Shown: positions 1 through 64,000 of the stretch, one piece after another
Layout of the letters: each line of letters opens with the position of its first letter
How positions within the stretch are numbered: position 1 is the stretch's first letter
Virus record (IMG/VR): IMGVR_UViG_3300021166_000052
Span: 197,424 to 261,423 of that record
Length of the DNA stretch: 64,000 nt
Source of the DNA: a virus
Lineage: Duplodnaviria; Heunggongvirae; Uroviricota; Caudoviricetes
Direction: 5' to 3' (one strand)
Notes under the pieces: generated by a model
What the model saw: only the letters and a program-made list of their open reading frames with translations
What the model was told of the DNA's origin: nothing
Database searches by the model: none
Position numbers and translations under genes: made by a program

Positions 1-26
1 ACAATTATAAAGGTGGCAATCAGAAA

Positions 27-359
27 ATGTCATCAATGTTGAAGTATATGTTGGCTGAAATTCAACGCAATCCAAATAAAGATTACTCAGATGAAACCGT
101 TATAGGTGTTATGTCTAAAGTAGTGAAAGATTTTGGTGATAATAAATATGTCAATTATTCTGATGAAGTGAAGTATATCGAAGATAATTTTCTACCAAAA
201 AAAGCTACTACTGATGAAATTTTAGCATTTTTACAAACAATTGATTTTTCAACTTTGAAAAATAGATTGATGGCGGTAGGGATGGTTACGAGTCATTTTC
301 CGAAAGGTACGGTTGATGGATCGGCTGTTAAGAATTTAATAATGATGCATTATAAATAA
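27..359 (+). CDS. hypothetical protein
   Basis: Complete 110-aa ORF ending in TAA, no in-frame TAG. No motif recognised. Confidence 0.45.
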   Translation: MSSMLKYMLAEIQRNPNKDYSDETVIGVMSKVVKDFGDNKYVNYSDEVKYIEDNFLPKKATTDEILAFLQTIDFSTLKNRLMAVGMVTSHFPKGTVDGSAVKNLIMMHYK

Positions 360-371
360 AGGTATTCTTAA

Positions 372-773
372 ATGGCATTATTTAATAAAATTTATACAGA
401 TGTAATTGCATCGTTTACACCCGATGATAATCGCATCAAATCGGTTTTAAATTTTTTGATTGTGAATTTGAAAAATACTCAGCCACAGTCAAATGATATC
501 CCCGATGAAGTTGTAGTTATTGAATTGAAAAAAATTATTGTTAACCTGAAAAATGATAAAAAGGTTAATAATTTAAATTTAATCAAAACTCTTTATAATA
601 AATATTTACAAAATTATATTACTAAAGATGATATTATTTTGTATTTGGATATGAGAGAGCCAGCCTCTAATGTTAAACAAATTATTAATCAAGTAGATTC
701 GTTTTTTAATAATTGTAAATTGGATAAAACTTTATTACATAATACGGTAGCCGTATATTGTAATAATAAATAA
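372..773 (+). CDS. hypothetical protein
   Basis: 133-aa ORF 12 nt downstream of the previous stop. No motif recognised. Confidence 0.45.
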   Translation: MALFNKIYTDVIASFTPDDNRIKSVLNFLIVNLKNTQPQSNDIPDEVVVIELKKIIVNLKNDKKVNNLNLIKTLYNKYLQNYITKDDIILYLDMREPASNVKQIINQVDSFFNNCKLDKTLLHNTVAVYCNNK

Positions 774-780
774 AATATAT

Positions 781-866
781 GCCGTTGTGGTGGAACAGGA
801 AATACACGTTGGGTTTAGACCCCAATCCTTAAATGGATGCTAGTTCGATTCTAGTCAGCGGCACCA
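781..866 (+). tRNA. tRNA-Leu (anticodon UAG, class II with long variable arm)
   Basis: Hand-folded cloverleaf. Acceptor gccgttg/cagcggc with one G-U pair. Anticodon stem ttggg/cccaa, loop tttagac giving anticodon UAG. Long variable arm, T-arm gctag-ttcgatt-ctagt, discriminator A and encoded CCA. Confidence 0.8.
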
Positions 867-942
867 TATATAAGACCATTTTATAATACAATATGTTAGT
901 TTTTTTAAATTAATATATTATATTATAGACTGGTCTTTTTTT

Positions 943-2034
943 ATGAGTAAATTAATCATTAATAATCCTAAAAATAACTTTAGTGCAATCATACCACCTA
1001 CAAATAAAGATGGTAGTTATAATGGTTATTCGCGTGGGAGCATGTGGATAAATATATTAACAGGGGTATGTTATTTATGTGTTAATGATATTTTAAATGG
1101 AGCTATTTAGAATCCACTAAGCACTGCTGATATTTCAGCGTTACTACAACGTTTAGATAATTTATCAATAGATTCTACTAATTTCGATTATAGACTTGAT
1201 ATTTTAGAAAATGATTCAACTGAATATGATAATAGATTAAATATTGTAGAAAGTTATGAAAATAGGATAACTATTTTAGAAGATGATTATACTACAACTG
1301 AAAATGATATTACGAGTTTATTTAATGTGATTGAATTAGATGAAAGTATAATTTCCAATCACGATGTGCGTATTATTAGTATAGAAAATTATGATACCAC
1401 TAATACTTCACATTTAAATATATTAACACAAAATATAACGGATTTACAGGATCGGTTATTAACAGACGAAACTAATTTAAAATTAGTTAATTTATTGGAT
1501 GTAGATTTATCAACTGTCCCTATTGATAGTCAAGTATTGAAATATGATTCGACTAATAATATATAGAAAGCTGGTGAAGCTGTTAATGCAGTAGCTGGGC
1601 TGGTTGATGTAGATTTATCTATACCTGCTTTAAATGATCAAGTACTAAAATATAATTCTATTAGCGATAAATAGTCACCACAAAATGTCATGAAGAGTGG
1701 ATCTATAACATTTAATATTACAAATGATATTACTATATTAATGAATAGTGTTAGATAGTATCCATTGGAAGAAATTTAGTTAACATCTGTTCAATGTTTG
1801 GTCAGTTCTCCTCCATTAGGAAATAATATAATTTTAGATATAAAAAGGAATAACGTTTCTATATTAGAGGGAAGGATATTAACAATTACACAATCAAATA
1901 ATATTGGTAATATATTATTATTCGATAATATTAATGTATTATCAACTGATTATATTACGGTCGAAATTAAACAAATAGGATCATCAATGCCGGGAAGTGA
2001 CTTATCGGTTAGATTAAAATATAATTTATATTAA
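943..2034 (+). CDS. tail-fibre-like repeat protein (TAG-recoded, 5 in-frame TAG)
   Basis: Single frame (start mod 3 = 1) runs continuously from ATG 943 to TAA 2032-2034. It is interrupted only by TAG at 1108, 1564, 1672, 1756 and 1777. Two copies of a DxDLSxxxxDxQxLKYxS(TAG)K repeat shared with gene 23604-24131. ORF-track fragments 1327..1566 and 1798..2034 are pieces of it. Confidence 0.6.
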
Positions 2035-2045
2035 AGGGAAAATAA

Positions 2046-4085
2046 ATGTCAGTAACACTTAATACAATAGGAGCCAACTCAAGACAATTAGTAATTACAG
2101 AGGAAGTTGGCCCTACAAATATAATTACCGCAATAAATACATCATTAACTGATCTGGGATAGACGCTGCATGACACTATAGTATCAGGTTCAAAGAATTG
2201 TTATACTTGTAAAGTATATGTTGCTCCAAATAATGATACAGCAACAGGTGGACCAACTTATAAATATTTAATATTAAGATTTGATGCACCTAAACAACAG
2301 TAGTATACTAGTTGTTCTGAAAATTAGAATAATACAACCCACGTAGCAACTAATGAATGTTTTACCAATGGTAGATCAATCCCATTACCATTACAGTATG
2401 ATAATTGTACATTATATATTTTTGCATCTAATAGATATGCTGCATTTTTAGGTAATGTTAATTCTGAATAGAGTGCATAGCAAGGTGTATTTGAATTTGA
2501 ACGGGAAGCCCCTGAAGATACCGCAACACTAGGATATCCGTGTTTTGGATGGACAACCTCTTTAAATATAGGCGAACCATAGGCAGGATCATTAGCAGCC
2601 GCAACTTCTACATATGGTCCTCTTCCATATGTTTTTTCTGTTCCAAGAACACGGACAGGGAATACTGGATTTGCCGCTATAACCGAATTTACAATACATA
2701 CTGCATTTGGAATGTATCCACCTAATAATAGTATATTTACATTATATGGTGTAACAGGTGGATTAACTGCTGTTGATAATAGTCATAATGGGCATTTAGG
2801 CGCATTTAATCATGGATATCGTTAGGATGGTGGTAAAAAAATAGCAAGTTCATTAAAATTGGGAGGATTTTCTATAGCATATCCAACCGGTAGAATATAT
2901 GGATTGACTGTAATTCCACCAACTGGGGCTGTATTAGATACAGTTGTTATTCCTTATGATGTTGATAAAAACTTTTTTAGTACAGATGGAACAAATGTCA
3001 ACACATTCATTTTACCAATCTCTGGTGGTTATTCAGACACTCCCTCAGTTGTTGCAAATGGATTAATTTCAACCGCATTTATTGGCGGTCCAGCTTATAC
3101 GGTTAATAAAGTAGAATTGATTAAAGGTAGAGTTGCATACATGGCAACATCTGGTGGTATTGTAAAACTTGATCTTGGTACTGGTGTATATACTACATTA
3201 AGTACCGCATCACTTCCTATTCAAGATGTTAAATATGATGGAGGATTGTATTTATATTTCTCTACAGCATCTGGTGTAACAAGACTGACAGTTGCTGATG
3301 ATACTTTAACTACGTTAGCATGTGGGACTGGTGGAACCTCCGCATTAGAAGTAGATGATGATTTTGTTTATGCATCACATAGAACTACTAGCACAACACC
3401 TAAGTTGGATATTATTAATAATACGACGTTTACAGTAGCTAGAACCTATACATCTACATATACAATGGCTATTGCACAGTCATAGAATGCATTATGTACT
3501 GCTGATTATGATGGATATGTATATGCGGCTATGCCAATATCAGCTAGTTCAAATATCAATGATTTACGATTGTTTAAAATATTAGGATCAGATGGATCAT
3601 CAACCAATACATTACCTACACAACGAACAGTGTCAAGTACTGGCGGTTTTATGTTTTAGGATGGGTCATTAATAATTTTATGTTATTCAGCGGCAGCAGT
3701 ATCAATTAATGGAATATTACCGACTACACTAGCCGATGGTATAGTTCCTGTCAATTTTGCAGCTACATCACCTTATACTAGAACCGGTTATTTAAATTGT
3801 GTATATCCATTTAAAGGTTATTATATTATACCAATACCAACTGCAACAAAGGTTGCATCTTTTTATAATAGATTAAATCAGCTCAACACAACTGCATTTG
3901 CTACATTTGGGGCAACGAATAATTATATGACAATTTCAACTATTGGGATACCTACGGCAGGAGCTACTGATTGTTGTTCTATGATAGTGGGAGGGGCATG
4001 TAATTCATTTTATAAAATAAGCAACACCCATAATATTTATAATAATGCAGGACAGCCTACATCAAATATATTAATACCCGCATAA
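2046..4085 (+). CDS. large virion/tail structural protein (TAG-recoded, 9 in-frame TAG)
   Basis: Codon-by-codon check of frame 0 from ATG 2046 to TAA 4083-4085. The only interruptions are TAG at 2160, 2301, 2325, 2469, 2478, 2580, 2823, 3483 and 3657. Gly/Thr/Ser/Asn-rich like receptor-binding proteins. Only one TGG in 680 codons. Confidence 0.6.
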
Positions 4086-4089
4086 ACTA

Positions 4090-4560
4090 ATGGCAGAATA
4101 GACCCCCGATTTTACACCGGAAACGTTTTTTAATCACAACTATGCCTATGAATATCCAATTATGTTGGGTACATAGGCAAGTTGCGAGTTTCAAAGACAA
4201 TTGAATTTTACTATTATGCGTTTTTTTATACAATCCCAGATTATATTTAAACAAGATGTGTATAAATATCCTAACGTGATTGGTATGTGGAACAATACAA
4301 AATTTATACCAACAAATGCTTATAAGTATCCAAATTTAAAAGGATTATATACAACGTTGATATTCAATGTAAATCGGTCATTTACATAGTTGAATATAAT
4401 TAAATATGGATTAGCTATAAATTCATATACGTAGGAAATAACTCCCCCAAATGATAATTATTCTAAATGTTTAGCAACCGACTAGAGAGTTTAGAAACAA
4501 ATGTCAACTACCAACCAAACACAAACGATAACAAAATCATCGAATCAATATTAGGCATAA
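4090..4560 (+). CDS. hypothetical small protein (TAG-recoded, 7 in-frame TAG)
   Basis: ATG 4090 lies just after the upstream TAA. A single frame runs to TAA 4558-4560 with 7 TAG. Contains ORF-track fragment 4201..4389. Confidence 0.4.
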
Positions 4561-4583
4561 TAAAAATATATTGACATATACTT

Positions 4584-4626
4584 AAAAAGTGTTATATTAA
4601 CAGTATAACACTTTTTATATTTTATC
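4584..4626 (+). terminator. intrinsic terminator hairpin (13-bp stem aaaaagtgttata/tataacacttttt) followed by T-rich tract
   Basis: Perfect inverted repeat with a 7-nt loop and a downstream U-run, at the end of the late module. Confidence 0.5.
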
Positions 4627-4634
4627 ATATTTAC

Positions 4635-4663
4635 TTGCATTAAATTACTCGATAGTATATAAT
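4635..4663 (+). promoter_or_regulatory. sigma70-like promoter TTGCAT-17-TATAAT
   Basis: -35 at 4635-4640 and perfect -10 at 4658-4663 with a 17-nt spacer. Sits about 50 nt upstream of gene 4713, which has a GGAG RBS. Confidence 0.45.
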
Positions 4664-4712
4664 GACTCTTTAGTATAGAAAAGTATTATTTTAAAAACCG
4701 GAGCATATAATC

Positions 4713-5198
4713 ATGAAAACCGAAGATAAATTTTTATTACATTTACTTGAAACCGCTATACGCATTGCTGTAACTGCTCATGCTGGGGTAATGGATAAAG
4801 CGGGTGTACCGTATATATTACACCCTCTCCGTATCATGGGTGGAGCCAAGGCACTTAAAGAGAAAATAGTTGGTGTTCTTCATGATACCATCGAAGATAC
4901 TGATGAAAACAGTTTATTAAATGTAACATTTGAATATCTTAGGGAAGAAGGGTTTCCTGATGATATCATTGAGGCGCTTGATTCCGTTACCCATCGTAAA
5001 GGTGAACCTTATGCAGATTATATACAACGTGCAAAGAAAAATATAATCGGTAGAAAGGTGAAAATACTTGACTTACGTGATAATTCTGATATATTCAGAT
5101 TACATTCGGTTGAGGAAAAGCATCTTAAACAAATGAAACGATATCATGCCGCAATGCTTGAATTGCGAAAGGATGGTAAAGTTTACATAACGAGGTGA
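4713..5198 (+). CDS. small alarmone hydrolase, RelA/SpoT-type HD domain ((p)ppGpp hydrolase)
   Basis: HD-domain motifs H...HD (LHDTIEDT) typical of SpoT/Mesh1 hydrolases. 161 aa, so a single-domain protein. Confidence 0.6.
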   Translation: MKTEDKFLLHLLETAIRIAVTAHAGVMDKAGVPYILHPLRIMGGAKALKEKIVGVLHDTIEDTDENSLLNVTFEYLREEGFPDDIIEALDSVTHRKGEPYADYIQRAKKNIIGRKVKILDLRDNSDIFRLHSVEEKHLKQMKRYHAAMLELRKDGKVYITR

Positions 5199-5199
5199 C

Positions 5200-5385
5200 A
5201 TGGAAATAGCAGATATTAAAATAAATAACAGTTATAGAGTAGTCTGTGGGTTTGATGAACGTTTTATGAACGATACAGTTGTTACTGTTATGGAAATCAG
5301 AGAAAGTGATTTACCATTCGTTTATTGTTACGGCTCACGGGGTGGATCAGCTTATATTAACATAAATAATTTAAAAAAAAAATAA
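5200..5385 (+). CDS. hypothetical small protein
   Basis: 61-aa ORF immediately after gene 4713. Confidence 0.3.
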   Translation: MEIADIKINNSYRVVCGFDERFMNDTVVTVMEIRESDLPFVYCYGSRGGSAYININNLKKK

Positions 5386-5464
5386 AATTGTAATTAACAC
5401 AATTTAGTGTTATACAAAATAAAAAGTCAACGATAATCAATAACTAATTGATGGAGACTAAACA

Positions 5465-5899
5465 ATGGAAGGATTGCGATACGTTTATTTTGGTGATGTA
5501 ATTGGAAAGCCTGATCATAAGGGCGTAGCTACAATCGGATATGCATATGATCCGGTTGATAAAAAAATGAAATATTCAGTTGCCTTCTGTAATCAGAAGG
5601 ATCGGTTTTTGAAATCCGAAGCACATAAACGCATCATTGCTCGGATGGAAGGTGGTGCAGTGTTTGTTGCGGGGTTTGATATTATTGATGATGTTGCCCC
5701 AAAGTATGAAGATACTATTAAGGACATCATTGACCAGTTTCAGGATTGCTTGACCCGGCCCATCATGGTTAAAGTGAAGGATAAGAAAACCCGTAAATAT
5801 CTCAGAAAACCAAACGGTGACTTTGTGATGGAAAAGGCGTATTTCTTTTGTAAGATTCGTGTTCCAAGCTGGGCCAAAAATATTATTAAACCGCGCTGA
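5465..5899 (+). CDS. hypothetical protein
   Basis: 144-aa ORF. The antisense ORF 5576..5929 is judged spurious. Confidence 0.45.
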   Translation: MEGLRYVYFGDVIGKPDHKGVATIGYAYDPVDKKMKYSVAFCNQKDRFLKSEAHKRIIARMEGGAVFVAGFDIIDDVAPKYEDTIKDIIDQFQDCLTRPIMVKVKDKKTRKYLRKPNGDFVMEKAYFFCKIRVPSWAKNIIKPR

Positions 5900-5955
5900 T
5901 AATATTTTTTTAACTTGTAAAATATCCACTGATGTGCTATTAAGTTAGTATATCG

Positions 5956-6918
5956 GTGGATATTTTTTTATATAGAGGACAAACTATTATGAATAATAAA
6001 TATAATGTTATAATTAGGGATGTTGGTGTATGTGGAATGAGGATTCAGATCGATGATCTTCACGATGCTCATATTGAACTAATTAACATAATGTTGGAAA
6101 CTCATAAACGGCTTATTATTGTACTAGGGGTGCGGCCTATTATATTTACTGCAAAAAATGCATTAACATTTCAAATGAGAAAACAGGCATTTTTTGAAGT
6201 GTTTGGAAATTATAAACATCGTATTACTTTATTATATATAAACGATGTAAGAGATGATCACATATGGTCAAATAATTTTGATAATCTTATCAAAAACAAT
6301 ATTAAGGAAAACGAAACTGTTAGATGTTGCGGAGGGAGGGATTCATTTTTAAATTATTATCATAATAATATTTATGAAAAATGGGTCATTACTGATTTTA
6401 CTCAGTCAGAATTCATTTCTGCAACTGCTAAACGGAATGAGATTGCTAAAACTACAATATTTGATTCTTCATTTAGGCGGGGTGTTATTTATTCCGCATT
6501 AAATTTACCGGGACAATGTGTGCCTTCAATTGATGTAGCAATATATGATCATTATGGTAATATATTAATGGGGCAACGGGTCGATGAATTATCATATCGT
6601 TTTATTGGGGGATGGGTTCAACCGAGAGAAACGTTTGAAATGGCGTGTAATCGAATTGTAAAAACCAAATGTGGAATCGCTATTGATAATTTACAACCAA
6701 TACGTAGTTTTTGTAATTTTGATTGGAAATTTAAAGGTGAACGAGATGATTTGACAACCATGTTATATACTGCATATATAACAGAAGGTACACCTGAACC
6801 ACTGGGAAATCTTAAATATCTACGATGGGTTTCGATTGTTGATATACTGAATGTGGTCGATTCAGAACATTTGGAATTGGCAAAATCTATTTACGAGTTA
6901 CATAATGCATCAAACTAA
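5956..6918 (+). CDS. NMN adenylyltransferase-like / Nudix-fold bifunctional protein (NatV/NadM-like)
   Basis: N-terminal cytidylyltransferase-like segment (G.R.Q....HDAH). C-terminal Nudix-like box GGWVQPRETFEMACNRIV, which is degenerate. Size and architecture match phage NatV, and it sits adjacent to Nampt. Confidence 0.5.
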   Translation: MDIFLYRGQTIMNNKYNVIIRDVGVCGMRIQIDDLHDAHIELINIMLETHKRLIIVLGVRPIIFTAKNALTFQMRKQAFFEVFGNYKHRITLLYINDVRDDHIWSNNFDNLIKNNIKENETVRCCGGRDSFLNYYHNNIYEKWVITDFTQSEFISATAKRNEIAKTTIFDSSFRRGVIYSALNLPGQCVPSIDVAIYDHYGNILMGQRVDELSYRFIGGWVQPRETFEMACNRIVKTKCGIAIDNLQPIRSFCNFDWKFKGERDDLTTMLYTAYITEGTPEPLGNLKYLRWVSIVDILNVVDSEHLELAKSIYELHNASN

Positions 6919-7159
6919 ATTAGGATCATTAATAGAGTCATCCACTAACGTAATCATAGGATATTTTATTGGTGTATTAACACAAATGTTATTATTTCCA
7001 TATTTCGGATTACATGTAACAATTGGCCAAAACATGTTGTTGTGTTTTTTATTTACAACAGTTAGTTTAATTCGAAATTATATAATCAGAAGATGGTTTA
7101 ATAATAGGTTGCATTTGTTTTCAGAAAAGATTAATATGATGGTACATGAAGTAAAATAA
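6905..7159 (+). CDS. small membrane protein (two predicted TM helices)
   Basis: In-frame ATG 6905 overlaps the end of the previous gene. Hydrophobic helices VIIGYFIGVLTQMLLFPYF and LLCFLFTTVSLI. Confidence 0.35.
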   Translation: MHQTKLGSLIESSTNVIIGYFIGVLTQMLLFPYFGLHVTIGQNMLLCFLFTTVSLIRNYIIRRWFNNRLHLFSEKINMMVHEVK

Positions 7160-7184
7160 ACCTTAGATAAAAAAATTAAACAAG

Positions 7185-8624
7185 GTGAATACAATGGAAC
7201 AAGATATGAGAAGTTTGGTAGAAGAATTTAATGTTATGACTGCAACCGATAGCTATAAACTCGGACGCGACCGCATGTTCTCTGAAGGGACCGAAAGTGT
7301 ATCCTCTTATTTTGAAGCTAGAGATGGTGCAAAATTTCAATATAATGTATTTTGTACACTCCAATATTTGTGTATGAAATATCTCTGTGGTAAGCAAGTC
7401 ACGAAAGCTAAAATCGATTGGGCTGAATATCTTTCTGAACTTCACCTCGGTCAGAAGGGCGCATTTGATCGATCCGGTTGGGATTACATCCTTCAAAAAT
7501 ACGATGGCCGGTTGCCTATTGAAATCTGTGCAGTTGCCGAAGGAACCCCTGTTCCAACTGGTAATGTTATGATGCAGATCAGAAATACCGATCCCAAAGT
7601 ACCAGTGTTATCAAATGCGATTGAGTCGATGATTACCCATGTTTGGGCAGGAACTACCGGAGCAAGTTTATCAAGGTATATCAAACAGATGCAAAAACGA
7701 TTTCTTGATATTTGTTGCGATACCCCCGATGAAGTTCTTCCTTTTATGCTGCATGATTTTGGTTATCGAGGGTCGTCAAGCCATGAATCTGCCAGACAAG
7801 TAGGCGCTGGTCACTTGCTCAATTTTTTAGGAACTGATACAGTACCAGCGATGGAATTGCTCATTCAATATTATGGAGCGTCTATTGATAGAGCGACTTT
7901 CAATGCAGGGTTTTCTATTTTTGCAACAGAACATCTTATCATGACTCAAAAAGGTGAAGCTGGTGAATTTGATGTAGTTGAAGAATTGTTGAATAAATAT
8001 CCCACTGGCAACCTTGCGATGGTAATTGATAGTTATAACTGGAAACGTTTTATTGAAACCATGGGAACACCTCGTTTCAAAGACCGTATATTGAACCGGG
8101 ATGGTAAGATTATTTTTCGGCCAGATTCAGGAAAGCCAGTTCCCACATCATTTGGTGTATGGAAAGGGCTTGCTAATATTTTTGGGTATGATACAAATAA
8201 TAAACGATATGATGTATTGAATCCAAAGGTTAGTACAATTTGGGGCGATGGTATTGATGAAGTCGAAGGTGAATCCATCTACCAAAACTTTATTGATAAT
8301 AAAATCTCGATTGAAAACTGTCCACTTGGTATGGGTGGCAATCTACATCAGAAAATCAATCGTGATACACAAAGGAACGCCTTTAAAGGTTCGTTTGTTC
8401 AACGTAATGGTGTTGGTTATGATATCTTTAAAGACCCCATTGATGGTAGTAAAAAATCTAAAAAGGGTAGGCTTGCTTTGATTAAAGATGCGGCGGGTAA
8501 TTTCCAAACCCTTCAGGGTGTGACCGGTCCAGTTGAGGGTGATCTTCTAATCCCAGTATTCCGTAATGGTGAGATGTTGAAAACATATACCCTTAATGAA
8601 ATGAGAGCAAACGCTGCATTATAA
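7185..8624 (+). CDS. nadV: nicotinamide phosphoribosyltransferase (Nampt / NadV)
   Basis: 479 aa. N-terminal TDSYK motif and overall Nampt-like length and composition. No in-frame TAG and six TGG Trp codons. Confidence 0.75.
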   Translation: MNTMEQDMRSLVEEFNVMTATDSYKLGRDRMFSEGTESVSSYFEARDGAKFQYNVFCTLQYLCMKYLCGKQVTKAKIDWAEYLSELHLGQKGAFDRSGWDYILQKYDGRLPIEICAVAEGTPVPTGNVMMQIRNTDPKVPVLSNAIESMITHVWAGTTGASLSRYIKQMQKRFLDICCDTPDEVLPFMLHDFGYRGSSSHESARQVGAGHLLNFLGTDTVPAMELLIQYYGASIDRATFNAGFSIFATEHLIMTQKGEAGEFDVVEELLNKYPTGNLAMVIDSYNWKRFIETMGTPRFKDRILNRDGKIIFRPDSGKPVPTSFGVWKGLANIFGYDTNNKRYDVLNPKVSTIWGDGIDEVEGESIYQNFIDNKISIENCPLGMGGNLHQKINRDTQRNAFKGSFVQRNGVGYDIFKDPIDGSKKSKKGRLALIKDAAGNFQTLQGVTGPVEGDLLIPVFRNGEMLKTYTLNEMRANAAL

Positions 8625-8627
8625 TTG

Positions 8628-8686
8628 TTGACATATTGTTAATTATTAGGTATAGTCTGGGTTATTAAATTAGCTCAGACTATACC
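8628..8686 (+). promoter_or_regulatory. promoter TTGACA-17-TATAGT overlapped by an 11-bp inverted repeat (ggtatagtctg...cagactatacc)
   Basis: -35 at 8628-8633, -10 at 8651-8656. Inverted-repeat arms at 8649-8659 and 8676-8686 bracket the -10 and +1 region. Followed by an AAGGAG RBS and ATG 8708. Confidence 0.4.
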
Positions 8687-8707
8687 TATTTTAAAGGAGA
8701 TAAATAA

Positions 8708-9067
8708 ATGTTAATTAGATCAGTTGCTATTGTTTTAGGCGATAATGATTTTGGCCAGACATTTCATAATTTATTAGAAACTATTTTACGTGTTATCGTG
8801 AATGATCCTATTATTAGTGAATATAGTATAGAAAAAATTATTAAAGAGGGCCTACGCTTTCACTACATTGCTTTTCAAAATAAATATGATCCATATTATG
8901 GGAATGGAGTGGATTCATTTAAAAAACATTTTGATCATATTGAAAATTATTTATCATCAATTCGCATTTATTTTAATGATGATGCCGAGCGAGAGTTTGA
9001 AAACGGGGATCATGATGGCGGAGCATGGATTTTATGTATACAAGATGGTTCGATTACATCATTTTAA
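8708..9067 (+). CDS. hypothetical protein
   Basis: 119-aa ORF with a strong RBS. Confidence 0.45.
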   Translation: MLIRSVAIVLGDNDFGQTFHNLLETILRVIVNDPIISEYSIEKIIKEGLRFHYIAFQNKYDPYYGNGVDSFKKHFDHIENYLSSIRIYFNDDAEREFENGDHDGGAWILCIQDGSITSF

Positions 9068-9092
9068 TGAAATAATAATGAAAGTGTGAAAA

Positions 9093-9614
9093 ATGATTAC
9101 ATTAGCAACAACATGTGGTATCTTTATTATAAATAAATTCAAACAAATACTTACATGTCATCCAACGGGTCATCATCCATTGCAATTGGATATACCAAAA
9201 GGATGTTTAGATCGAGGAGAAACTGTGTCTCAATGTGTTGTTAGAGAACTGTTAGAAGAAACTGGGATTGATTATTATACATTACAGCGGCCATTAATAG
9301 ATATTAGTGCGATACATGGGACATTTATATATAAGCATAAGAAAAAACAATTATATACATTTATGTTACAACTAAATGACACAATAGATGTAACTACCTT
9401 GAAATGTACAAGTATGGTTACGAGTGTACCCATTCCATTTCCAGAAGTAGATTCTTTTGCATGGATAGAATATAACGAAAGAGAGTTGCTACATGAATCT
9501 CAGCAACGTGCCATAGAAGTAATTAATGATCAATATAATATATTTGATTTACATTCATCCAAAGATGAAAATACTCAATATATAACAATTTCTAAAAGTA
9601 ATAATTATGGTTAA
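9093..9614 (+). CDS. Nudix hydrolase
   Basis: Canonical Nudix box GCLDRGETVSQCVVRELLEETGI (G-x5-E-x7-REUxEExGU). Confidence 0.7.
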   Translation: MITLATTCGIFIINKFKQILTCHPTGHHPLQLDIPKGCLDRGETVSQCVVRELLEETGIDYYTLQRPLIDISAIHGTFIYKHKKKQLYTFMLQLNDTIDVTTLKCTSMVTSVPIPFPEVDSFAWIEYNERELLHESQQRAIEVINDQYNIFDLHSSKDENTQYITISKSNNYG

Positions 9615-9642
9615 ATAAAAAATAATAATATTTCAAATATAT

Positions 9643-9676
9643 AGCCAGCACTTAATAGTGCTGGCTATTTTTTTTG
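9643..9676 (+). terminator. rho-independent terminator (agccagcac / gtgctggct stem plus T9)
   Basis: 9-bp GC-containing stem, 6-nt loop and a T-run directly after the Nudix gene. Confidence 0.6.
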
Positions 9677-9714
9677 TAATTAATTAATAAAAGTCAATAG
9701 TATAGGGACATTTA

Positions 9715-11343
9715 ATGTTAAGATATCAGCCTAAATATAATGTTAATGTAGATTCAACTGGATCTGGGGATTCTACAACAATAAATTTAATAAACGCGGG
9801 TAATGTTTAGGTAACAAATATTACATCTGGGGGTATTGTTTCTTCTAAAACATATATTCCCAATACTGTCCCTGCTAATTATATTTTAACTGCTGCTACA
9901 ACAGATCATCAAACTGTAACAATATTTTTTATTGCAGAACCTACAACATTATAGTCTCCAACTATTACAGTAGATGGAATAACGTGTACTAATTTAACAC
10001 AATATGCAGATGATAGACGATTATTTTCAGGGTCTGTTACAATAACAGTCGCATCATCAAAAACGGTTACACTAACTTCGAATACAGGGAAAAGTACAAC
10101 TGTTCAAGTCAATCGAGCCGCAATGGCCCCAACTATAACCGATATCAGATTTATTAATGGATATCCGGGTACTCAAACCGAAGTTAAACAAAATGATACA
10201 TTGACAGTTCGTGTAACATTTGATCCAGCAGGAACTGCCCCCACCCAAATAGATGTTATGGATTATGGTATATCACAATCTAAGACAGTTTTAACATCTT
10301 CAACTGAATTATCATAGGGAACAGTTCACACCGCCACATTTACAATATCCACAAAATATGTAGGCAACACTGCCCAATTATTACCTATACAATTACGAGC
10401 AAGAAATTTATTTGGTACTGCTAGTAATTATATAATTTCCAATGTATATGGTACTACGGAAACTATACAGGTAATGAAAGGATGTGATTTAGTTCCTACT
10501 ATTACTGTTAATGCCACTACATACCCATCGGGGCAGGGAGCTTTTAAAAATACAGAATCTGGTAACATAAATGTTACTATTTCTAATTATACAGGTGTTA
10601 CATATTCTTCTCCAAATGGAAATTTTACAATTACATCTCCAACTATATATGCTGCGTCAAAAACTATAACTTGTACTCATCCCGGAACATATAATGATTC
10701 TGTAAATAATATTAGAGTTGTAGCTACTCGTTCTGCAAATGCAACTTCTACAACAGCAAATTTCATAGTAGAAGTTGCAGATATTGCGCCTACTGTGAAT
10801 GTATATCATTCTGAATCATATTTAAGATCTACTGAAGCCGGTTACACTTATACTATATATGCTACTAGTAATCAAAATCTATTATCAGCCCCATCTTTTA
10901 ATATACCAGTTTCTGGTATATAGGTTGCTGGTGCATTTACTGGTTCTAATAAAAATTAGCAGCGAACAATATCTATTAGGGATAGTGATATAAAAGGAAC
11001 GGCTCCATAGAGTGCTACTATATTACCAACTAATAAAGCTAAAATTGATGCAATAATTACTGGAAACCAAATTGTTAGGGGATTTAGATCGAGAATTTTA
11101 CCATTACCTGCTTTTGGAACCAGTTGTACGTTAGGGACCGCTGTAACAAGTATTGCAAATTTAGTATTTTCATAGAGTTTTAAAACAGCTATGGCATATT
11201 CCCCAATTGGATCAGTTGCACCAATTGTAGGTGGATAGACTATTAGTGCATTAAATAATAATCCAACAACTATTTATATTTTAGATTCTCAGGCGGCGGC
11301 TGCTTCATCAGCGGCCAGCACAATAACTATAGAGGAAACATGA
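9715..11343 (+). CDS. virion/tail structural protein (TAG-recoded, ~9 in-frame TAG)
   Basis: Single frame from ATG 9715 to TGA 11341-11343. ORF-track pieces 10123..10317 and 10474..10923 are in the same frame. Thr/Ser/Asn-rich. No TGG seen in the long fragments. Confidence 0.55.
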
Positions 11344-11400
11344 TTAATATAAATAGTAAATATAATTAATTTAATAATATATTTAATGGGTTTGTAATAA

Positions 11401-12021
11401 ATGCCAACTACCGCCGAATTAGCATTCGAACTAGAACGCCGGATCATTGTTTTCCATAACGCAACATCTTTACCAGATGATACTCAATTAGGTTATATAG
11501 GTGATCCTAATAATGTTGTTAATGGTGCAACTGCTGGTCAAACTTTATTATATAATTGTCCATCTGGAACATTTTTTTTAGATAAATCACAAAATCCACA
11601 TGATATTTATCAAAAAGTACAAGATGGAGCCGGTGGATTATAGATTAAACATAATAGTTCAACTACTACAACCGGGACAATTGAATTTACTGATACAACA
11701 GTATTAGCATCTACTGATATCGGAGGAGGTAGAGTTGTAATAGTTTTTAATAATAGTGCAACATATGCGGATAACACAACTAATTATTTTGGCCAAATGG
11801 GAATTACATTAAATGCAGCATCAATTGGTGCAAGTTTAAAAGTTAGATTAGCTGGTATTATTGATGATGTAAGTTTTAATTTTATAAATGGTCCGTTATA
11901 TTTAAGTAATAATGGATTAATTACACAAGTAGAACCGATAACCAATGCTAGTGTAGTATTAGGTTATCCAAAAGATAACAAATCATTTTTATTTGATCCT
12001 CAGACAATTATAGAAAGGTAA
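11401..12021 (+). CDS. structural protein (1 in-frame TAG at 11641)
   Basis: Fragments 11401..11643 and 11797..12021 share a frame and are joined by one TAG. Ends in TAA. Confidence 0.5.
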
Positions 12022-12026
12022 ATTAT

Positions 12027-12533
12027 ATGGCTGATAAATATTTAAAGAACAATGGCGCTTCTTATAAAGAAGTAGGATTTTTAGTAACAAGTACTGGTGC
12101 AAGTGATGCTGGTAAAGGTGTTGGGTTGAATGCACAGGGCCGTCTGGACGAATCTTTGATGCCCGTGGGTCTTGGTGCGGATACTAAACAAATCGTGGCT
12201 GGCGAGGCTCTGGGTGCTGGTAATTACGTTAATGTTTATAGTGACTCAACAGTTTTTAAAGTCCGTAAAGCGGATGGAACTATTGAAGGAAAATTTGTCG
12301 ATGGCTTTGTATTGGCAGCATTTGCAGCCGATGATTTAGCAACTGTATACTTTGAAGGAACTAATAATCAATTAACCGGACAAGTTGCAGGGGATGTATT
12401 TTTAGCAACAACCGCAGGTGCTGGTACATCTACACCACCTAGCGCATCTGGAAATGTTGTTCAGCGAGTAGGTGTTGCAATTAGTCCAACTGAAGTTAAT
12501 TTTGAACGCGGAATGCCTACTGTATTAGCATAA
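12027..12533 (+). CDS. structural protein, Gly/Ala-rich
   Basis: Complete 168-aa ORF. No TAG and no TGG. Confidence 0.5.
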   Translation: MADKYLKNNGASYKEVGFLVTSTGASDAGKGVGLNAQGRLDESLMPVGLGADTKQIVAGEALGAGNYVNVYSDSTVFKVRKADGTIEGKFVDGFVLAAFAADDLATVYFEGTNNQLTGQVAGDVFLATTAGAGTSTPPSASGNVVQRVGVAISPTEVNFERGMPTVLA

Positions 12534-12559
12534 TCTTTGTTTTTTTGGTTTAAAAAATA

Positions 12560-13285
12560 ATGGCACGTAAACGACCACTAGCAATATACAATGGTATACT
12601 TAGAGAAATTAACAAAGGAGATACACTACCGCCTGATGTTTTAACGGATACTATCTCTTTTGGTAATGGGGTTGAAATAGTACTATCACAACACGGTGAT
12701 AGTACTTCAACCACCTTCACTCTATCTCGTCCTGTTGAGAAAGTATTAGTTGCTGTTAATGGTTTATTACAAACAAATTATATTCAACCAAATGGAACAG
12801 ATCAATTAGTATTAGGATTTACACCTGCATCCGATGATTTAATTATTGCATATTGTTTTGGCGAAACTACCACAACAGGAATAGCAACACTTAATCGCGT
12901 TTTGGATACAACTACTGATGGAACTACTAGTAATTATACATTAGATACCACTGCATATAATGTGATGGTTTTTTTAGATGGTATATTACAATATGATTTT
13001 GTTCATGGAAACGATTCTGATTATTTATATTTAGGATTTGTGCCAATAGCTGATAAAAAATTACAAGTATATTCTGTAGTTGGTGGTATAAAAGGACCAA
13101 AGGGTGATAAAGGTGAACCCGGTGAAGCGGCGGATCACGGCTTATTAACAGGACTTGGTGATGATGATCATCCCCAATATTTAAATGAAAGCCGTGCTGA
13201 TGAAATTTATATCAGATTAGATAATACTGATATTGGAGTAGACACTAGTTATCATCATATTCAATCAATATCATTGGATACGTAG
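12560..13285 (+). CDS. tail fibre protein with short collagen-like Gly-X-Y segment
   Basis: GPKGDKGEPGE triplet repeat. An upstream domain repeated in gene 14985..15926. Ends at TAG 13283-13285. Reading through would run about 150 nt further to TGA, so the end is uncertain. Confidence 0.5.
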   Translation: MARKRPLAIYNGILREINKGDTLPPDVLTDTISFGNGVEIVLSQHGDSTSTTFTLSRPVEKVLVAVNGLLQTNYIQPNGTDQLVLGFTPASDDLIIAYCFGETTTTGIATLNRVLDTTTDGTTSNYTLDTTAYNVMVFLDGILQYDFVHGNDSDYLYLGFVPIADKKLQVYSVVGGIKGPKGDKGEPGEAADHGLLTGLGDDDHPQYLNESRADEIYIRLDNTDIGVDTSYHHIQSISLDT

Positions 13286-13437
13286 TATATTGAACATAAT
13301 TTAAATAAATATCCTTCCGTAGTTATAATTGATTCATCTATGGATAAGGAAGAAGTATATGGAACAATAAAACATATAGACTTAAATAGACTTAATGTCT
13401 ATTTCTCATCAAACTTTACTGGAGAGGCATACTTATC

Positions 13438-14967
13438 ATGAAATTTTTAAATAATATTAATCTAACATTAAATGAAATCCAAAATGTAAAATTACATAAT
13501 CTAGGATCGGCACCTACTGGTTATGAAGGTTTAATTTACTACGATACCGCATTAAAACGTACCGGCGTTTATATGAATAGCACCTAGAAGTATTTTGTAA
13601 CATATGATTTACTAGGTGCTGCTTCTGGTGTTGCAACCCTGAATGCAAGTTCATTAGTGGTTCAAAATCCAGCAAGTGCTGCTTCTACATCAGGCGGAGC
13701 CGCTGGAGTTATCCCAATTACCCCCGCTGGTGGTAGATTAGACGGTTCATTTATTCCGCTATTAAATAATATACCAGCACCAACTGGGGCGGTATCGTTA
13801 AATTCACAAGCTATTACTAATTTAGCTAATCCTACCAATCCTCAAGACGCTGCTACTAAAAATTATGTAGATTCTGCTGTACAGGGACTTGATACTAAAG
13901 CATCTGTTCGTGTTGCAACTACGGGTGCTATTACTTTAACAAATACTCAAACAGTTGATGGTGTTTCATTAATTGTAGGTGATAGAGTATTAGTAAAAGA
14001 TCAAGGAACAGCTTCTGCTAATGGTATTTATATAGTATCTGCTACAGCATAGACAAGAGCTACTGATGCTGATTCGTGGAATGAATTAGTTGCAGCATAT
14101 GTGTTTATTGAAGAAGGTACAACTTATGCAGACACTGGTTAGGTTTGTACCGTTGATGCTGGTGGTACACTTGGAACAACTGATGTAACATTTGCTCAGT
14201 TTTCTGCCGCCGGTACTGTAACTGCTGCCAATGTAGGGGCAGGAACTGGTACTATCTTTAGAGATAAAACAGGAAATGTAATCAATTTAAAATCTATTGC
14301 CGCTGGTTCTACTAAATTAAGTATTACTAATAATGCAGATAATATTACATTGGATGTTAATGAAGCAAACTTAGTATTTGCTAATATGACATCTTCTGGA
14401 ACATTAGCTGTTGCAAAAGGTGGTACTGGAACTACTACTTCAACTGGTACTGGTTCTGTTGTATTATCAAATTCACCTGCATTAGTTACGCCAACTTTAG
14501 GAGTAGCAACTGCTACATCTATAAATAAGGTAACTATTACTGCTCCAACATCAGGAGCTACATTAACTATTGCAGACGGTGCAACATTATCTACTGCTGG
14601 ATCATATACTTTAATGTTAACTGCTACTGGAGCAACAAATGTAACTTTTCCGACATCTGGTACATTGTTAAGCACAGCAGCAGCAGTAACAGTTGCACAG
14701 GGTGGTACAGGTTCAACTACAGCGGCTGGAGCTAAAACTAATTTAGGTTTTATGACTCGTTATTCTGCTGACATTGGTAATGGTTCATTGACTACTATTC
14801 CAGTTGTACATGGTTTGAGTACATTAGATGTTCAAATTACGGTATATGAAAAAGCTGGAAATTCTGTAGTGTATCCTGATATTATGTTAACTGATGCTAA
14901 TACTGCTTCAATTGTATTCTCAGTAGCTCCAACTGTAAATCAATATAGAGTAGTTGTAATAGGATAA
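13438..14967 (+). CDS. tail fibre protein (conserved phage tail-fibre N-terminal domain; 3 in-frame TAG)
   Basis: The segment VRVATTGAITLTNTQTVDGVSLIVGDRVLVKDQGTASANGIYIVSATA(TAG)TRATDADSW...ADTG(TAG)VCTVDAGGTLGTT..FAQFS matches a widespread phage tail-fibre domain. An AKGGTG...TNLG motif lies downstream. Frame is continuous through fragments 13657..14052 and 14350..14967. Confidence 0.65.
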
Positions 14968-14984
14968 TTAAAGGAGATTGACTA

Positions 14985-15926
14985 ATGCCTAAAATATTGG
15001 GACAGACGGAAGTAGTTGGTAGTTTAACGGCTACTTCCGTCAATGGTATTACTGGTTTAAATTCCAACGATGGTACAATTCAACCAAATGGTAGTGTAGC
15101 AGACGCTGGTATATCTAATTATGCAGCAAGGGCAGATCATGTTCATGTTGGTGGTATCGGTGGCGGTGCGTCTTATTTAAATGATTTACTTGATGTCAAC
15201 ATTAGTTCTGTTGCAGATGGAAATGTATTATTATATGATTCAGATACTACCAATTAGGTTAATGTGGTATCAAATATAGAAAGTATCGAAACTGTTTTAG
15301 ATACTACAGGAAATGGAACTACTACATTTACTTTATCTAAAGCGGTTGGTAAAGTATTAACTACAATAGATGGTATAGTTCAAAGAGATTTTACACAACC
15401 AAATGGTACAAATCAGTTAGTTTTTGGTTTTATACCAGATACAACAGAAAATGTTACAGCATATAGTTTTAATAATATATCAGTAGGCGGTGGTGGAGGA
15501 GCTAGTACATTAGATGAACTAACTAATGTTAATGCTCCATCTCCAACTGAAGACCAAATATTATCATAGGATTCTACGAGCGGCCAGTAGATTGCAAAAA
15601 CATTAGTTATTGGTGATGACACATCTGGTATAGTTTTATCAGAAATTGGAACTGCTACTATAAATTTCGGTGATTAGCCCGGTCAAAATGAAGCCACAAT
15701 TATATTAGATACATTAACTAATATAACATCTACTGCTAAAATTACAGCATAGATAACCGCTGATTCTACATCGGAAGATCATTCAGAGAGTGACCACCGA
15801 TATTTAGCATTATTTACAAAATTAGTTTGTACATCTCCGATTGCTGGTGTTGGATTTACTATATATTGTATATCAGAACATAAATTAGAAGGACATTTTA
15901 CTATCAATTAGGCATAGACTGATTAA
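14985..15926 (+). CDS. tail-fibre-like protein (7 in-frame TAG)
   Basis: Frame 0 is continuous from ATG 14985 through TAG 15255, 15567, 15588, 15675, 15750, 15909 and 15915 to TAA 15924-15926. Shares a domain with 12560..13285. Confidence 0.5.
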
Positions 15927-15939
15927 GAGGAGATGAAAC

Positions 15940-16707
15940 TTGCCACCATATAAAACATATATTAGAGAGTAGGATTGTAAGCCACCATCACATATACCAA
16001 TTAGAACAGATAATCATTAGTCTACACAAGGATTAGTTTATTGTAATATGTTTAATGAATCGTTAATGGAAAGTATTTCTGGGGTTGTTGGTGATCCAAC
16101 TGGTAATATAATAACACCAGATGGTGTAAGATTTACTGAAGATACTGATAGATTGGTATATCCACCACATATAAAACCTATGCAACTAAATCAAACTAGC
16201 ACTGTTATTGTAACTACTAAATTTGATGTTAAAAAATAGACACCAAATATGAAGTTATTAGCTGTTGATGGTAATGACATTACATTTTATAATTTAGGAA
16301 AATATATTTATTTGGATTTTTATTATGCTGGCAACGCTTCTGTTATTGCTTATAATGATAGTTATAATAAGTAGACGCAATGGATTTCTATACGGGCCGC
16401 TACTTATAAAAGTATATATATAAATTGTGAAATGGCAACGCAAGTAATGGATATGAATGGTGGGTATATTAATTCAACATCTAGTATGACATTTGGTAAT
16501 AGTGTTATAGATGATAGTAATCCATTTAAAGGTACTATTGGATATATGTTAGTTTATAATAGAACTCTTACTGAAAGAGAAATGACACTATTATAGCAAA
16601 ATCCATATCAAATGTACGAACCCGAAGTATTGTATATTGACCAAGAAAGACCATATAATTATCAAATCACTAAAACAAACCGAAGTAAAATATTTAATTT
16701 AAGTTAA
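15940..16707 (+). CDS. LamG/concanavalin-like jelly-roll protein (paralog 1; TTG start; 5 in-frame TAG)
   Basis: AAGAGGAG RBS 7 nt upstream of TTG 15940. C-terminal FKGTIGYMLVYNRTLTEREMTLL resembles the LamG fold. N-terminus parallels gene 17114 (YKxYIxE(TAG)DxKPP...H(TAG)S). Confidence 0.4.
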
Positions 16708-16718
16708 AGGGAATAAAA

Positions 16719-17114
16719 ATGGCATAGTCTAATAAAACGACCCTCACTGGAGTTGGGGCCGAATTAAGTGAGATCACAAATATTGATGCTAATTATGTAG
16801 ATGTTAATCATTATACTGAGTGGGTAACATTAAACCCCGGTGAAATTGCAGATTTAGAAATTAATGTGGTTTTTGGTGCAGGTGGAACCGATGTTTGGTA
16901 CAGAGTTGTGAAAACATTAGATGAAACTTCTGAAGCTCCACAAAATATACCATATATAGCAGGAGTATTTGCATATTCATCTAGTGGCAATTATAAAAAA
17001 TCAGTAGTAATATCTAATTGTTATAAATTTAGAATCGAATTTAGAAAAGGTGGAACCACTGCTGGTACATATACACCTTATGTATATATGAGAAAGAATG
17101 GTGTGTCTGTGTAA
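16719..17114 (+). CDS. small structural protein (1 in-frame TAG)
   Basis: ATG 16719. Fragment 16866..17114 is in the same frame. Stop TAA overlaps the next ATG (gtgTAATGg). Confidence 0.4.
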
Positions 17115-17914
17115 TGGCGGCATATAAACAATATATTAAAGAATAGGATACTAAACCTCCATCTGGTACAAAATTAAGAACCGATGGCCATTAGTCTGTT
17201 AAAAATCTAGTATATTGTAATACATTTAATGATTCATTTACAGAAAGTGTCAACGGAATAATTGGTACACCTTATGGTAATATATTAACACCAGATGGTG
17301 TTTGTTTTACAAATGATACTGATAAATTAGTATATCCAGCTAATACATTTAAAATGTTAGGTTCACTAATTGGCCCCTATACAATTTTATTTTCGTTTAG
17401 ACCACCAGATATATATCAAACAGAAGCAAATTCATATATTATTGGCAACGGATCACAAGAAATAGCTTTATTTTAGGTAGGCCCATCTACATTTAATATG
17501 GATTTTACAATGGGACTATCATCATTAAATCAATTAAATACGGCTCTACATTACGACCAATAGCAACACTGGCAATTAATACGTACATTACAGGGAACAA
17601 TATCATTTTTAAATGGTGTTATGATAGAAGCATCAGACGAACCGGAGTATGGTGATATAATAACTACAAATCCATAGATTTTTGGTAATAATAGCACAGA
17701 TACAGGGGTATTTAAAGGAACAATCGGGTATTTTTATATTTATAACACTGATTTTGTTAATTATCATACCCCGACATAGGAACTAGATTCTTTATAGAAA
17801 AATCCATACCAGATGTTTGAATCAGAAGTATTATATATTGATCAAGAAAAACCAAAAATGTATAATATAACTGAAACTAATAGATCACAAAATTCGATGT
17901 TAATTGGTTAGTAA
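17114..17914 (+). CDS. LamG/concanavalin-like jelly-roll protein (paralog 2; ~8 in-frame TAG)
   Basis: Read by eye in frame 2 from ATG 17114 to TAG-TAA at 17909-17914. N-terminal 60 aa are about 60% identical to gene 15940. C-terminal FKGTIGYFYIYN motif. Confidence 0.4.
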
Positions 17915-17957
17915 TGTTAATAAAATAAATTAATTATTAAATATAAGGTTTTGAAAA

Positions 17958-18275
17958 ATGATTCCAAAAATAGAAGATAGAGATTATAAATATCAAGGTA
18001 ACAATATTTGTAGTATTTTTGCTACTTTAAATATATATGCTGATGACAACACAACTATCGTAGATAGTGTAAAGTTACAAGCAAATTTTGATATATCTGA
18101 TGTAGATAATGTTGTTGCGTTTGCAACCGAACAATTATCATCACAAGTAATGGATTATATGTCAAAATTAGTTTATATTGATAATTTAAGAAAACAGATA
18201 TTTCCAACGTCAATAGACTTTAAAGACGCAATTAATTCTATATTAGATCCAATTCAAGCATCACTTGTTGGATAA
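17958..18275 (+). CDS. hypothetical protein
   Basis: Complete 105-aa ORF. Confidence 0.45.
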   Translation: MIPKIEDRDYKYQGNNICSIFATLNIYADDNTTIVDSVKLQANFDISDVDNVVAFATEQLSSQVMDYMSKLVYIDNLRKQIFPTSIDFKDAINSILDPIQASLVG

Positions 18276-18309
18276 TATAATAAAATAAGAAATAAATAGG
18301 AGATCAAAC

Positions 18310-19776
18310 ATGTCATTAGATACAACAATTAAAGGATCGACAACTGGAAATGGTGCAGAAGTTGATTCTGTTCATAGATTAAAAGTAAACTTAGCAACCG
18401 GTGATGTACCAGCGGAAGTGGGCGGGGTACGCAATTTTTCCGAAGTAGATCCCGGTACACGAACAGGCTCTCCTTTATTACGATCAAATGAAGTTAGTAT
18501 GGATTATCGAGCTAGAGTTGGAACTGATACTGTTCTATTTAGTGATATCTTTAATGCTGGTGCCCAAAATATTAGTTTATATAAATGTGCATTCACCACA
18601 ATGACATTAACTCAATCTGCTGGATTTTTGAATATAAATGCAGCGGGAACATCTACAGTATCTGGTAACTATGCACAATTACAAACATAGAGATATTTTC
18701 CTTTGATTGGAACATCGCCACTCGCTGTAGAATTTGTAATAATGGTTGATAGATATCCAGTTGCAAATGAAACATTTTTATGTGGTTTGGGCGTAGCGAA
18801 TGCTGCAAATGAACCAATTGATGGTGTGTAGTTTGAATATACTGATGCTGGATTGAAGGGTTGTCAAAAATATAATAGTGGCGTTACTGATAAAGTACTA
18901 TTAATGAATGCTAATGAATTAACTTTTAATACTACTAAAAAATTTGTATTAGTTGTTAGTTATGATAAAATAGAATTTTAGATCAATGATATTTTATATG
19001 GTACATTAAATAGAGATGCTGCAACTGGTATACCGTTTATTACTGGGGCATTACCATGGTTTTGTACTAAATATAATAATGCTGTAATTGGAACATCTCC
19101 AAATATGAAAGTAATGATTGCTAATGTAAATATTACTTTAATGGATATTTCCTCTAATATGACATAGAGTGGCCAGATGGCCAGTGCTGGTCTTGTTATG
19201 CAGCAGATGAATGGTGGTACTGCTGGTTCCCCACAAGTCCAATGGGCTAATACTGCATTACCTACAGCAGCAGCAGCAACAAATACTACAGCGGCATTGG
19301 GGGCATTTTTAGGAGGTATTTTCCAAATGAACGCTCCTGCAACATCCGCAACTGATATTATTATAGCTAGTTATTTAAATCCAGTCGGTGGCGTTGCACA
19401 GACTCCACGAACAATTAAATTAAGAGGAATTAAAGTAGATTGTGTTAATGCAGTTGTTGCTGTTGCCACAACAGCTACTACATTTGCAGTAGCTGTAGCA
19501 TAGGGTGGAACAACTTTAACATTAGCAGCCACTGAATCTGCAAGTTTCGCAACTGCAACTGTCAAAGCTCGTAGAATACAACCAATTGGTGTAATAACAT
19601 TCCCGATTGCATCACCGGTAGGATATGCAGCATCGCCAATTCAGTTCGATTTTGAAGCACCACTTCTTATAAGTCCGGGTGAGTATGTTCAAATAATAGC
19701 AAAACCACTAATTGGAACAGCGACATCAACTGAAGTATTTCAATGGATTATATCACCAAATTTGTATTGTGAATAA
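18310..19776 (+). CDS. large structural protein (5 in-frame TAG)
   Basis: Fragments 18310..18690 and 19177..19503 are in the same frame. Continuous to TAA 19774-19776. Ala/Thr-rich. Confidence 0.5.
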
Positions 19777-19795
19777 TATTGTGGTATATTGATAT

Positions 19796-20278
19796 ATGAA
19801 ACAAAAAATAAGTAAATCTATAATTAGAGACTTATCTGAAGCAGCATCGGTTGTACTTATAAATGATAGTACAACCGATGCTGCTTGGTATCCTATAGTA
19901 GCATCAATATCATCTGGTACTGTATCTAATATATATACAAGTTCTACTAAATTAACATTTAATCCCGCAACTGGAAATTTTAGTGCAACTCAATTTACGT
20001 CATTATCAGATAAAAAATTAAAAGAAAATATACAACCAATAGAAGATGCGCTTTATATAATAAATCAGTTAGAAGGTGTAGAATTTGATTGGAAAGATTC
20101 TAAAAATCATAGTTCTGGTTTAATAGCACAGGATGTAGAAAATATACTACCATTTTTAGTTGTTGAAACAGAAAATAAATCTATAAATTATAATGGTATT
20201 ATAGGATATTTAGTAAATGCTATCAATGAGTTACATCAAGAAGTTAATATATTAAAACAAAAACTAGAAGATAAATAA
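19796..20278 (+). CDS. short tail fibre/spike with C-terminal intramolecular chaperone autoprotease (peptidase S74) domain
   Basis: LSDKKLKENIQPIEDAL...LEGVEFDWKD...GLIAQDVENILPFLV is the classic S74 / endosialidase-chaperone signature. Confidence 0.7.
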   Translation: MKQKISKSIIRDLSEAASVVLINDSTTDAAWYPIVASISSGTVSNIYTSSTKLTFNPATGNFSATQFTSLSDKKLKENIQPIEDALYIINQLEGVEFDWKDSKNHSSGLIAQDVENILPFLVVETENKSINYNGIIGYLVNAINELHQEVNILKQKLEDK

Positions 20279-20280
20279 AG

Positions 20281-20844
20281 ATGGAAAATAGTAATTTTAT
20301 TGGTTACAATAATACTTATTATTGTAACTCTGACTTAGATTCAATTTATGTAACTGAACAATATATCATTGATAGATTTGGTGGTTTTAATTTGATGAGT
20401 TAGGGATGGAACAACGGTGGCCAACTAGGCTCAGAAAATATAGTAAATCGGTCTTCCCCAGTACAAGTGGGTAGTTTAACTAATTGGAAGTTGGTTTCAT
20501 GCGGAAGCTATTCAACATTTACATTAGCAATTAAAAATGATGGTACTTTATAGTCTTAGGGAAATAATAATGAAGGTCAATTGGGATTAAATGATACTAC
20601 CCCTTATTCTTCACCTGTACAAGTTGGAAGTTTAACTGATTGGAAGTTGGTTTCATGTGGATTATATCATACCATGGCAATTAAAACCAACGGAACGCTG
20701 TAGGCGTTTGGTTATCATGGTAATGGTGAATTAGGATTAAATGATATAATAAGTCGCTCTTCACCTACTCAAGTTGGTAGTTTAACAACTTAGAAAGATG
20801 TCTCCGCTGATTGGGGACAGACTGTGTTATTATTAAATGATTAA
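20281..20844 (+). CDS. RCC1-repeat protein (5 in-frame TAG, each at a conserved Trp position)
   Basis: Codon-checked single frame. Repeats of GTL(TAG)S(TAG)GNNNEGQLGLND..SSPVQVGSLTDWKLVSCG match the RCC1 consensus GTLWAWGxNxxGQLG. The third repeat has SLTT(TAG)KDVSA where the other repeats have SLTNWK / SLTDWK with TGG. Confidence 0.7.
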
Positions 20845-20896
20845 ATATATTTCTTGATATATATAGTTTTTATACTATACCATATGGAGATAATTA

Positions 20897-21448
20897 ATGA
20901 ACATAAACATCGGATCTGGTTATAAAAAATATAAAGATTACATAAACTTAGATGCTGATTTCAATTGTAATCCTGATATTTTATTTGATTTAGAAAATGA
21001 CATCTTCCCATTTGAAGACAGTTCTATTGATAAAGTAATAGCACATCATATTTTAGAACATATTGGAGATGGATATTTTCATGTTTTAAAAGAATTGTAT
21101 AGAATATGTAAACATGGAGCAATTATCGATATCCGCGCCCCACATCATAATCATGAAGTATTCCATAATGATCCAACCCATAAAAGACCCATCACAGTTG
21201 AAGGTATGCGTCTTTTTTCAAAAAAATATAATAAATATGAAATTGATAGAGGGGGATCTTCTTCTACACTCGGTATTATTTATAATATAGATTTTGAAAT
21301 TGTTGCATTTGATTATGTATATGATTCGTTTTATAATGAAATATTTAAAACAAACACCCAAACTCAAAATATTAGGTTATGTAGAGAGTTTATAAACACT
21401 ACATTAGAAACCCATATTATTATTACACCAATTAAGGACGTTATATAA
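20897..21448 (+). CDS. class I SAM-dependent methyltransferase
   Basis: N-terminal IGSG..Y.....N.D motif and overall Methyltransf_11-like pattern. No TAG. Confidence 0.55.
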   Translation: MNINIGSGYKKYKDYINLDADFNCNPDILFDLENDIFPFEDSSIDKVIAHHILEHIGDGYFHVLKELYRICKHGAIIDIRAPHHNHEVFHNDPTHKRPITVEGMRLFSKKYNKYEIDRGGSSSTLGIIYNIDFEIVAFDYVYDSFYNEIFKTNTQTQNIRLCREFINTTLETHIIITPIKDVI

Positions 21449-22788
21449 TGCATTTACAAACTATTATAGATTTTTTAAGTAAGGTCGATGAATTAGAAAC
21501 TGCTAAAATAATATTAACAACATTTTCTAAATATGCAAAAAATTTACAACAGTATGATGAGTTGGGTATGTTATTTGAAAAGATTAAAGACTATAATGAT
21601 TCAATAGCTATGCTAGAAAACTGTTTAAATATAGCAACATCAACAGAACAGTTATATTCAATTCGTGCAAATTTAGCAAAAGTGTATAATCATCTCAACG
21701 AACCTTATAAATCATTATTCTATTCTAACTTAAATTATGAATTAGTAAAGACGGATTATGATACTCAAATGGAACAGAGTTTTTCATACTATTTAATAGG
21801 TGATTTTAATAAATCATATCAAATACAATTAGACCTTTTGAATATTAATAATATATCAGATGAAATTCATAAAAAAATCCGTTTTAACATGGGAACATTT
21901 GAAATTGCAAATGGTGATTTTAAAAGTGGGATGAGGAATATTGTAGTCGGTGGTAAAGATATAGGAATTTGGAAATCTATAAATAGATTTTATGATAAAT
22001 GGGATGGAGGTGTAACCGATAAAACATTGTTAATATTTGCAGAAGGTGGAATCGGTGATGAAATTATTAATGTTAGATTTATGAGTGTTTTAAAAAATAA
22101 AGGTATAGATGCCATTTGGATTGGTCATAATATTGAATTGATTAATTTATTTCAAAGAAATGGATTTAATGCATGTTTAGAATCTAATATTGATCCACTA
22201 CAAGATTATGTATATTGTGAATCAATGATGTTATCAGTGTTATTAAATATAGAAGAATTTGAATTATATAACGGGTCATATTTTAAACCATCTCAACAAT
22301 ATATTGATAAGTGGAAGTTACTATTACCTGATAAATTTATTACTATTAAATGGTCAGGCAATCCATTTTATGATCATGATTTACATAGGACCGTCCCAAT
22401 TGATAGATTAATAAATACAATTAGAGAAAAAACTGATATACCCATTATTTCATTACAACTAGATGATACCGCTGGTATTCATAATGATTATATATTATAT
22501 GATATACAATCATGGGAAGATACATTAGCTATTCAATCATTAGCTAAATTAAATATTACATCTTGTACAAGTACCGCTCATACAGCATCTGCAATGGGAG
22601 TTGATTGTGTAGTTATTCCACCAATATGTACATACTTTCCATGGTTAAATTTAAATGAAAATCATACTAGTAAATGGTATGGAAAAACCACAAGAATATA
22701 TCCACAAACCAAATGGAAAGATTGGTCAGATCCACTTGAATATATTGCACAAGAATTATTATTATTAAATAAAACGGAGATTATATAA
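21448..22788 (+). CDS. putative glycosyltransferase (GT9/heptosyltransferase-like core with N-terminal helical extension)
   Basis: TLLIFAEGGIGDEIINVRF resembles the GT9 ILIIRxxxIGDVI motif. Weak. Confidence 0.35.
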   Translation: MHLQTIIDFLSKVDELETAKIILTTFSKYAKNLQQYDELGMLFEKIKDYNDSIAMLENCLNIATSTEQLYSIRANLAKVYNHLNEPYKSLFYSNLNYELVKTDYDTQMEQSFSYYLIGDFNKSYQIQLDLLNINNISDEIHKKIRFNMGTFEIANGDFKSGMRNIVVGGKDIGIWKSINRFYDKWDGGVTDKTLLIFAEGGIGDEIINVRFMSVLKNKGIDAIWIGHNIELINLFQRNGFNACLESNIDPLQDYVYCESMMLSVLLNIEEFELYNGSYFKPSQQYIDKWKLLLPDKFITIKWSGNPFYDHDLHRTVPIDRLINTIREKTDIPIISLQLDDTAGIHNDYILYDIQSWEDTLAIQSLAKLNITSCTSTAHTASAMGVDCVVIPPICTYFPWLNLNENHTSKWYGKTTRIYPQTKWKDWSDPLEYIAQELLLLNKTEII

Positions 22789-23574
22789 ATGAAAACTTTT
22801 TATTTTTTAGCGGGGTTGCCTCGATCTGGGTCAACTGTATTGGCCTCAATTTTAAATCAAAATCCGGGTATATATGTGACACCCACAAGCCCAATGTTAG
22901 ATTTATTGATAGCTAATCAAAATGCTTGGTATGATGCCCCATCGGTAAAAGCAAATCCTTTTCCAGAACAATTGACAAATATTACAAGGGCAATGATTGC
23001 TGCATCATGGCAACACCGACCCGAAAATATTATAATTGATAAAAATAGAGGATGGATGAAAAATATTGAAGCGTCTGAAATATTATTTAATAAAAAAGTT
23101 AAGATGGTTGTCACTACCAGAGATTTACCTAGTATAATGGCATCGTGGTTACGATTGATAAAAGATAACACTGACTGTTATTTTATAAGAATGCTAAAAG
23201 GTAAACATCTTAAAATTACAGATGATAGTATATTATCAGAAATGTGGTTTAATATGGTAAAAGATTGTATGGAAGGTTTAAAAAATGTTAAATTAATTGC
23301 ATCTGATAGGATACTCTTAATTGATTATGATAATTTTGTAAATAATCCATATGATATATTAAATAATATAACTACATTTTTAGAATTACCTATTTATAAT
23401 TATGACATTAATAATATTATAAATGATACTCATGATGATGATCTTACTGCGTGGGGTTTAGATGGTATGCACACAATACGGCCAATTTTACAAAAACAAT
23501 CAAATGATCCACGAATGTTATTAGGTGATCATTTATATAATAGATTTATTCATATAGAAAAACAATACAATTAA
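22789..23574 (+). CDS. sulfotransferase-family protein
   Basis: N-terminal GLPRSGSTVL matches the PAPS 5'-phosphosulfate-binding loop (PKSGTT-like) of sulfotransferases. Confidence 0.5.
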   Translation: MKTFYFLAGLPRSGSTVLASILNQNPGIYVTPTSPMLDLLIANQNAWYDAPSVKANPFPEQLTNITRAMIAASWQHRPENIIIDKNRGWMKNIEASEILFNKKVKMVVTTRDLPSIMASWLRLIKDNTDCYFIRMLKGKHLKITDDSILSEMWFNMVKDCMEGLKNVKLIASDRILLIDYDNFVNNPYDILNNITTFLELPIYNYDINNIINDTHDDDLTAWGLDGMHTIRPILQKQSNDPRMLLGDHLYNRFIHIEKQYN

Positions 23575-23603
23575 TTATATATAATTTTAATTAGGATGGT
23601 AGT

Positions 23604-24131
23604 ATGGCTGAACAACAAATTGATAAAAATGTACTTAAAAACTTACCCGATATATTACTTGATAATTTAATTGATGTGGATTCAAGTGGTGTATTAAGTG
23701 GCCAAATTTTAATTTATGATTCAACTTCAAACACTTAGAAAGCAGGAGAAAATTTAATTGATATATCATTTGAAGATATATCAAATATTGACCTAAGTGT
23801 ACCGCCCATAGATGGCCAAACGTTAATTTATGATGCTACTAGTGATAGTTAGAAACCCGGTGAAAATACATTTATATTATCATTAGATGATATTTCTGAC
23901 ATTGATTTAAGTGTCCCGCCAACTGAAGGTCAAATATTAAAATTTGATTCAACAAGTGATAATTAGAAAGCTGCTGATAATATAATTGAAATTGAATTAG
24001 ATGATATTTTAAATGTTGATTTAAGCGTTGCTCCGACAGATGGACAAATATTGATGTATGATTCAACATCAAACACATAGAAAGCCGGTGATGGTGGAGG
24101 CACTGGTATTTTAGATGGAGGTACATTTTAA
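23604..24131 (+). CDS. tail-fibre repeat protein (4 tandem ~40-aa repeats, each with one TAG)
   Basis: Four copies of DLSVPPxDGQxLxYDSTSxx(TAG)KAGE. Same repeat family as 943..2034. TAA overlaps the next ATG. Confidence 0.5.
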
Positions 24132-24343
24132 TGATTATAATTACAAAACATACACCAACCCCCGGAAAAGTTCCAACAAGTACAGATTTAGTTGTTGGTG
24201 AATTGGCAGTAAATACGAACGATAAAAAATTATTCACTAAACATACTGATAATAATATTATAGAGATTGGAGGTGGTTCCGGTGGAACTTCTGGTACATT
24301 TCCAGAAGTAGATTTATTACGAATGGCACTAGGAATAATTTAA
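24131..24343 (+). CDS. hypothetical small structural protein
   Basis: 70-aa ORF in an overlapping TAATG junction. Confidence 0.4.
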   Translation: MIIITKHTPTPGKVPTSTDLVVGELAVNTNDKKLFTKHTDNNIIEIGGGSGGTSGTFPEVDLLRMALGII

Positions 24344-24355
24344 TAGGTTAATTAA

Positions 24356-24733
24356 ATGGCAAGCAGTCCACAATATACAGCGATTCCTAAAGTAGGAATA
24401 GGAAAAATTTCAGTAGCAAATACTAGTTTAACTGGTACAGGAACACTTGTTAATGTTGTTAGTGCTGGTACAAATGGGTCAAGAGTTGATAGTGTAACAG
24501 TTAAGGCAACTACAACTACCACAAATGATATAGTACGATTATTTTTATATGATGGATCTATATATTCACTATTAACAGAAATATTAGTGTCGGCAATAAC
24601 AATAAGTTCAACTATAAAATCATTTGAAACTACCATTACATTGGGTATTGTTATTCCATCTGGTTATAGTTTATATGCATCAACTCATGTTGGACAGAGT
24701 TATAATATTCTTTCATTTGGCGGTGATTTTTAA
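24356..24733 (+). CDS. hypothetical structural protein
   Basis: 125-aa ORF. TAA overlaps the next ATG. Confidence 0.4.
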   Translation: MASSPQYTAIPKVGIGKISVANTSLTGTGTLVNVVSAGTNGSRVDSVTVKATTTTTNDIVRLFLYDGSIYSLLTEILVSAITISSTIKSFETTITLGIVIPSGYSLYASTHVGQSYNILSFGGDF

Positions 24734-26121
24734 TGAACTATGGTACATTTGGGTTTCCACTAAAACAAACTACATCGACATCATTAGCTGATTCATCATA
24801 GGCTACTGTTACATATGATTGGGTATCAGATGATAATTTTATTCCCGGTGATGTTGTTACAATGACCAAAGGATTAATAAAAAAACCGTTTTAGCCTTTA
24901 CCAGAATTATCAACTGTAACAGATACTGAATTATCTAAAATTACACATGCTGGTCAAGTGGGACTGGGCGCAGGTACTTCTATATGTAGTTTAAATAATG
25001 GTAACTATGCAACAATTGTTAATATGAGTTTTTGTATTTTCGATTATAATGATAGATTAATATCACAAGTAGCATTAGATATTTATGCGGCAGAGTATTC
25101 TGTGGTTAAACAATTAAGTGATGGTAATATATTAGCAGCGTAGTCAGCTAATGGTGCGCTTAAATTTATAATTTATAATACATCAGGGTCGGTTGTTGTT
25201 TCCGTTAAAACTATATTAGCTTCTGGTTCTCCAACTTATATAGATGCTGCTGTTTATAATGGTGGATTTTTAGTTTGTTATCGACCAGCCACCCCATATT
25301 ATCCAACTTATACTAGATATAATAATGCAGGAACTCAACAGCTTGCACCAAGAACAGTAGGAACGGCAGCTTGTACTTTTGCACATATAACAGTTTTATC
25401 AAGTGGTGATTATATATTATCATTTCTTGATACAACCGCTACTTTTGTTAAATAGCAACGGTATAATAGTTCAGATGTAGCACAGGGATCATTGACATCA
25501 TTAAATGCAATTGCTACTAGTGTGTTTGATGTTACCGCACAAAAAGATGGGGGCTTCGTGTTTGTTTAGAAAGCCACTGCTACTTATAATTTATATGTAG
25601 ATAAATATAATTCATCATTTACAAAAATAGTTACTTCATCATGGGTTTGTAAAGGAGAATCATCTGCTACCAGAGTATTAGATATAGAAGAAGCATATGG
25701 TACAAATGAAATATTGATAATATGTAGAGCAGAAACATCAGCAGGGGCTTATATAAGTAGATTAGAGCCAACTACATGTATTTTAATAAAAACCATTTAT
25801 AAAGTACAAAATGTTGGGTCGTATGCAAATATATGTGGCCTAACAAATGGTAATTATATATATACTTTCGGATTATCTGGGTCGGCTGCATTATATATAT
25901 ACAAACATGCAACTTATACTATAACTATATTAGGAATAGCAGAAAACGTTGCACCCACTGGAAATATAGTAACTGTGAGATTTCATGGAAATAATGCGAC
26001 TGATACAATCGTTCCGGCCAACGTCGATTATGGGACCGAGGCCAAACTATTTGATCATAGTTCGACAGGGGGATGTAGAGGAACGTTCATAAATAAAAAT
26101 TGTTTTTTACGAGGAATGTAA
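24733..26121 (+). CDS. structural protein (~6 in-frame TAG)
   Basis: ATG 24733. Fragments 24958..25143 and 25714..26121 are in the same frame. Confidence 0.5.
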
Positions 26122-26236
26122 TCAATTTAGTAAATATATAATAATTTAAAAAGGTTAACTAAAACATAAAAATATTGACAATATGATATATATAGTTTAA
26201 AGTATCTCTAATTAACTCAAACAAAGGAGAATTGAG

Positions 26237-27322
26237 ATGCTGAAAGTACAAAGCTATATTTTAGAAAAAGGTATCGAGTCTTTGACCACTGAGTTTGGAA
26301 TCAGTGTCAGAAAGTACGAAGAATTTGGAATTATGACACTTAATTATTCCCAAATTGATTCACCTAAACATGACGATATTGTAAAAGAGTGCCGTGCATT
26401 AATTTTAGAATTGGATGCACCTTATACTGTCGTTTCGAGAACTTATGATCGGTTTTTTAATTACGGGGAATGTCCCCTATCAGATCAGTTCAATGTAACA
26501 GATTATGTATTCTGGGAAAAACTTGACGGAAGTATTATTCCGGTATATAATCATTCAGGCGCATGGTACGCCGCAACACGTAAATTGGCTTTTGCCGAAG
26601 GAGAAAATTCACAGGGTTTTTGTTTCAACGATATGGTTAGAAATACCATTGATTTCAATGTGTTTGATGCCATTGACTCTGATTATACTGTAATTTTTGA
26701 ATTTGTATCTCCTAAAAATCGTATAGTAAAACGATACCTAGAGGATGAGGCATATCTTACCGGTGTTCGGAATAAAAGAACCGGTGAGGAACTTAATGAT
26801 CGTGAACTTATTGACTTCGCTGCGAAATATGGATTTAAAATCCCTAAATCGTACAAGTTCAAAACTCTCGATGATGCATTGGCAAGTTTGAAAGATTTTG
26901 ATCCTTTTGATGAAGGGTTTGTATGTGTCAATTATGATAATATGCACCGCATCAAAATTAAAAATCCATCATATGTAGCAATTGCTCACTTGAGGGACAA
27001 CGGTGTGATTTCTCCAAAACGAATCGCGTTGTTAGTTCTTGAACAGGATCATGAAGAATATTTAGCACATTTCAGTGAAGATGCACAATTTTTCCAACCA
27101 TTTATTGATGCCTATGAAGTAATGAGAGCGGATATTAATGATTGTGTTGAAAAGTACATGGGAATTGAAAATCAAAAAGAATTTGCGCTGTCAATTGCTG
27201 ACATCCCCGCAAAAAGTATTTTGTTTCAGATGCGAAAGGGTTTTTCTTTCGGGGAAGTCTTGAAAAAGGTTACATCTGAAGGTAAGCTAAATCTTCTTAA
27301 TAATTACATTAAGGATGAATAA
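26237..27322 (+). CDS. ATP-dependent RNA ligase, T4 Rnl1-like
   Basis: Nucleotidyltransferase motif I EKLDGS (KxDG), motif IV EGFV and motif V KIKIKN. About 360 aa like Rnl1. Confidence 0.6.
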   Translation: MLKVQSYILEKGIESLTTEFGISVRKYEEFGIMTLNYSQIDSPKHDDIVKECRALILELDAPYTVVSRTYDRFFNYGECPLSDQFNVTDYVFWEKLDGSIIPVYNHSGAWYAATRKLAFAEGENSQGFCFNDMVRNTIDFNVFDAIDSDYTVIFEFVSPKNRIVKRYLEDEAYLTGVRNKRTGEELNDRELIDFAAKYGFKIPKSYKFKTLDDALASLKDFDPFDEGFVCVNYDNMHRIKIKNPSYVAIAHLRDNGVISPKRIALLVLEQDHEEYLAHFSEDAQFFQPFIDAYEVMRADINDCVEKYMGIENQKEFALSIADIPAKSILFQMRKGFSFGEVLKKVTSEGKLNLLNNYIKDE

Positions 27323-27968
27323 TACGATTATGATAAAAAAGTGTTTAGTTGTAATGATAACGCTTTTGGTTATGACCCCGAATGCTTATGCACATAAAAA
27401 TAAAAAACATGTGCATAAGCATTCGCACAAAGTAGAAAAGTTTCACAAACCAGTAGTAAAACCAAAAGCAGTAAACGAATTGAATTATGGACGGTTGTAT
27501 AGTTGGTGTAAAGATCAAGCGCACCCCAAAGTAAATGATACCGATCTTCAACGAATTGTTGATCATGTATTAGTCAAAAAAGACCCACTTTTATTAATCA
27601 GTATGATTGATACCGAAAGTGAGTTTAGAAAAAACGCAATCTCAAAAAAACATGCAATTGGGTTGATGCAAGTTAGACCAAGTGTGTGGTTGTCAGAACT
27701 CCGAAAGGAATTCCCTCATATTAGAAATTATAATGATCTTTTAAATATTAATAATAATATCGATGCGGGAGAATATATTCTAGCAAAATATATAGAACAA
27801 ACTGGTAGTTTAAAAAAAGCTCTATATTGTTATAGCGGCGGCAGCAGTCGATATGTAAATAAAGTTTTACGAACATATTATACAGTATCGGTTGCAAGTT
27901 ATTTAGCCCAACCAATTTATCAGCAATATTTAGCTACAATAAATGTGATTGGTAAATTATTAATTTAA
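27315..27968 (+). CDS. lytic transglycosylase (SLT domain) with signal peptide, candidate endolysin
   Basis: N-terminal signal peptide. SLT catalytic motif TESEF...AIGLMQV. Confidence 0.7.
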   Translation: MNNTIMIKKCLVVMITLLVMTPNAYAHKNKKHVHKHSHKVEKFHKPVVKPKAVNELNYGRLYSWCKDQAHPKVNDTDLQRIVDHVLVKKDPLLLISMIDTESEFRKNAISKKHAIGLMQVRPSVWLSELRKEFPHIRNYNDLLNINNNIDAGEYILAKYIEQTGSLKKALYCYSGGSSRYVNKVLRTYYTVSVASYLAQPIYQQYLATINVIGKLLI

Positions 27969-27971
27969 AAT

Positions 27972-28000
27972 AAATGGGGGCCAATTGGCCCCCCATTTTT
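27972..28000. terminator. bidirectional intrinsic terminator (aaatgggggcc aatt ggcccccattt)
   Basis: Perfect GC-rich palindrome flanked by A-run and T-run, between convergent genes. Confidence 0.65.
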
Positions 28001-28524
28001 ATTTAATAATTTCAATTTCTTCGACCGGAAATCCTTGATCGTCTAAACGAGAGCGTCTAAGTGTTTTTTGTGATTTACTACCATCGGCTCTACGTTGAAG
28101 TAATTGAGCATATATACCAGTTACTTTCCTTTTAACTTTTTTAGGATAAACTTCAAATCCAGAAATATACCCTTCTTTATCCCCAGATTTAACTAGATCA
28201 CCAACTTTAAAAGTACAGTTATCTTTAATATATTTATCATTTAATCTTTTAAGTAAACTATGATATCTATATGTATCAATATTTTTATTAGTGAAATCTT
28301 CTTCAACAATAACAGTTTCTACTATTAAATTAGGATCATGTTTATTACGTAATTGATATGCTTCTTTATTATCAATTCGTACCATTGCTCTGATTTCATG
28401 TTTAATTAAATTTATTTTATTTAAGATGTCTTTACGTTCTGTATGTTTTTTAGCATTTTCTGGATTATTAATCTATTGCTTGAGAACTTTTAATGACTCT
28501 TCTAATTCATCTTTTGTCATTTTA
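27999..28524 (-). CDS. hypothetical protein, only clear minus-strand gene (1 in-frame TAG)
   Basis: On the minus strand, ATG at 28524 reads MTKDELEESLKVLKQ(TAG)INNPENAK... in frame into ORF-track entry 27999..28385. Divergent from the + strand promoter region. Confidence 0.45.
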
Positions 28525-28853
28525 ACTCCTTATAATTGTTAGTTTATATAATTAATTCATTTTAAATAAATAATTATTAATTATTTATAAAACTAATTTT
28601 GGGGATTTTTTATGTCATATATGAAAAAGTTTGCTCGATAGAATTCCACAAGTTTTCAAGTTCAAATATATCCTTACTCAACAACCAAAGAAGAACTTGG
28701 TAAAATTGTCTTTTCTGATACTTATAATTATGATTGGTATGTTAATCCATGTGTCACATGTCCCGAAGAATAGGACGTACCAACAACCATTTAGGGCACC
28801 GAAGATACGTTCAGAAAAGCTAAGTCAAAGATCGAAAGTTTCATTAAAAAAAG

Positions 28854-28882
28854 TTGACATAATACGAAATTTCATGTACATT
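28854..28882 (+). promoter_or_regulatory. sigma70-like promoter TTGACA-17-TACATT
   Basis: -35 at 28854-28859 and -10 at 28877-28882. GGAG RBS precedes ATG 28913. Confidence 0.4.
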
Positions 28883-28912
28883 GTTTATATAACTTCAACT
28901 GGAGAATAAACG

Positions 28913-30241
28913 ATGAAACAAGTAGAAATTCCTAATGATTATTTTTTGAAAATGTCCCAGAAAGATTACGGTCAGTTTGAAACTGCCCTCATTAGGGAAT
29001 TCTTTCAAAATAGCTATGATGCCCATGCAACACAAGTGGTGTTTGATTATGATACCGATTCAGGTGAATTAATCGTGTTTGATGATGGTATTGGTATGGA
29101 TTATGATACCATCACAACTAAGTTGTTAGTAATGGGTATGTCCCAGAAGGATTCCCCAACCGCAGTAGGGGCCTTCGGTCATGCTAAAATATTATTATAT
29201 TTTTCATGGGAACAATGGGAAATCAGAACTCATAATTATATAGTCAGTGGTTGTTCACATTATTATACCATTACTGAAACTGATGATTTTGTAGACGGTA
29301 CAATTTCAACAATTAAAGTTAATAATACACTGCAACAATTTAGCTATCATTTTCGTCAATTTTTTACAAAATGTGATACTAAATGTAAAGTGTTTTTGAA
29401 ATATGGAACCGATGATATGGTTGAGGTTCTTCAATCATATCAAATTGGTGATAAAATTTATTCCGATGATAGTTTTGATATCTATAAATCGGAGCATACT
29501 GGTTATTATGTAATCATCCGCCAAAATGGAGTGTTCATGTTCCAAGAATTTATTAGTGGAACAATGAAAAAACAAGCCATTGTTGAAATTAATCAAAAAC
29601 CAGAGCTACTTTTTCTTCAAAATCGAGATTATTTCAATAGTGCTATTAGTGATAAATTTAATAAAATTAAACAGGAATTTGTTAGTGATTCTATTGAATC
29701 GTTTACTGTTAATCACGATACAACTGAAACCACATTTAAACAGTATGAAATACAATCAGTGGATGAAACCAGTAATCAACTTGTAACAACTAATAAAATT
29801 GTTACCCATCAAATGGATACCGACGATGGTATTAAAGAAATAAATCGTCATAGATCAAAACGGTTGCTTCATATTGCATATGCTTACTCACAACTGATTC
29901 AAAATGATTACACTTTTGGTCGTAATATTATTTTTGGATTCACCAATGATAATAATCTTAGGGGCTTGTGGAAATATAATTCGGATTCATCAGAACATGA
30001 AATCTATATAAATTTGAAAGAAATAACTGCACATTCTCCAAATTATCGTAAGATGTCAATCATTTTACTTAATGTTATTAAACATGAAATGTCTCATGCA
30101 TATAATTATGAAGCAAATTCAAATATTCGTCACGATGAAGAATTTGTTAAAACTCTTGAACGTATGAATGATGAATATTGGGATACCACCCCATTCACAA
30201 CAAAGTTTAAAGAAATTTGGAAAAAGACCTCCAGAGGATAA
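28913..30241 (+). CDS. GHKL-family (Bergerat fold) ATPase domain protein with C-terminal HExxH motif
   Basis: N-box REFFQNSYDA, G1 box FDDGIGMD and G2-like GAFGHAKI. C-terminal IKHEMSHAY zincin-like HExxH. Confidence 0.5.
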   Translation: MKQVEIPNDYFLKMSQKDYGQFETALIREFFQNSYDAHATQVVFDYDTDSGELIVFDDGIGMDYDTITTKLLVMGMSQKDSPTAVGAFGHAKILLYFSWEQWEIRTHNYIVSGCSHYYTITETDDFVDGTISTIKVNNTLQQFSYHFRQFFTKCDTKCKVFLKYGTDDMVEVLQSYQIGDKIYSDDSFDIYKSEHTGYYVIIRQNGVFMFQEFISGTMKKQAIVEINQKPELLFLQNRDYFNSAISDKFNKIKQEFVSDSIESFTVNHDTTETTFKQYEIQSVDETSNQLVTTNKIVTHQMDTDDGIKEINRHRSKRLLHIAYAYSQLIQNDYTFGRNIIFGFTNDNNLRGLWKYNSDSSEHEIYINLKEITAHSPNYRKMSIILLNVIKHEMSHAYNYEANSNIRHDEEFVKTLERMNDEYWDTTPFTTKFKEIWKKTSRG

Positions 30242-30244
30242 TAT

Positions 30245-30598
30245 ATGATCAATAATATAACAACCATTATTATTCGAAACGATGCACTGGAATCTATCGA
30301 CCGGGATAAAGATTTTGGTAAGAATCTCGTTAACGCTATTAAATCAAATAATTTAACTAATAAACAGGTTGATATTCAGGCATCCGGTCATATAAACGCA
30401 GCTACTGTAGTTGAACAACACCCCCATACTGAAGTTCGATTGGTTGCGGTTGGTTATAATTATGGGAGTGTGTTTTGTGATACAAAAGTTAGTATTGAAC
30501 ATCACACACCTGAATCTAAAATATTGATTTTACGGGAAATTGTGAACAAATTTGGATATTTCTTGAAAAAAAGAAGTAAAACATGGGACAAATCTTGA
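30245..30598 (+). CDS. hypothetical protein
   Basis: 117-aa ORF. Confidence 0.4.
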   Translation: MINNITTIIIRNDALESIDRDKDFGKNLVNAIKSNNLTNKQVDIQASGHINAATVVEQHPHTEVRLVAVGYNYGSVFCDTKVSIEHHTPESKILILREIVNKFGYFLKKRSKTWDKS

Positions 30599-30634
30599 CA
30601 TATTAAATAATATATATTATAATTAGGAGTAAAT

Positions 30635-30838
30635 ATGGCAATTGTTAATTTAAAGTGTAAATGTATTATATGTAATACTAATCAAACAATCTTAGTACTA
30701 CAAAGTAGTATAGATGCATACAAAAGTGGAACGCTGGTTCAACATGCATTTCCATATTTAACACCAGCGGATCGTGAGATGATTATAAGTGGTGTATGTG
30801 ATATGTGTTTTGATACTATTTTACGGGATAAAGAATGA
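30635..30838 (+). CDS. small zinc-ribbon protein
   Basis: CKCIICN...CDMC Cys pairs. Confidence 0.4.
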   Translation: MAIVNLKCKCIICNTNQTILVLQSSIDAYKSGTLVQHAFPYLTPADREMIISGVCDMCFDTILRDKE

Positions 30839-31113
30839 AAAAAACAACTCAATGTAAAGGAATTTACTTGAAAGTTAAGGTAAATTCGTATATATTTGGT
30901 AATGAAAAGAATGACGGGACGATTCATCAAAATAAAGTTCTGAAACTTATTAAACGTAAATCTTGTTCAGGATGTAGCGATTGTCAAGTTATTTGGGATT
31001 ATTTACGGCAGAATCTTGATCATGACGAAACGATGCTAAATAGTTTAGAAAATAATATTATTTATAATGTCATTAAAACTGATACTGGTATACAGTTTAA
31101 TAAAATAAAATAA
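30835..31113 (+). CDS. hypothetical protein
   Basis: 92-aa ORF overlapping the upstream stop (ATGA). Confidence 0.4.
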   Translation: MKKTTQCKGIYLKVKVNSYIFGNEKNDGTIHQNKVLKLIKRKSCSGCSDCQVIWDYLRQNLDHDETMLNSLENNIIYNVIKTDTGIQFNKIK

Positions 31114-31131
31114 AGATGGAGGGAACATAAT

Positions 31132-31347
31132 ATGTCAGCAATTTACACCATATGTATATTTTTATTCATTGCTATTATTGCAAGGAACGTGTATAAATGT
31201 TTTAAACCAGTAATTGACAAAAACTCACAATTATTTGATGAACAACTACAATCATCGGTATTAGATAAAGATATCGATGTGACTGTTGTAAACAAAGATA
31301 ATAAAAAACTGGAAGATGAATTAAAAAAATTTAAACAGGAGAACTAA
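31132..31347 (+). CDS. small membrane protein
   Basis: N-terminal TM helix. Confidence 0.35.
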   Translation: MSAIYTICIFLFIAIIARNVYKCFKPVIDKNSQLFDEQLQSSVLDKDIDVTVVNKDNKKLEDELKKFKQEN

Positions 31348-31351
31348 TTGT

Positions 31352-32680
31352 ATGGATGGTACATGGGAAGAACGGCATGAAAAAATGAAGCAACAGCGAA
31401 CACAATTGGCATGGAAATTGTTGAAATTGGTAGTGTTGCCAATGATTTGTTTCCTGATTTTTATCAATATTATCAGTCATTGCATTGGTAATAATGCAGC
31501 AGGGACACGTACTGTTGTACAATATGTAAACGGGTCAATGTTTGTAAAATTTGATCCGGGTTGGTATATGAAGTGGTTCGGTAAAACGACAGTCTATAAA
31601 GATGTATTGACGTTTGATTTTGACCGTGATCAAAATTCATCACAAGCAACGATTGACCAGAAAGGTATCAGTGTTCGATATGGTCAAGATGGCGGTACTG
31701 GTCATGTATATGGTATTGCTCGGTTTATTCTTCCTGCTGATGAACCATCGATGATTTTGATTCATCGAGAATTTATGTCGTTTGAAGGTATTGCCTATAA
31801 ACTGGTGAAATCTGTTACGGAAGAATCAATGAACCTAACTGCTAGTTTGATGTCATCGGAGGATGCATATGCAACGAAACGAGCAACGTTCACTGATATG
31901 ACTCGCCGCCAGATTGCCAATGGACCATTTATTACTGATCAAAAATCAGTTGAACATAAAGATGAAATTACAGGAAAAACGACGACAGGTGTTATTTCAG
32001 TAATTAAAAATGACCCGTCAACCAATCTTCCAATGCATTCAAATTCGGATTTGAAAAAATATAATATCACGCTTACTAGCATTCAGTTGGGTGATCCTGA
32101 TTTTGAGGGTAAAACACTGGAACAGATCGCCGCCAAACGGGAAGCGACCAATGCTATTATTACCGCCAAAGCCAATGCAGAACGCGCAAAACAAGACGCT
32201 ATTACCGCAGAGGAACAGGGCCTAGCTAATGTAAAAAAAGCTCAATATGAAAAAGAAGTATTAAAACGACAGGCAACTGTTGACGCTGAAAAAGAGAAAG
32301 AGGTTGCTACCATCAAAGCTCAACAGGCGGTCGAAGTTGCTAGACAGTCAAAGCTGGAAGCAACTGAACGGAAGTTGGGGGCGGTTGAATATAAACAAGA
32401 GCAGGTATTAAAAGGTGAAGGTGATGGTGCATATAAGCGGCTGGTAATGGAAGCCGATGGCGCATTGGCACAAAAACTTGATGCAATTGTTAAAATCAAT
32501 ACCGCATATGCCCATGAATTTGGAAAACAAAAATGGGTTCCAGAAATCCAATTCAATGGTACTGGCGCAACAGGTCAACAGTCAGCGGCTTCTGATTTTA
32601 TGAGTATCTTAACGGCTAAAACTGCCAGAGATATAGGGGTTGATATGGGAGTGGGAACCCATTCTGGTTCAAAAAAATAA
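31352..32680 (+). CDS. SPFH/band-7 (flotillin-like) membrane protein with C-terminal coiled coil
   Basis: N-terminal TM helix. SPFH-like core. Long Ala/Glu/Lys/Gln-rich heptad region. Confidence 0.45.
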   Translation: MDGTWEERHEKMKQQRTQLAWKLLKLVVLPMICFLIFINIISHCIGNNAAGTRTVVQYVNGSMFVKFDPGWYMKWFGKTTVYKDVLTFDFDRDQNSSQATIDQKGISVRYGQDGGTGHVYGIARFILPADEPSMILIHREFMSFEGIAYKLVKSVTEESMNLTASLMSSEDAYATKRATFTDMTRRQIANGPFITDQKSVEHKDEITGKTTTGVISVIKNDPSTNLPMHSNSDLKKYNITLTSIQLGDPDFEGKTLEQIAAKREATNAIITAKANAERAKQDAITAEEQGLANVKKAQYEKEVLKRQATVDAEKEKEVATIKAQQAVEVARQSKLEATERKLGAVEYKQEQVLKGEGDGAYKRLVMEADGALAQKLDAIVKINTAYAHEFGKQKWVPEIQFNGTGATGQQSAASDFMSILTAKTARDIGVDMGVGTHSGSKK

Positions 32681-32699
32681 AATATATTATTAACGAGGG

Positions 32700-32727
32700 G
32701 GGAGTGATAACCACTCCCTTTTTTTTT
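32700..32727 (+). terminator. intrinsic terminator (gggagtg / cactccc plus T9)
   Basis: Stem-loop followed by a T-run after the SPFH gene. Confidence 0.55.
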
Positions 32728-32753
32728 AAAATAATAACCAAAGAGAGGAAAAT

Positions 32754-34529
32754 ATGTATAAACGATGGCTTGCTACTTTTTTGTTAGCTGTTTATTTTAT
32801 TACATTTGGAACCAATGTATTTGCTGCTGTTTCGGTACGAGTGTCATCTGTACCAAGTGTAAGGGTATCGGCCCCATCATCCGCGCCAAGAGTATCCAGT
32901 TCCAGTGTATCAAAGCCAACATCAACATCAGCAACAAAATCATTTACACCATCTACGGTAGTTACCAGTTCAGGTGCATCAGTTGCTAAAGTTGGATTTG
33001 CGGGGCCTAAAAATAATACATTCGCATTTTCAGAAAGTGCCCCTAAACCAACCACATCAATTGGTACAAAAAACGCTTATGCTCAAAAGGTTTCCCCAAA
33101 TACACCTGTAAAACAGGGATTTATGGGAACATCTATGTTCGATAAAAAGTCGGCAGTTGATATGAAAATATCAAGAGCAAACGAATCTAAAAAAGCGTTA
33201 ACTGCCGAAACAACTAAATATAAACAACAGGTTTCAACACCGTATACATTTAATAAATCAAGTCCTGTTTTTACAACCAGATCTAATACCCCGCCCCCAG
33301 CAGGTGGTTATCGTGTTTGGAAAACTCATAGGGAACATTATTATCAACAACGGAATTGGACACCGCCTACTTTTATTTATATTGGACAACCATATTATGG
33401 ACATTATCACAGTCAATATATGTGGTCAAATTTGGATAATATAAATGATGAAGAACAAATGCGTCTGGCATACCACCATATGCAAACCGAAGAATTTCAA
33501 AAATGGCGGGAAGATGTTAAAAAGGCAGGAGTTGAAAACCCTGAAGTTTTAGCTAAATTGAATGCGATGGATGCGAAATTATCGGCTATTACAGAACCTA
33601 AAAACCCGGATTATGTATCTACTAAAATACCAGCAGTGGTAATGTATTCAGATGAAGCATTGGAACAGATGCCGAAGGATGCAATTCCAACGGTTTATGA
33701 TTCTGGTAGTAAGGGTGGTGTATATCATCGATACTGTCAGTTTATTACAAACGCAAGTAAAGATGTACTTGATATTAAAGAAAACATGGAGCCCGATTTG
33801 TATAACAAAGTTCAGCGTTATATGAGAGGCGAAAGTGATATGTTTTCTGGGCCGGTTGATGGAATCAGTTTATTAACAAAATATAATACTGATGAATTTA
33901 AAAAAATGACATTCACCACGATCCCAATGTATAAAGAAGTCATTGTTATGATTTCTAGTAAAAAAGGACCGGTTGATGAAATGTCAGATTTAAATGAAAC
34001 AAATAATATTATTACCAGTATTAAGAATAGTGGTACTGATATTATGTGGAAAAATTTTGTTGACAGTGATAAGAAAAACAAGTATAATAAAGTGAATGTA
34101 GTCAATATGTCATTCGAAAATCCTGATAACGAAAATGGCGTGTTTGGTTACTTGGAAAAACATCCAAACACGGTTATTGTATTTCAGGGAGGTTTGAATT
34201 CTGATTTCCTAAAAGCTGCTGATGCACAAGCTGCTAAATATAATCTGCGGCTGATTAATATGGACGCTGATTTTATTGGGGATATTCAAAATACTGCAAC
34301 AAAAGAACCGTTGTATAGTGAAGTGACGATCCCTTCTGATAAATTTAAGAATCTTCAACATGGCTTTTTATTTAATCATTCAATTGATGCATATGTAATT
34401 GATTCAGTATTGGTGATTAGCAATAAATGGAAAGATGCCAATGGTGAAGATGTGGTAGATGAATTGGTAGCCAATTCTATTATCATTCAGGATAAAGTTG
34501 AGTCCTATGTTAATGGATATGAACTTTAA
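32754..34529 (+). CDS. secreted protein with Ser/Thr/Pro-rich low-complexity N-terminal region
   Basis: Signal peptide MYKRWLATFLLAVYFITFGTNVFA. S/T/P/V-rich linker. Confidence 0.5.
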   Translation: MYKRWLATFLLAVYFITFGTNVFAAVSVRVSSVPSVRVSAPSSAPRVSSSSVSKPTSTSATKSFTPSTVVTSSGASVAKVGFAGPKNNTFAFSESAPKPTTSIGTKNAYAQKVSPNTPVKQGFMGTSMFDKKSAVDMKISRANESKKALTAETTKYKQQVSTPYTFNKSSPVFTTRSNTPPPAGGYRVWKTHREHYYQQRNWTPPTFIYIGQPYYGHYHSQYMWSNLDNINDEEQMRLAYHHMQTEEFQKWREDVKKAGVENPEVLAKLNAMDAKLSAITEPKNPDYVSTKIPAVVMYSDEALEQMPKDAIPTVYDSGSKGGVYHRYCQFITNASKDVLDIKENMEPDLYNKVQRYMRGESDMFSGPVDGISLLTKYNTDEFKKMTFTTIPMYKEVIVMISSKKGPVDEMSDLNETNNIITSIKNSGTDIMWKNFVDSDKKNKYNKVNVVNMSFENPDNENGVFGYLEKHPNTVIVFQGGLNSDFLKAADAQAAKYNLRLINMDADFIGDIQNTATKEPLYSEVTIPSDKFKNLQHGFLFNHSIDAYVIDSVLVISNKWKDANGEDVVDELVANSIIIQDKVESYVNGYEL

Positions 34530-34540
34530 CAACAGGAGAT

Positions 34541-35302
34541 GTGATGTTAGATACTTTTAAAAAGAAGGTTGCTCAAGCGTTTTTTAAAACTGAACAAGTT
34601 GAAAAAACTCATGGACAGCAGCTAATAATGAACCCACTCGAAATGAAAGTTGGTAGTGTTTTTGAAATTAAAACAAATAATGATAGGATTTATAAATCAT
34701 TATTTAAAAAACAATCGGAATATAATGTTGTTGCGATTGGTGTAGCTAAATTGACCGAATTTGTAACGGCATATAGATTTTATGATTCGGTTAAAAATTC
34801 AGCAATAGCGGGTGTTGCTGATAGTTTTCTTCAAATATTGGTTAGTTCAAGAGGTAATGAACAGACCGTATTGGAGCGCCGGATGTTTCAGTTGAAAGCC
34901 GAAGATTTTCCTAAAAGCACCCTTGCTTGGAATAATTGGGTGGGCATGGAAGGAAGTATCATCGGTAAATTTGACGCATCATTTGAAGACCGGGCCTTCG
35001 AAAGATTAGAAGGTTGGTCAAGTACTGATGGTGAATGGTCCCCTGCCAAACATTATGTTGAACAGGTTGTAGAAAAAGTAGACGCATCGGTTATTACAGT
35101 TGTCACACACGATGCAATGTTGTATGGTAGATGGCTCAATGAGCAAAACCAAGTTGCTGAGTATATATTATATACAAGCGATTCGGTTAAAATAAATACA
35201 AAATCTAATGTATATCTTACTGCATCATTTGATGTGATTGAAGCAGTTGGAACATATGTTGGAATTGATGTAACTGAAAACGATATCGTTGTAAAGTTCT
35301 AA
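34541..35302 (+). CDS. hypothetical protein
   Basis: 253-aa ORF. Confidence 0.45.
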   Translation: MMLDTFKKKVAQAFFKTEQVEKTHGQQLIMNPLEMKVGSVFEIKTNNDRIYKSLFKKQSEYNVVAIGVAKLTEFVTAYRFYDSVKNSAIAGVADSFLQILVSSRGNEQTVLERRMFQLKAEDFPKSTLAWNNWVGMEGSIIGKFDASFEDRAFERLEGWSSTDGEWSPAKHYVEQVVEKVDASVITVVTHDAMLYGRWLNEQNQVAEYILYTSDSVKINTKSNVYLTASFDVIEAVGTYVGIDVTENDIVVKF

Positions 35303-35331
35303 ACCCAAACTAATCTTAAAGGAGATACATC

Positions 35332-36108
35332 ATGGGTAAGTTGGCACAGTTTTTTGGTAATTATGCAGTTGTAAAGAAAAATCAGGCATTCACCGGTATC
35401 ATTTCATCAATCGTTAATTTCGATCTTGATGGTGCGTCAGAAGCTGATTTGATGTCATATGAACAGAATTTGGATAAGTTGACGGTGATGGCCGCTGAAG
35501 CAAAGGATAATTTGAAAGTCCAACGGGACGAAGCGACCGCCATTGTTGAAGAATATAATACCAAGTTGGCCGGTATCAATATTCTGAAAGAGGATTATGC
35601 AACCGAAACCAATGAAACTGAAAAAGCAGACATTGAGCAGACCATTCGGGATGAAGTTACTGCCCTTCGTGCCCTTGAACCCGAAGTTGCTCGGGAAAAA
35701 CAGGAAGCCCTCGATGCGGAAGTTGATTATAATGAATTGAAGGAATTGGCCACCGCTTCCCGTGATGCATTGATTGGGGCGCGTAAGGCTATTGAAAATT
35801 CCCGTAAAAGTGTTGAACGGAGTGAACGGGCAATCGAACGGGAAAAAATCCGTGTTGATCGTGCCGCCGCCCTGAAGGGTCTGACTGACCGGGTGAGTAA
35901 TGTATCAGTCGCTCTTGAATCAATGAATAAACAGGCCAAGGAAAATCAGATTCAGGCCGATGCCCTTCGGATGAAAGCGGATCTTCTTGGTGGTGATAAA
36001 GAAAAGAAAAGTGATCGTATGAAAGATGCAATGGCTCGGGCCACTGGTAAAGGGTCAGTCGCTACTGAAAACATCGATGACCTTTTGGGTGGATTGAAGC
36101 CCATGTAA
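35332..36108 (+). CDS. coiled-coil protein, possibly PspA/IM30-like
   Basis: All-alpha, charged heptad-rich, about 250 aa. Resemblance is by composition and length only. Confidence 0.3.
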   Translation: MGKLAQFFGNYAVVKKNQAFTGIISSIVNFDLDGASEADLMSYEQNLDKLTVMAAEAKDNLKVQRDEATAIVEEYNTKLAGINILKEDYATETNETEKADIEQTIRDEVTALRALEPEVAREKQEALDAEVDYNELKELATASRDALIGARKAIENSRKSVERSERAIEREKIRVDRAAALKGLTDRVSNVSVALESMNKQAKENQIQADALRMKADLLGGDKEKKSDRMKDAMARATGKGSVATENIDDLLGGLKPM

Positions 36109-36130
36109 TTGGTTCCACCTGCTTGTATAT

Positions 36131-36160
36131 AAAAGGCCCCCATAATGGGGGCCTTTTTTT
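36131..36160 (+). terminator. intrinsic terminator (ggccccc ataat gggggcc plus T8)
   Basis: Perfect 7-bp GC stem and T-run. Confidence 0.65.
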
Positions 36161-36219
36161 TGTTGATTTATTTATAGTTATGTAGTATAAGTATAAATAA
36201 CTAATTTGGAGGCTCTATT

Positions 36220-37050
36220 ATGAATACAAAAAAATGTAATCAATGTATAGATTTTATTGGGACATATAAATATTGTCCAATGTGTGGTTTATATATTGGT
36301 GAAAATGATTATCATAAAACACAGGAACCCATTATTACAAATGAGGGGGGTGGTGATAATAAACAAAAAGAAACTCACCCTGCCTATGCACAGTTATCAT
36401 TTTCTCGTATTAACTCTTCGAAAAATGATAATAATACATTATATGGATCTGCAATTCGCCATCAAACTATTATCAGTATGAAAGTTTATAAATCTGAAAA
36501 ATATTATTCAAATTATACTGAAAATTATTTTGGATATGGTGTACCATATATTGAAGTGGAAATGTCACAAGCTCAGTTTTCTGAAGCCATTACTTCTATG
36601 AATATTGGATCGGGTGTCCCTGTAACACTGCGTTCTATCCGGGGAGAAGTTATTCCTCATTGTACAGAACTTACTATTCAAGAAAAAACCCAACGTGATT
36701 TAACTAATGTTTTAAAAACATTTGCTAATAGTTTAGTGTCATATAAACAAACTATTAATAGTATTTTGGATAAAAAAGGCCCCCTAACACAAACCGAAAA
36801 AACAAATATTAAAGGTGTATATTCTCAATTGTTTACAGAGATATCTAGTAATATCCCTTTTCTCAATGAATGTATGCAGGAAGCACTTGATAAAAATACT
36901 GCTGCTGCTAAAGCTGATGTAGAGGCTTTCTTTTTACATGCAATTACAAAGTTGGGTATGGATGCCATTCAAAATAATACTGATGTATTAAATGAACTAA
37001 CTCAAGATATGGATTTACGATTAATTAGTAATAACGATAACGAAAGGTAA
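36220..37050 (+). CDS. zinc-ribbon-containing protein
   Basis: N-terminal CNQC...CPMCG. Confidence 0.45.
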   Translation: MNTKKCNQCIDFIGTYKYCPMCGLYIGENDYHKTQEPIITNEGGGDNKQKETHPAYAQLSFSRINSSKNDNNTLYGSAIRHQTIISMKVYKSEKYYSNYTENYFGYGVPYIEVEMSQAQFSEAITSMNIGSGVPVTLRSIRGEVIPHCTELTIQEKTQRDLTNVLKTFANSLVSYKQTINSILDKKGPLTQTEKTNIKGVYSQLFTEISSNIPFLNECMQEALDKNTAAAKADVEAFFLHAITKLGMDAIQNNTDVLNELTQDMDLRLISNNDNER

Positions 37051-37057
37051 TAATTTA

Positions 37058-37414
37058 ATGCAAACATCATATTTTGCAAAATATCGTGGTGATAAAGGTT
37101 GTAATATTGCAGCATGGCCCATAAAAGGATTTACTGGTATGCTATATCCTAAACTCTATCCATATTGGAGTTTTTTTAGTGCATATAAAGACACCATGAG
37201 TCAAACACCAGAAAATTTTCTTCAAGCACAAGAAGCATATACTAAAGAATATTATAGAATGGTATTGGATAGACTTGACCCTAAACAAGTTTATAATGAG
37301 TTGAAGGGATATGTATTATTATGCTATGAGAAACCCGGAGATTTTTGTCATAGGAGGTTGGTTGCTGATTGGATCGAAAAATCTATCGGCATTGAAGTAC
37401 CAGAAATAGTTTAG
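37058..37414 (+). CDS. hypothetical protein
   Basis: 118-aa ORF. Confidence 0.4.
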   Translation: MQTSYFAKYRGDKGCNIAAWPIKGFTGMLYPKLYPYWSFFSAYKDTMSQTPENFLQAQEAYTKEYYRMVLDRLDPKQVYNELKGYVLLCYEKPGDFCHRRLVADWIEKSIGIEVPEIV

Positions 37415-37434
37415 CCAGTGAAAGGGAAGAAAAA

Positions 37435-37923
37435 ATGAGTAAAATGGTTTTTGTTATTAATAATATTTTTACATTTTCATGTGATCATTGTGGGTATATC
37501 GCTCGGTTTAATGTTAATAAAAAAATTATTAATACTCAGCTTGTTTGTAGAAATTGTTTGACCCGTCATGATATTCAACTATGTTTCCGTAAATATGCAC
37601 GAAAAGAATGTAGTATAGATGGTTATATTACAATCAATCAATCTCCTGTGAAATATATAATCAATATTGAAAATATATCATTGCATGGTTATAAGTTTAA
37701 ATTTTTTAATAATAATAGAATAACTATAGATGACGTAGTTATGATTAATTATCAATTACCCAACGAAAAAAAAGACGTTATTATTACAGAAGAGATAAAA
37801 ATTGTGCATCAAGATACCGATACACATTATTATGGATCAGTTGTAACCAATCCAGTTGATTATTCACATAATATAAAAGAAAAAGGATTCTGGTTAATGG
37901 GTGTAAATGTAGATGGTTTGTAA
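37435..37923 (+). CDS. Cys-rich hypothetical protein
   Basis: CDHCGY...CRNC. Confidence 0.4.
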   Translation: MSKMVFVINNIFTFSCDHCGYIARFNVNKKIINTQLVCRNCLTRHDIQLCFRKYARKECSIDGYITINQSPVKYIINIENISLHGYKFKFFNNNRITIDDVVMINYQLPNEKKDVIITEEIKIVHQDTDTHYYGSVVTNPVDYSHNIKEKGFWLMGVNVDGL

Positions 37924-38057
37924 AATATGTAATAATACATTAAAATATTCAAAAGAATACGACGCATATTATTGTACTGAATGTAATGAATGGGTAGAGT
38001 CAACTTGTATTGATCCGACCTGTGAATTTTGTATCAATCGACCGGAGAAACCAATAA

Positions 38058-38567
38058 ATGAATAAAGCTGATTTTCAACGATTACCTATAGGTTATAAAT
38101 ATTGTATGGATTGTTTTGGATTTACACCCCATACTAAAATAAATCAAAATGGTAACGATGTTTTTATATGTGATGTTTGTACTAATGAAATTGTTTGGTA
38201 CAATAATCCATGTGATTTATGTGGATATATTTTTGGAACTGAAGAAATATATGAACCCGATTATCACGAAGAAATTATTCATGGGGAAGGGTGCCATCTT
38301 AATACTAATCTTTTTGATTATACATTGCGTAGTTTTGTTGATAGTTTATCATATGAAGATCGGTTTAAATTATCTAATAAAATTAGATATGAAGAATCCA
38401 TTGAATGTGGTTGTAAATCGGTTGTAATCTTTCATAATAATCACAGAGTTGCATATCGGTCATGGTCAGTTTATTCGATGGATTGCATGAATGCAACGGA
38501 GTGGGAAGTTACAATGAAATGTCCTATTTGCGGTGAGTTATCAATATTTAGTGATGGTAGTTGTTAA
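38058..38567 (+). CDS. Cys-rich (multi zinc-ribbon) protein
   Basis: Multiple CxxC pairs. Confidence 0.4.
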   Translation: MNKADFQRLPIGYKYCMDCFGFTPHTKINQNGNDVFICDVCTNEIVWYNNPCDLCGYIFGTEEIYEPDYHEEIIHGEGCHLNTNLFDYTLRSFVDSLSYEDRFKLSNKIRYEESIECGCKSVVIFHNNHRVAYRSWSVYSMDCMNATEWEVTMKCPICGELSIFSDGSC

Positions 38568-38620
38568 ATATCAACAAAAAAATAAAGGTAAAACAATTGA
38601 AAAAAATTATAATTTAGACA

Positions 38621-39055
38621 TTGGGTTTGTTGGGATTATGTGTTAATGCAAACGCCACAATATCAACTAATACTCAATGTGGTTATGTATGTAATGTCGA
38701 AACAACCTATCAAGAAATCAGAACACTTGTTTATAAAAAAGTTATACATAATGATGATAAATCATTTGAGGATATGATTAACTCTCTACCACCCCCATCA
38801 GCGGGGCCGGGAAGTAAATTTCTTCAAAATAACATACCCAAACATAATGAATTACATGATTGTAAAAATTATCAAGATTGGGATAAATTATCACAAGAAA
38901 TAGCTAGTGGTGTTGACAACGGTTATAAAATGATTAATAATAAACTATTCACTAATTCTGGGAAAAGATATTTAAGGTGTAATGATCCTGATAATGTATT
39001 TTCAAAATATATTCAAAAATATCCCGATCTAGTCGATAAACGACCAGAAAAGTAG
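38621..39055 (+). CDS. hypothetical protein
   Basis: 144-aa ORF. Confidence 0.35.
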   Translation: MGLLGLCVNANATISTNTQCGYVCNVETTYQEIRTLVYKKVIHNDDKSFEDMINSLPPPSAGPGSKFLQNNIPKHNELHDCKNYQDWDKLSQEIASGVDNGYKMINNKLFTNSGKRYLRCNDPDNVFSKYIQKYPDLVDKRPEK

Positions 39056-39261
39056 GAAGAGTTTATACCAATATTACAAATAAGTTGGGTTGCTATTGAA
39101 AAGTAGGTATGTTATTATATATGTACACCACGCGATCATCCTTCCCATTGTGTTCCTCCTCCAACCCAACCTGTACCAGAGGGATCTACTATGATACTTT
39201 TTGGAATCGGTATATTGGGTTTGCTTGGTATATATAAATCTAAAAAATAATAGAGTATAAA

Positions 39262-39726
39262 ATGAATGAAATAACTGGTAATATTATAGATTTGGCCGAA
39301 CAAGGGCATTTTAATGCTATAATTCATGGTTGTAATTGTTTTGGAAATATGGGCGCTGGCCTCGCTAAAGAAATAAAACAACGATACCACTGTGCATATA
39401 AAGTGGATTATAGAACAATTAAGGGCGACAAATCTAAGTTGGGTACATATTCTTCAGTTTTAACAACGTCTAATGTCAACCCCGATTATAAATTTTATAT
39501 AATTAATGCATATACCCAATTCAGATATGGTGGTAGAACTATCAATGCAGACTATAGGGCCATCCGTAAGGTTATGAGGGCCGTGGCTGAAGATTTTAAA
39601 GAATGTGTACTAGGTATCCCATTGATTGGTGCTGGCCTCGCTGGGGGCGATTGGAGCCTAATTAAGGGTATTATAGAAGAAGAGTTGGTAAATAATAATT
39701 ATACTATTGTACATTTTAAAAAATAA
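39262..39726 (+). CDS. macro-domain protein (ADP-ribose binding/processing)
   Basis: FNAIIHGCNCFGNMGAGLAKEI and later GIPLIGAGLAGG resemble macro-domain Gly-rich loops. Confidence 0.5.
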   Translation: MNEITGNIIDLAEQGHFNAIIHGCNCFGNMGAGLAKEIKQRYHCAYKVDYRTIKGDKSKLGTYSSVLTTSNVNPDYKFYIINAYTQFRYGGRTINADYRAIRKVMRAVAEDFKECVLGIPLIGAGLAGGDWSLIKGIIEEELVNNNYTIVHFKK

Positions 39727-39728
39727 TC

Positions 39729-40256
39729 ATGAATGATAAAAAAATTACATTCAATGCAATTGATTTTGAAGCAAGTACGGGTCTTCGAACATCAGCATGT
39801 GCGGTTGCTATAGTTCGAGTTGAACAGGCTGAAATAAAAGAAGTATGGAGTACTTTAATTAAACCACCTAATAATTACTATTCACAAATGTGCATTGATG
39901 TGCATGGGTTGACACCTCAATGTACTATCAATGCACAGCCTTTTCATAAAATTTATCCAGAAATTATCAAACGTATTGATGGAATGCCTATTGTGGCCCA
40001 TAACGCTCGATATGACAAAAGTGTATTTGATGCATGTAGAAGTGCTATGTTTGCGTCTGATACATTAAATATGACCGAAAAGTGGTATTGTACATATAAA
40101 TTATATAAATCAATCCGAGAAGATAAATCTGAAGGATTGAAATTAAATAATTTATGTGATAAGTATGGAATCTCTCTTAATCATCATGATGCAACATCAG
40201 ATGCACTTGCATGTGCCCATCTATTTATTCATTATCTAAGAAATCATATCAAATGA
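39729..40256 (+). CDS. DnaQ-like (DEDDh) 3'-5' exonuclease
   Basis: Exo I DFEAS, Exo II HNARYD and Exo III HHDATSDA. Confidence 0.65.
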   Translation: MNDKKITFNAIDFEASTGLRTSACAVAIVRVEQAEIKEVWSTLIKPPNNYYSQMCIDVHGLTPQCTINAQPFHKIYPEIIKRIDGMPIVAHNARYDKSVFDACRSAMFASDTLNMTEKWYCTYKLYKSIREDKSEGLKLNNLCDKYGISLNHHDATSDALACAHLFIHYLRNHIK

Positions 40257-40675
40257 ACAGTAATTTTATACAACCATATATATACCTAAAACCATGTCCT
40301 TTTTGTGGAGAAGTGTATGATATATCATTAAAGATTGTTAAAGAAAATGGACAACCAGTATTACAAAATAATGAATATATTTGGTTTGTTGAGTGTCTAC
40401 CTTGTGATGCTGCGACCGGTTGGTATTCCATAGATAATCACAATCAACCAAATAAATCTGGGAAGGATTTGGCAGTAGATGCATGGAATCGGAGAAAATT
40501 TCCAGATTTTGATCAAACTACATGTGAAGAAATAATAATATATGCATCGACCATCGAAGAGTTAATAAATAAAATAAAAATATTAAAAATCGAAACAATT
40601 TTATCCATAAATTATGATATAAATAATCATAATAAAATAAAATGTACGATTATTCATGAGTTTAAATTAGGATAA
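40253..40675 (+). CDS. small zinc-ribbon protein
   Basis: ATG 40253 overlaps the upstream TGA (ATGA). CPFCGE...CLPCDA. Confidence 0.4.
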   Translation: MNSNFIQPYIYLKPCPFCGEVYDISLKIVKENGQPVLQNNEYIWFVECLPCDAATGWYSIDNHNQPNKSGKDLAVDAWNRRKFPDFDQTTCEEIIIYASTIEELINKIKILKIETILSINYDINNHNKIKCTIIHEFKLG

Positions 40676-41013
40676 TGTTCTATATGAAGTTTTATAGGTT
40701 TCAGTATAATAACTCTATAAATGATATAGAGTTAAAAGAATATCGTTTATATAAAGAAACCCCTAAAGGATATTGGATCATTCCTTTTTGGTTAGATAAA
40801 TATTCTTTTCGGTATGAAGATGATGCTAGTTTATTTAAAAAATTCATTTTAAAATCATCTAGGAAGAGGTTTGCATATCCTACTAGAGAAGAAGCATTAG
40901 AAAATTACATTAAACGAACTGAACGGTATGTTAAAATATTAAACGCACGACTTATAGATGCTAACATTGGTTTACGCCTCGCTAATAAATATACTATAAA
41001 TAAACAAAAATAA
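40675..41013 (+). CDS. hypothetical protein
   Basis: 112-aa ORF. Confidence 0.4.
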   Translation: MFYMKFYRFQYNNSINDIELKEYRLYKETPKGYWIIPFWLDKYSFRYEDDASLFKKFILKSSRKRFAYPTREEALENYIKRTERYVKILNARLIDANIGLRLANKYTINKQK

Positions 41014-41030
41014 TAATAGGAGTCATGTAA

Positions 41031-41954
41031 ATGGTAGATTTAAATAAAATTGATTTATTGGATAAAAAAAATAATAATATAAAATTATCACCTGCTCAAA
41101 TTAAAAAAATTTATGATTCATTTGTAACGGATAATCCTATTTTGATTAATATGACGATTGCAAAAAATAATGGTATGGTAAAATATTACACGGGAAAATT
41201 GTGCAAACAGGGTCATATTACGTGTCGATATACTTCAAATCGTAGATGTGTAAAATGTGATTCTAATAATCCCGTCCTAACACAATACAAACCTATAGTA
41301 GATACAAAACATATTATATTAGATCGAATATCACAACTAAAAAAAACAAAAAAACCTAACAAAATTATAGAATTTAAAAATTATATTATTATAATCGCTA
41401 AAAGTAAATCAAAAAATCCTCATTTAATTAAAGTAGATAAAGATGATTATTATGGACTGTTACAATATTATTCATGGCATATAACTGCCCATGGGTATGC
41501 ACAAACCTCCAGTATTAGTCCAACTGGTAATTGTATTAATATCAAGATGCATCAAATGGTTTTGTTAACAAGGGGAATTGATCACCGAGATTTTAATAAA
41601 TTGAATAATTGTAAATCTAATTTACGTCCAGCTAATGCTATATTAAATAATATAAACCATCAAATTGTTGGCACATATAGAGGTGCATCCTTAACTAAAG
41701 CTGGTACATATAAGGCTTATATTGGATTCTTAGGTAAAAAATTTAGTATTGGCACATTTCCTAAAAAAATAATGGCGGCAAATGCATATGATATTATTCA
41801 TAGTTATATACATGGACCAGATACGGTTCTAAATGTGAACTCTTTTGAAAATTTTGAAGAAGAACTTAATCAATTAACACAACAGGAAGTTGATTTAATT
41901 TATACAAAAACTAATAATTTTATTAAAAATAAACTTTCCCAATTAGTAGGATGA
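41031..41954 (+). CDS. HNH homing endonuclease with AP2 DNA-binding domain
   Basis: HNH core WHITAHGYA...IDHRDFNKLNNCKSNLR. AP2-like GTYRGASLTKAGTYKAYIGFLGKKFSIGTF. Confidence 0.65.
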   Translation: MVDLNKIDLLDKKNNNIKLSPAQIKKIYDSFVTDNPILINMTIAKNNGMVKYYTGKLCKQGHITCRYTSNRRCVKCDSNNPVLTQYKPIVDTKHIILDRISQLKKTKKPNKIIEFKNYIIIIAKSKSKNPHLIKVDKDDYYGLLQYYSWHITAHGYAQTSSISPTGNCINIKMHQMVLLTRGIDHRDFNKLNNCKSNLRPANAILNNINHQIVGTYRGASLTKAGTYKAYIGFLGKKFSIGTFPKKIMAANAYDIIHSYIHGPDTVLNVNSFENFEEELNQLTQQEVDLIYTKTNNFIKNKLSQLVG

Positions 41955-42907
41955 TGTATATGAAATATGAAATGTATACTAATAAAGATGGGTCTATATC
42001 TAAATATGTACATAATGATGGATCTGAAACATCTATTAAAACATGGCCCGAAGGAGTAGAAACATGCGGTGGCTCTGGTAGAAATAAGTTTAATGTATTT
42101 GCGTCATGTAGTGTTGGATGTGCAATCAATTGTGAATTTTGCTTCTTAACAAGTAAAAAGTTTCCTTATAAATTTCTCGATTGCATTGAAATTGCTCAAA
42201 ACGTTGTAACTGCAATTAAAAGTGAATTGATTAGACGACCAGAATTAAAAGATATTCCATTTAATTTAAGCTGGATGGGAATGGGCGACGGTTGGCCAAT
42301 TTTAGATCATATTACTAAAGCAACGTATTTTATTATGAAAGAAATTGCGCCACTTGTATCATCTATTGAAGGAGTTGATATTGCAACGACATTACCAAGC
42401 ATTAGATATAATGATATAAATTTTTTGGATGCAATTGATAGTACATTGCGTAAAACTGGTAAATTAACACCCAAACCAGATACCAGAACAAATGTTAGAA
42501 TTTTTTATAGTTTACATAGTATGTTTAATAATATGAGAACCAAACTTATTCCACATACAATTAATGTTAATTGCGCGTTACCTTATTTAGAAGAAATTTC
42601 TAAACATTATAATGTAATATATCATTATTTATTATTAAATAATTTTAATGATTTTGGGGATTATATTACTGAGCTTGTTAGTTATTTTCATAAGAGAGAT
42701 TCCCAATTACGAATTTTACGTTATAATACATGCCCAAATTCAATATTTACTGAATCTGATAATTTTAACAATGTAATTGATATTTTAAATTATAATCTTA
42801 AAGATAAAGTTAAAATTCAATTATCACCGGGTAGCGAAATATCGGCGGCGTGTGGTATGTTTCTAATGAAAGAATCTTATAATTATCAAGGAACGTTAAA
42901 TGTCTGA
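41951..42907 (+). CDS. radical SAM enzyme (Cx3CxFC, RlmN/Cfr-like core)
   Basis: SCSVGCAINCEFCFLTS matches the CxxxCxFC(S/A)T pattern. Confidence 0.55.
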   Translation: MMYMKYEMYTNKDGSISKYVHNDGSETSIKTWPEGVETCGGSGRNKFNVFASCSVGCAINCEFCFLTSKKFPYKFLDCIEIAQNVVTAIKSELIRRPELKDIPFNLSWMGMGDGWPILDHITKATYFIMKEIAPLVSSIEGVDIATTLPSIRYNDINFLDAIDSTLRKTGKLTPKPDTRTNVRIFYSLHSMFNNMRTKLIPHTINVNCALPYLEEISKHYNVIYHYLLLNNFNDFGDYITELVSYFHKRDSQLRILRYNTCPNSIFTESDNFNNVIDILNYNLKDKVKIQLSPGSEISAACGMFLMKESYNYQGTLNV

Positions 42908-43085
42908 TTTAATTGATGATGATGATATATTAGATCCATTCGATGTAGCCTTTAATGATTGGTATAATAGTGAAGAAACGCAGAGAAGGTTCCATTGTGG
43001 ACATTACGATGACCGCCAAATGATAATGGCGGGGGCGTACTGGGCCAAAGCCTTTTTGAACAAAAATAAAACGTTATTAACGTAA
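42900..43085 (+). CDS. small acidic protein
   Basis: 61-aa ORF overlapping the upstream stop. Confidence 0.35.
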   Translation: MSDLIDDDDILDPFDVAFNDWYNSEETQRRFHCGHYDDRQMIMAGAYWAKAFLNKNKTLLT

Positions 43086-43093
43086 TATAATTA

Positions 43094-43152
43094 TTGACAA
43101 CAAAGCCACCATTTAGTATTAAGTATATATAAACTTAACTAATGGTGGCTTT
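43094..43152 (+). promoter_or_regulatory. TTGACA-17-TATTAA promoter plus 12-bp inverted repeat (aaagccaccatt ... aatggtggcttt) covering the first ATG of the next gene
   Basis: -35 at 43094-43099. Inverted-repeat arms at 43103-43114 and 43141-43152. The second arm contains ATG 43142 and is followed by TTTT. Confidence 0.35.
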
Positions 43153-43966
43153 TATGTTAAATGAAAAATGTAATCGTACTTTTGCTAACGGTATCGTATA
43201 CTTAATGGAAACCGAGGATGGTTATCCCATTGAAGTGACCGATACATTTTTACCATATTATACCAAAGATGCAGTTGGTCCCCACCAAAATAAACTTTCA
43301 TCCACGGATTTAGGAAGCAGGAATGAGCGGTGGATGGTGGGTGTTTCCACAATGTCCGGTTGTCCCGTAAGATGTAAATTTTGTGCAACTGGTAAATTAA
43401 ATAAGGTTCGCAATCTTACTTGGCAGGAGATTTGTGATCAAGTCCTTTTTGTTATTTATAAGAATCGGGACAGTGAAGGAAATGTAATTTTCAATCCCGT
43501 TGAAGCGAAAGAATTTAAGATTAACTATACTCGAATGGGCGAACCCTTTTTGAACATTGAAAATGTTCGCAAAGCCATTGAGTGGTTGGATGATAGGTTT
43601 CCCGCTATAAGAATTCATCATTATGTTTCAACAATTGGTATTACGGGCGCTGATTATTCATGGATTAAAGATAATGTAACATTACAATTTTCAGTGCATT
43701 CATTTACTGAATCATATCGTAACTGGTTAATCCCATATAAAAATAAAATTTCACTGGAAGAAATGGGAAAAGTTCGAACTAGTAGTAATCTTAAAACAAC
43801 TATTAATTTAACTTTAACTAGACCTGAAGATTTTGATATCGTTGCATTAAAAAACTATTTTAATAAAGAGCATTTTTTTATTAAATTGAGTCCAATTAAT
43901 ACAAATACCATCTCAGAAAAAAATAATATTGTAGATGGTGTTATTCATACGGAGAATATTAAATGA
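43142..43966 (+). CDS. radical SAM enzyme, RlmN/Cfr-family-like
   Basis: GCPVRCKFCATGKLNKVRNLTWQEI closely parallels RlmN [25 protein letters not shown]. True start may be ATG 43154. Confidence 0.6.
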   Translation: MVAFMLNEKCNRTFANGIVYLMETEDGYPIEVTDTFLPYYTKDAVGPHQNKLSSTDLGSRNERWMVGVSTMSGCPVRCKFCATGKLNKVRNLTWQEICDQVLFVIYKNRDSEGNVIFNPVEAKEFKINYTRMGEPFLNIENVRKAIEWLDDRFPAIRIHHYVSTIGITGADYSWIKDNVTLQFSVHSFTESYRNWLIPYKNKISLEEMGKVRTSSNLKTTINLTLTRPEDFDIVALKNYFNKEHFFIKLSPINTNTISEKNNIVDGVIHTENIK

Positions 43967-44157
43967 TACAAGTTGTATTATTGGTTTGCATAGCAGTTAT
44001 AGCTGGAATTTTTTTGGTTAGTTTACTTGACTTTATGTTATATATATCGTCGTGCTTATTTAATAGTTTAAGTTGTTGTATTGTCAAAAAACAAAAAAAC
44101 CATTATATATTAGGCATAAACAAAACTACCAATGAATGGGAAATTAAATATTTTTAA
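43963..44157 (+). CDS. small membrane protein
   Basis: Hydrophobic 64-aa ORF. Confidence 0.35.
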   Translation: MIQVVLLVCIAVIAGIFLVSLLDFMLYISSCLFNSLSCCIVKKQKNHYILGINKTTNEWEIKYF

Positions 44158-44171
44158 ATTGGAGATATACA

Positions 44172-44444
44172 ATGGCACCTACTAAAAAAAATAAAGAAGT
44201 TGAAATTATTTCTAAATTACGATTACGTTTTGCAAGTAGTAAAGAATTTGTAGAAGCTATTTTTGATATGTATGATGGGGGTATGATTTCAAGAGAATCT
44301 TTAATTGATGTCATCTGTTCAAATTTAACAGATGCTCCGTCAATTAGTAAAGTAATTAAATCAGAAACCCCGGCTGTAACAACTAAACCCACAATAACTA
44401 GCGACCCATGTAGAGGTAGTAGTTCTAGGAGTTCATGTTCATAG
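44172..44444 (+). CDS. hypothetical small protein
   Basis: 90-aa ORF with Ser/Thr-rich C-terminus. Confidence 0.35.
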   Translation: MAPTKKNKEVEIISKLRLRFASSKEFVEAIFDMYDGGMISRESLIDVICSNLTDAPSISKVIKSETPAVTTKPTITSDPCRGSSSRSSCS

Positions 44445-44641
44445 TGAAAATATTGAAAAATGTTATATCATTTCGTGAACGATATATATTACATTCATAT
44501 AATCTATACGGTAATATAAAAGTTTTTAATAGGATTCAATATTGTAGATGGTACTGGCCCATCAATTTAATATCTTGGATATTGAACCGTATATTTAATT
44601 ATAATTGTAATATATATCAAAAAAACATATAATAATGGGGG

Positions 44642-45532
44642 TTGTATAATTATATCATGAGTGATTTTATTGATAAAATAAAATTTAAAAATAGTGATTG
44701 TAGTTTAAATCAACAACCACCCCAAATTATTAATGAACGGTATGTTAATTTGTATGTTAAAATTGCAGACACTTGTAATGCTAACTGTCCATTTTGCGTT
44801 TATCATAATAAATTCCCCAATTTTATCTTTGATTTTAAAAAATTTAAATATATAATTAACACTTTACTACGAAATGATATTGAAATTCATAAAATTTCGT
44901 TTACAGGTGGAGAACCGACAACTAATAGAAGCGGTTTACATGATGTAATAAAATTTTTAGGACATCTTCCTATTAAACCATTTATAGTGGTCAATACCAA
45001 TGGGTTCCGTTTGGATTGGTTAACTACTTTAGATGGTATTGATAGTATAGCATTATCACGTCATGCAGTTTCTGATAATGATCAATATCAAATAATGAAC
45101 ACCAAAACGTGCCCAACTGCGAGTAATATACAATTTCATGCAAGTGATAAAATTCACTTGACATGTAACCTTATTAATGGTTATATTGATAGTGTATATA
45201 AGGTTGAGGAATATTTGGAATTCTGTCAATCTATTGGTATTTATGATGTCGGGTTCGTTAGTTTGATGAAAGTAAATCACTATTGCGAACAACATCACTT
45301 GGATTTTGATGATATTAAAATTGAAACATCCGGGAGGGTAGCATGTAACAGAGAATGGAATTGCACCGATATATGCAAATGTAAAAATTATTTATATTTA
45401 CCCACCAAAGGCACCAGATTAGTGAAGTTCTATTCACGATATCGATGTAAGGATAATGTTGACATGGGTAGCACATTGGTATATGATGGAACTTCACTAA
45501 GAACAAATTTTTCTTCAGACGTTTTAATATGA
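44642..45532 (+). CDS. radical SAM enzyme with Cys-rich C-terminal (SPASM/twitch-like) extension
   Basis: CNANCPFC near the N-terminus. C-terminal CNREWNCTDICKCKNY. Confidence 0.55.
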   Translation: MYNYIMSDFIDKIKFKNSDCSLNQQPPQIINERYVNLYVKIADTCNANCPFCVYHNKFPNFIFDFKKFKYIINTLLRNDIEIHKISFTGGEPTTNRSGLHDVIKFLGHLPIKPFIVVNTNGFRLDWLTTLDGIDSIALSRHAVSDNDQYQIMNTKTCPTASNIQFHASDKIHLTCNLINGYIDSVYKVEEYLEFCQSIGIYDVGFVSLMKVNHYCEQHHLDFDDIKIETSGRVACNREWNCTDICKCKNYLYLPTKGTRLVKFYSRYRCKDNVDMGSTLVYDGTSLRTNFSSDVLI

Positions 45533-45762
45533 AAGTAATACGAAAAAAATTAAATGATCTATTTGAACAGAATTGGTGTCCGCGTTGTGGAAAGATAACA
45601 CCAATGCAGGGTATTGCATATTTACCCGGTATTTTACGTAAACAATGTAAAATTTGTAAAGGTAGTATAGTTGCAAATTTTCTTGATAGTGAATCAGATA
45701 TGATCACTATTCCCGACGATTTAATAATTCCAACAGAAGGTGATAACAATGACACAGACTAA
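45529..45762 (+). CDS. zinc-ribbon protein
   Basis: CPRCGK...CKICKG. Confidence 0.4.
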   Translation: MKVIRKKLNDLFEQNWCPRCGKITPMQGIAYLPGILRKQCKICKGSIVANFLDSESDMITIPDDLIIPTEGDNNDTD

Positions 45763-45907
45763 ACAAGAATATGTAAATGACGTTGTTGAAGATTTGATCA
45801 AAGCTGAACTTGAAGAAGCTGGCTATGACTATGCAATTGCAATTGCTACCAATGCTGAAATTGCAGCAGGGGCAGCATGTGGACAACTAGCCATTATTGG
45901 TGAATAA
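45749..45907 (+). CDS. 52-aa peptide MTQTKQEYVNDVVEDLIKAELEEAGYDYAIAIATNAEIAAGAACGQLAIIGE, candidate modified-peptide precursor
   Basis: Unannotated short ORF directly downstream of three radical SAM genes. Acidic helical N-terminal part and Gly/Ala/Cys-containing C-terminal part. Confidence 0.25.
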   Translation: MTQTKQEYVNDVVEDLIKAELEEAGYDYAIAIATNAEIAAGAACGQLAIIGE

Positions 45908-46020
45908 CCACGTTATGTTTGAGTTTATATTAATATTACTAGACAAAATTATTAATTGGATTAGTAATATTATTGAATTTTTACCAATATTAACAGTATT
46001 ATTTTAATTGGAGATATCTA

Positions 46021-46641
46021 ATGAATAAAACGATCATTACATTTGTGGTCATTTGTCTGTTTACATTTATTTTTAGCATTGATGATGTATTTGCTAGAAA
46101 TGATTCTAATGATATTATTATAACTACTAATGATCTCATTAATATGTCCCCTGATGCCCGTAATAAGTTGTTGGAAGAAATGAAAAAAGTAGATCCGGCC
46201 CTTAGAAAAGATGCATTGAAACTAATTGGTGATATGGATGTAGCTGGATTTAAAGGTAAAGCGGAAGCCATTGCCGATACGATGGTGTTATTTTGTGATA
46301 AATTGGGGATGAAAGTTAATGAATTTGTAACTACTCCAGTTGGTTTTATGGCAACGTTTGGTATCATTTATAAACTGGGTGTATTTGGGAGTGTTTGGTC
46401 ATTTATTAAAGGTAGTTTATGTATTATTTTTTTTAGTGTAGTATTATTTAATCTTAATACAAAAACTATAAAACTAATTAAGAAATATGACGGCCAAGGT
46501 GAAGTTTTTGAGATTAATGAAGTTTTAATTCCTAAACTTACTGCTATATCAGGTAATATTAATGATGAATATACTGCATATTCAGTAGTAGGTTCAATAA
46601 TTTGTGTAATTGTTATTATCCTAGCATTTATTAATATGTGA
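46021..46641 (+). CDS. membrane-anchored/secreted protein
   Basis: Signal peptide and hydrophobic C-terminal segments. Confidence 0.45.
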   Translation: MNKTIITFVVICLFTFIFSIDDVFARNDSNDIIITTNDLINMSPDARNKLLEEMKKVDPALRKDALKLIGDMDVAGFKGKAEAIADTMVLFCDKLGMKVNEFVTTPVGFMATFGIIYKLGVFGSVWSFIKGSLCIIFFSVVLFNLNTKTIKLIKKYDGQGEVFEINEVLIPKLTAISGNINDEYTAYSVVGSIICVIVIILAFINM

Positions 46642-46985
46642 GAATTAAAATGATTACTATTAAAAAGAATATATGGACCCTAGTCCAAATCGATCACTGT
46701 AATAAACGTATTAACATTTTTGATACATGGCTTGATATTGCAATTTCAGTTTTGCCAATATATAAACATGGAATATATATGTATTTGGCACTGAGTTTAG
46801 ATATCATTAGAAATGTATATCAATGTCAACCACTATCAATATATTCTATTATCAATTTGATGTTAATTATATTTATTGGAATATACAACGTATATCATTA
46901 CGATGATTTGGTATTTTTTCATAAAATACCAGTTGAAGTAGATATACGGGCATCTAAAACAGGACCAGAATATATAATTCATTAA
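46638..46985 (+). CDS. membrane protein
   Basis: Multiple hydrophobic helices. Confidence 0.4.
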   Translation: MRIKMITIKKNIWTLVQIDHCNKRINIFDTWLDIAISVLPIYKHGIYMYLALSLDIIRNVYQCQPLSIYSIINLMLIIFIGIYNVYHYDDLVFFHKIPVEVDIRASKTGPEYIIH

Positions 46986-46992
46986 TCTTGAT

Positions 46993-47343
46993 ATGGAAAC
47001 AAAAATATTTACAATAATGGCCCCCTCAAAAATAATGAGGAGATTGGAGCGTTTTTTTGCATTATTAAATTGGTATAGCAATAATAACGAATCTACAATA
47101 TGCGCTATGTCTCTCGATGCAAAAGGTAGCGAATGTATAAGAGTTGAAAATATATTTAATAATCAATTACAACATGAAGTAAAGGCGATTAGTTTATGTA
47201 ATTTTGATATAAATATTGCATATGATGATTCATATTCAGGTGGGGAATTACTAAACGAACAAAATCATTATCACACTCGACCAGTTGCTACATTATATAA
47301 AAATAATGAAATTATTTATATTTCAGATATAAAGGAATTTTAA
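46993..47343 (+). CDS. hypothetical protein
   Basis: 116-aa ORF. Confidence 0.4.
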   Translation: METKIFTIMAPSKIMRRLERFFALLNWYSNNNESTICAMSLDAKGSECIRVENIFNNQLQHEVKAISLCNFDINIAYDDSYSGGELLNEQNHYHTRPVATLYKNNEIIYISDIKEF

Positions 47344-48015
47344 ATGATTATATCGACAGCTTTTCAAGATGAATTATTAACGAATTCATGGGAACGATGT
47401 TGGGGATATATCGCATTAAATAAAAATGATATGTTACGAGATATGATTATTTGGAAGTACTCTGATCCACGTAGGCATTATCATAATATTAGTCATTTAA
47501 TTGGGTGCGTTCAAGAGTTTAAGGCTAATTATGAATTAGCAATTGATCCCTTTTTAGTTGAGTTGGCAATATGGATTCATGATATTGAAAATGATATCAA
47601 TTCAAAAACCAATGAATTTGATAGTTTTATGTTTTTTATGGATCATATAGGATCAACCGAAGTTGAGCAATTTGGATTGAGTAAAATTCCGCTTAGAAAA
47701 TTGGTATTGAGCACAAAGCATAACTTATCTATCACAGAAAGTTCACCGGACCAAAATCTTATATGTGATATTGATTTAGTGACACTGGGCGCAGATGATT
47801 TTACTTTTGATAATTATTGTCGTAAAATTCGTAAAGAATATAGTACTATACCCGATGATATATATTATCCAGAGCGTTTAAAAATATTATTATTATTTTT
47901 AAATAAAGATAATATATATAGAACTAAACAATTTAGAAAAAAATATGAAAGCAAAGCCAGAGAAAACTTGACAAAAGAAGTTAATCGGATTAGTATGATA
48001 ATCAATAACCTATAA
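47344..48015 (+). CDS. HD-domain phosphohydrolase
   Basis: H...H (YHNISH) and HD (IWIHDIEND) motifs. Confidence 0.45.
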   Translation: MIISTAFQDELLTNSWERCWGYIALNKNDMLRDMIIWKYSDPRRHYHNISHLIGCVQEFKANYELAIDPFLVELAIWIHDIENDINSKTNEFDSFMFFMDHIGSTEVEQFGLSKIPLRKLVLSTKHNLSITESSPDQNLICDIDLVTLGADDFTFDNYCRKIRKEYSTIPDDIYYPERLKILLLFLNKDNIYRTKQFRKKYESKARENLTKEVNRISMIINNL

Positions 48016-48020
48016 CTTAA

Positions 48021-48257
48021 ATGGGTGGTATCATGGCATTTATAAAAATTGAATTGGATCGATGTGTTGATATTACTAGAAATATTAAATGCCCGTATGT
48101 CACTGAAAAATTGACAAAAGGTTATGGTTATGCAGTTGATTATATGTGTAGATTAAATGATAATAAAATTGTATCGGGTTATGTTGAATGGGATAGAGAT
48201 GTAAACCCCGTTCCAGATTGGTGCCCATTGTTAATTAAGGATAATATTAATGACTGA
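48021..48257 (+). CDS. hypothetical protein
   Basis: 78-aa ORF. Confidence 0.4.
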   Translation: MGGIMAFIKIELDRCVDITRNIKCPYVTEKLTKGYGYAVDYMCRLNDNKIVSGYVEWDRDVNPVPDWCPLLIKDNIND

Positions 48258-49269
48258 TTTTAAAATAACTTACGAGCGAGACATTGAACATTGTACTGTC
48301 TCACCTTATATTAAATTTGTGACTATATCAGATGTATATAATGCAATCAATTCTGATATGTTAGATTGTGTAAAATTTGATGAAATAGGGTGGCAAGCTG
48401 TGTCAGCTAGGGGTACACGAAAGGTTGGTGATCGTGTATTATTTATCCCAGCCGAGTCAGTATTACCATTCGAGTTGGGTGAGTTACTTGATGTGACAAA
48501 ATATCTTTCTAAGGGAAGAGTTCGAGTCACATCGTTACGTGGCAACCGTTCAGAGGGTATTATTGTTGAAGAGGATGTTATTGGTCCTTATATTCCATAT
48601 ATTATGAAATGGGAAGATTTACCATCTATTTCAATGTGTGGTCAGCAACTAGCAGCGGCTGAAATAAGCCCATATATACATAGATTTTATAAAATGCCCA
48701 ACATTTTAAATGAACCAAAGACATTTGATGTGGGAGAAACTATACATTATAGTGAGAAAATTCATGGAACTAATTGGAGAGTTGGTATTTTACCACATCC
48801 TGTTACAGAAGAGTTAATGTTATATACGGGTAGTCATGATGTGGTATTGCAATTAACCGGTGAGAATGTATATGTCAGAGCCGCTACTGCTGTACAAGAA
48901 AATTTACCAGAAGGAATATTATTTTTTGGTGAAATTTTTGGCAGGGGTATTCAACATTTAAATTATGGCACTGTATTTGGGTATAGATTTTTTGCAGCTA
49001 CCAGAAGAGGTGAATATTTACCAATTGATGAATTTACTCAAATTTGTAAATTACATAATTTACCATATGTAGAGTTGAGTAAAATTATATTCACAGGTGA
49101 CATTGAACCAATTCGTCAATTATCAGAGGGCCAATCTGAATATGCAGACCATATCAAAGAAGGTATTGTTATGGTTTCTGATAAATACCCCGAACGGATG
49201 GCAAAATGTATCAGTTTTGTCTATTTGGAAAATAAGAATGGAAAACGAAAACGAACTGAACGACATTAA
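48250..49269 (+). CDS. ATP-dependent RNA ligase, T4 Rnl2-like
   Basis: Motif I EKIHGTN identical to T4 Rnl2. Motif III FFGEIFG, motif IV EGIVMV and motif V K..K. Confidence 0.7.
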   Translation: MTDFKITYERDIEHCTVSPYIKFVTISDVYNAINSDMLDCVKFDEIGWQAVSARGTRKVGDRVLFIPAESVLPFELGELLDVTKYLSKGRVRVTSLRGNRSEGIIVEEDVIGPYIPYIMKWEDLPSISMCGQQLAAAEISPYIHRFYKMPNILNEPKTFDVGETIHYSEKIHGTNWRVGILPHPVTEELMLYTGSHDVVLQLTGENVYVRAATAVQENLPEGILFFGEIFGRGIQHLNYGTVFGYRFFAATRRGEYLPIDEFTQICKLHNLPYVELSKIIFTGDIEPIRQLSEGQSEYADHIKEGIVMVSDKYPERMAKCISFVYLENKNGKRKRTERH

Positions 49270-49497
49270 TGATACTACCAATCACCAACATTATAATATA
49301 GTATTGGTGATTGGTAGGGGTGCTATGCAATCAACCATTCAACAATTACAACAAATTGCAAATCAAGATAATACCTTTCTTATAATGGATATACTTGACC
49401 AATCGATACCTCCTACTATTTTAAATGATATCCCAAAAATAGGGCAACCAGTACATCCGTGGCAAAATTATTATAAAAACCCCTCTAAAAGGAAATA

Positions 49498-49782
49498 TTG
49501 ATGGTTGGTTGGTATAGATATGCATCGGGTACATCTGGTGCTATTATTGTATATAATCAATGTACTACATCGGGTGGTACATTGGTATATCCAACAGATG
49601 TTAGTGAATATCATAAACAACACAGACGCACTATTGCCGATATTAAGCCTTGTAAAATGAAACGGCCCAAAATTGCACAACCAATCAATCCATGGAGTCC
49701 TCATTTTAATTTTAAAAATAAAATTAAATATTTGAATAAAAAACGAACATACTATGGATGTTGTCACATTAGTTTAAAATAA
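49498..49782 (+). CDS. hypothetical protein
   Basis: 94-aa ORF. Confidence 0.35.
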   Translation: MMVGWYRYASGTSGAIIVYNQCTTSGGTLVYPTDVSEYHKQHRRTIADIKPCKMKRPKIAQPINPWSPHFNFKNKIKYLNKKRTYYGCCHISLK

Positions 49783-49805
49783 TTATTATATAACGGGGTG
49801 TATAA

Positions 49806-50207
49806 TTGAAAAGATTTTGTTGCCAATGTGAAAATCATATTATTATAAATGATGCTGATCCAAAAGACATTGAAACTGTTAATGATGTAGCAGTTTTATG
49901 TAAATTAGTAGAAAATGATTATATTTTACCAAACTCCCGATTTCCATCAGAAAGATCGGAATATAGAGCCGTTACAGTTGCATGTAGTCCTGACAATATT
50001 AAGGAAGCGTTGCCATTAGAATGGTGTCCCATCCCCGAAGAAGAATTTAAACAAATCGAAATACCTACATTAAAAAAACAACGAAAAAAAAGAGAAACTA
50101 AACAAAATACGTCATTTTCAAATATACCAGACGTTGTAAAAAAAGTAGAAAAAGCTGTAATCCCTATTATACATGAGGAAATTAAAATTGGACGAGTCGT
50201 TGGATAA
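49806..50207 (+). CDS. hypothetical protein
   Basis: 133-aa ORF with a non-ATG start in the track. Confidence 0.35.
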   Translation: MKRFCCQCENHIIINDADPKDIETVNDVAVLCKLVENDYILPNSRFPSERSEYRAVTVACSPDNIKEALPLEWCPIPEEEFKQIEIPTLKKQRKKRETKQNTSFSNIPDVVKKVEKAVIPIIHEEIKIGRVVG

Positions 50208-50335
50208 AAAATATTGGTATTTAACTACATTTGAAGAATGTCCCGTTTGCGGTAAAAATGAAACTTATAAAGAACGACAATATACCAAAAAACCGGACGA
50301 TCCTAACTTGAGAATAAAATATCTTTATATGAATT

Positions 50336-50725
50336 GTGATTGTATTTATAACATGTGAGGAAATTATGAGCGAAACAGTAATTTATAGAGGCAAGTTACA
50401 AAAATTGGATGTAACTGATAAAGAACAATTTTCATTGGATATGTTAAGTACATATAACATTCCAAGGAATACATTTTGGGATACTGCATATGAACAATTA
50501 CGTGAAGATTTGTATGATGAATTTATAATTTTAAAAGATAATACTATATATAAAGTATTATCTAAGTCAGATAATGAAATTGATGATGATATATTTGAGT
50601 TGACTTCAAATGAAGATGGTACATTCAATTATTTGGTAATGTATTATAATGGTGGATGTGGTTTTAGTGAAGCTATCGAATATGCAGTTACTGAATATAA
50701 TGAAACTAAGGAGATTGATAAATGA
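50336..50725 (+). CDS. hypothetical acidic protein
   Basis: 129-aa ORF. Confidence 0.4.
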   Translation: MIVFITCEEIMSETVIYRGKLQKLDVTDKEQFSLDMLSTYNIPRNTFWDTAYEQLREDLYDEFIILKDNTIYKVLSKSDNEIDDDIFELTSNEDGTFNYLVMYYNGGCGFSEAIEYAVTEYNETKEIDK

Positions 50726-50943
50726 CAAGGGGAGAATTACTTGATTTATTAACCGTATATGCAAAAGATTATCATATTAACGCGGCAGAAACAATTGCCC
50801 GTAATGATCATATGAATAATTTAAAAGGTGTCCCAGTTCATACTGATGTAATTGACGCAGTTTTGGTGGATTTTATTAATTATATCGGTGTGAAAAATTG
50901 TATCGATTATGCACTTTACACATCTGATTTAACTAAAAAATAA
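50722..50943 (+). CDS. hypothetical protein
   Basis: 73-aa ORF. Confidence 0.4.
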   Translation: MTRGELLDLLTVYAKDYHINAAETIARNDHMNNLKGVPVHTDVIDAVLVDFINYIGVKNCIDYALYTSDLTKK

Positions 50944-51014
50944 CCGCTGATATAATTAATATCATATAACAACGTATATACGGAGTTAATTAAAATTAAA
51001 ATAGGTAATAATTT

Positions 51015-51752
51015 ATGCAAACCATTAAATACCGATAGACCCCCGATACACCCGATTTTAGAGATTATTCATATTCAATTAAATCAGTAACAATTCCCGA
51101 TAGAGTAGATTTACGATCATTATGTTCTCCCATTGAAGATCAATCATCATTGGGTAGTTGTACGGGCCAAGCTATCGTCGGCGCATTAGAAATTTTAGAA
51201 AATAAAAATAAATCTAATTTTGTTGATTTATCAAGATTGTTTGTATATTACAACGAACGAATGTTGGAACGGACCATTTTGATAGACGCTGGTGCAACAC
51301 TTCGAAGTGGTATTAAAACCATGGCAATTTATGGTGTTTGTAATGAAACGCTATAGCCGTATGATATTTTAAAATTTAAGCGCAAACCTACCACCAAATG
51401 TTATAAAGACGCTACACAAAGAAAAATTACATCATATTATCGTTTAAATACTTTAAATGATAAATTAAATTGTTTAGCATCTGGATACCCATTTGTATTT
51501 GGGTTTATGGTGTATGATTCGTTTGAAACTGAAGAAGTTACATCGACCGGTTATATGAGTATGCCTAATATTACCGATAAAGCATTGGGGGGCCATGCGG
51601 TTTGCGCGGTTGGATATGATAAATTAAAAAAATTATTTATTATAAGAAATTCATAGGGTAAAAACTGGGGCGACTGTGGCTATTTCTATATGCCATTTGA
51701 TTATGTCACAAATAATAATTTATCGGATGATTATTAGCAAATTGTAAAATGA
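51015..51752 (+). CDS. papain-family (C1) cysteine peptidase (4 in-frame TAG)
   Basis: Codon-checked frame 0 from ATG 51015 to TGA 51750-51752. VDLRS / IEDQSSLGSCTGQAIVGALE matches VDWR...QGSCGSCWAF, the catalytic Cys region. GGHAVCAVGYD matches the catalytic His. IIRNS(TAG)GKNWGDCGY matches IKNSWGxxWGxxGY. TAG codons at 51036, 51354, 51654 and 51735. Confidence 0.7.
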
Positions 51753-51832
51753 AAAGGTAATAAATTACTTGATATTGAGTTAATTATGGGGTATATATAC
51801 TTATTCAATTAACTCAATATTAAGGATTTTTT

Positions 51833-52918
51833 ATGAAAATAGTTATAACTGGTGGTATTGGATCGGGTAAATCTACAATTGCTAAATTTGTTAGAGATAA
51901 TCTATTACCATCATTTGATTTTATTAGTGTTGATGACATTGTTGCAAATATTTATTCATTGGAAGACATTCGTGATAAATTGATATCAACTTTTAACACA
52001 TGTGATAAAAAAACTATCAGTAAATTGGTATTTAATGATTCTATATTATTAAATAAACTCTATAATATTTTGAATCCTACTATATTTCATCAACTTCAAA
52101 GTTTTATTTCACTATCCAATAACATTATTATTGAATTTCCTTTATATTTTCAATTTGGTGATTCTTTTAAAGATGACATTGATTATGTATTACATGTCAA
52201 ATGTAATAATACTGCTCGTAAACAGAGAGTTATATCACGTGATAATATAACAGAAGATATGTTCAATAAAATTGATGCATGTCAATGGTATAAAACCGAA
52301 ACAACTGATAATATCATACCAATTTATAACGATGATATTAATACCGCTTATAATCATGTAATATTAGCTATCAATGCTATCAAGAAAAAAATAAAATATA
52401 ATAAAAAAGGTATAGTATCAGGATCATTCGATCCTATTACACATGGACATCTTCATATTATTAAAACTGCGATTACTATTGTTGATCAAGTTTATGTAGT
52501 GGTCGGACGAAATTACGAAAAAAAACATTACTTTGATATATGGGAACGGATCAATCTAGTACGACAATCAATTGACGAACACTTTACAGCAATTGAAAAG
52601 GAGAAAATTGTATTTGATATTCTCGAAGAAAATGAATTACTTGTTACATTTGCTAAAACCAATGACATAGGTTTTATTTTTAGAGGACTACGTGATTTTA
52701 TCGATTTGGGTTATGAAACTAAATTAAATTTGGTTCAAAAAAAGATTGCACCGACGATTGAAACGGTTTATCTTTTTACCCCTAGAGATAAAATTGAAAT
52801 CAGTAGTTCTATGATTAAAAGCAATTTAAGTTTACATGAATGGGAACTGGTTGTAAAAGATTATATACCAACTTGTGTTTTCAATGCATTAAAGGATAAA
52901 AGAAATCATGGTAAATAA
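51833..52918 (+). CDS. bifunctional P-loop kinase (dephospho-CoA kinase CoaE-like) / nucleotidyltransferase (PPAT CoaD-like, HxGH family)
   Basis: N-terminal KIVITGGIGSGKSTIA is the CoaE signature. C-terminal GIVSGSFDPITHGHLHIIK is the PPAT/NMNAT (T/H)xGH motif. Confidence 0.55.
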   Translation: MKIVITGGIGSGKSTIAKFVRDNLLPSFDFISVDDIVANIYSLEDIRDKLISTFNTCDKKTISKLVFNDSILLNKLYNILNPTIFHQLQSFISLSNNIIIEFPLYFQFGDSFKDDIDYVLHVKCNNTARKQRVISRDNITEDMFNKIDACQWYKTETTDNIIPIYNDDINTAYNHVILAINAIKKKIKYNKKGIVSGSFDPITHGHLHIIKTAITIVDQVYVVVGRNYEKKHYFDIWERINLVRQSIDEHFTAIEKEKIVFDILEENELLVTFAKTNDIGFIFRGLRDFIDLGYETKLNLVQKKIAPTIETVYLFTPRDKIEISSSMIKSNLSLHEWELVVKDYIPTCVFNALKDKRNHGK

Positions 52919-53108
52919 ATATTGTCATATATGTGGAACGTTAGTGGCTAAAGTGGTTGCTGGGAGTACAATGAAGAAAAATACAATTATGATATGTTCC
53001 GATTGTAATCATTTGAAATATAATAAATCATATGATAAAGATGATTTGGAAGGCCCTAAAAGTGATAAAATTTTTAGTGATCTCTTCGATAACTTATTTA
53101 AACGATAA
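52908..53108 (+). CDS. small zinc-ribbon protein
   Basis: CHICG...CSDCNH. Confidence 0.4.
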   Translation: MVNKYCHICGTLVAKVVAGSTMKKNTIMICSDCNHLKYNKSYDKDDLEGPKSDKIFSDLFDNLFKR

Positions 53109-53116
53109 CATTATAT

Positions 53117-53596
53117 ATGATATTATCTGATATTGTAGATATAATTCATATTCATTGTGATGGTGGATGTAGTGTTCATACAACCAAAATTGGTGGATAT
53201 GGTATTGTATTAAGATGCGGTGCTAGGGAAAAGCATATATGGGGGTTTGCTGAAAATACAACCAATAATCAAATGGAATTAATGGGTGCAATAACCGGAC
53301 TACAGGCTGTTATTAAAAAAGATATTGAAACACTTGTAACAACCGATTCAAAATATGTAGTTGAAGGTATTAACTCATGGGTTGATAAGTGGTATCTCAA
53401 TGATTGGAGAACCGCGAAAAAAAAACCTGTAAAAAATTGCGAGCTATGGCAAATATTATACAATGAAAAGGAAAAATTTCAAAATATAACATTTGAGCAT
53501 TGTTATGGTCATAAAGATAATAAATATAATAATATAGCAGATTCATTAGCAACTAAAGCAATATCAACCAAAACAAATGGTTCCATATTATGTTAA
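53117..53596 (+). CDS. rnhA: ribonuclease HI
   Basis: HCDGGC, TNNQMELMGAI, TDSKYV and HKDNKYNNIADSLA match the RNase H catalytic D-E-D-D/H motifs. Confidence 0.7.
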   Translation: MILSDIVDIIHIHCDGGCSVHTTKIGGYGIVLRCGAREKHIWGFAENTTNNQMELMGAITGLQAVIKKDIETLVTTDSKYVVEGINSWVDKWYLNDWRTAKKKPVKNCELWQILYNEKEKFQNITFEHCYGHKDNKYNNIADSLATKAISTKTNGSILC

Positions 53597-53958
53597 TTTC
53601 CGTTAAAAAATTACTTACTCAAATTGTAAGCCCAGTTGAATGCCCACCGTGGGAATATAGTGATTTTACGAAGGAAGATGTAATACTTGCTTATAAAAAT
53701 AAAGAATTTGCTGATAGTTATTTAGGTGTACAGTTACGTGATACACAATTTAATATCAAACGAATTGCATATTTTATTAAACGGATGCCAATAGATCCTA
53801 TTCAAATTGATGTGGGAGTTCCATGTGTAGGATACTATCCAGATAATATCATAATGGATGGGTGGCATCGAATATATGCGGCTATTATACGAAAAGATAA
53901 GTTTATACATGCTGAAATATCAGGTCAAGTTGACTATATACAACATTTATTTAAATAA
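53590..53958 (+). CDS. ParB/sulfiredoxin-like nuclease domain protein
   Basis: IIMDGWHRIYAA resembles the ParB N-terminal domain DGxHR motif. Confidence 0.35.
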   Translation: MLISVKKLLTQIVSPVECPPWEYSDFTKEDVILAYKNKEFADSYLGVQLRDTQFNIKRIAYFIKRMPIDPIQIDVGVPCVGYYPDNIIMDGWHRIYAAIIRKDKFIHAEISGQVDYIQHLFK

Positions 53959-53967
53959 TGAGATACT

Positions 53968-54474
53968 ATGAATAATACAATTGGTTTGTTTGGAACATGT
54001 GGAAAATCTATTTGGCGTGATGAATTTATTAAATATTATAATAACCTCAATATACCATTTTTCAATCCCCAAGTACCTGATGGTATGTGGTATCCAAGTA
54101 TGGTTGAGGATGAAAATAAACATCTGGTAAATGATGCTATTATATTATTTCCAGTAACAAATGAAACGACAGGAATAGGAAGTTTGGCCGAAATTGGGTT
54201 TTCTATTTTAGCCTCAATCAAACGTAATCCAGATAGATATTTTATTATTTTAATTGATGATAATTGTATTGATTCATCAGCCACTGAAAATCAAATAAAA
54301 GAATCTATACGAACACGGGCATTAGTAAAATCAAAAGTTAAACAATTTCAACTAGATAACAGTGGTGTATATTTAGTTGACACCATTGATGATATGCTGG
54401 CGTTGAGTTTAAGTCTTTACGATATTGTTAAAACTTTTAATCATTTACATAATAGATTTCATAAAGTTAACTAA
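53968..54474 (+). CDS. possible nucleoside 2-deoxyribosyltransferase-like (Rcl/DNPH1 fold) protein
   Basis: AIILFPVTNETTGIGSLAEIGFSIL resembles the NDT catalytic-Glu region. Weak. Confidence 0.3.
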   Translation: MNNTIGLFGTCGKSIWRDEFIKYYNNLNIPFFNPQVPDGMWYPSMVEDENKHLVNDAIILFPVTNETTGIGSLAEIGFSILASIKRNPDRYFIILIDDNCIDSSATENQIKESIRTRALVKSKVKQFQLDNSGVYLVDTIDDMLALSLSLYDIVKTFNHLHNRFHKVN

Positions 54475-54752
54475 TGGATAATTTACTATATAATAAATCA
54501 AAATTAAAAGAATATATTATATATTCATGGGAAGATGTTAGTTTAGCGGCCAATCGCTTATATCAATTGATAGGTCATAGTAATATGAGCAATGCAATTG
54601 ATGATATTTATGATGGTAATTTACCGCGTTTAATTGAATACATCTTCATTAAATGTTTTTTATATAATATAAATCGAGAGGATAACGATATTCAAATTTT
54701 AATAAATGCATATAAACAATTGCATCACATGGGATATATCGGGAAAAAATAA
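54474..54752 (+). CDS. hypothetical protein
   Basis: 92-aa ORF with ATGA overlap. Confidence 0.4.
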   Translation: MDNLLYNKSKLKEYIIYSWEDVSLAANRLYQLIGHSNMSNAIDDIYDGNLPRLIEYIFIKCFLYNINREDNDIQILINAYKQLHHMGYIGKK

Positions 54753-54826
54753 ATATATCAAGTTTTATCATTGACAGGCCCCTATAATTTGTGTATAGTA
54801 AACGAAATACTTAACAGGAGCTATTC

Positions 54827-55306
54827 ATGATCCAACAAATTATTGATTATATAGATAGTGGTAAATCAATTGTTATTGAGTGTACTAAAAGAATTAGCAA
54901 TTGTGAAAGTTTTCTGGAAGTTAATATGAGGGGCCGCATCGTTTCATATCAGCTTCAACATGATGATATCTATAAATTAACAATTGACGTAAGTGAATTT
55001 GAAGATTACAATATTCCTTTAATGTCTAATGATTATTTTGATAAAGAAGGAAATCCAATACTTAATGCAATTGAAGCCGGTTATTATCCAGTTAATAAAA
55101 AAGAAATTATTTATATTGATAAAGTTGATGCATCAGACGGTGGTGGTTATTTTAATGTAATAACAGACTGTACTTTATTTAATAAATGGAAAAATAGTAA
55201 ATCTGATTTATCATATGTATGCTGGTTAGAAGAATTGGCAGCGTTATCGATACAATATGAAACTAAAATACAATTTCTTGTTGACAAGTTACAAATGATG
55301 TTGTAA
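54827..55306 (+). CDS. hypothetical protein
   Basis: 159-aa ORF. Confidence 0.4.
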   Translation: MIQQIIDYIDSGKSIVIECTKRISNCESFLEVNMRGRIVSYQLQHDDIYKLTIDVSEFEDYNIPLMSNDYFDKEGNPILNAIEAGYYPVNKKEIIYIDKVDASDGGGYFNVITDCTLFNKWKNSKSDLSYVCWLEELAALSIQYETKIQFLVDKLQMML

Positions 55307-55403
55307 CATAACAACTAGCAGTAATTGATTACATACGAGTTTTCCAATCAAAGGAAAAAGGTTAATACCCTTTTATAAAAAACATCAATTACGATTTTTT
55401 ATT

Positions 55404-55850
55404 ATGAAAATATCACAAGTTTATAATTACATTAATAAATATGGCCAGCTTGATGTTGAGGGCTACCATTGGTTGTCAATAGCACGTATTATTTGTGAAA
55501 AGAAAGAGTATGTTGGTATTTGGTGTGATGATTATAAACAGAAATATTATCCCCCACCTGATATCCAAACAGAAACAACGTTCGATAGATGTGTCAGGGC
55601 AACTTTTGTTATTAATAATAATGATGTTATTATGAAAATTATTATTTATAATGGTGATTCATATAATGGAAGAAGGACAGATAAGCGTTGTATATTTGAA
55701 GTCCCAATTAAATCAGTCTTTACTAATTTAAAATTATTAATTGTTGATTATATAAAAGTTATCGCAACCGATGTGTGCGTGGAAGAAGATCAACGGGCAT
55801 TCAATATACGTGTCAACGCTCACATGGAAAAAATTTTAAATGAGTTATAA
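55404..55850 (+). CDS. hypothetical protein
   Basis: 148-aa ORF. Confidence 0.4.
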   Translation: MKISQVYNYINKYGQLDVEGYHWLSIARIICEKKEYVGIWCDDYKQKYYPPPDIQTETTFDRCVRATFVINNNDVIMKIIIYNGDSYNGRRTDKRCIFEVPIKSVFTNLKLLIVDYIKVIATDVCVEEDQRAFNIRVNAHMEKILNEL

Positions 55851-56128
55851 GGGGTCAGTATTCGCTTACATCTAGGGATGGAGGTAGTAACTGAATAAAC
55901 AGTATCAACAATAACGCAATTGATCGTTGAAGAGTTGTTGTATGTTTTTGTAAATCGTTTAAGCAAAATTTGATTTCGAGAAAATGATGTATAAAACGAT
56001 TTATAGATAATGTGTAGGATATCGAGGCCCATGATCGATCTCGAAATAAGTTATGGGATAGAGAAAGTATAACATTATAAATACATGATGCTGATTCCTT
56101 TTTTATTTTTTTCAATGGATGACTATTA

Positions 56129-56395
56129 ATGAAATCATCAACTAAACAATACGCTTTATTTAAACGGGATAATGATGGTAAACTTTGGGCAATGTATGAT
56201 CAAAGTACATGTTCAATGGGCTGGTCAAGTAACATGGCAAATTTATGGGACAGTCCGCCCCTTCACTATTTCGATCCGGCTGAAGGTCATTTTATCATAA
56301 AAGTAACTCGAAAATATCCTGATATTGAGTTTACTGGTAAAGTTATGAGAGGTCGTGAACGTAATAAACATTGGATAAGGAAAACTAATGATTGA
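56129..56395 (+). CDS. hypothetical protein
   Basis: 88-aa ORF. Confidence 0.4.
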   Translation: MKSSTKQYALFKRDNDGKLWAMYDQSTCSMGWSSNMANLWDSPPLHYFDPAEGHFIIKVTRKYPDIEFTGKVMRGRERNKHWIRKTND

Positions 56396-56954
56396 TGAAA
56401 CTAATATAACAAATTATCATTTAACATATGATGAATTACAAGAATATATTATATTTTGGATATTAGCGGCGGGAAAACGAGGTGATAGAGCCGCAAAAAT
56501 TGTCAATGATTGGATTTTAAATATTAAAAAAACTGAACATATATTTGATACATTTAAAAAATATACATTAACGGAGTTGATTGAATTGTGTAGACAATCC
56601 GGCACTGGTTGCCAATCAATTAAAGGTAGATCAATTCATTCAATTATCCATTCTAATTTAGATTTAACAACATGTACACCTGATGATTTAGAAAAAATTT
56701 ATGGAATAGGTATGAAAACATCTAGGTGTTTTATTATTCATTCACGTGAAAATGCGGCATACGCAGGGTTGGATGTTCATATATTAAAATTTTTGTCTCG
56801 ATTAGATTTGAATATCCCTATTCCAAAATCAACGCCGCCCAGAAAAATATATTTACAATTGGAGCAAATTGTATTACGGTTAGCAAATGAATTCAATATG
56901 ACACCTGCTGCATTCGATTTGATGATATGGAACACTTATAAATCGGAGACATAA
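56388..56954 (+). CDS. helix-hairpin-helix (HhH-GPD-like) DNA glycosylase-family protein
   Basis: LEKIYGIGMKTSRCFIIHS resembles the HhH motif LxxLPGVGxKTA. Confidence 0.4.
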   Translation: MIDETNITNYHLTYDELQEYIIFWILAAGKRGDRAAKIVNDWILNIKKTEHIFDTFKKYTLTELIELCRQSGTGCQSIKGRSIHSIIHSNLDLTTCTPDDLEKIYGIGMKTSRCFIIHSRENAAYAGLDVHILKFLSRLDLNIPIPKSTPPRKIYLQLEQIVLRLANEFNMTPAAFDLMIWNTYKSET

Positions 56955-56955
56955 T

Positions 56956-57150
56956 ATGACAATAATTTTATGGATATTTGCAACAGTTGGATTTATTATT
57001 GTAACTGCTATAATTGGTTGTTATTTCATAAATAAAATAAATCCACCCGCTCATTATAGCTGCGGTGCTGATGGTGATTGGGAACGTTATTGTGATAAAT
57101 GTAAAGGAATTTATGATCCTAAAACAGATCGGCCCATTAAAAAAATATGA
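56956..57150 (+). CDS. small membrane protein
   Basis: N-terminal TM helix. Confidence 0.35.
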   Translation: MTIILWIFATVGFIIVTAIIGCYFINKINPPAHYSCGADGDWERYCDKCKGIYDPKTDRPIKKI

Positions 57151-57301
57151 ATAAAAAACCCACCTTAGAGGATGTAATTAGATGTTATATAATTGGGTTG
57201 TATGATATATTAGTGGCGGCGGATGCCCTCGTACATTGGCACTATTTTAAAGATATTGAATCTGCTAAAGTTTTTTTAGAACAGATGCATGTAATTAAAA
57301 A

Positions 57302-57532
57302 ATGAATAAATATATTCAAAAATTTGTGAGAGATACGCTTAAACGTGATCTATTTTGGTGTACTCCTGAACAACAAATGATTTTTAAACGGATGTATGCA
57401 TTTAAAAATATTGAATGGTGTATACATAAAGTAGTTGACAACATGCCTAGTGATAAGTTAGATTGGGCAATGCAACAAGTTAAACAAACACTTATAAAAA
57501 ACGAAAAAGTGAGACAAAACACCTGTTTATAA
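57302..57532 (+). CDS. hypothetical protein
   Basis: 76-aa ORF. Confidence 0.35.
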   Translation: MNKYIQKFVRDTLKRDLFWCTPEQQMIFKRMYAFKNIEWCIHKVVDNMPSDKLDWAMQQVKQTLIKNEKVRQNTCL

Positions 57533-57534
57533 TG

Positions 57535-57674
57535 GGGGCGCTTGCGCTAGGAAGGCACTGATTGTGGATAACTGAAACGAAAAGCAATCATAGTAAAGGT
57601 AACTCTGTACGTTCAGACGGATGACCCAATGGGTGAAAATCCCACACCCCCATACCAATTTATAGGATTATATT
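57535..57674 (+). ncRNA. GC-enriched structured intergenic element (candidate cis-regulatory RNA / small RNA)
   Basis: 140-nt non-coding gap much more GC-rich than its surroundings. Long-range GGGGG...CCCCC pairing encloses local hairpins (gcgcttgcgc, acccaatgggt, gggtgaaaatccc). Confidence 0.3.
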
Positions 57675-58448
57675 ATGAGAATTTTTAGTGAATTTAATGA
57701 TTATTACGATCATATTGGGTTTTACGCAAAAGAAGACCGGGTATGGGAACGTCATACAAAAACGTTCGATTTAAATACTGAATTATATAAAGATAGAATT
57801 CATACTGGTCTAACAATTGATACTGAAGAAACGCTTGTTAAATTATTAAAAACGCTTCCAACAATTTCAACTGCTCATAAAGTTTATAAATATAGTAATA
57901 GACATTCTGATTTTGTGACATTTTTTGGATTTTGTGGAACCTTACAAATATTTATTATTCATGATTCTGGCCCTGCTTTTATAGCATTCACTGATTTTAA
58001 TGAATATGTTGAATATTTTACAACTAAAAGACCTAATGAAAAATTGATTATTGACAAAGATAATTATTTTTGGGGTAAACCTTTTAATAAAAAATACCTA
58101 AATGATTTAAGAAATCAATTTTGTAATAAAGGTCAATTTGAACAGGTTTTTGTTGAATTAAATACTCCTATATTTTTATTACGCGATAAACGATTAGGAT
58201 ATTATACTTCTAAAGGATATGATAATCATTTGATTGTCAATCCTAATTTACAAGAATACAAAATACAATCAATTATTCATCCCTATCAAGCCCATCAAGA
58301 AATTGATATGTATTTAAATAATGTGTTGACAGTTCGAGAAAATCCTGATATAAAGAGATCAGATGAACTGATACGAGATTCTAAGGGGATGGACAAATTC
58401 AGCTTTAGACAAACATGTGCGAAGCCAAGAAAATTAAAGAAAAAATAA
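57675..58448 (+). CDS. hypothetical protein
   Basis: 257-aa ORF. Confidence 0.45.
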   Translation: MRIFSEFNDYYDHIGFYAKEDRVWERHTKTFDLNTELYKDRIHTGLTIDTEETLVKLLKTLPTISTAHKVYKYSNRHSDFVTFFGFCGTLQIFIIHDSGPAFIAFTDFNEYVEYFTTKRPNEKLIIDKDNYFWGKPFNKKYLNDLRNQFCNKGQFEQVFVELNTPIFLLRDKRLGYYTSKGYDNHLIVNPNLQEYKIQSIIHPYQAHQEIDMYLNNVLTVRENPDIKRSDELIRDSKGMDKFSFRQTCAKPRKLKKK

Positions 58449-58720
58449 ATTTACAATTTTAAAAGGCAACCATACGGTGAGCCTTTGGAGAAGATGAATA
58501 GAAAAATACCATTGATATAAATTTCCCTCTAAAGGAAAATTATACTGGAAACTAACTTAGGTGCTATCAGTAAAACTTATGAAAAATTGTTCACTTGTTA
58601 CTGATAATAAATAGGGCGCTTGTTTATTGTTTATTGTATATTGACTTTTGAGTTTTGTTTTTTATCTTTGGGTGATTTATTCATCTTCTTTTTTATCATT
58701 TACTATATGGAGTTTTTATT

Positions 58721-59293
58721 ATGTCAGATTTTAAAATTACACTTAAAAAGGCACATGCATTACAATTGGAATTGGATACAATCGCAGCCTCAATCAATGT
58801 CCCTGTTAATGTTGAGATTGCGCCATTTCAAATTGATGATGTTGAAAATCTTTTAACAACGTCGTTTGAATCGCTATTTAATAAAATTGAACATCGGAAT
58901 TTACTTATTACAACCAGATTTAAATTACGTGATTTGATTGATATTGCTAATCACAAATGTGGAATTTCTAGTAAATTAACAATATTATCATCTTTACAGA
59001 AACGTATTAGCGTATATGAAGATATTATTAAAAATTCATTACGTGATATAACCGATGTCAATGCACTTAGAAATAAACTAAGTGGTATGTCTAAATCAGA
59101 ACATTATGCATTCGATTCATTTCGTGTACATATTGTTGATGAATTGAACGTTGGTCGTTTTAAAGATTTGTTAATTAAATTGAAACGTGAAAAATCCATC
59201 ATCAAAGATGAAGTTGATGGTGCAAATTTAACTACATTTATTACCATACCAGTTGATATTGAACAGGTACTGGTGAATGAAAACCTAATTTAA
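58721..59293 (+). CDS. hypothetical protein
   Basis: 190-aa ORF. Confidence 0.45.
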   Translation: MSDFKITLKKAHALQLELDTIAASINVPVNVEIAPFQIDDVENLLTTSFESLFNKIEHRNLLITTRFKLRDLIDIANHKCGISSKLTILSSLQKRISVYEDIIKNSLRDITDVNALRNKLSGMSKSEHYAFDSFRVHIVDELNVGRFKDLLIKLKREKSIIKDEVDGANLTTFITIPVDIEQVLVNENLI

Positions 59294-59294
59294 A

Positions 59295-59927
59295 ATGAAG
59301 TACTTTAAATATCCAAGAACGCCACATCTACCGTTTTCATTAGGAGCAACTGATGATGATAAAATGTTGTCATCAGTTGCTCATTTTGAGGGGAAAACAG
59401 TTGTAATTACTGAAAAACTAGATGGTGAAAATACAACAATAGCGTATAATAAAATACACGCTAGGTCACTGGATTCAAGTGATCATGTATCTCGTCATTG
59501 GGTAAAAGCGGCATTTGGTTGGGTATCTAAATGTATCCCATCTGATTATAAAATTTGTGGCGAAAATGTATTTGCAGAACATTCCATTCCATATGTTAAT
59601 TTAGAAAGTTATTTTTATGGATTTTCGGTATGGAATAAATTTAAATGTTTATCATGGGATGATACATTAGCATTTTTTAATCAATATAATATTATTTCTG
59701 TTCCTATTCTTTATGTGGGTATATGGGATGAATCTATATGTAAAAATTTAATTAAGAAAAACACAGAAAAGGGTTTAATGGAAGGTTTGGTAGTTAGAAC
59801 AATTGATGAAATTCATTTAAATGAATTTTCTATGAACTTCGCCAAATGGGTTCGAAAGGACCATGTTACAACTGATGAACATTGGATGAATCGTCCAGTT
59901 ATTAAAAATAAACTCAAGGAATGTTAA
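59295..59927 (+). CDS. third RNA ligase-family nucleotidyltransferase
   Basis: Motif I TEKLDGEN (KxDG), motif III GENVFAEH, motif IV EGLVVRT and motif V K.VRK. N-terminal KYPRTPHLP. Confidence 0.55.
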   Translation: MKYFKYPRTPHLPFSLGATDDDKMLSSVAHFEGKTVVITEKLDGENTTIAYNKIHARSLDSSDHVSRHWVKAAFGWVSKCIPSDYKICGENVFAEHSIPYVNLESYFYGFSVWNKFKCLSWDDTLAFFNQYNIISVPILYVGIWDESICKNLIKKNTEKGLMEGLVVRTIDEIHLNEFSMNFAKWVRKDHVTTDEHWMNRPVIKNKLKEC

Positions 59928-59930
59928 CTA

Positions 59931-60095
59931 ATGAAAGAATCAATTAATTTAACTATAGAAGAGAAACATTTAGTTGTTGATTTGGTTTATAAGTTAACAA
60001 CAGTAGATGTTACTAAAGTTATAATTGATGAAAATGATAAACATATGTTGAGAAACGTTCTACTGAAGGTTGTTAATACAATCCATGAAAACTAA
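59931..60095 (+). CDS. 54-aa hypothetical protein
   Basis: Short ORF not in the track. Overlaps the start of the next gene. Confidence 0.25.
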   Translation: MKESINLTIEEKHLVVDLVYKLTTVDVTKVIIDENDKHMLRNVLLKVVNTIHEN

Positions 60096-60822
60096 TAACG
60101 AAGCGACTGACAAAGATGTACTTGATCCAAGCTATCCTCTTATGATTAAATTAAAAGAGCGGTGTCCGGGTACATATTCACATTCTAAAAATGTGGCAGA
60201 TATACTAGAAGCTCTATCAATGGAACTTCAACTGGATAGTAAAAATTTAAAAATTGCTGGATTTTATCATGATATCGGGAAAACTCGTTGTCCAGAAATG
60301 TTTTCAGAAAACCAACCAGAAACAGAAAATATTCATGATAATCTTGATCCTCATATATCATATTTATTAATTACAGGACATGTTGCAAATACGACGCAGA
60401 TGTTGTATGATGATCCTAATATTGATGATAAAGTAGTACAGTGGTGTTCACAGCATCATGGTAGTTCATTGGCCGGTTATTTCTTTCAAAAAAGTGGAAG
60501 TGATAATGAAGATGAATACCGTTATAAAACACGTACACCACAGTCACTAGAAGCCGCCCTGTTAATGATTTGTGATCACCTTGAAGCTAGGTTGCGGTCA
60601 GAACGAAAGAGCCGTAAAATCACAACTAAGGATCAAGTTGAACAACTAGTTGAAACCGTACTTGATAGTTTAATGAATGATGATCAATTGGATGAAGTAT
60701 CATTACCCCGGTTGAAAATTCTTCGGCAAATTAAAAGAATACTAAAAAATGAATTGTATAGTAAATTTGAAGACCATAAACGTATAGATTATGGTGAAGT
60801 TGCTGCTAATGACAAATCGTGA
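60085..60822 (+). CDS. HD-domain phosphohydrolase
   Basis: HS...VA and HDIGK motifs. Probable start at ATG 60085 (MKTNNEATDKD). Confidence 0.6.
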   Translation: MKTNNEATDKDVLDPSYPLMIKLKERCPGTYSHSKNVADILEALSMELQLDSKNLKIAGFYHDIGKTRCPEMFSENQPETENIHDNLDPHISYLLITGHVANTTQMLYDDPNIDDKVVQWCSQHHGSSLAGYFFQKSGSDNEDEYRYKTRTPQSLEAALLMICDHLEARLRSERKSRKITTKDQVEQLVETVLDSLMNDDQLDEVSLPRLKILRQIKRILKNELYSKFEDHKRIDYGEVAANDKS

Positions 60823-60973
60823 AGCATATGAACAGATGATAGGAGAGTTGTTAAGTAAAGATTTTTTTAAACTTCTTAACATTAAACCAGATGATGAATA
60901 TGATTCGCGTATAAAATATAATAAAAAAATTTTTAATGTGGATACAATGTCTATCCCGTTTAAAAAAGATTAA
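60791..60973 (+). CDS. hypothetical small protein
   Basis: 60-aa ORF. Confidence 0.3.
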   Translation: MVKLLLMTNREAYEQMIGELLSKDFFKLLNIKPDDEYDSRIKYNKKIFNVDTMSIPFKKD

Positions 60974-61164
60974 CCATTAAATACCCCCAACAAATCAATC
61001 ATGGGCACATGATTAGAAAAGTGACGTTTCGAGTACGTAAAATGGCAACCACTAAGTAATGGAAATGGGTATATACGACTACCGCACGGGCCTTAGTAAA
61101 TAGTGCAAAACGACTTGGATATGTAGTTCTTTCAAGTAATGGTTATTTTCATGGAGTTAATATA

Positions 61165-61455
61165 ATGGATAGTGTTATTAAACAATATTTATATGCGTTA
61201 TTTAATATTATTATTGAATTTGTTATAACCAATAAAAAAATACTTGGTTATGCTGGTTATGTACACTATGTACATTATATAAATGAACAGGATATTTATC
61301 GATTTCATTTATCATCTATATCAACTGCATTTATTAATCAAATCATTAGCAATGATAATATTAAAGATGTATTAAAAATGGTCGATGATGATGATGTTGA
61401 GTATTTTAAATTTGACAACAAGACTCTCTGGTTTACATTAAAATTAAAAAAATAA
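61165..61455 (+). CDS. hypothetical protein
   Basis: 96-aa ORF. Confidence 0.4.
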   Translation: MDSVIKQYLYALFNIIIEFVITNKKILGYAGYVHYVHYINEQDIYRFHLSSISTAFINQIISNDNIKDVLKMVDDDDVEYFKFDNKTLWFTLKLKK

Positions 61456-61571
61456 AAATAATAGTTGTCATTTTTCATCTAATACGCTATAATTTTTTTA
61501 ATATAATGGATATGGTTACGATAATGTAAGTTATTGATTTTATTAAAAATTAAAATGAGGTTGGTTTAACT

Positions 61572-61871
61572 ATGCAAGAATTGATGGATGCTACCAATTT
61601 TGTTGGACTGGCCATAACCGCGCTTAATGGTAAAAATTATTACGAAGATGAATTTATACTTATTACACGGAAAAAATCTGATAATATTACAATCTCCATA
61701 AAACCAGAAGTTATTTTTGATGTTCAATTATATGAAATTTATCCTGTAACAATTATTAAAGATGGTAGAATTGTTTTTCATCAAAAAGAACATATTTATT
61801 TAACAAACCATTTAAAAATTTTGTGCGGAATTGGATTAAAAACACATTGTATATTTAATGAGGTTAATTGA
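61572..61871 (+). CDS. hypothetical protein
   Basis: 99-aa ORF. Confidence 0.4.
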   Translation: MQELMDATNFVGLAITALNGKNYYEDEFILITRKKSDNITISIKPEVIFDVQLYEIYPVTIIKDGRIVFHQKEHIYLTNHLKILCGIGLKTHCIFNEVN

Positions 61872-61874
61872 TTT

Positions 61875-62141
61875 ATGGAAAATAATATTACACCGGGAAA
61901 ATGGTCCGTATATAAACTCGATAAACGGTTAGTTGTTGATGATAATGATTTAGTAATTGCTGATGTTAGGACCGCATTAGATACCGCCGACGCAATGGCA
62001 ATTTCGCTTGTTCCTGATATGGTAAAAATAGTACAAAAATTGAAAGATTATTATTTACTTAATTCAGATGATAGTAGAGCAATTTTATTTGAATTAGTTA
62101 CAAAATCACATAAAATTGCTCAAAAAATACAATCATATTAA
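61875..62141 (+). CDS. hypothetical protein
   Basis: 88-aa ORF. Confidence 0.4.
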   Translation: MENNITPGKWSVYKLDKRLVVDDNDLVIADVRTALDTADAMAISLVPDMVKIVQKLKDYYLLNSDDSRAILFELVTKSHKIAQKIQSY

Positions 62142-62154
62142 TTTAAAATAATTA

Positions 62155-62242
62155 GGTGGGTTGGCGGAGTCTGGTCTATCGCGCTTGTTTGCTAAACAAG
62201 TGAACGCAAGTTCCACTAGTTCGAATCTAGTACCCATCGCCA
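62155..62242 (+). tRNA. tRNA-Ser (anticodon GCU, class II)
   Basis: Acceptor ggtgggt/acccatc. Anticodon stem cttgt/acaag with loop ttgctaa gives GCU. Variable-arm hairpin gaac-gcaa-gttc. T-arm actag-ttcgaat-ctagt. Discriminator G and encoded CCA. Confidence 0.75.
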
Positions 62243-62255
62243 TTGAATAAAAAAT

Positions 62256-62324
62256 GCCTTCACCGGGGGAACCGGCTCAGTGACTACGAATCATTCATGG
62301 AACGTTCGACTCGTTCTGGAGGCT
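62256..62324 (+). tRNA. atypical tRNA-like element, possibly tRNA-Arg (anticodon ACG), non-canonical D-arm, no encoded CCA
   Basis: Acceptor gccttca/tggaggc. Anticodon stem agtga/tcatt with loop ctacgaa gives ACG. 4-nt variable loop. T-arm gaacg-ttcgact-cgttc. D region ccgggggaaccggct does not fold canonically. Confidence 0.4.
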
Positions 62325-62335
62325 CGATTTTAATA

Positions 62336-62364
62336 TTGACATATTTAGTAGTATTTAGTATATT
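62336..62364 (+). promoter_or_regulatory. sigma70-like promoter TTGACA-17-TATATT
   Basis: -35 at 62336-62341 and -10 at 62359-62364. AAGGAG RBS before ATG 62399. Confidence 0.4.
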
Positions 62365-62398
62365 CATAGAACGAACATTAAATTAAGGAGATATTATA

Positions 62399-63448
62399 AT
62401 GTTTATTTCTACTAATAAGTTTGGTACTGCTAATATTTATGAAGAGTCTGATATATTAAATAAAAAAATATATATTTATAACTGTGCTTGTTTAACAATT
62501 CATACCGAAACTTTGGGATGGGCTAATAAACATAAGAATTGCATTGTTAATAATCCGGTTGACGCTGATGTTATCATTGTATTGGGATGTCAAGTAACGG
62601 ACTTAGCCATTCATAATGATATTCAAACCCTCCTCGCTTTTCAATTTAAATATGGTTGTGAAGATAAACTTATATTGTTTGGTGGTTGTATCGGCCAACG
62701 ATTTGATATTTTTCCAACTGTTTTTAATCGCATCGATTTATTATATTCAAATTATCAACCAGTTACTGATGATTCATTAATAACGTGGCAACATCCATTC
62801 TGGATAAAACAATCAGAAACTAATTCATTTTTACGAACTGATAAAAAAGATTTCAAATATATTAGAGTTGGAAAAGGTTGTCATGGTAGATGTCAATATT
62901 GTACCATTCGTATTACTCGTAAAGATCCGGTTACATTAGATTTAAATAAATTACTTCCTCAGTTCGAAGAGTGTGCAGGGTCTAATAAAATAATCATACC
63001 GGTTGCTGACACGCTTACAATTCCTCAAATTGAACACCTATATGGAATTGCTATTCAATATAAAATAAAATTTGCATTAAGGAATATAGAACCTAGTAAT
63101 GCAGTTGCTACTAGTGATACCTTATTAAAATTTTCAGAAAGTGGACTACTTGATACAATTCATATACCAATTCAATCAACAAATAAGGATTCATTACGCC
63201 AAATGAACCGAAGTATTAATGATACGTTTGAATCAATTGAATTGATTAAAAATATTAAATCAAATGGGGTATATACTGCAACTAATGTAATTATTAACTA
63301 TAATGATCAATCAAGTGGATATAATACCATTAAAGAAATTTTTGATCATGTTGCATGGAACCCCTATTGGAATGGGAAATGGGATATCGTTACCGCCGCT
63401 AGACGGATGACCCAATATATCCCATTTTATCAAATTTCAATTAACTAA
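62399..63448 (+). CDS. radical SAM methylthiotransferase-like (MiaB/RimO-family core, no TRAM domain)
   Basis: N-terminal MTTase-like Cys triad region (YNCAC, VLGCQVTD). Radical SAM CHGRCQYC. Confidence 0.5.
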   Translation: MFISTNKFGTANIYEESDILNKKIYIYNCACLTIHTETLGWANKHKNCIVNNPVDADVIIVLGCQVTDLAIHNDIQTLLAFQFKYGCEDKLILFGGCIGQRFDIFPTVFNRIDLLYSNYQPVTDDSLITWQHPFWIKQSETNSFLRTDKKDFKYIRVGKGCHGRCQYCTIRITRKDPVTLDLNKLLPQFEECAGSNKIIIPVADTLTIPQIEHLYGIAIQYKIKFALRNIEPSNAVATSDTLLKFSESGLLDTIHIPIQSTNKDSLRQMNRSINDTFESIELIKNIKSNGVYTATNVIINYNDQSSGYNTIKEIFDHVAWNPYWNGKWDIVTAARRMTQYIPFYQISIN

Positions 63449-63778
63449 TTGGTGATTTATATGAAAAATAATGATATACACAATGATTATGATGATAAAA
63501 TTATTCGTGATTTTCTATCACAAGAATATGAATCAAATTATAAAAACTGTGATCAAATTGGTAATATTGAATATTTACAAAATCAAATTGATAAATTAAC
63601 TCGACAACTTGTATATGCTAAAAAATCTCAAGCTGCATTAGAATTGATTCATAGTCGTGGGTGGGAAATATTCGATTGTTCTGATGAAATTATTGATTAC
63701 ACTTCTAGTAATTGGTTCCCTTTTGTTGGGACTATTGATGAATGGCAGCAATTTAAAAAAAATCTAATTGAAGATTGA
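63449..63778 (+). CDS. hypothetical protein
   Basis: 109-aa ORF. Confidence 0.4.
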   Translation: MVIYMKNNDIHNDYDDKIIRDFLSQEYESNYKNCDQIGNIEYLQNQIDKLTRQLVYAKKSQAALELIHSRGWEIFDCSDEIIDYTSSNWFPFVGTIDEWQQFKKNLIED

Positions 63779-63818
63779 TATGATACCTCATTATAAAGAT
63801 TGGGAATTATTGGTTATA

Positions 63819-64000
63819 ATGGATTGGCGATTGAAACCTTACATCGCCCCCGATCTCCAATGTTTAAAATGCCGAGGAACAGGAAACCGCTCAAGTATGG
63901 GATATGGTCCAACATATAAAGATATACCATGTCAACCTTGTGGGGGAACTGGGAGAGTTGCTAATCTTCAATTGGAACCGAAACCACCTCTACCTACAGA
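63819..64000 (+). CDS. hypothetical zinc-ribbon protein (3' partial, runs off window)
   Basis: ATG 63819. CLKCRGTG...CQPCGGTG. No stop before the window end. Confidence 0.35.
   Translation, partial: MDWRLKPYIAPDLQCLKCRGTGNRSSMGYGPTYKDIPCQPCGGTGRVANLQLEPKPPLPT

Follow-up and report, generated by a model that had tools for sequence, protein, structure and literature searches.

Phages that reassign the TAG stop codon are known to read it as glutamine, and late-gene recoding with suppressor tRNAs has precedents in phages (Borges et al., 2021, preprint; Peters et al., 2022). In the TAG-to-Gln phages (genetic code 15; crAss-like, Lak, Agate, and other phages), in-frame TAG codons cluster in the late genes and those for structure and lysis, early genes keep the standard code, and a translational timing lock has been proposed. 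The jumbo phage studied here, with a genome of 276,095 bp and 31% G+C, of which a stretch of 64 kb (hereafter the window) was examined, appears to be alike in these respects, including a host that presumably uses the standard code. On the other hand, it differs from them in the residue, which is, with strong support, Trp instead of Gln (80 TAG against 26 TGG in the recoded genes, i.e., TAG is ~75% of their Trp codons), in possessing a tail protein common to phiKZ-like phages together with its low G+C content and jumbo genome, and in having no suppressor tRNA within the visible 64 kb.

The TGA-to-Trp phages (genetic code 4; e.g., Jade with its own TrpRS and RF1) also turn a stop codon into a tryptophan codon in late and lysis genes, but the codon is TAG in the phage studied here, in which TGA remains a working stop, terminating 22 of the 91 ORFs and being in frame in none. 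Furthermore, a tRNA that reads UAG must have the anticodon CUA, and recognition by TrpRS suffers more from CUA than from UCA. The meaning of UAG proposed here is that of the plastid code of Balanophoraceae, NCBI table 32, and a first-pass annotation of the window was thus incorrect in supposing that UAG = Trp is found in no standard table. In Balanophora plastids, UAG is read by tRNA-Trp(CUA) and RF1 has been lost. Those plastids share an AT-rich genome with the phage as well, but they belong to a plant organelle with a whole-genome reassignment in which pRF1 is gone, whereas the phage uses the code in a part of its genome and its host presumably retains RF1. The simplest model for the decoder is Escherichia coli su+7 (supU) tRNA-Trp(CUA), in which a mutated anticodon reads UAG. 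In E. coli, this tRNA is no longer recognized by TrpRS and receives Gln from GlnRS (Yaniv et al., 1974), whereas the phage proteins clearly require Trp. We found no report in the literature of UAG being read as Trp in a phage; the present case appears to be a late-gene stop-codon recoding with a codon meaning new for phages.

Extent of the in-frame TAG codons

In the window, 80 in-frame TAG codons reside in 17 genes, all on the plus strand, which keep a single frame only if TAG is a sense codon. No in-frame TAA or TGA was found in the 5,793 codons of these genes, as opposed to 563 TAA and 320 TGA in their two off-frames. The genes all terminate at TAA or TGA, with overlaps of the form TAATG or ATGA at several junctions. 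The number of genes with UAG as sense is about 17, and 15–17 are convincing. Fifteen genes with 74 TAG codons constitute three virion modules, and the other two are found at 51015-51752 (4 TAG) and 38774-39250 (2 TAG). The first-pass annotation had described about 70 TAG codons in at least 18 structural genes of three modules, of which the recoding itself stands but the gene count needs to be lowered to 15–17. Its statements that each gene keeps one frame across all of its TAG codons (up to 9 per gene) and ends at TAA or TGA agree with our results.

Among the products of the virion genes are a 156-aa protein (4090-4560; 7 TAG) with one frame throughout and a TAA end, a 131-aa protein (16719-17114; 1 TAG at codon 3), and a 462-aa virion protein (24733-26121; 5 TAG). 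The LamG-like protein (17114-17914; 8 TAG), of which the match to Laminin_G_3 was weak (E = 4.9e-4), starts within the end of the preceding gene as TAATG. Its paralogue (15940-16707; 5 TAG) probably starts at TTG, and the upstream extension of the latter is homologous to the N-terminus of the former, with two TAG positions in common ('EXD' and 'HXS'; X denotes an in-frame TAG).

The remaining 54 genes, each of at least 100 codons, contained no TAG in 11,884 codons across the whole window, as had been noted for the early and auxiliary genes in the first-pass annotation. Among the non-virion ORFs, that at 44172-44447 ends with TAG-TGA and that at 37058-37438 has a TAG seven codons ahead of its TGA; in both, TAG may be a true stop followed by a back-up stop. 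Four small TAG-bearing ORFs (28612-28857, 44408-44632, 49849-50073, and 60749-60973) are probably not genes.

Residues opposite the TAG codons

The gene for a highly conserved 488-aa structural protein (18310-19776; 5 TAG, 3 TGG) was aligned with 120 homologues of 60–67% identity, in which W occupied the five TAG columns in 109, 118, 120, 120, and 120 sequences (91–100%). The tail protein related to phiKZ gp145/gp146, annotated as 'tail sheath' or 'tail assembly' (9715-11343; 8 TAG, 0 TGG; phrog_15433, E = 1.8e-65), had 40 homologues, the majority of which carried W at X201, X403, X415, X432, X487, and X508, F at X32, and Y at X80, with Q in the majority nowhere. For the 679-aa virion protein (2046-4085; 9 TAG, 1 TGG), W was found at X39 in 30, X94 in 29, X145 in all, and X260 in 26 of the 31 homologues, while the other five TAG columns varied, chiefly among hydrophobic or aromatic residues (F/Y/W/L/I/V), with P prevailing at X142. 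Altogether, the three large alignments (A1, A2, and A3; 30–120 sequences each) had W as the majority at 15 of the 22 TAG columns and F, Y, or P, never Q, at the rest. The residue is not proven site by site, as the two F/Y columns of the tail protein and the five non-W columns of the 679-aa protein indicate.

The smaller comparisons pointed to the same residue. In the tail-fibre/head-decoration-like protein (13438-14967; 3 TAG; phrog_2647 and others), W was opposite X205 in six and X235 in five of the seven phage homologues, and opposite X50 in three, including the only two in which the N-terminus was matched. X242, the single TAG of a 293-aa fibre-like protein (12560-13441), and X231 and X256 of a 313-aa fibre-like protein (14985-15926; 7 TAG, 0 TGG) were opposite W in IMG/VR homologue L050 and in homologues L097 and L098, respectively. 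Three TAG codons of the latter gene lie inside a 'YDs...X' motif. The tail-fibre-like gene at 943-2034 (5 TAG, 1 TGG), open only if TAG is sense, has two TAG codons within the repeated motif 'vLkYDsts..X', to which '...DKW' corresponds in the tail fibre of a Mesorhizobium phage. Likewise, a four-repeat fibre protein (23604-24131; 4 TAG, one in each repeat) has the repeat 'DGQ.L.YD.TS..XKpGe', which matches 'DGQVLKWDAVADKWKPGN' in a Mesorhizobium phage tail fibre.

Two genes with conserved domains were examined further. In the RCC1-repeat protein (20281-20844; 5 TAG, 4 TGG; PF00415, E = 8e-27), the TAG of 'sXG' coincides with W of the WG motif, and the internal repeats read GSLTNW, GSLTDW, and GSLTTX. 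Three of the four TAG codons of a papain-family cysteine peptidase (51015-51752; PF00112) were opposite W in PDB 3ois (E = 1e-49; X113, X214, and X240), and X8 was opposite Y. The proposal of the first-pass annotation that conserved motifs place TAG on invariant Trp is supported, and each of its suggested tests that was run here favours Trp over Gln. When candidate residues were put at the TAG positions, W scored best in both RCC1 (W 118.7, F 116.6, Y 110.9, L 103.1, and Q 89.5 bits) and Peptidase_C1 (W 62.3, Y 59.6, F 56.0, Q 54.0, and L 53.7 bits).

A Codetta-style analysis gave log-odds for TAG of +65.2 nats for W, −8.5 for F, −8.7 for Y, and −67.2 for Q, and recovered the standard residue for 44 of the 48 sense codons in the control. 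TGG makes up 0.45% of the codons in the TAG-bearing genes (about 0.34% within the three virion modules) and 1.16% in the 54 TAG-free genes, a 2.6-fold difference (Fisher p = 1.4e-6). The depletion is in the direction claimed previously, but its size had been overstated (0.2% versus 1.3–1.5%). Since TGG falls while Gln codons show no clear depletion (2.83% versus 3.28%), the codon usage argues for Trp over Gln. TAT and TTT are not depleted in the TAG-bearing genes, either.

A 70%-identical relative from a different sample (L015) also recodes TAG, with TAG and TGG interchanging at orthologous sites. The window TAG codons align only to TAG (four) or TGG (five) in the relative: four of each in the gene for the phiKZ-related tail protein, and one TGG opposite the single TAG in the gene for a 206-aa protein (11401-12021). 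Every TGG in the two aligned genes of the relative sits opposite a window TAG, and two TAG codons of the relative are opposite Y and F residues of the window. Taken together, the alignments, log-odds, Pfam scores, and the relative all favour W, and we regard it as strongly supported that TAG in the recoded genes encodes Trp, not Gln, as first proposed.

Alternative readings of TAG

The alternative that survives best, although we consider it improbable, is that TAG stands for Tyr or Phe, or that its decoding is ambiguous (Trp plus Tyr, Phe, or Gln). This can accommodate the columns dominated by F or Y (X32 and X80 of the tail protein, X480 of the 679-aa protein, and Y opposite X8 of the peptidase), the RCC1 score of F just 2 bits under that of W, and the two TAG codons of the relative facing Y and F, but W, F, and Y swap ordinarily at variable sites. 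Neither Tyr nor Phe explains the columns with 97–100% W, namely the five of the 488-aa protein, X145 and X39 of the 679-aa protein, and NSWG of the peptidase. Besides, F and Y are 74 nats beneath W overall, and TGG is depleted in the TAG-bearing genes whereas TAT and TTT are not.

Still less probable, in our view, is mRNA editing, by which the middle A of UAG would become inosine and UIG would be read as UGG. Hepatitis delta virus undergoes such A-to-inosine editing at its amber/W site, and a process of this kind would account for both Trp specifically and the missing tRNA(CUA) in the window with no need of a suppressor tRNA. Nevertheless, no phage is known with ~80 sites of this type, none of the annotated proteins was found to carry a deaminase domain, and the 78 in-frame TAG codons examined share no sequence context beyond the normal codon periodicity. 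A UAG-specific editor would also act on off-frame TAG and cause mass missense changes, yet off-frame TAG is not avoided in the recoded genes (276; 25.6/kb versus 17.3/kb in the TAG-free genes). As neither off-frame TGG nor off-frame TAG is depleted and no context is shared, the pattern indicates frame-specific decoding instead of a sequence artefact or trinucleotide-specific editing.

We assign hardly any probability to glutamine, albeit it is the sole TAG reassignment so far reported for phages differing from the host code and GlnRS readily charges amber suppressors. Q is essentially missing from the TAG columns of the three large alignments, lies at −67 in log-odds against +65 for W, and gives the lowest Pfam score in RCC1 and nearly the lowest in Peptidase_C1; TGG, not the Gln codons, is depleted in the TAG-bearing genes, and TAG swaps with TGG, never CAA or CAG, in the relative.

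That the TAG codons are real stops, the genes being pseudogenes, truncated, subject to programmed readthrough at a few sites, or products of sequencing or assembly error, conflicts with the data, as does glutamine. Standard gene callers indeed split recoded genes, as seen in two public proteins that are such fragments, P0001 (from the orthologue of the tail protein gene in the relative) and P0176 (from the gene for the 679-aa protein), and current gene-calling tools would mistranslate this recoded phage. However, the frame is intact over up to 9 TAG codons per gene, colinear and full-length homology to intact proteins spans them, in agreement with the first-pass annotation that these are not pseudogenes, the pattern recurs in an independent sample, and off-frame TGG is undepleted in the TAG-bearing genes, which argues against G-to-A miscalls. 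Finally, pyrrolysine, for which some archaea and bacteria use TAG, or another non-canonical residue has a negligible chance, as TAG occupies invariant Trp positions in unrelated families, the structural proteins have 80 sites, and no pyl gene was found among the annotated proteins.

The putative decoder and the presumed early and late genes

Having weighed these alternatives, we consider it very likely that UAG means Trp in the virion genes, and probably also in further late genes, while the early and auxiliary genes follow the standard code, with UAG in frame being avoided. The tRNAs found in the window are only Leu with anticodon UAG, which reads CUA (781-866), and Ser(GCU) (62155-62242). 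tRNA(CUA) was absent from the window, and neither the 11.9 kb of the relative nor 178 related loci contained one; the proteins annotated in the window include neither a TrpRS nor a release factor. By analogy with the TAG-to-Gln and TGA-to-Trp phages, the decoder of UAG may be a suppressor tRNA that is encoded by the phage and combines the anticodon CUA with Trp identity, of which the gene would be located in the ~212 kb of the genome beyond the window. Such a tRNA would be made during infection, charged by the TrpRS of the host or the phage, and out-compete release factor 1. As E. coli tRNA-Trp(CUA) takes Gln, a Trp amber suppressor would need either a host without that behaviour of GlnRS or special identity elements. 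Late mRNAs would then be fully translated only once the phage has switched the code of the cell, and the switch could serve as a timing lock for the virion and lysis genes.

Three regions on the plus strand hold TAG-free genes, which include radical SAM genes and those for NAD salvage and RNA repair. A block in the standard code (4713-9614) encodes NUDIX, NadV/NAMPT, and NUDIX proteins, with sigma-70-like promoters upstream of 4713 and 8708. An insert between virion modules (20897-23574), in which Trp is encoded by TGG (16 codons), comprises genes for a methyltransferase, an unknown protein, and a sulfotransferase. The third, mostly TAG-free region (26237-64000) is of auxiliary or early genes for RNA ligases, radical SAM enzymes, RNase H, NMNAT, and others. 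Of the TAG-free genes, 25 are preceded by a gap, and 10 of these carry a TTGACA-N16-18-TATAAT-like site, against one weak site among 10 TAG-bearing ORFs, a contrast that is not significant alone. Judging from gene function and these promoter-like motifs, the virion genes are probably late and the TAG-free genes early. The gene at 38774-39250 encodes a small protein with a C-terminal membrane helix, and this hydrophobic tail suggests a possible lysis-related late gene.

In-frame TAG codons and the genes that carry them

The G+C content of the window is 31-32%, and almost all of the genes lie on the plus strand. The regions 943-4560, 9715-20844, and 23604-26121 fall apart into short fragments when translated with the standard code. 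When TAG is read as a sense codon, the same regions become long, tightly packed ORFs closing at TAA or TGA. At several junctions, the TAG-bearing ORFs overlap by TAATG or ATGA or are 2-12 bases apart. Altogether, 74 in-frame TAGs were found in 15 genes of these three virion modules. The gene at 15940-16707 (plus strand) has five TAGs when counted from a TTG start, which was recognised by the homology with a paralogue. A papain-like peptidase gene (51015-51752, plus strand) and a gene for a small membrane protein (38774-39250, plus strand) carry four and two TAGs, respectively.

We compiled the TAG-bearing set automatically from ORFs of at least 100 codons, and the 19 members include two doubtful ORFs with a single TAG each (37058-37438 and 57621-58448). 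Their 5,793 codons comprise 80 TAG but neither TAA nor TGA in frame, while 563 TAA, 320 TGA, and 288 TAG are present in the two off-frames of the same ORFs. As in-frame TAA and TGA are absent against hundreds off-frame, neither chance nor gene decay can account for the TAGs. The other genes of at least 100 codons (n = 54; 11,884 codons) contain no in-frame TAG, and only ~17 of the ~90 ORFs use TAG as sense. TGA closes 22 ORFs and never occurs in frame, which separates the window from genetic code 4 (TGA = Trp). One stop codon frequent in frame and the other two never so is the pattern of phage late-gene stop-codon recoding in general. Thus, the proposal of the first-pass annotation that TAG is a sense codon in the virion genes holds, with small corrections to its numbers.

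The TAG-bearing genes encode a tail protein (phrog_15433, E-value of 1.8e-65) related to phiKZ gp145/146, tail-fibre/head-decoration-like proteins, an RCC1-repeat protein, LamG-like paralogues, and the peptidase of the Peptidase_C1 family. The tail protein shares 30-34% identity with its counterparts in PhiPA3, Noxifer, PaBG, and NCTB, and the contig of 276 kb is jumbo-sized. The neighbouring genes are not common to the window and phiKZ-like jumbo phages. TAG is absent from the genes for NadV/NAMPT, two NUDIX proteins, an NMNAT-CoaE fusion, three RNA ligases, three to four radical-SAM enzymes, RNase H, an RNase T-like exonuclease, macro-domain and HD-domain proteins, a sulfotransferase, and an SLT lysozyme, among others. 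TAG is confined to the virion modules, the peptidase, and the membrane protein, as expected for a codon recoded in late, structural, or lysis genes, and the putative early genes keep the standard code, with timing judged from function and promoter-like motifs. Sites resembling TTGACA/TATAAT precede 10 of the 25 TAG-free genes with an upstream gap, whereas the TAG-bearing genes essentially lack them; this sigma-70 contrast is suggestive and too small to carry weight.

Two ORFs otherwise free of TAG may end in this codon, one with TGA directly after it (44445-44450) and the other with TGA seven codons further on (37412-37438). Back-up stops of this kind may guard against late readthrough, and would be reasonable if ribosomes pass TAG at a late stage of infection. 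The sole convincing ORF on the minus strand (27999-28385; 128 aa) lies in a 640-bp 'gap' where both GC and AT skews flip, and the adjoining plus-strand 'TAG-bearing' ORF at 28612-28857 is probably spurious.

The amino acid at the TAG codons

The residues aligned to TAG were surveyed in large alignments of three proteins (designated by the start coordinates of their genes in the window). Among 120 homologues of the 18310 protein, sharing 60-67% identity with it, Trp occupied the five TAG columns in 109, 118, 120, 120, and 120 sequences. In the alignment of the 9715 protein with 40 homologues, the majority residue was Trp at six of the eight TAG columns, Phe at one, and Tyr at one. For the 2046 protein with 31 homologues, Trp was found in 30, 29, 31, and 26 sequences at four TAG columns, and the remaining five columns were mixed, mostly hydrophobic or aromatic. 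Altogether, Trp was the majority residue at 15 of the 22 columns, several of which were 97-100% Trp. A Codetta-style sum over the 22 columns gave +65.2 nats for Trp, -8.5 for Phe, -8.7 for Tyr, and -67.2 for Gln. As a control, the same procedure regained the standard residue for 44 of the 48 sense codons with at least five columns; the four misses were low-count codons with margins below 5 nats. Gln, the residue expected under genetic code 15 (TAG = Gln), was not among the top residues at any of the 22 columns.

Curated families and individual sites point to the same residue. In the RCC1 protein, the TAG of an 'sXG' motif (X being TAG) is opposite the Trp of the WG motif, and the internal repeats read GSLTNW, GSLTDW, and GSLTTX. 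The Pfam RCC1 profile gave 118.7, 116.6, 110.9, 103.1, and 89.5 bits with TAG replaced by Trp, Phe, Tyr, Leu, and Gln, respectively, and the corresponding scores for Peptidase_C1 were 62.3, 56.0, 59.6, 53.7, and 54.0 bits. Trp was thus the best substitute in both families, and Gln the lowest or nearly so. Against the closest solved structure (3ois; E-value of 1e-49), the four TAGs of the peptidase are opposite Trp, Trp, Trp, and Tyr, including the Trp of the invariant NSWG. Trp is also present in homologues of the tail fibre 13438 at codons 50, 205, and 235, opposite codon 242 of the 12560 gene, and opposite codons 231 and 256 of the 14985 gene. A repeated fibre motif, '...YDsts..XKpGe', matches '...WDAVADKWKPGN' in the fibre of a Mesorhizobium phage. 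Codon composition agrees with these alignments: TGG makes up 0.45% of the codons in the TAG-bearing genes against 1.16% elsewhere (p = 1.4e-6), TAG and TGG together account for 1.83% in the former, and the codons for Gln, Tyr, and Phe are not depleted there.

The best database match to the 9715 protein is a public fragment of 329 aa (75% identity), which starts shortly after one TAG position of the window and stops exactly at another. This fragment is encoded on a 23.6-kb contig (Logan SRR23971560_821) with the same gene order as the window, NUDIX-NadV-NUDIX followed by the tail protein. With TAG read as sense, the orthologue on the contig is full length and 70% identical. The eight window TAGs in this gene are opposite four TAGs and four TGGs of the relative, the latter being all of the TGGs in the orthologue (4/4). 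In the gene after 9715, a window TAG is opposite TGG, and two TAGs of the relative are opposite Tyr and Phe of the window. TGG and TAG interchange between the two as synonymous codons would, and we therefore regard the relative as a second phage, from another sample, with the same code. More distant relatives encode full-length proteins in the standard code with Trp at the TAG sites (38-49% identity for 9715; 60-67% for 18310). The first-pass assignment of TAG to Trp rather than Gln is thus well supported by the column sums, the Pfam scores, and the exchange of TAG with TGG.

Decoding of TAG and comparison with known codes

No tRNA with the anticodon CUA was detected in the 64-kb window (part of a 276-kb genome) even by a permissive Rfam scan, in the 11.9 kb of the relative, or in 80 IMG/VR loci found with the alignment of the 9715 gene, and the 39 tRNAs in 178 loci included no suppressor. 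A tRNA-Leu gene (781-866) immediately precedes the first TAG-rich module, but was rejected as the decoder, as its anticodon, UAG, reads CUA/CUG and the molecule is of the Leu type with a long variable arm, A73, and an encoded CCA. The only other tRNA of the window is tRNA-Ser(GCU) (62155-62242). The same segment (62155-63448) next encodes a radical-SAM protein, which matches UPF0004 weakly at the N-terminus and so looks like a methylthiotransferase of the MiaB/RimO type. MiaB-type enzymes modify A37 in tRNAs for codons starting with U, including UAG, and a link between this protein and suppressor efficiency is speculation.

The decoding of TAG depends on the reading frame. Off-frame, the TAG-bearing genes contain 27.8 TGG per kb (20.6 elsewhere) and 25.6 TAG per kb (17.3 elsewhere), neither being depleted. 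Apart from codon periodicity, the sequences around the in-frame TAGs have nothing in common. Trinucleotide-directed A-to-I editing of the mRNA, by which UAG would become UIG and be read as Trp, is very unlikely given the undepleted off-frame triplets and the lack of a common context. The annotated proteins include no pylT/pylS/pylBCD domains and TAG occupies invariant Trp positions, both of which dismiss pyrrolysine decoding. The same off-frame counts and missing context rule out a base-calling artefact. We thus infer that the explanation is translational, namely a tRNA with the anticodon CUA that carries Trp. If known recoded phages are a guide, such a suppressor tRNA would be encoded by the phage and expressed during infection. 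The split between TAG-free auxiliary and TAG-rich virion genes fits the published 'late-gene lock' idea. Suppressor tRNAs have been found in 35-40% of the genomes of known recoded phages, sometimes together with TrpRS or a release factor.

The first-pass annotation held that no standard table has UAG as Trp. This is wrong, as NCBI table 32 (TAG = Trp; TAA and TGA as stops), the code of Balanophora plastids, makes the assignment seen at the TAG columns here. Table 32 applies genome-wide, whereas the usage in the window is partial and the TAG-free genes avoid the codon. In Balanophora plastids, UAG-to-Trp reassignment is documented and called exceptionally rare, and tRNA-Trp(CUA) and the loss of the release factor pRF1 have been implicated. 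In the main survey, phages differing from the code of their host showed only TAG-to-Gln and TGA-to-Trp, a limit ascribed to the way in which GlnRS and TrpRS mischarge tRNAs. With its anticodon changed to CUA, Escherichia coli tRNA-Trp is no longer recognised by TrpRS and becomes charged with Gln, and phage tRNA(CUA) molecules behaved as GlnRS substrates in E. coli extracts. A full-text literature search of incomplete coverage found no phage described as reading TAG as Trp, and a prior description is possible. The kind of system, late-gene stop-codon recoding, is known; for phages, the novelty is in the assignment of this codon to Trp.

Altogether, we consider it likely that the window presents the first natural UAG = Trp code of a bacteriophage, used by two or more related phages from separate samples, with the conversion of TGG to TAG still under way. 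This would imply Trp-specific amber suppression in a bacterium, with a tRNA-Trp(CUA) escaping mischarging with Gln and possibly a dedicated TrpRS or a countermeasure against RF1, and would lock the translation of virion genes until late. Such a phage breaks the TAG-to-Gln/TGA-to-Trp rule of the survey, and the amino acid given to a captured stop codon would be less constrained than thought. As E. coli tRNA-Trp(CUA) takes Gln, a natural UAG-Trp system of bacterial context would be a component of use in expanding the genetic code. The swaps between TAG and TGG at orthologous sites of the related pair give a view of how a reassignment spreads across late genes, some of them also present in standard-code phages. 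There are also practical consequences. Virome gene callers such as Mgcod and prodigal-gv model TAG recoding as code 15. Callers of this type would put Gln at ~80 conserved Trp positions in the window alone, which would damage homology searches and structure prediction. Standard callers shatter the TAG-bearing genes; the 329-aa fragment (P0001) and a 208-aa piece of the 2046 gene (P0176) are public entries of this kind.

Homologues elsewhere and neighbouring genes

The 208-aa 'protein' is an exact fragment of the 2046 gene and is encoded on a single JGI/IMG contig with a length of 276,095 bp, and the window is therefore part of a jumbo phage. No close relative was found in IMG/VR or GTDB with a fragment of the 9715 gene, and neither megablast of the window nor tblastn of the 2046 and 18310 proteins gave a match in INPHARED. 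Window 37-mers had no exact counterpart in IMG/VR, in metagenome contigs, or in GTDB genome contigs. When TAG was read as sense in the 80 IMG/VR loci found with the 9715 alignment, ORF coverage did not rise comparably, and essentially all of these loci use the standard code.

The first ORF (27-359) is probably truncated at the edge of the window, and shares 52% identity with an ORF of the recoded relative (4993-5382 of its locus). The latter has a weak Pfam match to YqeY (GatB-like tRNA-binding domain) and the window copy has no Pfam match. The relative also keeps the order of the NAD+ salvage genes at 5989-9614 (NUDIX, NadV/NAMPT, and a second NUDIX); the set of the window is completed at 51833-52918 by a CoaE-like kinase fused to an NMNAT-like cytidylyltransferase. 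The genes at 26237-27322, 39262-40256, 48250-49269, 59295-59927, and 60085-60822 comprise three RNA ligases (one T4 Rnl1-like) and macro, RNase T-like exonuclease, and HD-domain functions, and look like an extensive set for RNA/tRNA repair or processing. In a TAG-free region, an HATPase_c_3 and SprT-like fusion, an SPFH/Band-7 protein, and a DUF2491 protein are grouped together (28913-30241, 31352-32680, and 34544-35302), and may form a defence or counter-defence cluster.

The 18310 protein (18310-19776; 488 aa) has hundreds of homologues with 60-67% identity, all of which lack Pfam domains. In the three contexts examined, its homologue closes the structural gene block, or lies close to its end, in phages that are otherwise unrelated. 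We take this as a sign that the protein, of the virion or for host recognition, is exchanged widely and that its TGGs were partly converted to TAG after its entry into the lineage of the window. The protein encoded at 4713-5198 (161 aa; motif HDTIEDTD) is 89% identical to that of the recoded relative (5532-6008 of its locus). The metagenome scan gave one further match, 80% identical, at 4358-4840 of a 67-kb contig that has no other gene in common with the window, and the protein appears to move between phages.

Follow-up and report, generated by a model that had tools for sequence, protein, structure and literature searches.

The 64-kb window analysed here, that is, the whole stretch of 64,000 nucleotides, appears to come from an AT-rich jumbo myovirus with two coding regimes, in which early genes keep to the standard code and virion genes, together with a few others, read TAG as tryptophan; we would put the probability of this reading at roughly 70%. 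About three quarters of the genes have no in-frame TAG and would be translatable by a host using the standard code, with transcription from sigma-70-like promoters, and the NAD-salvage cassette at 4713–9614 would be one member of this class. The second regime would take in the virion genes and, in addition, a C1 peptidase, a secreted protein and a gene on the minus strand.

Results

Partition of the window into TAG-bearing and TAG-free genes

When the gene set was re-derived with TAA and TGA as the sole stops, 19 plus-strand genes were found to contain 83 in-frame TAG and 23 TGG codons in a total of 5,715 (1.45% and 0.40%, respectively), and the remaining 65 of the 84 plus-strand genes contained 152 TGG codons in 13,069 (1.16%) and no TAG at all. 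The TAG-bearing genes are concentrated in three virion blocks (943–4560, 9715–20844 and 23604–26121, all on the plus strand), which together hold 74 TAG and 19 TGG codons as compared with 9 and 156 in the remainder of the window (Fisher p = 4.6e-36). The initial annotation had described just such a split of the genome, with 4713–9614, 20897–23574 and most of 26237–63778 lacking in-frame TAG, and the per-gene counts agree with it on each of these points; its estimate of about 2% TAG in structural genes was somewhat high, as the measured values are 1.3–1.45%, and its statement that these genes have almost no TGG is roughly right.

The absence of TAG from the larger class exceeds what chance would produce, as the number of TAG-free genes peaks at 37 in 20,000 rounds of codon-identity shuffling as compared with 53 observed. 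Off-frame TAG is present in these same genes at a normal level (18.7 and 16.2 per 1000 codons), and the absence of in-frame TAG is thus selective. TAG is also avoided as a terminator: among the 84 genes delimited by TAA and TGA, 64 end in TAA, 20 in TGA and none in TAG. There are two probable genuine TAG stops, one in an early gene at 37412–37414 (+), with an in-frame TGA eight codons downstream, and one at 44442–44444 (+), with a TGA immediately after it; a tandem stop following TAG was discounted as a special signal as 12 of the 84 genes have tandem stops anyway. Within the TAG-bearing genes, the codon is spread evenly (18, 13, 13, 19 and 20 per successive fifth of gene length), and the base that follows it resembles the base after any sense codon rather than the base after a stop, with no special +4 context found.

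The first TAG-rich block (943–4560) consists of three genes (943–2034, 2046–4085 and 4090–4560) for tail-fibre-like or unknown virion proteins, with 21 TAG and 3 TGG codons. The second (9715–20844) encodes the tail sheath (9715–11343; 8 TAG, 0 TGG), fibre-like proteins, LamG-like paralogues (15940–16707, with a TTG start, and 17114–17914), an S74 chaperone-domain protein and an RCC1-repeat protein (20281–20844), all on the plus strand; a tblastn search with 18310–19776 gave no match, and the gene at 19796–20278 is an exception within the virion blocks, having two TGG codons and no TAG. The third (23604–26121; 9 TAG, 2 TGG) opens with a gene at 23604–24131 that contains four repeats with TAG at an identical position in each. 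Three further genes carry TAG in isolation: the lone minus-strand gene at 27999–28520, with its ATG at 28520, a strong AAGGAG ribosome-binding site and one TAG 15 codons in; a gene at 38561–39250 (+) with three TAG, for a secreted protein with a PEP-CTERM-like tail; and a papain-family C1 peptidase gene at 51015–51752 (+) with four TAG, one of them at the invariant Trp of the NSWG motif. The minus-strand gene and the peptidase had already been recognized as TAG-bearing, and the gene at 38561–39250 is an addition. The TAG class is made up of virion genes and others that are probably late, and the TAG-free genes are of metabolic, repair and anti-defence types; the late timing of the former is suggested by gene function and promoter type.

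The TAG-free regions

The NAD-salvage cassette (4713–9614, +; 0 TAG, 18 TGG) contains genes for a SpoT/RelA-HD-like hydrolase (4713–5198), a putative NMNAT-Nudix or NatV-like protein (5989–6918), a DUF7220 protein (6851–7159), NadV/Nampt (7194–8624) and a Nudix protein (9093–9614), with unknown genes at 5465–5899 and 8708–9067, all on the plus strand. The assignment of NadV is clear (NAPRTase and NAMPT_N matches at 1e-26 to 1e-31), and the NMNAT half of the NatV-like protein has matches solely below the curated cut-offs (42.7 bits versus 198). The six Trp residues previously counted in NadV and the five in the NatV-like protein stand, but the two proteins are 476 and 309 residues long rather than 479 and 320. 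A candidate sigma-70-like promoter (4571–4598, +; TTGACA-16-TATATT with a TG) lies in the gap before the cassette, and a predicted intrinsic terminator (9641–9668, +; 12-bp stem, T-run) closes it; the terminator is conserved in the related phage L001, where the differences are limited to the inner stem and loop. NatV, NadV and Nudix genes occur together in the window and in the relatives L001, L003 and L005, and NadV across the four lineages has 0 TAG and 35 TGG codons. A 100% identical copy of NadV (P0058) is present on a 276-kb contig.

A TAG-free island interrupts the virion module at 20897–23574 (+; 0 TAG, 16 TGG, 27% GC), with genes for a methyltransferase, a sulfotransferase and a protein whose best database matches are TPR/heptosyltransferase-like. 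The mostly TAG-free region at 26237–63778 (+) encodes three RNA ligases, RlmN/Cfr-like and MiaB/RimO-like radical-SAM enzymes, HDIG, RNase T and RNase H proteins, as well as a macro domain, an SLT lysozyme and an SPFH protein.

Alignment evidence that TAG stands for tryptophan in the recoded genes

Comparison with homologues indicates that TAG in the recoded genes is Trp and not Gln. Once TAG is read through, alignments with homologues extend over the full length of the sheath, fibre-like, RCC1 and C1 peptidase proteins, and in the homologues of four protein families the TAG columns are mainly Trp. For the sheath, scored against 54 homologues, the log-odds at TAG columns are +22.6 for W, +11.7 for F and +7.9 for Y, with every other residue negative; just two columns of this alignment reach at least 50% W, and both are TAG in the window. 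In the A1 alignment, W201 and W403 are invariant and W487 nearly so, and the window has TAG at all three. When the fibre-like protein encoded at 13438–14967 was compared with 150 cluster representatives, its TAG columns had W in 18, 100 and 103 sequences; the TAGs of the C1 peptidase face Y, W, W (that of the NSWG motif) and W in PDB 3ois; and in the RCC1 repeats TAG sits at WG positions.

The same assignment emerges at the codon level. In the codon alignment with L001, whose sheath is 71–75% identical, nine TAG codons of the window face four TAG and five TGG, with no other codon opposite any sheath TAG, and as TAG replaces TGG, it means Trp. The fraction of Tyr is equal in the two gene classes, and TAG makes up the deficit in Trp. 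TAG accounts for 0.78 of TAG plus TGG, and the A-ending share of Lys, Glu, Gln, TTR and AGR codons is 0.82–0.90, so that the TGG shortage fits AT-biased synonymous drift, with the TAG share near that of other A/G pairs. The alignment of TAG columns with Trp and the interchange of TAG and TGG between relatives are what a code of the table 32 type predicts. Code 15 would place Gln in TAG columns, where Trp is instead the top residue and the log-odds for Gln are negative, and code 4 is at odds with the open reading frames, as these tile the window when TGA is a stop. Pyrrolysine at TAG was dropped as an interpretation, as these are ordinary structural proteins in which TAG aligns with Trp.

Two classes of promoter-like sequences

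All 14 TTGACA-N16-18-TAnnnT sites in the window precede TAG-free genes, and seven of the nine intergenic promoter-like sites of the TTGACA type lie within 26237–63778. A different element, an AATTAAT box, precedes the ATG by about 35 nt in seven units of the TAG class and in none of 62 others (p = 5e-5). It is located at 9678–9688 (+), 33–37 nt upstream of the sheath ATG; 30–37 nt before the ATGs at 943 (box at 908), 11401, 17958 and 23604; 37 nt upstream of the minus-strand ATG at 28520; and 61 nt upstream of the C1 peptidase gene at 51015. Against this, three genes without TAG in L003 and L005 have the box upstream as well. The two promoter-like classes support the existence of two expression classes in the window.

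Distribution of the recoding among relatives

The recoding is present in at least three related phages, and 29 more distant ones lack it. TAG positions are retained in relatives that were assembled independently, and between two close relatives the sheath flips between TGG and TAG while NadV stays TAG-free. The sheath of the window is of the PhiPA3/PaBG/NCTB type, and the contig of one relative was binned with a Candidatus Neomarinimicrobiota MAG. A megablast search of 25 kb against GenBank phages gave no match, and a concatenated query of 3.4 kaa used to find further relatives returned two TPR/glycosyltransferase proteins and nothing else. A crude ratio of ORF coverage, TAG being a stop in one count and sense in the other, failed to separate recoded from unrecoded loci, which a count over long open reading frames did tell apart; apparent TAG-rich frames in L011 and L016 proved to be off-frame or antisense artefacts.

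Search for the decoding machinery

The initial annotation had proposed that late translation depends on a phage-supplied suppressor tRNA, yet the tRNAs in the window are a tRNA-Leu (781–866, +), whose 5'-UAG-3' anticodon reads CUA and is thus no amber suppressor, and a tRNA-Ser(GCU) (62155–62242, +), which does not read UAG. In L001 a UAG-anticodon tRNA likewise follows a YqeY-like gene. Neither the 64-kb window nor some 75 kb of related loci yielded a tRNA with a CUA anticodon, and L007, which extends L003 by 7.5 kb, has no tRNA; CUA candidates from a relaxed ARAGORN and Rfam E-value scan lay inside coding regions and were not credible. A GC-rich element after the tRNA-Ser was considered as a suppressor or a theta ribozyme and rejected: it is a sub-threshold tRNA-like cloverleaf (62256–62323, +) with an ACG anticodon, which does not read UAG, and its fold z-score is -1.3. 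No theta ribozyme was found in the window, no TrpRS or release factor among the window proteins scanned, and no TrpRS in the related loci; the suggested search for a release factor 2 or an antagonist of release factor 1 was also negative across the window and the same 75 kb. Published surveys report suppressors in just a fraction of recoded phages.

Discussion

In the model favoured here, a Trp-charged tRNA with a CUA anticodon, encoded outside the window, would appear during infection, and only from then on would full-length virion proteins be possible. Genes needed before that point would not tolerate TAG, and in genes translated later, AT pressure would allow TGG to drift to TAG up to the usual A/G codon ratio, which would explain why late genes are TGG-poor. 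Gating of late proteins would then be an automatic consequence. The translational timing switch put forward in the initial annotation would be one interpretation of this pattern, which could equally be the passive result of when genes are translated, as TAGs are placed evenly along genes and their share roughly matches neutral A/G codon bias. If the suppressor were there for other reasons, TAG might simply have accrued neutrally in late-translated genes with no role in timing or in sparing the host premature virion or lysis proteins, a proposal that also accommodates the unremarkable context of the bases after TAG and the separate promoter-like classes, which could set timing alone. We regard this as a serious possibility, albeit one we would not bet on: it shares all of the observed facts with the favoured model, from which it differs only on whether gating was selected, and with four TAGs per gene on average, a late protein made too early would still be blocked.

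The other explanations are considerably less attractive. It is improbable that the TAG-free genes are recent horizontal imports from standard-code organisms, too young to have acquired TAG. The island at 20897–23574 has the low GC content and the bacterial-type enzymes that import would predict, and the NadV proteins of L001 and the window are only 34% identical where neighbouring genes are 48–89% identical, but 65 of 84 genes are too many to be newcomers, and the NatV-NadV-Nudix trio is shared by four lineages in which NadV keeps its TGG codons, while the sheath flips between two close relatives. Even less probable is a different meaning for TAG. Homologues of the sheath have mainly F or Y in two TAG columns, TAG is one mutation from the Tyr codons, and the published cases of phage TAG recoding that we found are all Gln; against this stand the interchange of TAG with TGG in L001, the predominance of W in most TAG columns of four families, invariant Trp sites included, the strongly negative log-odds for Gln, and a depletion that is confined to TGG and leaves Tyr usage unchanged. 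That no suppressor was seen in the sequence searched might suggest pseudogenes, assembly errors, weak readthrough or a host that itself reads TAG as Trp, and this we consider the least probable of all, as there are as many as 83 TAGs across 19 genes, their sites recur in independent assemblies, the frames are of full length, with essential virion proteins as homologues, and a host with such a code would give 65 other genes no cause to avoid TAG so completely.

Phages that keep their early genes in the standard code and recode a stop codon in late or lysis genes are known, among them crAss-like, Lak, Agate and Jade phages (10.1101/2021.08.26.457843; PMC7886860; 10.1101/2022.06.29.495998). As in those gut phages, the window has blocks with and without the in-frame stop, the recoded codon is concentrated in structural genes and is avoided as a terminator, and the host presumably uses the standard code. 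However, TAG is Gln there and in the window it is Trp, representing about 78% of the Trp codons in recoded genes, and the phage here, an AT-rich jumbo myovirus, has a PhiPA3/PaBG/NCTB-type sheath. Code 4, in which TGA is Trp (Mycoplasma and some phages), offers a parallel in that the AT-richer Trp codon reaches about 80–90% of Trp codons under AT pressure, but the window phage retains TGA as a stop in 20 of 84 genes. Since a CUA anticodon cannot read UGG, two Trp tRNAs would be needed in this phage.

The assignment of TAG to Trp is that of NCBI translation table 32, the Balanophoraceae plastid code. The plastid genome is likewise strongly AT-biased, yet its code is organellar and genome-wide, whereas the phage would use the assignment in only part of its genome within a standard-code cell. 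Code number 32 is cited by Kienbeck et al. (2024; PMC10879173), who described phage amber suppressors beside theta ribozymes, 19.4% of 180 being predicted to be of Trp isotype. This hints at an origin from tRNA-Trp for some CUA-anticodon tRNAs of phages, although it concerns isotype prediction in gut phages classed as code 15 rather than evidence at the protein level. Among phages with a non-host code, Borges et al. found only TAG-to-Gln and TGA-to-Trp changes (10.1101/2021.08.26.457843), and accounts of phage recoding restrict it to TAG-to-Gln and TGA-to-Trp or Gly, on the explanation that such suppressors are good substrates for host GlnRS and TrpRS.

A TAG-to-Trp phage lineage would break that limit, and our search of the literature found no protein-level report of one. 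We are inclined to think, with some reserve, that this clade provides the first protein-level evidence of a natural viral TAG-to-Trp code, confined to late genes and implying a tRNA(CUA) charged with Trp rather than Gln in a standard-code bacterium. In E. coli, tRNA-Trp with a CUA anticodon receives mainly Gln, so Trp charging needs an explanation, which might be a phage TrpRS, a tRNA with unusual identity elements, or a Trp tRNA that is modified or edited, and it is tempting to speculate that the phage RNA ligases and the RlmN/Cfr-like and MiaB/RimO-like enzymes might assist. Natural Trp charging of a CUA tRNA would be of interest to genetic-code engineers. Annotation pipelines restricted to codes 4, 11 and 15 would mistranslate such phages, with Q in place of W. 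Close relatives with differing TAG/TGG ratios and distant ones with no recoding offer a clean comparison for the spread of a code change, and the correlation of codon class with promoter-like class makes the idea of a code switch as a late-gene gate testable.

As for the cassette itself, salvage of NAD+ by NadV and NatV is known in phages of the vibriophage KVP40 type. The cassette encodes a Nampt and what may be a bifunctional NMNAT-Nudix protein, the latter with NatV-like matches under the curated cut-offs; the resemblance concerns the content of a TAG-free block, not the coding phenomenon.

In-frame TAG defines two classes of genes

Nearly all genes lie on the plus strand of this AT-rich sequence (31.5% G+C over 64 kb), which is tiled by ORFs when only TAA and TGA are taken as stops; once TAG is added, many long ORFs are interrupted. 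Among 84 curated plus-strand genes, 19 contain TAG, with 83 in-frame TAG and 23 TGG in 5,715 codons, and the remaining 65 have 0 TAG and 152 TGG in 13,069 codons. As out-of-frame TAG is common in the TAG-free genes (18.7 and 16.2 per 1000 codons), its in-frame absence is selective. Three virion blocks (943-4560, 9715-20844 and 23604-26121) hold 74 TAG and 19 TGG, against 9 TAG and 156 TGG outside them (Fisher p = 4.6e-36), and 20,000 shuffles of codon identity among genes gave at most 37 TAG-free genes, compared with 53 observed. The partition proposed in the initial annotation is thus real and highly non-random, and its finer points largely hold: NadV and the NatV-like protein have 6 and 5 Trp as stated, with lengths (476 and 309 aa) slightly different from those first given, and structural genes are indeed TAG-rich, at a measured 1.3-1.45% rather than 2%.

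As had also been noted, TAG occurs in a C1 peptidase (51015-51752, plus strand; Peptidase_C1, E = 9e-17), which has four, and in the lone minus-strand gene (ATG at 28520, with an AAGGAG ribosome-binding site), which has one; a secreted protein (38561-39250, plus strand) has three. The last has a signal peptide at its N-terminus and ends in a PEP-CTERM-like tail (VPEGS, a hydrophobic helix, KSKK), possibly a sign that the host is Gram-negative and has an exosortase. TAGs at 37412 and 44442 end otherwise TGG-using genes, are followed by TGA, and are probably true stops; the gene set delimited by TAA and TGA ends in 64 TAA, 20 TGA and 0 TAG. The gene at 15940-16707 starts with TTG, 7 nt past a GAGGAG ribosome-binding site (both within 15927-15942), and its conserved N-terminus aligns with that of an ATG-started paralogue (17114-17914); a first-ATG call would drop two TAG codons and 36 residues.

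The identity of TAG

That TAG stands for tryptophan in these genes is well supported by comparative evidence. One related contig, L001 (Logan SRR23971560_821), has the NatV-like, NadV, Nudix and sheath genes in the order seen here, and a sheath 71-75% identical. When the sheath and the next gene are codon-aligned between the two, nine window TAGs face TAG four times, TGG five times and nothing else, and the remaining two L001 TAGs face TAT and TTT. Across 54 full-length sheath homologues, the residues found at the eight sheath TAG columns are W, F or Y; only two sheath columns have W in at least half of the homologues, and both are TAG in the window. Summed log-odds at the TAG columns are +22.6 for W, +11.7 for F and +7.9 for Y, with all other residues, including Gln, negative. 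Narrowed to the 13 closest of these homologues, the alignment has W without exception at W201 and W403 and almost without exception at W487, three sites that the window writes as TAG. The same is seen in other proteins: at three TAG columns of a fibre-like protein (13438-14967), W is the commonest residue each time (18, 100 and 103 of 150 representatives taken from 29,003 homologues); the four TAGs of the C1 peptidase face Y, W, W and W in PDB 3ois, one being the Trp of an NSWG motif that cathepsin K chains in the same search also have; and in an RCC1-repeat protein WG positions are written TAG, with TGG and TAG alternating between internal repeats (SLTNW, SLTDW, SLTT-TAG).

Composition and context agree. 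The Tyr share is equal in the two gene classes (4.86% versus 4.83%), and TGG alone is depleted in TAG genes (0.40% versus 1.16%), a deficit made up by TAG (1.45%). The base 3' of in-frame TAG is distributed as after any sense codon (p = 0.47), and true stops are followed by T or A in 73 of 84 genes. Given seven agreeing lines, reading TAG as Gln (code 15), Tyr, Phe or pyrrolysine, or attributing the TAG-containing ORFs to pseudogenes or assembly error, explains the data poorly.

Nor is selection against TGG needed to account for its scarcity, as AT-biased drift is enough once TAG is a Trp codon: TAG/(TAG+TGG) is 0.78 in TAG genes, and the A-ending share of A/G codon pairs (Lys, Glu, Gln, TTR-Leu, AGR-Arg) in the same genes is 0.82-0.90. 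With 4 TAG and 4 TGG in its sheath, L001 is less advanced along this path. Along genes TAGs are evenly spread, numbering 18, 13, 13, 19 and 20 in successive fifths.

Relatives and known recoding

The product of 9715-11343 is a tail sheath (PHROG 15433, E = 2e-65), 30-34% identical to those of the jumbo phages NCTB, Noxifer, PhiPA3 and PaBG, and a 276,095-bp JGI contig carries a NadV 100% identical to that of the window; together these show the window to be a piece of a jumbo myovirus genome. Further related loci, L003, L004 and L007 (GCA_029931905.1, contig JAOZRH010000001.1, labelled a Candidatus Neomarinimicrobiota MAG) and L005 (GCA_029935735.1), have early genes in common with the window at 33-60% identity. 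They also have conserved ORFs that carry TAG, some of which are, judged by eye, homologues of 2046-4085 in which the TAGs occupy similar sites. No recoding was found in 29 IMG/VR relatives identified by sheath alignment (29-47% identity), whose apparently TAG-rich ORFs are off-frame artefacts. Recoding is therefore a trait derived within a narrow, AT-rich subclade. The 197-kb contig JAOZRH010000001.1 lies inside MAG GMC6.concoct.244, a placement that either points to the host or arose in binning. In L001, a 713-aa family-B DNA polymerase ORF (at 1-179) stops soon past a KxxxNSxYG motif, which suggests a split DNA polymerase in its clade.

Block-wise stop-codon use in late genes is the phenomenon already known from crAss-like, Lak and other gut phages; what differs here is TAG read as Trp, the reported gut-phage recodings being TAG-to-Gln and TGA-to-Trp or Gly. 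Among phages with a code unlike that of their host, one report saw only TAG-to-Gln and TGA-to-Trp (10.1101/2021.08.26.457843). The closest hint comes from theta-ribozyme-associated suppressor tRNAs, of which 19.4% have a predicted Trp isotype, the 'rarely reported code 32', although the authors still read the phages as code 15 (PMC10879173). Our full-text literature search, of incomplete coverage, returned no report of TAG-to-Trp in a phage, and an earlier description is possible.

Decoding machinery

The phage-supplied suppressor tRNA that was proposed to gate late translation was not found in the window, even in relaxed searches, which gave no credible candidate. The only tRNAs are tRNA-Leu(UAG) (781-866) and tRNA-Ser(GCU) (62155-62242). 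The former adjoins a TAG block, but its 5'-UAG-3' anticodon pairs with CUA and it is therefore not an amber suppressor. The ~75 kb of related loci contain no CUA-anticodon tRNA, and neither a release factor nor TrpRS was found among the subset of window ORFs covered by Pfam and NCBIfam scans. The decoding machinery would thus lie elsewhere in the 276-kb genome. In E. coli, a tRNA-Trp whose anticodon is CUA receives mainly Gln.

The genes immediately preceding tRNA-Leu(UAG) encode a YqeY/GatB-C-like protein (27-359, weak match) and what looks like a paralogue (372-773); L001 pairs a YqeY-like gene with a UAG-anticodon tRNA likewise (4957-5480), the tRNA sequences differing. A GC-rich (~55%) tRNA-like cloverleaf (62256-62323) lies 13 nt past tRNA-Ser(GCU), with anticodon loop CUACGAA (anticodon ACG), T-loop UUCGACU and no encoded CCA; neither ARAGORN nor Rfam reports it at default thresholds, and it folds with a z-score of only -1.3. 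Genes for repairing and modifying RNA are dense in the TAG-free region (26237-27322, 48250-49269, 59295-59927, 41951-42907, 43142-43966, 62399-63448 and 60085-60822), most matches being below curated cut-offs. They encode three RNA ligases (one of them of Rnl1 type), two RlmN/Cfr-like radical-SAM proteins, of which one is identified by its GCxxxCxFC motif alone, a MiaB/RimO-like methylthiotransferase adjoining tRNA-Ser, and an HDIG protein; L005 additionally has a Thg1-like protein. These genes might act in tRNA repair or in remodelling translation.

The NadV cassette and gene expression

The TAG-free block at 4713-9614 encodes, in order, a SpoT/RelA-HD-like hydrolase (weak match), an unknown protein, a NatV-like NMNAT-Nudix protein (below curated cut-offs), a DUF7220 membrane protein, NadV/Nampt (clear match), a second unknown protein and a Nudix hydrolase. 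L001, L003 and L005 also have its NatV-like, NadV and Nudix genes side by side in one locus. Recent import might be invoked for the absence of TAG here, but over four lineages NadV has 0 TAG and 35 TGG, unlike the sheath, in which TGG and TAG interchange between two close relatives; TAG is therefore actively excluded from the cassette, which argues against recent import as the explanation.

Near-consensus sigma-70-like promoters lie in the gap before the block (4571-4598) and at 8628-8656, and a terminator with a 12-bp stem follows it (9641-9668), which L001 keeps with differences only in inner stem and loop. More generally, all 14 plus-strand TTGACA-N16-18-TAnnnT sites precede a TAG-free gene, nine of them in intergenic DNA, which is ~10% of the window. 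The ATGs at 943, 9715, 11401, 17958, 23604 and minus-strand 28520 have an AATTAAT box 30-37 nt upstream, and that of the C1 peptidase has one 61 nt upstream. In all, 7 of 23 TAG-class units have such a box, whereas 0 of the 62 genes that lack TAG and lie outside the virion blocks have one at that distance (p = 5e-5). In L001 the sheath and the next gene are preceded by the box too, as are the TAG-containing L003 genes at 5768, 17728 and 19856, but as it precedes three TAG-free genes in L003 and L005 as well, it is not diagnostic. These promoter-like signals, together with gene functions, fit two putative expression classes, early genes transcribed by host RNAP and a separately controlled late class. 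The translational timing switch first proposed is plausible, with some support from promoter type, but a passive by-product would fit the same data equally well, and the suppressor tRNA that is central to the switch was not found.

The -10 element of the 4571-4598 site is overlapped by a perfect 13-bp inverted repeat (4585-4617; AAAAAGTGTTATA / TATAACACTTTTT), after which comes a T-rich run; the repeat may act as an operator or, for the upstream TAG block, as an AT-rich terminator. Within the virion module lies a TAG-free, low-GC (27%) island (20897-23574), perhaps a cassette for modifying surface glycans, with genes for a methyltransferase, a sulfotransferase and a 446-aa protein that best matches giant TPR/heptosyltransferase-like proteins. 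The NadV cassettes of relatives add an NAD kinase and, in L003, a PRPP synthetase (L003 12729-14515; L005 13149-13946), neither of which is in the window cassette.

Follow-up and report, generated by a model that had tools for sequence, protein, structure and literature searches.

A jumbo phage genome of 276 kb carries, in the 64,000 nucleotides analysed here (the window), an island of 5.1 kb (4571-9668) that is written in the standard code and lies among TAG-recoded structural genes. TAG-recoded open reading frames border it on both sides (4090-4560 before, 9715-11343 after), and the genes flanking the island hold many in-frame TAG codons. The island comprises the following features, with the basis of each assignment in brackets:

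4571-4617, plus strand: composite promoter/stem-loop opening the island (promoter scan, inverted repeat, fold)
4713-5198, plus strand: small alarmone hydrolase with an HD domain, resembling (p)ppApp hydrolase; the island's first gene (PDB, phrog_990, synteny)
5465-5899, plus strand: 144-aa conserved hypothetical protein, encoded ahead of the NMNAT gene (tblastn synteny)
5896-5966, plus strand: intrinsic terminator hairpin (5919-5966) with a weak promoter-like site (terminator scan, inverted repeat, fold)
5989-6918, plus strand: NadM-type NMN adenylyltransferase (residues 1-165) with a catalytically degenerate Nudix domain (about 178-309) (profile, fold, motifs, adjacency)
6905-7159, plus strand: small hydrophobic DUF7220 protein, 84 aa, between NMNAT and Nampt (Pfam, PHROG)
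7185-8624, plus strand: nicotinamide phosphoribosyltransferase, Nampt/NadV (Pfam, NCBIfam, PDB, conserved residues, neighbour-joining (NJ) tree)
8628-8700, plus strand: composite terminator/promoter, PeSL-like (promoter scan, inverted repeat, fold, published geometry)
8708-9067, plus strand: 119-aa conserved hypothetical protein, encoded after Nampt and before the stand-alone Nudix (10 homologues, contexts)
9093-9614, plus strand: stand-alone canonical Nudix hydrolase, T4 NudE type (Pfam, phrog_1185, box, BLASTP)
9641-9668, plus strand: intrinsic terminator closing the island (terminator scan, fold)

All four open reading frames that a sequence-only reading of this DNA had singled out (a NadV, a NatV-like protein, a second Nudix and a macro domain) are present where it placed them, and each domain call passes curated or strong thresholds. 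The identification of 7185-8624 as Nampt is upheld by Pfam (NAMPT_N E=3e-26, NAPRTase E=3e-31), by NCBIfam (PRK09198, 450.8 bits against a cut-off of 405) and by a PDB search in which human and mouse NAMPT match over the full length at E=1e-97; the equivalents of human NAMPT Y18, D219, H247, R311 and D313 are conserved. Translation probably starts at ATG 7194, behind AAGGTG, instead of at 7185. The NMNAT gene starts at ATG 5989, not at GTG 5956 as previously read: a ribosome-binding site, AGAGGA, lies at 5975, GTG 5956 falls inside a hairpin, and the JGI gene call gives the identical protein of 309 aa. The Nudix part scores above the Pfam gathering threshold (NUDIX E=1e-5 for 5956-6918), a family profile built from 7 sequences matches NadM-Nudix structures over both domains (2qjt E=1e-21, 2qjo E=2e-15), and the best PDB matches of the AlphaFold model by Foldseek are 2qjo, 2r5w and 2qjt, at full length. 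Profile searches, on whose outcome the sequence-only reading had staked both names, thus support Nampt as well as NMNAT.

The proposed "NatV-like bifunctional" protein keeps its NMNAT-Nudix architecture and probably loses its second function. The fused Nudix box, GWVQPRETFEMACNRIVKTKCGI, reads G-x5-E-x7-R-I-V-K-T-K-C-G-I and departs from the catalytic pattern GX5EX7REUXEEXGU; where REUxEE is expected there is RIVKTK, the three glutamates being replaced by I, T and K. Because these three catalytic glutamates are absent, bifunctionality is unlikely, and the earlier description of the box as degenerate was correct yet understated. The fused Nudix is degenerate in all five members of the clade formed by the window and its four closest relatives (P0002-P0005), whereas nearly all relatives outside this clade keep xE..EE; within the clade identity is 49% for the fused Nudix domain versus 57% for the NMNAT domain. 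Having lost its metal-binding glutamates, the fused Nudix has probably been kept for a structural or ligand-binding role that involves no catalysis, and the window protein, to judge from its residues, is probably a monofunctional homologue of the NadM-Nudix family.

Of 30 related viral loci, 27 have NadM directly adjoining Nampt, and the two genes adjoin in the related loci L031 and L033 as well. Nampt would convert nicotinamide and PRPP to NMN, and the N-terminal HIGH-superfamily nucleotidyltransferase domain of the NadM-like protein would convert NMN and ATP to NAD+. Nicotinamide freed when TIR, SIR2 or similar effectors cleave NAD+ would in this way be recycled, and the refilled NAD+ would permit phage replication. 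We put at about 78% the probability that 5989-6918 and Nampt together form a NARP2-type NAD+ reconstitution pathway which, from within a standard-code island, replenishes NAD+ against NAD+-depleting defences. Homology, fold, motif conservation, gene adjacency, clade placement and island boundaries are established here, and from them we infer the enzyme activities and the counter-defence role. Profiles, fold and tree accordingly bear out the NARP2-type salvage pair of the sequence-only reading, and its use in counter-defence is probable. A pathway of this kind is already known; the window pair is a distant new member. In the accessible part of Osterman et al. (10.1101/2024.02.11.579819), NARP2 restores NAD+ and overcomes NAD+-depleting systems by experiment: a figure panel has it inhibiting co-expressed NAD+-depleting systems, a NARP2 knock-in phage partly overcame type I Thoeris, and Nmnat is encoded by 94% of phages with a KVP40-type Nampt. 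The abstract gives the list of defences that includes SEFIR for NARP1; of the targets foreseen for this pair, the accessible text documents type I Thoeris, in part, for NARP2. NadV is found in every NadM phage (PMC9503650).

The other genes of the island differ in how closely they follow the pair. The alarmone hydrolase (PDB 7smg, "(p)ppApp hydrolase", E=2.5e-34 over the full length; phrog_990 E=2e-48), syntenic in L033 at 65% identity, is outside NAD salvage. The product of 5465-5899, for which there is no Pfam or PHROG match, has tblastn counterparts at the same relative position in L031 and L033 (36-38% identity, E=1e-15 to 1e-29). The DUF7220 gene (Pfam E=5e-27; phrog_4276 E=4e-23) overlaps the NMNAT stop by 14 nt; a search of all related loci at E<=1 found no homologue, and the gene is specific to the window genome and outside the conserved cassette. 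The gene at 8708-9067 occupies the same place in L036 and is absent in L033, and the more distant of its 10 homologues have no linkage to NAD genes.

Each boundary within the island is marked by a stem-loop (promoter scores, out of 12, are against a sigma-70-like consensus). At 4571, 11 nt after the end of the recoded ORF 4090-4560, TTGACA-16-TATATT with a TG extension (11/12) is followed by a hairpin (4583-4617) that overlaps the -10, with a perfect 14-nt inverted repeat and a fold z of -5.4. The hairpin at 5919-5966, followed by T7 and overlapped by CTGATA-16-TAAAAT, has a 21-nt inverted repeat (dG -28.3, z=-9.2), and 5896-5966 separates the HD unit from the salvage unit; no convincing sigma-70 promoter was found directly upstream of the NMNAT gene (9/12 at best), which the strong terminator precedes. 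The third element has TTGACA at 8628 and, 17 nt on, TATAGT at 8651-8656 (11/12), the latter within the 5' arm of a hairpin (8647-8688) after which come the SD AAGGAG and ATG 8708; over 8628-8686 the inverted repeat has 18-nt arms and the hairpin a dG of -27.6 kcal/mol (z=-7.4 versus shuffles). The closing terminator is a 12-bp stem with 6 GC pairs followed by T8 (z=-6.5). Promoter and inverted repeat are therefore present at 8628-8686 as the sequence-only reading had it, but they match a known design, PeSL, instead of an unusual operator: the promoter is strong and sigma-70-like, the stem-loop lies between -35 and -10 or overlaps -10, and SD and start codon follow (PMC2839356). Both 8628-8710 and 4571-4617 have this layout of strong promoter, stem-loop, SD and start codon, and the design recurs at 4571 and, more weakly, at about 5896 (5896-5988). 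Nor does the element regulate the salvage pair, as had been supposed; it serves the downstream orf8708 and Nudix, and its kind is found at other island boundaries. Several window promoters share TTGACATAT, their stems are unrelated in sequence, and the genes neighbouring the junctions are mosaic between relatives.

The gene at 9093-9614 is, as had been claimed, a canonical Nudix (Pfam NUDIX E=6e-12), with a perfect box, GCLDRGETVSQCVVRELLEETGI. It matches phrog_1185 at E=4e-18 and, by BLASTP, a Bragavirus Nudix (37% identity, E=2e-19) and, with weak similarity, T4 NudE (26% identity, E=3e-7, 127 aa). ADP-ribose or dinucleotide pyrophosphatase activity would be more likely to come from this NudE-type enzyme, two genes downstream of the pair, than from the fused domain. 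This putative division of labour rests on three related, non-independent genomes, and in L031 the fused box is degenerate, yet there is no nearby stand-alone Nudix. The strongest competing view, to which we give somewhat less than an even chance, is that the enzyme is unrelated to NAD salvage, acting for instance in RNA NAD/polyphosphate decapping or in the clearing of ApnA and FAD, and only happens to be next to the pair in an early region of mosaic make-up. The gene has a promoter and a terminator of its own; the top PDB sequence hits, though weak (E about 1e-3), are to RNA pyrophosphohydrolases of the RppH type; the T4 NudE record is annotated for FAD, ApnA, ADP-ribose and NADH; and in the 27 more distant loci the surroundings of the pair hold no Nudix of this kind. 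Against this, in three related genomes it follows Nampt at a distance of 0-3 genes despite exchange of Nampt (the homologues in L033 and L036 are 55% and 39% identical), and it is found together with the clade that carries a dead fused Nudix.

Is the pair a dedicated answer to NAD+-depleting immunity, or does it act as an auxiliary metabolic module, supplying the phage with more NAD+ while it replicates its large genome? We consider the purely metabolic role the less probable by a clear step. It is favoured by the occurrence of NadV in about 33% of jumbo phages (PMC9503650) and by other metabolic genes in the window, such as a dephospho-CoA kinase/PPAT fusion. Also, in the accessible text on NARP2, a knock-in raised NAD+ in the absence of any defence system, in agreement with earlier KVP40 reports (10.1101/2024.02.11.579819), so the metabolic role is inseparable from counter-defence there. 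It is opposed by the experimental countering of NAD+-depleting defences in that same text, and by the island that the pair shares with the alarmone hydrolase, another metabolite-level candidate for counter-defence. The two roles are mutually compatible. The macro domain, by contrast with its earlier inclusion in an NAD counter-defence set, shows no link to the pair: the fold is confirmed at 39262-39726 (Pfam Macro E=4e-6), but the gene is 30 kb from the pair, its neighbours encode an RNase T-like exonuclease and a Lar-like protein, and a macro homologue is absent within 6 kb of the pair in all 30 related loci. About 56% of jumbo phages encode a macro domain (PMC9503650).

That 5989-6918 is no longer an NMNAT, but a pseudoenzyme or an enzyme for another nucleotide substrate that leaves Nampt relying on host NadD or NadR, seems improbable. 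Pfam, CTP_transf_like included, is silent on the N-terminal domain when the single sequence is searched, the NCBIfam NMNAT models reach 42 bits against cut-offs of about 200, and the first motif is atypical (GMRIQ...HDAH for the usual GRFQ...HxGH, the motif glycine becoming alanine), in a protein whose fused Nudix is dead. Eukaryotic NMNATs likewise have no motif glycine. R18, H25-D-A-H28 and IS144-A-T146-xx-R149 are kept, and R18, (H/T)x(G/A)H and S-x-T-xx-R vary little or not at all across 31 family members; we take the Arg, the two His and the S-T-R residues to correspond to those required for catalysis in mutational work on archaeal NMNAT. The clade's identity of 57% in the NMNAT domain and the continued adjacency to Nampt speak for the same function. 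Hardly credible, finally, is a NARP1-type Namat using ADPR-PP under the name of Nampt: the two are homologous and receive the same name from annotation pipelines, but no Prs/Adps-like gene was found among the neighbours of the window gene, its product aligns end to end with the PRPP-using NAMPT (the E=1e-97 match), its identity is 37-69% to NMNAT-linked Nampts versus 33% to Prs-adjacent Namat references, and in an NJ tree of 28 sequences, of which two are references for NARP1 and one for NARP2, it groups with the NMNAT-linked sequences, KVP40-like nt-1 among them, the Namat adjoining Prs/Adps forming a separate branch.

The recoded genes around the NAD+ salvage island call for a comment of their own. 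Of the 7 sites assessed, 6 have in-frame TAG opposite tryptophan and one opposite Y, none opposite glutamine, and TGG is depleted in recoded genes (0.34% versus 1.09% elsewhere). Code 15 (TAG to Gln) was rejected for the flanking genes on these alignments, and the late genes around the island appear, by comparison with their homologues, to read TAG as tryptophan. Known phage reassignments are TAG to Gln and TGA to Trp; no report of TAG to Trp in phages was found, and this side finding is more novel than the salvage pair itself. If proteomics confirms it, the genetic-code repertoire of phages is extended, and some "code 15" database proteomes are wrong at functionally conserved tryptophans. For at least one relative, public pipelines put glutamine where these TAG codons stand. 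The standard code of the island and its sigma-70-like promoter/terminator composites fit early expression by unmodified host machinery, and from code compatibility and promoter consensus we infer such timing. We lean slightly towards a wider picture in which a lineage of jumbo phages reads TAG as Trp in late structural genes and has in the island an early-readable counter-defence module in standard code, the dead NadM Nudix perhaps being, by analogy with the non-catalytic Nudix domain of NrtR, an ADP-ribose-binding regulatory module and the separate NudE-type enzyme doing the hydrolysis.

Among known systems the nearest is NARP2 of Vibrio phage KVP40 (NadV and NatV), which in the accessible part of Osterman et al. 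(10.1101/2024.02.11.579819) likewise unites Nampt and NMNAT from one large phage. The window Nampt falls in the NMNAT-linked clade and the window NMNAT is of the NadM type and carries a Nudix fold at its C-terminus, but the sequences are far apart: Nampt is about 37% identical to that of KVP40-like nt-1, and tblastn with the window NMNAT protein returns only five phage records, none from Vibrio. The window's fused Nudix box has no catalytic glutamates, and an unrelated small membrane-like gene (DUF7220) stands between the two genes. For NAD+ salvage, a distant member added to a characterised anti-defence pathway changes little. Bacterial NadM-Nudix proteins (Francisella tularensis 2qjt/2r5w, Synechocystis 2qjo) share the two-domain architecture, the fold and the NMNAT motifs of the window protein, and are described as active ADP-ribose pyrophosphatases with REUxEE, where the window has RIVKTK. 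A small clade with a dead yet conserved Nudix on NadM, beside a free-standing Nudix, is a natural experiment on the Nudix half of NatV-type proteins. T4 NudE (e.1) has in common with 9093-9614 the canonical box, the "DIPKG" context and a C-terminal "PExDxFAW" segment, and phrog_1185 unites the window gene with Straboviridae Nudix genes; at 26% identity, T4 NudE lies near lysozyme or late genes, whereas the window gene adjoins NAD salvage genes. The PeSL cassettes of T4-type phages (PMC2839356, PMC4122927) have, by geometry, the same near-consensus sigma-70 promoter, stable stem-loop over the -10, SD and ATG, and like the window elements they stand at the boundaries of small variable gene modules whose neighbours are inserted or replaced between relatives; PeSLs are sequence-conserved repeats of about 100 bp that act as recombination substrates, and the window's three junctions share little beyond TTGACATAT. 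Code-15 phages, in which TAG is read as Gln and early genes were modelled as standard-code compatible (Borges et al., 10.1101/2021.08.26.457843), likewise confine in-frame TAG to structural, late-looking genes and leave early-looking genes compatible with the standard code, but in the window TAG aligns with Trp, not Gln.

The open reading frames named by the sequence-only reading are present in the window, which has a low GC content (about 31%) and carries nearly all of its genes on the + strand. The NAD+ salvage pair lies in an island, 4571-9668, made up as follows:

4713-5198, small alarmone hydrolase (HD hydrolase)
next in order, two small ORFs
5919-5966, canonical terminator closing a unit
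5989-6918, NadM-type NMNAT-Nudix gene
6905-7159, DUF7220 gene
7185-8624, Nampt (NadV) gene
8708-9067, orf8708, 119 aa
9093-9614, stand-alone Nudix gene
9641-9668, canonical terminator closing a unit

The Nampt assignment is confirmed by three comparisons that agree. The product holds both NAMPT_N (E=3e-26) and NAPRTase (E=3e-31) in Pfam, it exceeds the curated NCBIfam cut-off (450.8 bits vs 405), and human and mouse NAMPT match it end to end (E=1e-97). The equivalents of human Y18, D219 (GTDTV), H247 (HDFGYRG) and R311/D313 (RPDSG), whose roles are described in the NAMPT literature, are kept. Translation more likely begins at ATG 7194, which has AAGGTG ahead of it, than at GTG 7185. In one related viral contig, L022, roughly 1 kb of extra DNA separates residue 154 from residue 157 of the Nampt gene (7062-9454), which may represent an intron or a homing-endonuclease insertion.

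The NMNAT domain required a family-level comparison. As a single sequence, the N-terminal domain has no match in Pfam, the NCBIfam NadM models reach only E=5e-11, far under their cut-offs, and PDB 2qjo is found at E=0.12. A profile built from seven members of the family, found among 5.8 billion proteins, gives far stronger evidence: it matches the Francisella (2qjt, E=1.2e-21) and Synechocystis (2qjo, E=2.2e-15) proteins, both solved bifunctional NadM-Nudix enzymes, over both domains, and it also matches archaeal NMNATs. The best full-length PDB matches of the AlphaFold model (pLDDT 76) are likewise NadM-Nudix entries, three in number. The motifs GRFQ..(H/T)x(G/A)H and S(G/A)TxxR are conserved over 31 family members and are retained in the window as G-M-R-I-Q...H-D-A-H and I-S-A-T-A-K-R. 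Profile, predicted fold and motifs thus support the NMNAT assignment. The gene start had been placed at GTG 5956, which sits within a 21-bp hairpin; ATG 5989 has a good ribosome binding site, agrees with an independent gene call and replaces it.

The fused Nudix box had been called degenerate. It reads G-WVQPR-E-TFEMACN-R-I-V-K-T-K-C-G-I, with I, T and K in place of the REUxEE glutamates. The same glutamates are lost in the four closest relatives (51-58% identical; RTAKEK, RAAREK, RAAKQK and NAVLNK), and nearly all more distant relatives keep xE..EE; the degeneracy is clade-specific. The fused domain is not decaying: its mean identity within the clade is 49%, against 57% for the NMNAT domain. 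We infer that it keeps a non-catalytic role.

The stand-alone Nudix at 9093-9614, by comparison, has a perfect box; the sequence-only reading had called it a canonical Nudix hydrolase. It matches phrog_1185 (E=4e-18) and is 37% identical to a Bragavirus Nudix and 26% (E=3e-7) to T4 NudE, which places it with phage Nudix proteins of the T4 NudE type. According to the annotation of the T4 record, NudE acts on FAD, diadenosine polyphosphates, ADP-ribose and NADH. In two related loci a homologue follows Nampt: immediately in L033 (55%), and at a distance of three genes in L036 (39%). No such gene was found near the pair in more distant loci, either by homology or by a regex scan for Nudix boxes; the scan counted stand-alone genes only, as it easily misses NadM-type boxes that carry insertions. 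The co-occurrence, in the lineage of the window, of a dead fused Nudix with a live free-standing one suggests, from a sample of three related genomes, that the hydrolase role may have passed from the former to the latter; the related locus L031 is an exception.

An unusual promoter-operator had been noted at 8628-8686. The sequence feature is real: a near-consensus sigma-70 promoter with a stem-loop over the -10, followed by a Shine-Dalgarno sequence and ATG. This is the PeSL composite terminator/promoter design of T4-type phages (PMC2839356), and it occurs again at 4571-4617 and, in weaker form, at 5896-5966. Given this design, its recurrence and the canonical terminators that close units, the element stops transcription running on from Nampt and opens the unit of orf8708 and the Nudix gene; an operator is unnecessary to explain it. 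Rfam models match neither a riboswitch nor any other catalogued RNA within the island; two tRNAs are their only matches in the window.

The region from 9.7 to 12 kb seemed poor in ORFs, but its fragments lie in one frame broken only by TAG, and reading TAG as sense yields tightly tiled genes over 943-4560 and 9715-26121, plus 51015-51752. At least 16 genes on the + strand are of this kind, each with 1-9 in-frame TAG codons and all ending in TAA or TGA; they resemble virion or tail-fibre genes and a C1 peptidase. T4-type late promoters (TATAAATA) are not enriched 5' of the recoded genes (16 observed vs 13 expected). The island fills precisely the gap between two recoded genes, and its own genes can be read in the standard code. 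Borges et al. (10.1101/2021.08.26.457843) proposed a model in which the standard code suffices for early genes and late ones are recoded; if it applies here, the salvage genes would be readable from the very onset of infection.

What does TAG encode? In the peptidase, four TAG sites correspond to Y, W, W and W in the closest solved homologue, the NSWG motif included, and in the fibre protein at 13438-14967 W occupies the three TAG columns in 101/113, 114/119 and 90/120 homologues. Thus TAG is aligned to tryptophan at six of the seven testable sites and to Tyr at one. TGG makes up 0.34% of codons in recoded genes vs 1.09% elsewhere, with TAG at 1.45%. Glutamine is found at the fibre-protein TAG columns only in the closest relatives, and in P0018 (locus L044), the one relative examined in DNA, the Q residues are TAG codons. 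This pattern suggests that amber codons in late or structural genes are recoded to Trp. The literature searched describes phage recoding of TAG to Gln and of TGA to Trp only; amber-to-Trp was not found there. In locus L044 (SRR23971560) these Trp-conserved sites are likewise TAG, and the public protein collection gives them as Gln. The window holds no suppressor tRNA, its tRNAs being tRNA-Leu(UAG) and tRNA-Ser(GCU) only. The long-arm tRNA-Leu (781-866; anticodon UAG, reading CUA) lies immediately 5' of the first TAG-recoded block; by its anticodon it is no suppressor, and its position may be a coincidence.

A macro domain at 39262-39726 had been grouped with the salvage genes. The fold stands (Pfam E=4e-6; phrog_335 E=3e-49; a DarG-like match, E=4e-10, is under cut-off). 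No evidence was found that ties it to the salvage pair: the gene is 30 kb away, it is accompanied by genes for an RNase T-like exonuclease and a Lar-like protein, and the related loci lack it. A further point against a link is that about 56% of jumbo phages carry macro domains (PMC9503650). The role of this one may lie in RNA repair or in the processing of ADP-ribose rather than in NAD salvage. The exonuclease follows it immediately, the two spanning 39262-40256, and elsewhere the window encodes two RNA ligases (26237-27322 and 48250-49269), of which one is Rnl1-like and the other, an RNA_ligase family member, has an OB domain. A cluster at 41951-45532 includes a protein with an Fe-S redox domain and a pair of radical SAM proteins (43142-43966 and 44642-45532). 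The gene at 51833-52918 (phrog_3462) was considered as a second NMNAT and rejected, the PHROGs label 'NMNAT' for its family being misleading: an N-terminal dephospho-CoA kinase is fused to a C-terminal phosphopantetheine adenylyltransferase (PDB PPAT E=4e-20), and the two final steps of CoA biosynthesis are thereby combined in a single phage protein. In the eukaryotic CoA synthase the domain order is the reverse.

The salvage block has no megablast match among 50,697 phage records; at the DNA level the source has no close sequenced relative among GenBank phages. An identical copy of the NMNAT-like protein is on record in a 276,095-bp JGI contig. The source is therefore an uncultivated jumbo phage.

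The NadM gene directly adjoins Nampt in 27 of 30 related loci, which derive from IMG/VR, from four metagenomic huge phages and from Tunturiibacter phage Tunturi_5; of the other three, one is a contig end and two are NMNAT-only proteins. NadM and Nampt stand in the same order in L031 and L033, the closest relatives. Their NadM proteins are closest to that of the window (51-52%), yet their Nampts are only 34-36% identical; in L033 identity is 51-65% for the flanking NadM, HD and Nudix genes and only 34% for Nampt. The Nampt tree is thus incongruent with the NadM relationships: within this lineage one Nampt has replaced another and the pathway has been retained. DUF7220, orf8708, the HD hydrolase, the second Nudix and the macro domain have no homologue in 30 more distant loci, and none of these five candidates is thus a conserved accessory gene of the cassette. 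DUF7220 (84 aa, hydrophobic) sits between the NMNAT and Nampt genes, with an overlap at the stop codon of the former, and has no homologue in any related locus. A link of orf8708 to NAD was rejected, as its wider family occurs in unrelated contexts. The first island gene, 4713-5198, closely matches the solved (p)ppApp hydrolase 7smg (E=2.5e-34) and is syntenic in L033 (65% conserved). Placed beside the NAD genes, it could act against toxins of the alarmone-synthetase type.

The salvage finding alone is of modest interest, and the recoding context merits separate follow-up. The sequence-only reading was right to recognise a known pathway, here in a phage that is new and distant; its gene start, fused Nudix domain, macro link and regulatory element were corrected. 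The window Nampt, in a neighbour-joining tree, joins its 69%-identical L036 relative among the NMNAT-linked Nampts, with KVP40-like nt-1, and two Namat sequences adjoining Prs/Adps genes (NARP1) form a separate branch. Every NadM phage in one survey has NadV (PMC9503650), and the linkage and clade of the window pair fit the definition and statistics of NARP2 given by Osterman et al. (10.1101/2024.02.11.579819).

Follow-up and report, generated by a model that had tools for sequence, protein, structure and literature searches.

TAG codons in the virion genes of a jumbo phage probably encode tryptophan

The window analysed here (the whole 64,000-nucleotide stretch of DNA) appears to be part of a ~276-kb jumbo myovirus genome in which TAG is translated as Trp in most virion genes and in a few genes of late type; we put the probability of this reading at about 0.82. 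It is likely, too, that the jumbo phage lineage evolved the TAG-to-Trp code independently and restricts it, as a dialect, to virion and late genes.

Results

TAG codons in the fibre- or decoration-like gene occupy Trp columns

The open reading frame at 13438..14967 on the plus strand (frame 1, 509 codons from ATG to TAA) appears to encode a virion fibre or decoration-like protein, and its ATG shares nucleotides with the stop codon of the preceding gene (ATGA). It contains exactly three internal stops, all of them TAG: at codon 50 (13585..13587), codon 205 (14050..14052) and codon 235 (14140..14142), each on the plus strand. The peptide strings quoted in the initial annotation occur in this frame as written. 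Both of the TAGs that it had placed in the domain are present, but their number was understated: a third, at codon 50, also stands in a Trp column.

The N-terminal module of the protein, with the conserved core VDGV...GDRVLVK...NGIY...W.RA.D, gave significant matches to PHROG 2647 (head decoration, E 2.6e-51) and PHROG 11518 (tail fibre, E 3e-28), and matched PHROG 27782 as well; the PHROG annotations are tail fibre, head decoration and virion structural protein. It also matched PDB 9nx3, a capsid decoration protein, and the PDB tail fiber gp9. There are 4487 homologues and more than 599 matched IMG/VR stretches, and in the Pfam scan no family covers the module. To judge from these matches it is a widespread virion-fibre module. 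The PHROG and PDB matches are to both tail fibre and decoration proteins; therefore tail fibre is only one of two possible virion roles of the product, the other being capsid decoration.

Residues at the TAG columns were compared in the best 120 of the 4487 homologues. W was found at aa 50 in 68 of 110, at aa 205 in 103 of 119 and at aa 235 in 78 of 120, where the rest have mainly Y (22) or F (6). As the Trp background in such alignments is ~1%, the occurrence of W at these columns is far beyond chance. At the DNA level, 67 of 79 IMG/VR loci with the module have TGG at aa 205 and 48 have it at aa 235; the other codons at these two sites are TTY or TAY. The solved homologue, PDB 9nx3, has W at both. 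The initial annotation had assigned the first quoted TAG ('SATA(TAG)TRATD', aa 205) to the Trp of a GAWTRATD-type motif and the second ('ADTG(TAG)VCT', aa 235) to that of a TGW/SGW-type motif. Both assignments are borne out, the first motif being GAW(T/S)RA(T/L)D in the homologues.

Gln, one of the residues it had named as contrary evidence, was seen at the TAG columns of this frame only in P0001-P0003, the three closest relatives. In the DNA for P0001 (loci L001 and L002) these Q residues are TAG codons, rendered as Q by a gene caller using code 15. The two loci, from 77%-identical relatives in two other sequencing runs, have kept TAG at aa 50 and 205 and carry TGG at aa 235, a direct TAG/TGG exchange with the window. 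The recoding also occurs in relatives from other samples, with TAG and TGG exchanged for one another.

TAG usage divides the genes of the window

The extent of the phenomenon had been understated initially: ~89 in-frame TAGs are present in ~20 ORFs, mostly virion genes. All 89 in-frame stops inside the ORFs of the window are TAG, with no TAA and no TGA. The terminators of all 96 ORFs are TAA (73) and TGA (23), never TAG. TAG has practically been lost as a terminator, and the remaining TAA and TGA are stops read by RF2. TGG is less frequent in the TAG-bearing genes (0.42%) than elsewhere (1.14%), and Gln codons (CAR) are about level (2.79% against 3.19%). Read-through of TAG gives full-length matches to the tail sheath, RCC1, papain-like protease and fibre families. 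The window has several traits of recoded phages, namely a single type of in-frame stop inside conserved genes, read-through that restores homology, and concentration of TAG in structural and lysis genes with avoidance elsewhere. The region at 26237..64000 on the plus strand, with metabolic and nucleic-acid enzymes, is mostly TAG-free; here Trp is TGG and the stops are TAA or TGA.

The 74 ORFs without in-frame TAG contain 153 TGG, against 82 TAG and 21 TGG in the TAG-bearing genes (Fisher p = 1e-47), in which TAG makes up ~80% of the Trp positions. Counted by genome block, the virion blocks hold 74 TAG and 35 TGG, against 15 TAG and 148 TGG elsewhere (p = 1e-24). This division bears on the possibility that TAG is already Trp in the code of the host, or that the host has a natural Trp-inserting amber suppressor, with the phage simply following. 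Such a host would account for a window that encodes no suppressor, and suppressor genes are absent from some recoded phages. A host-wide code would not split the genes in this way, however, because 74 ORFs have no TAG, and no bacterium with TAG as Trp was found in the literature. In addition, the window covers less than one quarter of the phage genome, and a suppressor could lie in the rest. We consider a host code unlikely.

The TAG genes are termed late from their functions. The T4-type late promoter TATAAATA is not enriched upstream of them (16 occurrences on the plus strand and 20 on the minus).

tRNA genes and RNA-acting enzymes in the window

tRNA genes were sought in the window with ARAGORN (both default and relaxed settings, introns and mitochondrial models included), with Rfam to E 1 and with a scan of intergenic G+C peaks. 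No tRNA(CUA) was found in the 64 kb by these searches, which returned only a tRNA-Leu(UAG) at 781..866, a tRNA-Ser(GCU) at 62155-62242 and a weak tRNA-Arg(ACG)-like element at 62256-62325 (57% G+C), all on the plus strand. The tRNA-Leu(UAG) decodes CUN and is no suppressor. The tRNA(CUA) calls obtained at relaxed thresholds lie within coding regions and have poor stems, and were rejected. Neither a release factor nor TrpRS is encoded in the 64-kb window. All these negative results apply to the window, less than one quarter of the ~276-kb genome.

A distant member of the MiaB/RimO methylthiotransferase family (62399..63448, plus strand) adjoins the tRNA genes. In two relatives (L140 and L141), tRNA islands adjoining a MiaB-like gene were likewise without tRNA(CUA), suppressor or tRNA-Trp; a third relative, the P0005 contig, uses the standard code. 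Two distant homologues of RlmN/Cfr-like radical-SAM RNA methyltransferases lie at 41951-42907 and 43142-43966 on the plus strand (~70 bits against a cut-off of 290), and any part of theirs in the code change is speculation only.

Editing of the mRNA from UAG to UGG (A to I / A to G), similar to the stop-correcting editing of some fungi, would leave the code unchanged. It would yield Trp exactly at the TAG positions and would not need the suppressor tRNA, of which the window has none; the window is also rich in RNA-acting enzymes (three RNA ligases besides the RlmN-like and MiaB-like radical-SAM proteins). Near-complete editing would, however, be required at up to nine sites per gene, and the 89 sites have neither a sequence nor a structural context in common. 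No deaminase domain was present among the window proteins scanned, and we know of no such editing in phages or bacteria other than at TadA-type sites, in a UACG context. We therefore hold editing to be quite unlikely. The lack of any sequence context around the 89 TAGs fits global decoding by a tRNA.

Pyrrolysine decoding of UAG was also considered. The scan of window proteins gave neither pylT nor pylS-BCD nor a methylamine methyltransferase gene with UAG, and TAG stands in Trp columns; this decoding was rejected.

Other TAG-bearing genes

All the genes described below lie on the plus strand. The tail-sheath-like protein (9715..11343) has eight TAGs and no TGG, and matched PHROG 15433 (tail sheath) with E 2.7e-70 in one continuous alignment through all of the TAGs; its relatives in PhiPA3, Noxifer and PaBG carry the same annotation. 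W dominates five of its eight TAG columns, and F or Y two. Conversely, all five W-dominated columns of the family are TAG in the window.

The protein of 488 aa at 18310..19776 (five TAGs, three TGGs) is highly conserved. At its five TAG columns W is present in 109, 118, 120, 120 and 120 of 120 homologues, Q in none, and all five sites are TGG in 16 of 16 IMG/VR loci. Conserved Gln columns of the same protein are CAA or CAG in the window. A family model, built on a homologue and of moderate quality (mean pLDDT 66.6), has two concanavalin-like beta-sandwich domains, and therefore the protein is probably a receptor-binding virion protein. It has no match among GenBank phages. Its identity as the major capsid protein was rejected, given the tandem concanavalin-like beta-sandwich fold and no PHROG or Pfam match.

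The RCC1-repeat protein (20281..20844; Pfam RCC1, E 1.5e-34) has five TAGs; in the alignment with UVR8, TAG stands at the signature Trp positions of S-W-G. Its internal repeats are SLTNWK, SLTDWK and SLTT(TAG)K. Four repeats of YDSTSxx(TAG)K are found in the ORF at 23604-24131. The papain-like cysteine protease (51015..51752, four TAGs) sits within the otherwise TAG-free region. In its alignment with PDB 3ois (E 1.2e-49) TAG falls on signature W residues at three sites (EWPY, NSWG, DFWVI) and on Y at one.

Among the remaining genes, those at 943-2034, 2046-4085 and 4090-4560 are rich in TAG (5, 9 and 7, with one TGG each), and the first has a weak PHROG match to a tail protein. The ORF at 14985-15926 has seven TAGs, and its relatives have W at codons 256, 309 and 311. 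It is followed by a LamG-like ORF at 15940-16707 (five TAGs), an ORF at 16719-17114 (one) and a second LamG-like ORF at 17114-17914 (eight), the last codon of which is TAG, directly followed by TAA. Five TAGs are present in the ORF at 24733-26121. The ORF at 38561..39250 (three TAGs) has an N-terminus resembling a lipobox and a transmembrane helix at the C-terminus; judged by eye only, it is possibly a unimolecular-spanin-like lysis protein.

Trp is favoured over Gln at the TAG columns

Log-odds over 16 TAG columns were +80.6 bits for W, -9.7 for F, -18.9 for Y and -53.5 for Q. A few TAG columns are dominated by F or Y or are variable, and Q was absent from all 16 except in the mistranslated relatives. 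TGG is found at other conserved Trp columns of the window proteins. TAG on conserved Trp, TGG still as Trp, and TAA and TGA kept as terminators are features that the window shares with code 32; TAG on conserved Gln of standard-code homologues, the feature of code 15, was not found.

As a control, the same method was applied to a set of at least 120 IMG/VR loci with tRNA-Trp-like CUA suppressors. In 120 such loci carrying tRNA(CUA), the TAG columns gave Q 86, K 40 and W 8; for the TAG-recoded phages of the control set the method returns Gln.

Under the ordinary code 15, which crAss-like, Lak and further recoded phages use and gene callers assume, TAG is Gln; no other reassignment of TAG has been reported in phages. 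Genes for tRNA(CUA) occur commonly in phages, TAG aligns with Q in those phages, and the database proteins P0001-P0003 carry Q at the TAG sites. The log-odds argue strongly against it here, as no standard-code homologue has Q in the tested columns. Further, the Q residues of P0001 are TAG in the DNA, the TAG genes are depleted in TGG and not in Gln codons, and five invariant or nearly invariant Trp residues of the 488-aa protein would all have to turn into Gln. Code 15 is thus very improbable for this phage. Sequencing or assembly errors or decaying pseudogenes, suggested by the fragmentation of the ORFs under the standard code, are already refuted by the uniform type of the in-frame stops (89 of 89), their position on Trp columns, identical TAGs in contigs of two other runs, and the full-length family matches restored by read-through.

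Discussion

Since no tRNA(CUA), release factor or TrpRS was found in the window, the machinery that decodes TAG as Trp is one that we infer. That TAG is used in one part of the genes and not in the others implies a switch during infection. At that time a tRNA with the anticodon CUA, reading UAG and charged with Trp, would become available; its gene would most likely lie outside the window, in the other three quarters of the genome, possibly along with a factor that weakens RF1. The virion genes would be translatable only after this tRNA switch, which would act as a lock on late genes of the kind proposed for TAG-to-Gln and TGA-to-Trp phages, with another pairing of codon and amino acid. Once the two codons were synonymous, mutation pressure at 31% G+C would favour the TGG-to-TAG transition.

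The su7-type amber suppressor of E. coli, a tRNA-Trp body with the anticodon CUA, is charged mainly with Gln. It is the kind of molecule that we would expect for the phage, but Trp charging would need a suitable host or a dedicated enzyme: unlike su7 in E. coli, the phage would require a combination of tRNA, synthetase or host that keeps Trp identity. Charging with Gln would also explain how a phage tRNA(CUA) with a Trp-like anticodon arm can accompany TAG as Gln.

The only known TAG-to-Trp case is the plastid code of the parasitic plant Balanophora (Balanophoraceae; NCBI translation table 32), in which UAG is read as Trp, by the mechanism proposed there through a tRNA-Trp(CUA) after loss of RF1. 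The assignment is the same as in the phage, with TAA and TGA as stops and TGG as Trp in both, and the mechanism corresponds to that proposed above. Both genomes are AT-rich, so TGG-to-TAG changes would be favoured in each. In Balanophora, however, a tiny plastid genome is recoded throughout and the tRNA is nuclear-encoded and imported, whereas in the phage a subset of genes is recoded. The two codes are certainly independent in origin.

Code 15 phages (crAss-like, Lak, Garnet, Topaz, phAss-1) resemble the window in using TAG as a sense codon concentrated in structural and lysis genes and shunned by the others, with the remaining stops read by RF2; in them TAG has been proposed as a translational lock on late genes. 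They differ in that TAG is Gln, and the 64 kb of the window have neither a suppressor tRNA nor an RF2 gene. Many recoded phages have no suppressor gene. In Jade and Agate phages (code 4) a stop codon has become Trp in late genes, as is probable for the window, and some phages of this type carry TrpRS and a release factor. Their codon is TGA, which in the window is the normal stop of 23 ORFs. UGA is near-cognate to tRNA-Trp(CCA), the mismatch being at the wobble base; for UAG it falls on the middle base, and a changed anticodon would be needed.

A major survey found only TAG-to-Gln and TGA-to-Trp in phages whose code differs from that of the host, and the literature yielded no report of TAG-to-Trp at the protein level for any phage. 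If correct, our reading adds a third stop-to-amino-acid pairing to phage recoding, beside TAG-to-Gln and TGA-to-Trp or Gly, and is the first TAG-to-Trp code outside a plant plastid. A tRNA(CUA), carried by the phage or its host, would then have to retain Trp identity and escape glutaminylation. How such a tRNA does so in a bacterial cell is a biochemical question, the answer to which could give genetic code expansion a natural amber-suppressor pair specific for Trp.

With TAG as Trp and not Gln, gene callers limited to code 15 mistranslate this lineage, as in P0001, and put Gln at every conserved Trp, to the detriment of homology searches, structure prediction and metaproteomics. 'TAG-recoded' phages would not be uniformly code 15, and so some published annotations and proteomes would contain systematic Trp-to-Gln errors. 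The amino acid should be read from alignments for each recoded lineage rather than assumed.

The closest cultured relatives of the tail sheath, at ~33% identity, are in phiKZ-like and PaBG-like jumbo phages (PhiPA3, Noxifer, PaBG, NCTB). The kinship is only distant; their genomes are 258-309 kb, compared with ~276 kb here.

TAG codons of the fibre gene lie in tryptophan columns

The virion fibre/decoration-like protein at 13438-14967 (plus strand, frame 1) is encoded by an ORF of 509 codons running from ATG to TAA. Its internal stops are three, all TAG, at 13585 (codon 50), 14050 (codon 205) and 14140 (codon 235), and the standard code would split it into fragments of 49, 131 and 205 aa. The initial annotation had placed Trp at two of these TAGs. 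The peptide strings that it quoted are found in the ORF and its two TAGs are codons 205 and 235; codon 50 had been missed. Searched against 5.8 billion proteins, the ORF had 4487 matches, of which the best 120 were used for column scoring. Among these 120, W was present in 68/110 at codon 50, in 103/119 at codon 205 and in 78 of 120 at codon 235 (Y 22, F 6). At IMG/VR loci with this module, codon 205 is TGG in 67/79 and codon 235 in 48/79, the remainder being Phe or Tyr codons, and the solved capsid decoration protein 9nx3 carries W at both positions. The placing of Trp was thus correct, since homologue columns, TGG codons and 9nx3 all give W.

Gln, named in advance as the result that would speak against Trp, was confined among the best 120 homologues to the three closest database relatives, P0001-P0003 (70-77% identity). 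P0001 was checked on the DNA of two contigs from separate sequencing runs, L001 (coding positions 1457-2986) and L002 (1278-2807). Both have TAG at codons 50 and 205, which a code-15 (TAG as Gln) gene caller rendered as the "Q" of P0001, so the objection fails; codon 235 is TAG in the window and TGG in L001 and L002. Because the caller wrote Gln for TAG, as confirmed on DNA for P0001 among the three, the public records of P0001-P0003 are probably wrong at conserved Trp columns. The presence of TAG in Trp columns is therefore confirmed, and the Trp interpretation is supported.

Independent families align TAG with tryptophan

In the 488-aa protein at 18310-19776, the five TAGs correspond to W in 109, 118, 120, 120 and 120 of 120 homologues (60-67% identity) and never to Q, and its conserved Gln columns are written CAA or CAG. 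All five sites are TGG in 16/16 IMG/VR relatives (80/80; 29-68% G+C, mostly standard-code). No PHROG or Pfam family and no GenBank phage match was found for this protein; its conservation across phage contigs of 29% to 68% G+C is unusually strong for an unannotated virion protein. A predicted family model of moderate quality (mean pLDDT 66.6) has two concanavalin-like beta-sandwich domains, and a phage receptor-binding domain is among the structures that it resembles.

The tail-sheath-like protein at 9715-11343 (PHROG 15433, E 2.7e-70) was scored against 150 cluster representatives of 28-45% identity. W dominates five of the eight TAG columns and F or Y another two, and the last is variable; each W-dominated family column is TAG in the window, where the gene has no TGG. 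When the papain-like protease at 51015-51752 was compared with PDB 3ois, TAG matched W at three signature sites and Y at one. In the RCC1-repeat protein at 20281-20844, TAG occupies S-W-G tryptophans, and its three internal repeats read SLTNWK, SLTDWK and SLTT(TAG)K. Codetta-style log-odds over 16 TAG columns were +80.6 bits for W, -9.7 for F, -18.9 for Y and -53.5 for Q.

As a control, IMG/VR was scanned for tRNAs with a tRNA-Trp-like anticodon arm but a CUA anticodon, using the pattern GGTCTCTAAAACC drawn from E. coli and B. subtilis tRNA-Trp. At least 120 large phage contigs (L019-L138; up to ~500 kb) with 129 tRNA(CUA) genes were recovered; in the first such tRNA inspected, U1 and U72 are mismatched and position 73 is G. 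The same column logic applied to their ORFs gave Q 86, K 40 and W 8, the ordinary code-15 picture. Because the control loci return mainly Gln, the Trp signal in the window is not an artefact of the method.

Phage recodings in the openly accessible literature searched are TAG-to-Gln, TGA-to-Trp and TGA-to-Gly only. According to one survey, TAG-to-Gln and TGA-to-Trp alone occur in phages whose code differs from that of the host, and UAG-to-Trp has been called exceptionally rare, known only from Balanophora plastids. The nearest hint of a phage TAG-to-Trp code in that literature is a theta-ribozyme study in which 19.4% of 180 adjoining suppressor tRNAs were predicted to be of Trp isotype ("rarely reported code 32"); its authors still concluded code 15 and gave no protein-level evidence. 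Trp-like anticodon arms beside TAG = Gln may explain such predictions.

TAG replaces TGG gene by gene

TAG taken as sense joins fragments into long ORFs at 943-4560, at 9715-26121 and in a few further genes. Of 96 non-overlapping ORFs, 22 (two of which look spurious) carry the 89 in-frame TAGs and 74 have none. Read-through of TAA or TGA is required by none of the 96, all of which terminate in TAA (73) or TGA (23); termination in the window requires only RF2-readable codons. TAG stands beside a terminator only twice, as TAG-TAA ending 17114-17914 and TAG-TGA ending 44172-44447 (sites 17912-17914 and 44445-44447). These ends look like former TAG terminators with a second, backup stop; if TAG is Trp, each ORF gains one residue.

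Genes with two or more TAGs use TGG at 0.42%, TAG at 1.66% and CAR (Gln) at 2.79%, against 1.14%, 0 and 3.19% in TAG-free genes. TGG is lowered where TAG is used; therefore TAG stands in for TGG and not for CAA/CAG. TAG/TGG counts are 82/21 in TAG genes and 0/153 in TAG-free genes (Fisher p = 1e-47), and 74/35 in virion blocks and 15/148 elsewhere (p = 1e-24). TAG and TGG are thus evolutionarily synonymous in one gene class, and the other class excludes TAG. Three ORFs at 20897-23574, inside the TAG-rich virion block, are enzyme-like (a methyltransferase-like ORF, a 446-aa ORF of no assigned function and a sulfotransferase) and contain no TAG and 16 TGG in total, so recoding is gene by gene and not regional.

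A 229-aa ORF with three TAGs lies at 38561-39250 in a region otherwise free of TAG; its N-terminus is lipobox-like (LLGLC), a transmembrane helix lies at its C-terminus, and it was judged by eye to resemble a unimolecular spanin.

A host that itself reads TAG as Trp, or carries a natural Trp-inserting amber suppressor, is improbable, as it leaves the TAG-free genes unexplained. Editing of UAG to UGG in mRNA, with the code unchanged, would likewise yield Trp at these sites, and DNA alone does not separate it from recoding. It is slightly less probable still, for no flanking signal is common to the 89 TAG sites when compared with 183 TGG sites, no deaminase was detected among the scanned window proteins, and near-complete editing of up to nine sites per gene would be needed. 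That TAG is read as Gln (code 15) is very unlikely, since Gln is excluded by the Trp columns and by a codon usage in which TGG, not CAR, is lowered. Sequencing or assembly errors and pseudogenes can be dismissed almost entirely: TAG is the only stop in frame, sits on Trp columns and is kept across samples, and reading through it gives full-length family matches. The sequence evidence thus supports a TAG-to-Trp dialect running through the virion genes of this jumbo phage.

Candidate decoder

The tRNA genes of the window are limited to tRNA-Leu(UAG), tRNA-Ser(GCU) and a weak element resembling tRNA-Arg(ACG). No suppressor tRNA(CUA) is present within these 64 kb, under a quarter of the genome, or in the tRNA islands adjoining the MiaB-like gene of two relatives; among the scanned window proteins there is no release factor or TrpRS. 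A tRNA(CUA) charged with Trp would read UAG; its gene would lie outside the window on the 276-kb genome or, with lower probability, in the host, and lowered RF1 activity possibly assists. Virion genes would then be translatable only after expression of this tRNA, the same late-translation model as proposed for code-15 and code-4 (TGA as Trp) phages. The decoding mechanism reported for Balanophora plastids, the only known UAG-to-Trp code, is likewise the one suggested here.

The Arg-like element (62256-62325; 70 nt, 57% G+C) lies directly 3' of tRNA-Ser. It is called by ARAGORN at relaxed thresholds only, with a 3-bp D stem and a 4-bp T stem, and does not match the Rfam tRNA model. A proper tRNA-Arg(ACG) occupies the equivalent place in one relative (L140, 3075-3146).

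Two RlmN/Cfr-like radical-SAM proteins (41951-42907, 43142-43966) and a MiaB/RimO-family methylthiotransferase-like protein (62399-63448), all far below family cut-offs, are distant homologues of enzymes modifying rRNA or tRNA position 37; a role in UAG decoding is speculation. Together with RNA ligases at 26237, 48250 and 59295 and an HDIG protein at 60070, they make an unusually large RNA repair/modification set.

Gene content of the window

The MiaB-like protein matches, at 100% identity, a database protein on a single 276,095-bp JGI contig, and the window therefore covers less than one quarter of the genome of a jumbo phage. Among cultured phages, the sheath is closest to those of phiKZ-like and PaBG-like jumbo phages (~33% identity, genomes 258-309 kb). 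The window has the genes of a large tailed phage, with tail sheath, fibre, LamG-like proteins and an endosialidase-chaperone domain. An NAD/nucleotide metabolism set comprises NAMPT (7185-8624), two NUDIX proteins (5956-6918, 9093-9614), a dephospho-CoA-kinase (CoaE)/cytidylyltransferase fusion (51833-52918) and a small SpoT-like HD protein (4713-5198). RNase H, an RNase T-like exonuclease, macro and HD domains, an SLT lysozyme and several radical-SAM proteins are also encoded, along with the three RNA ligases.

The small ORF 44172-44447, with a Ser/Cys-rich C-terminus, is closely followed by a radical-SAM gene (44642-45532) and could encode a modified-peptide precursor; a 74-codon ORF with four TAGs that overlaps it (region 44172-44632) looks spurious. 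The sole long stretch without a plus-strand ORF, 27969-28630, coincides with a local drop-out of positive GC skew (28001-30000); on its minus strand lies an ORF of 173 codons (27999-28520), of which codon 16 is the one TAG.
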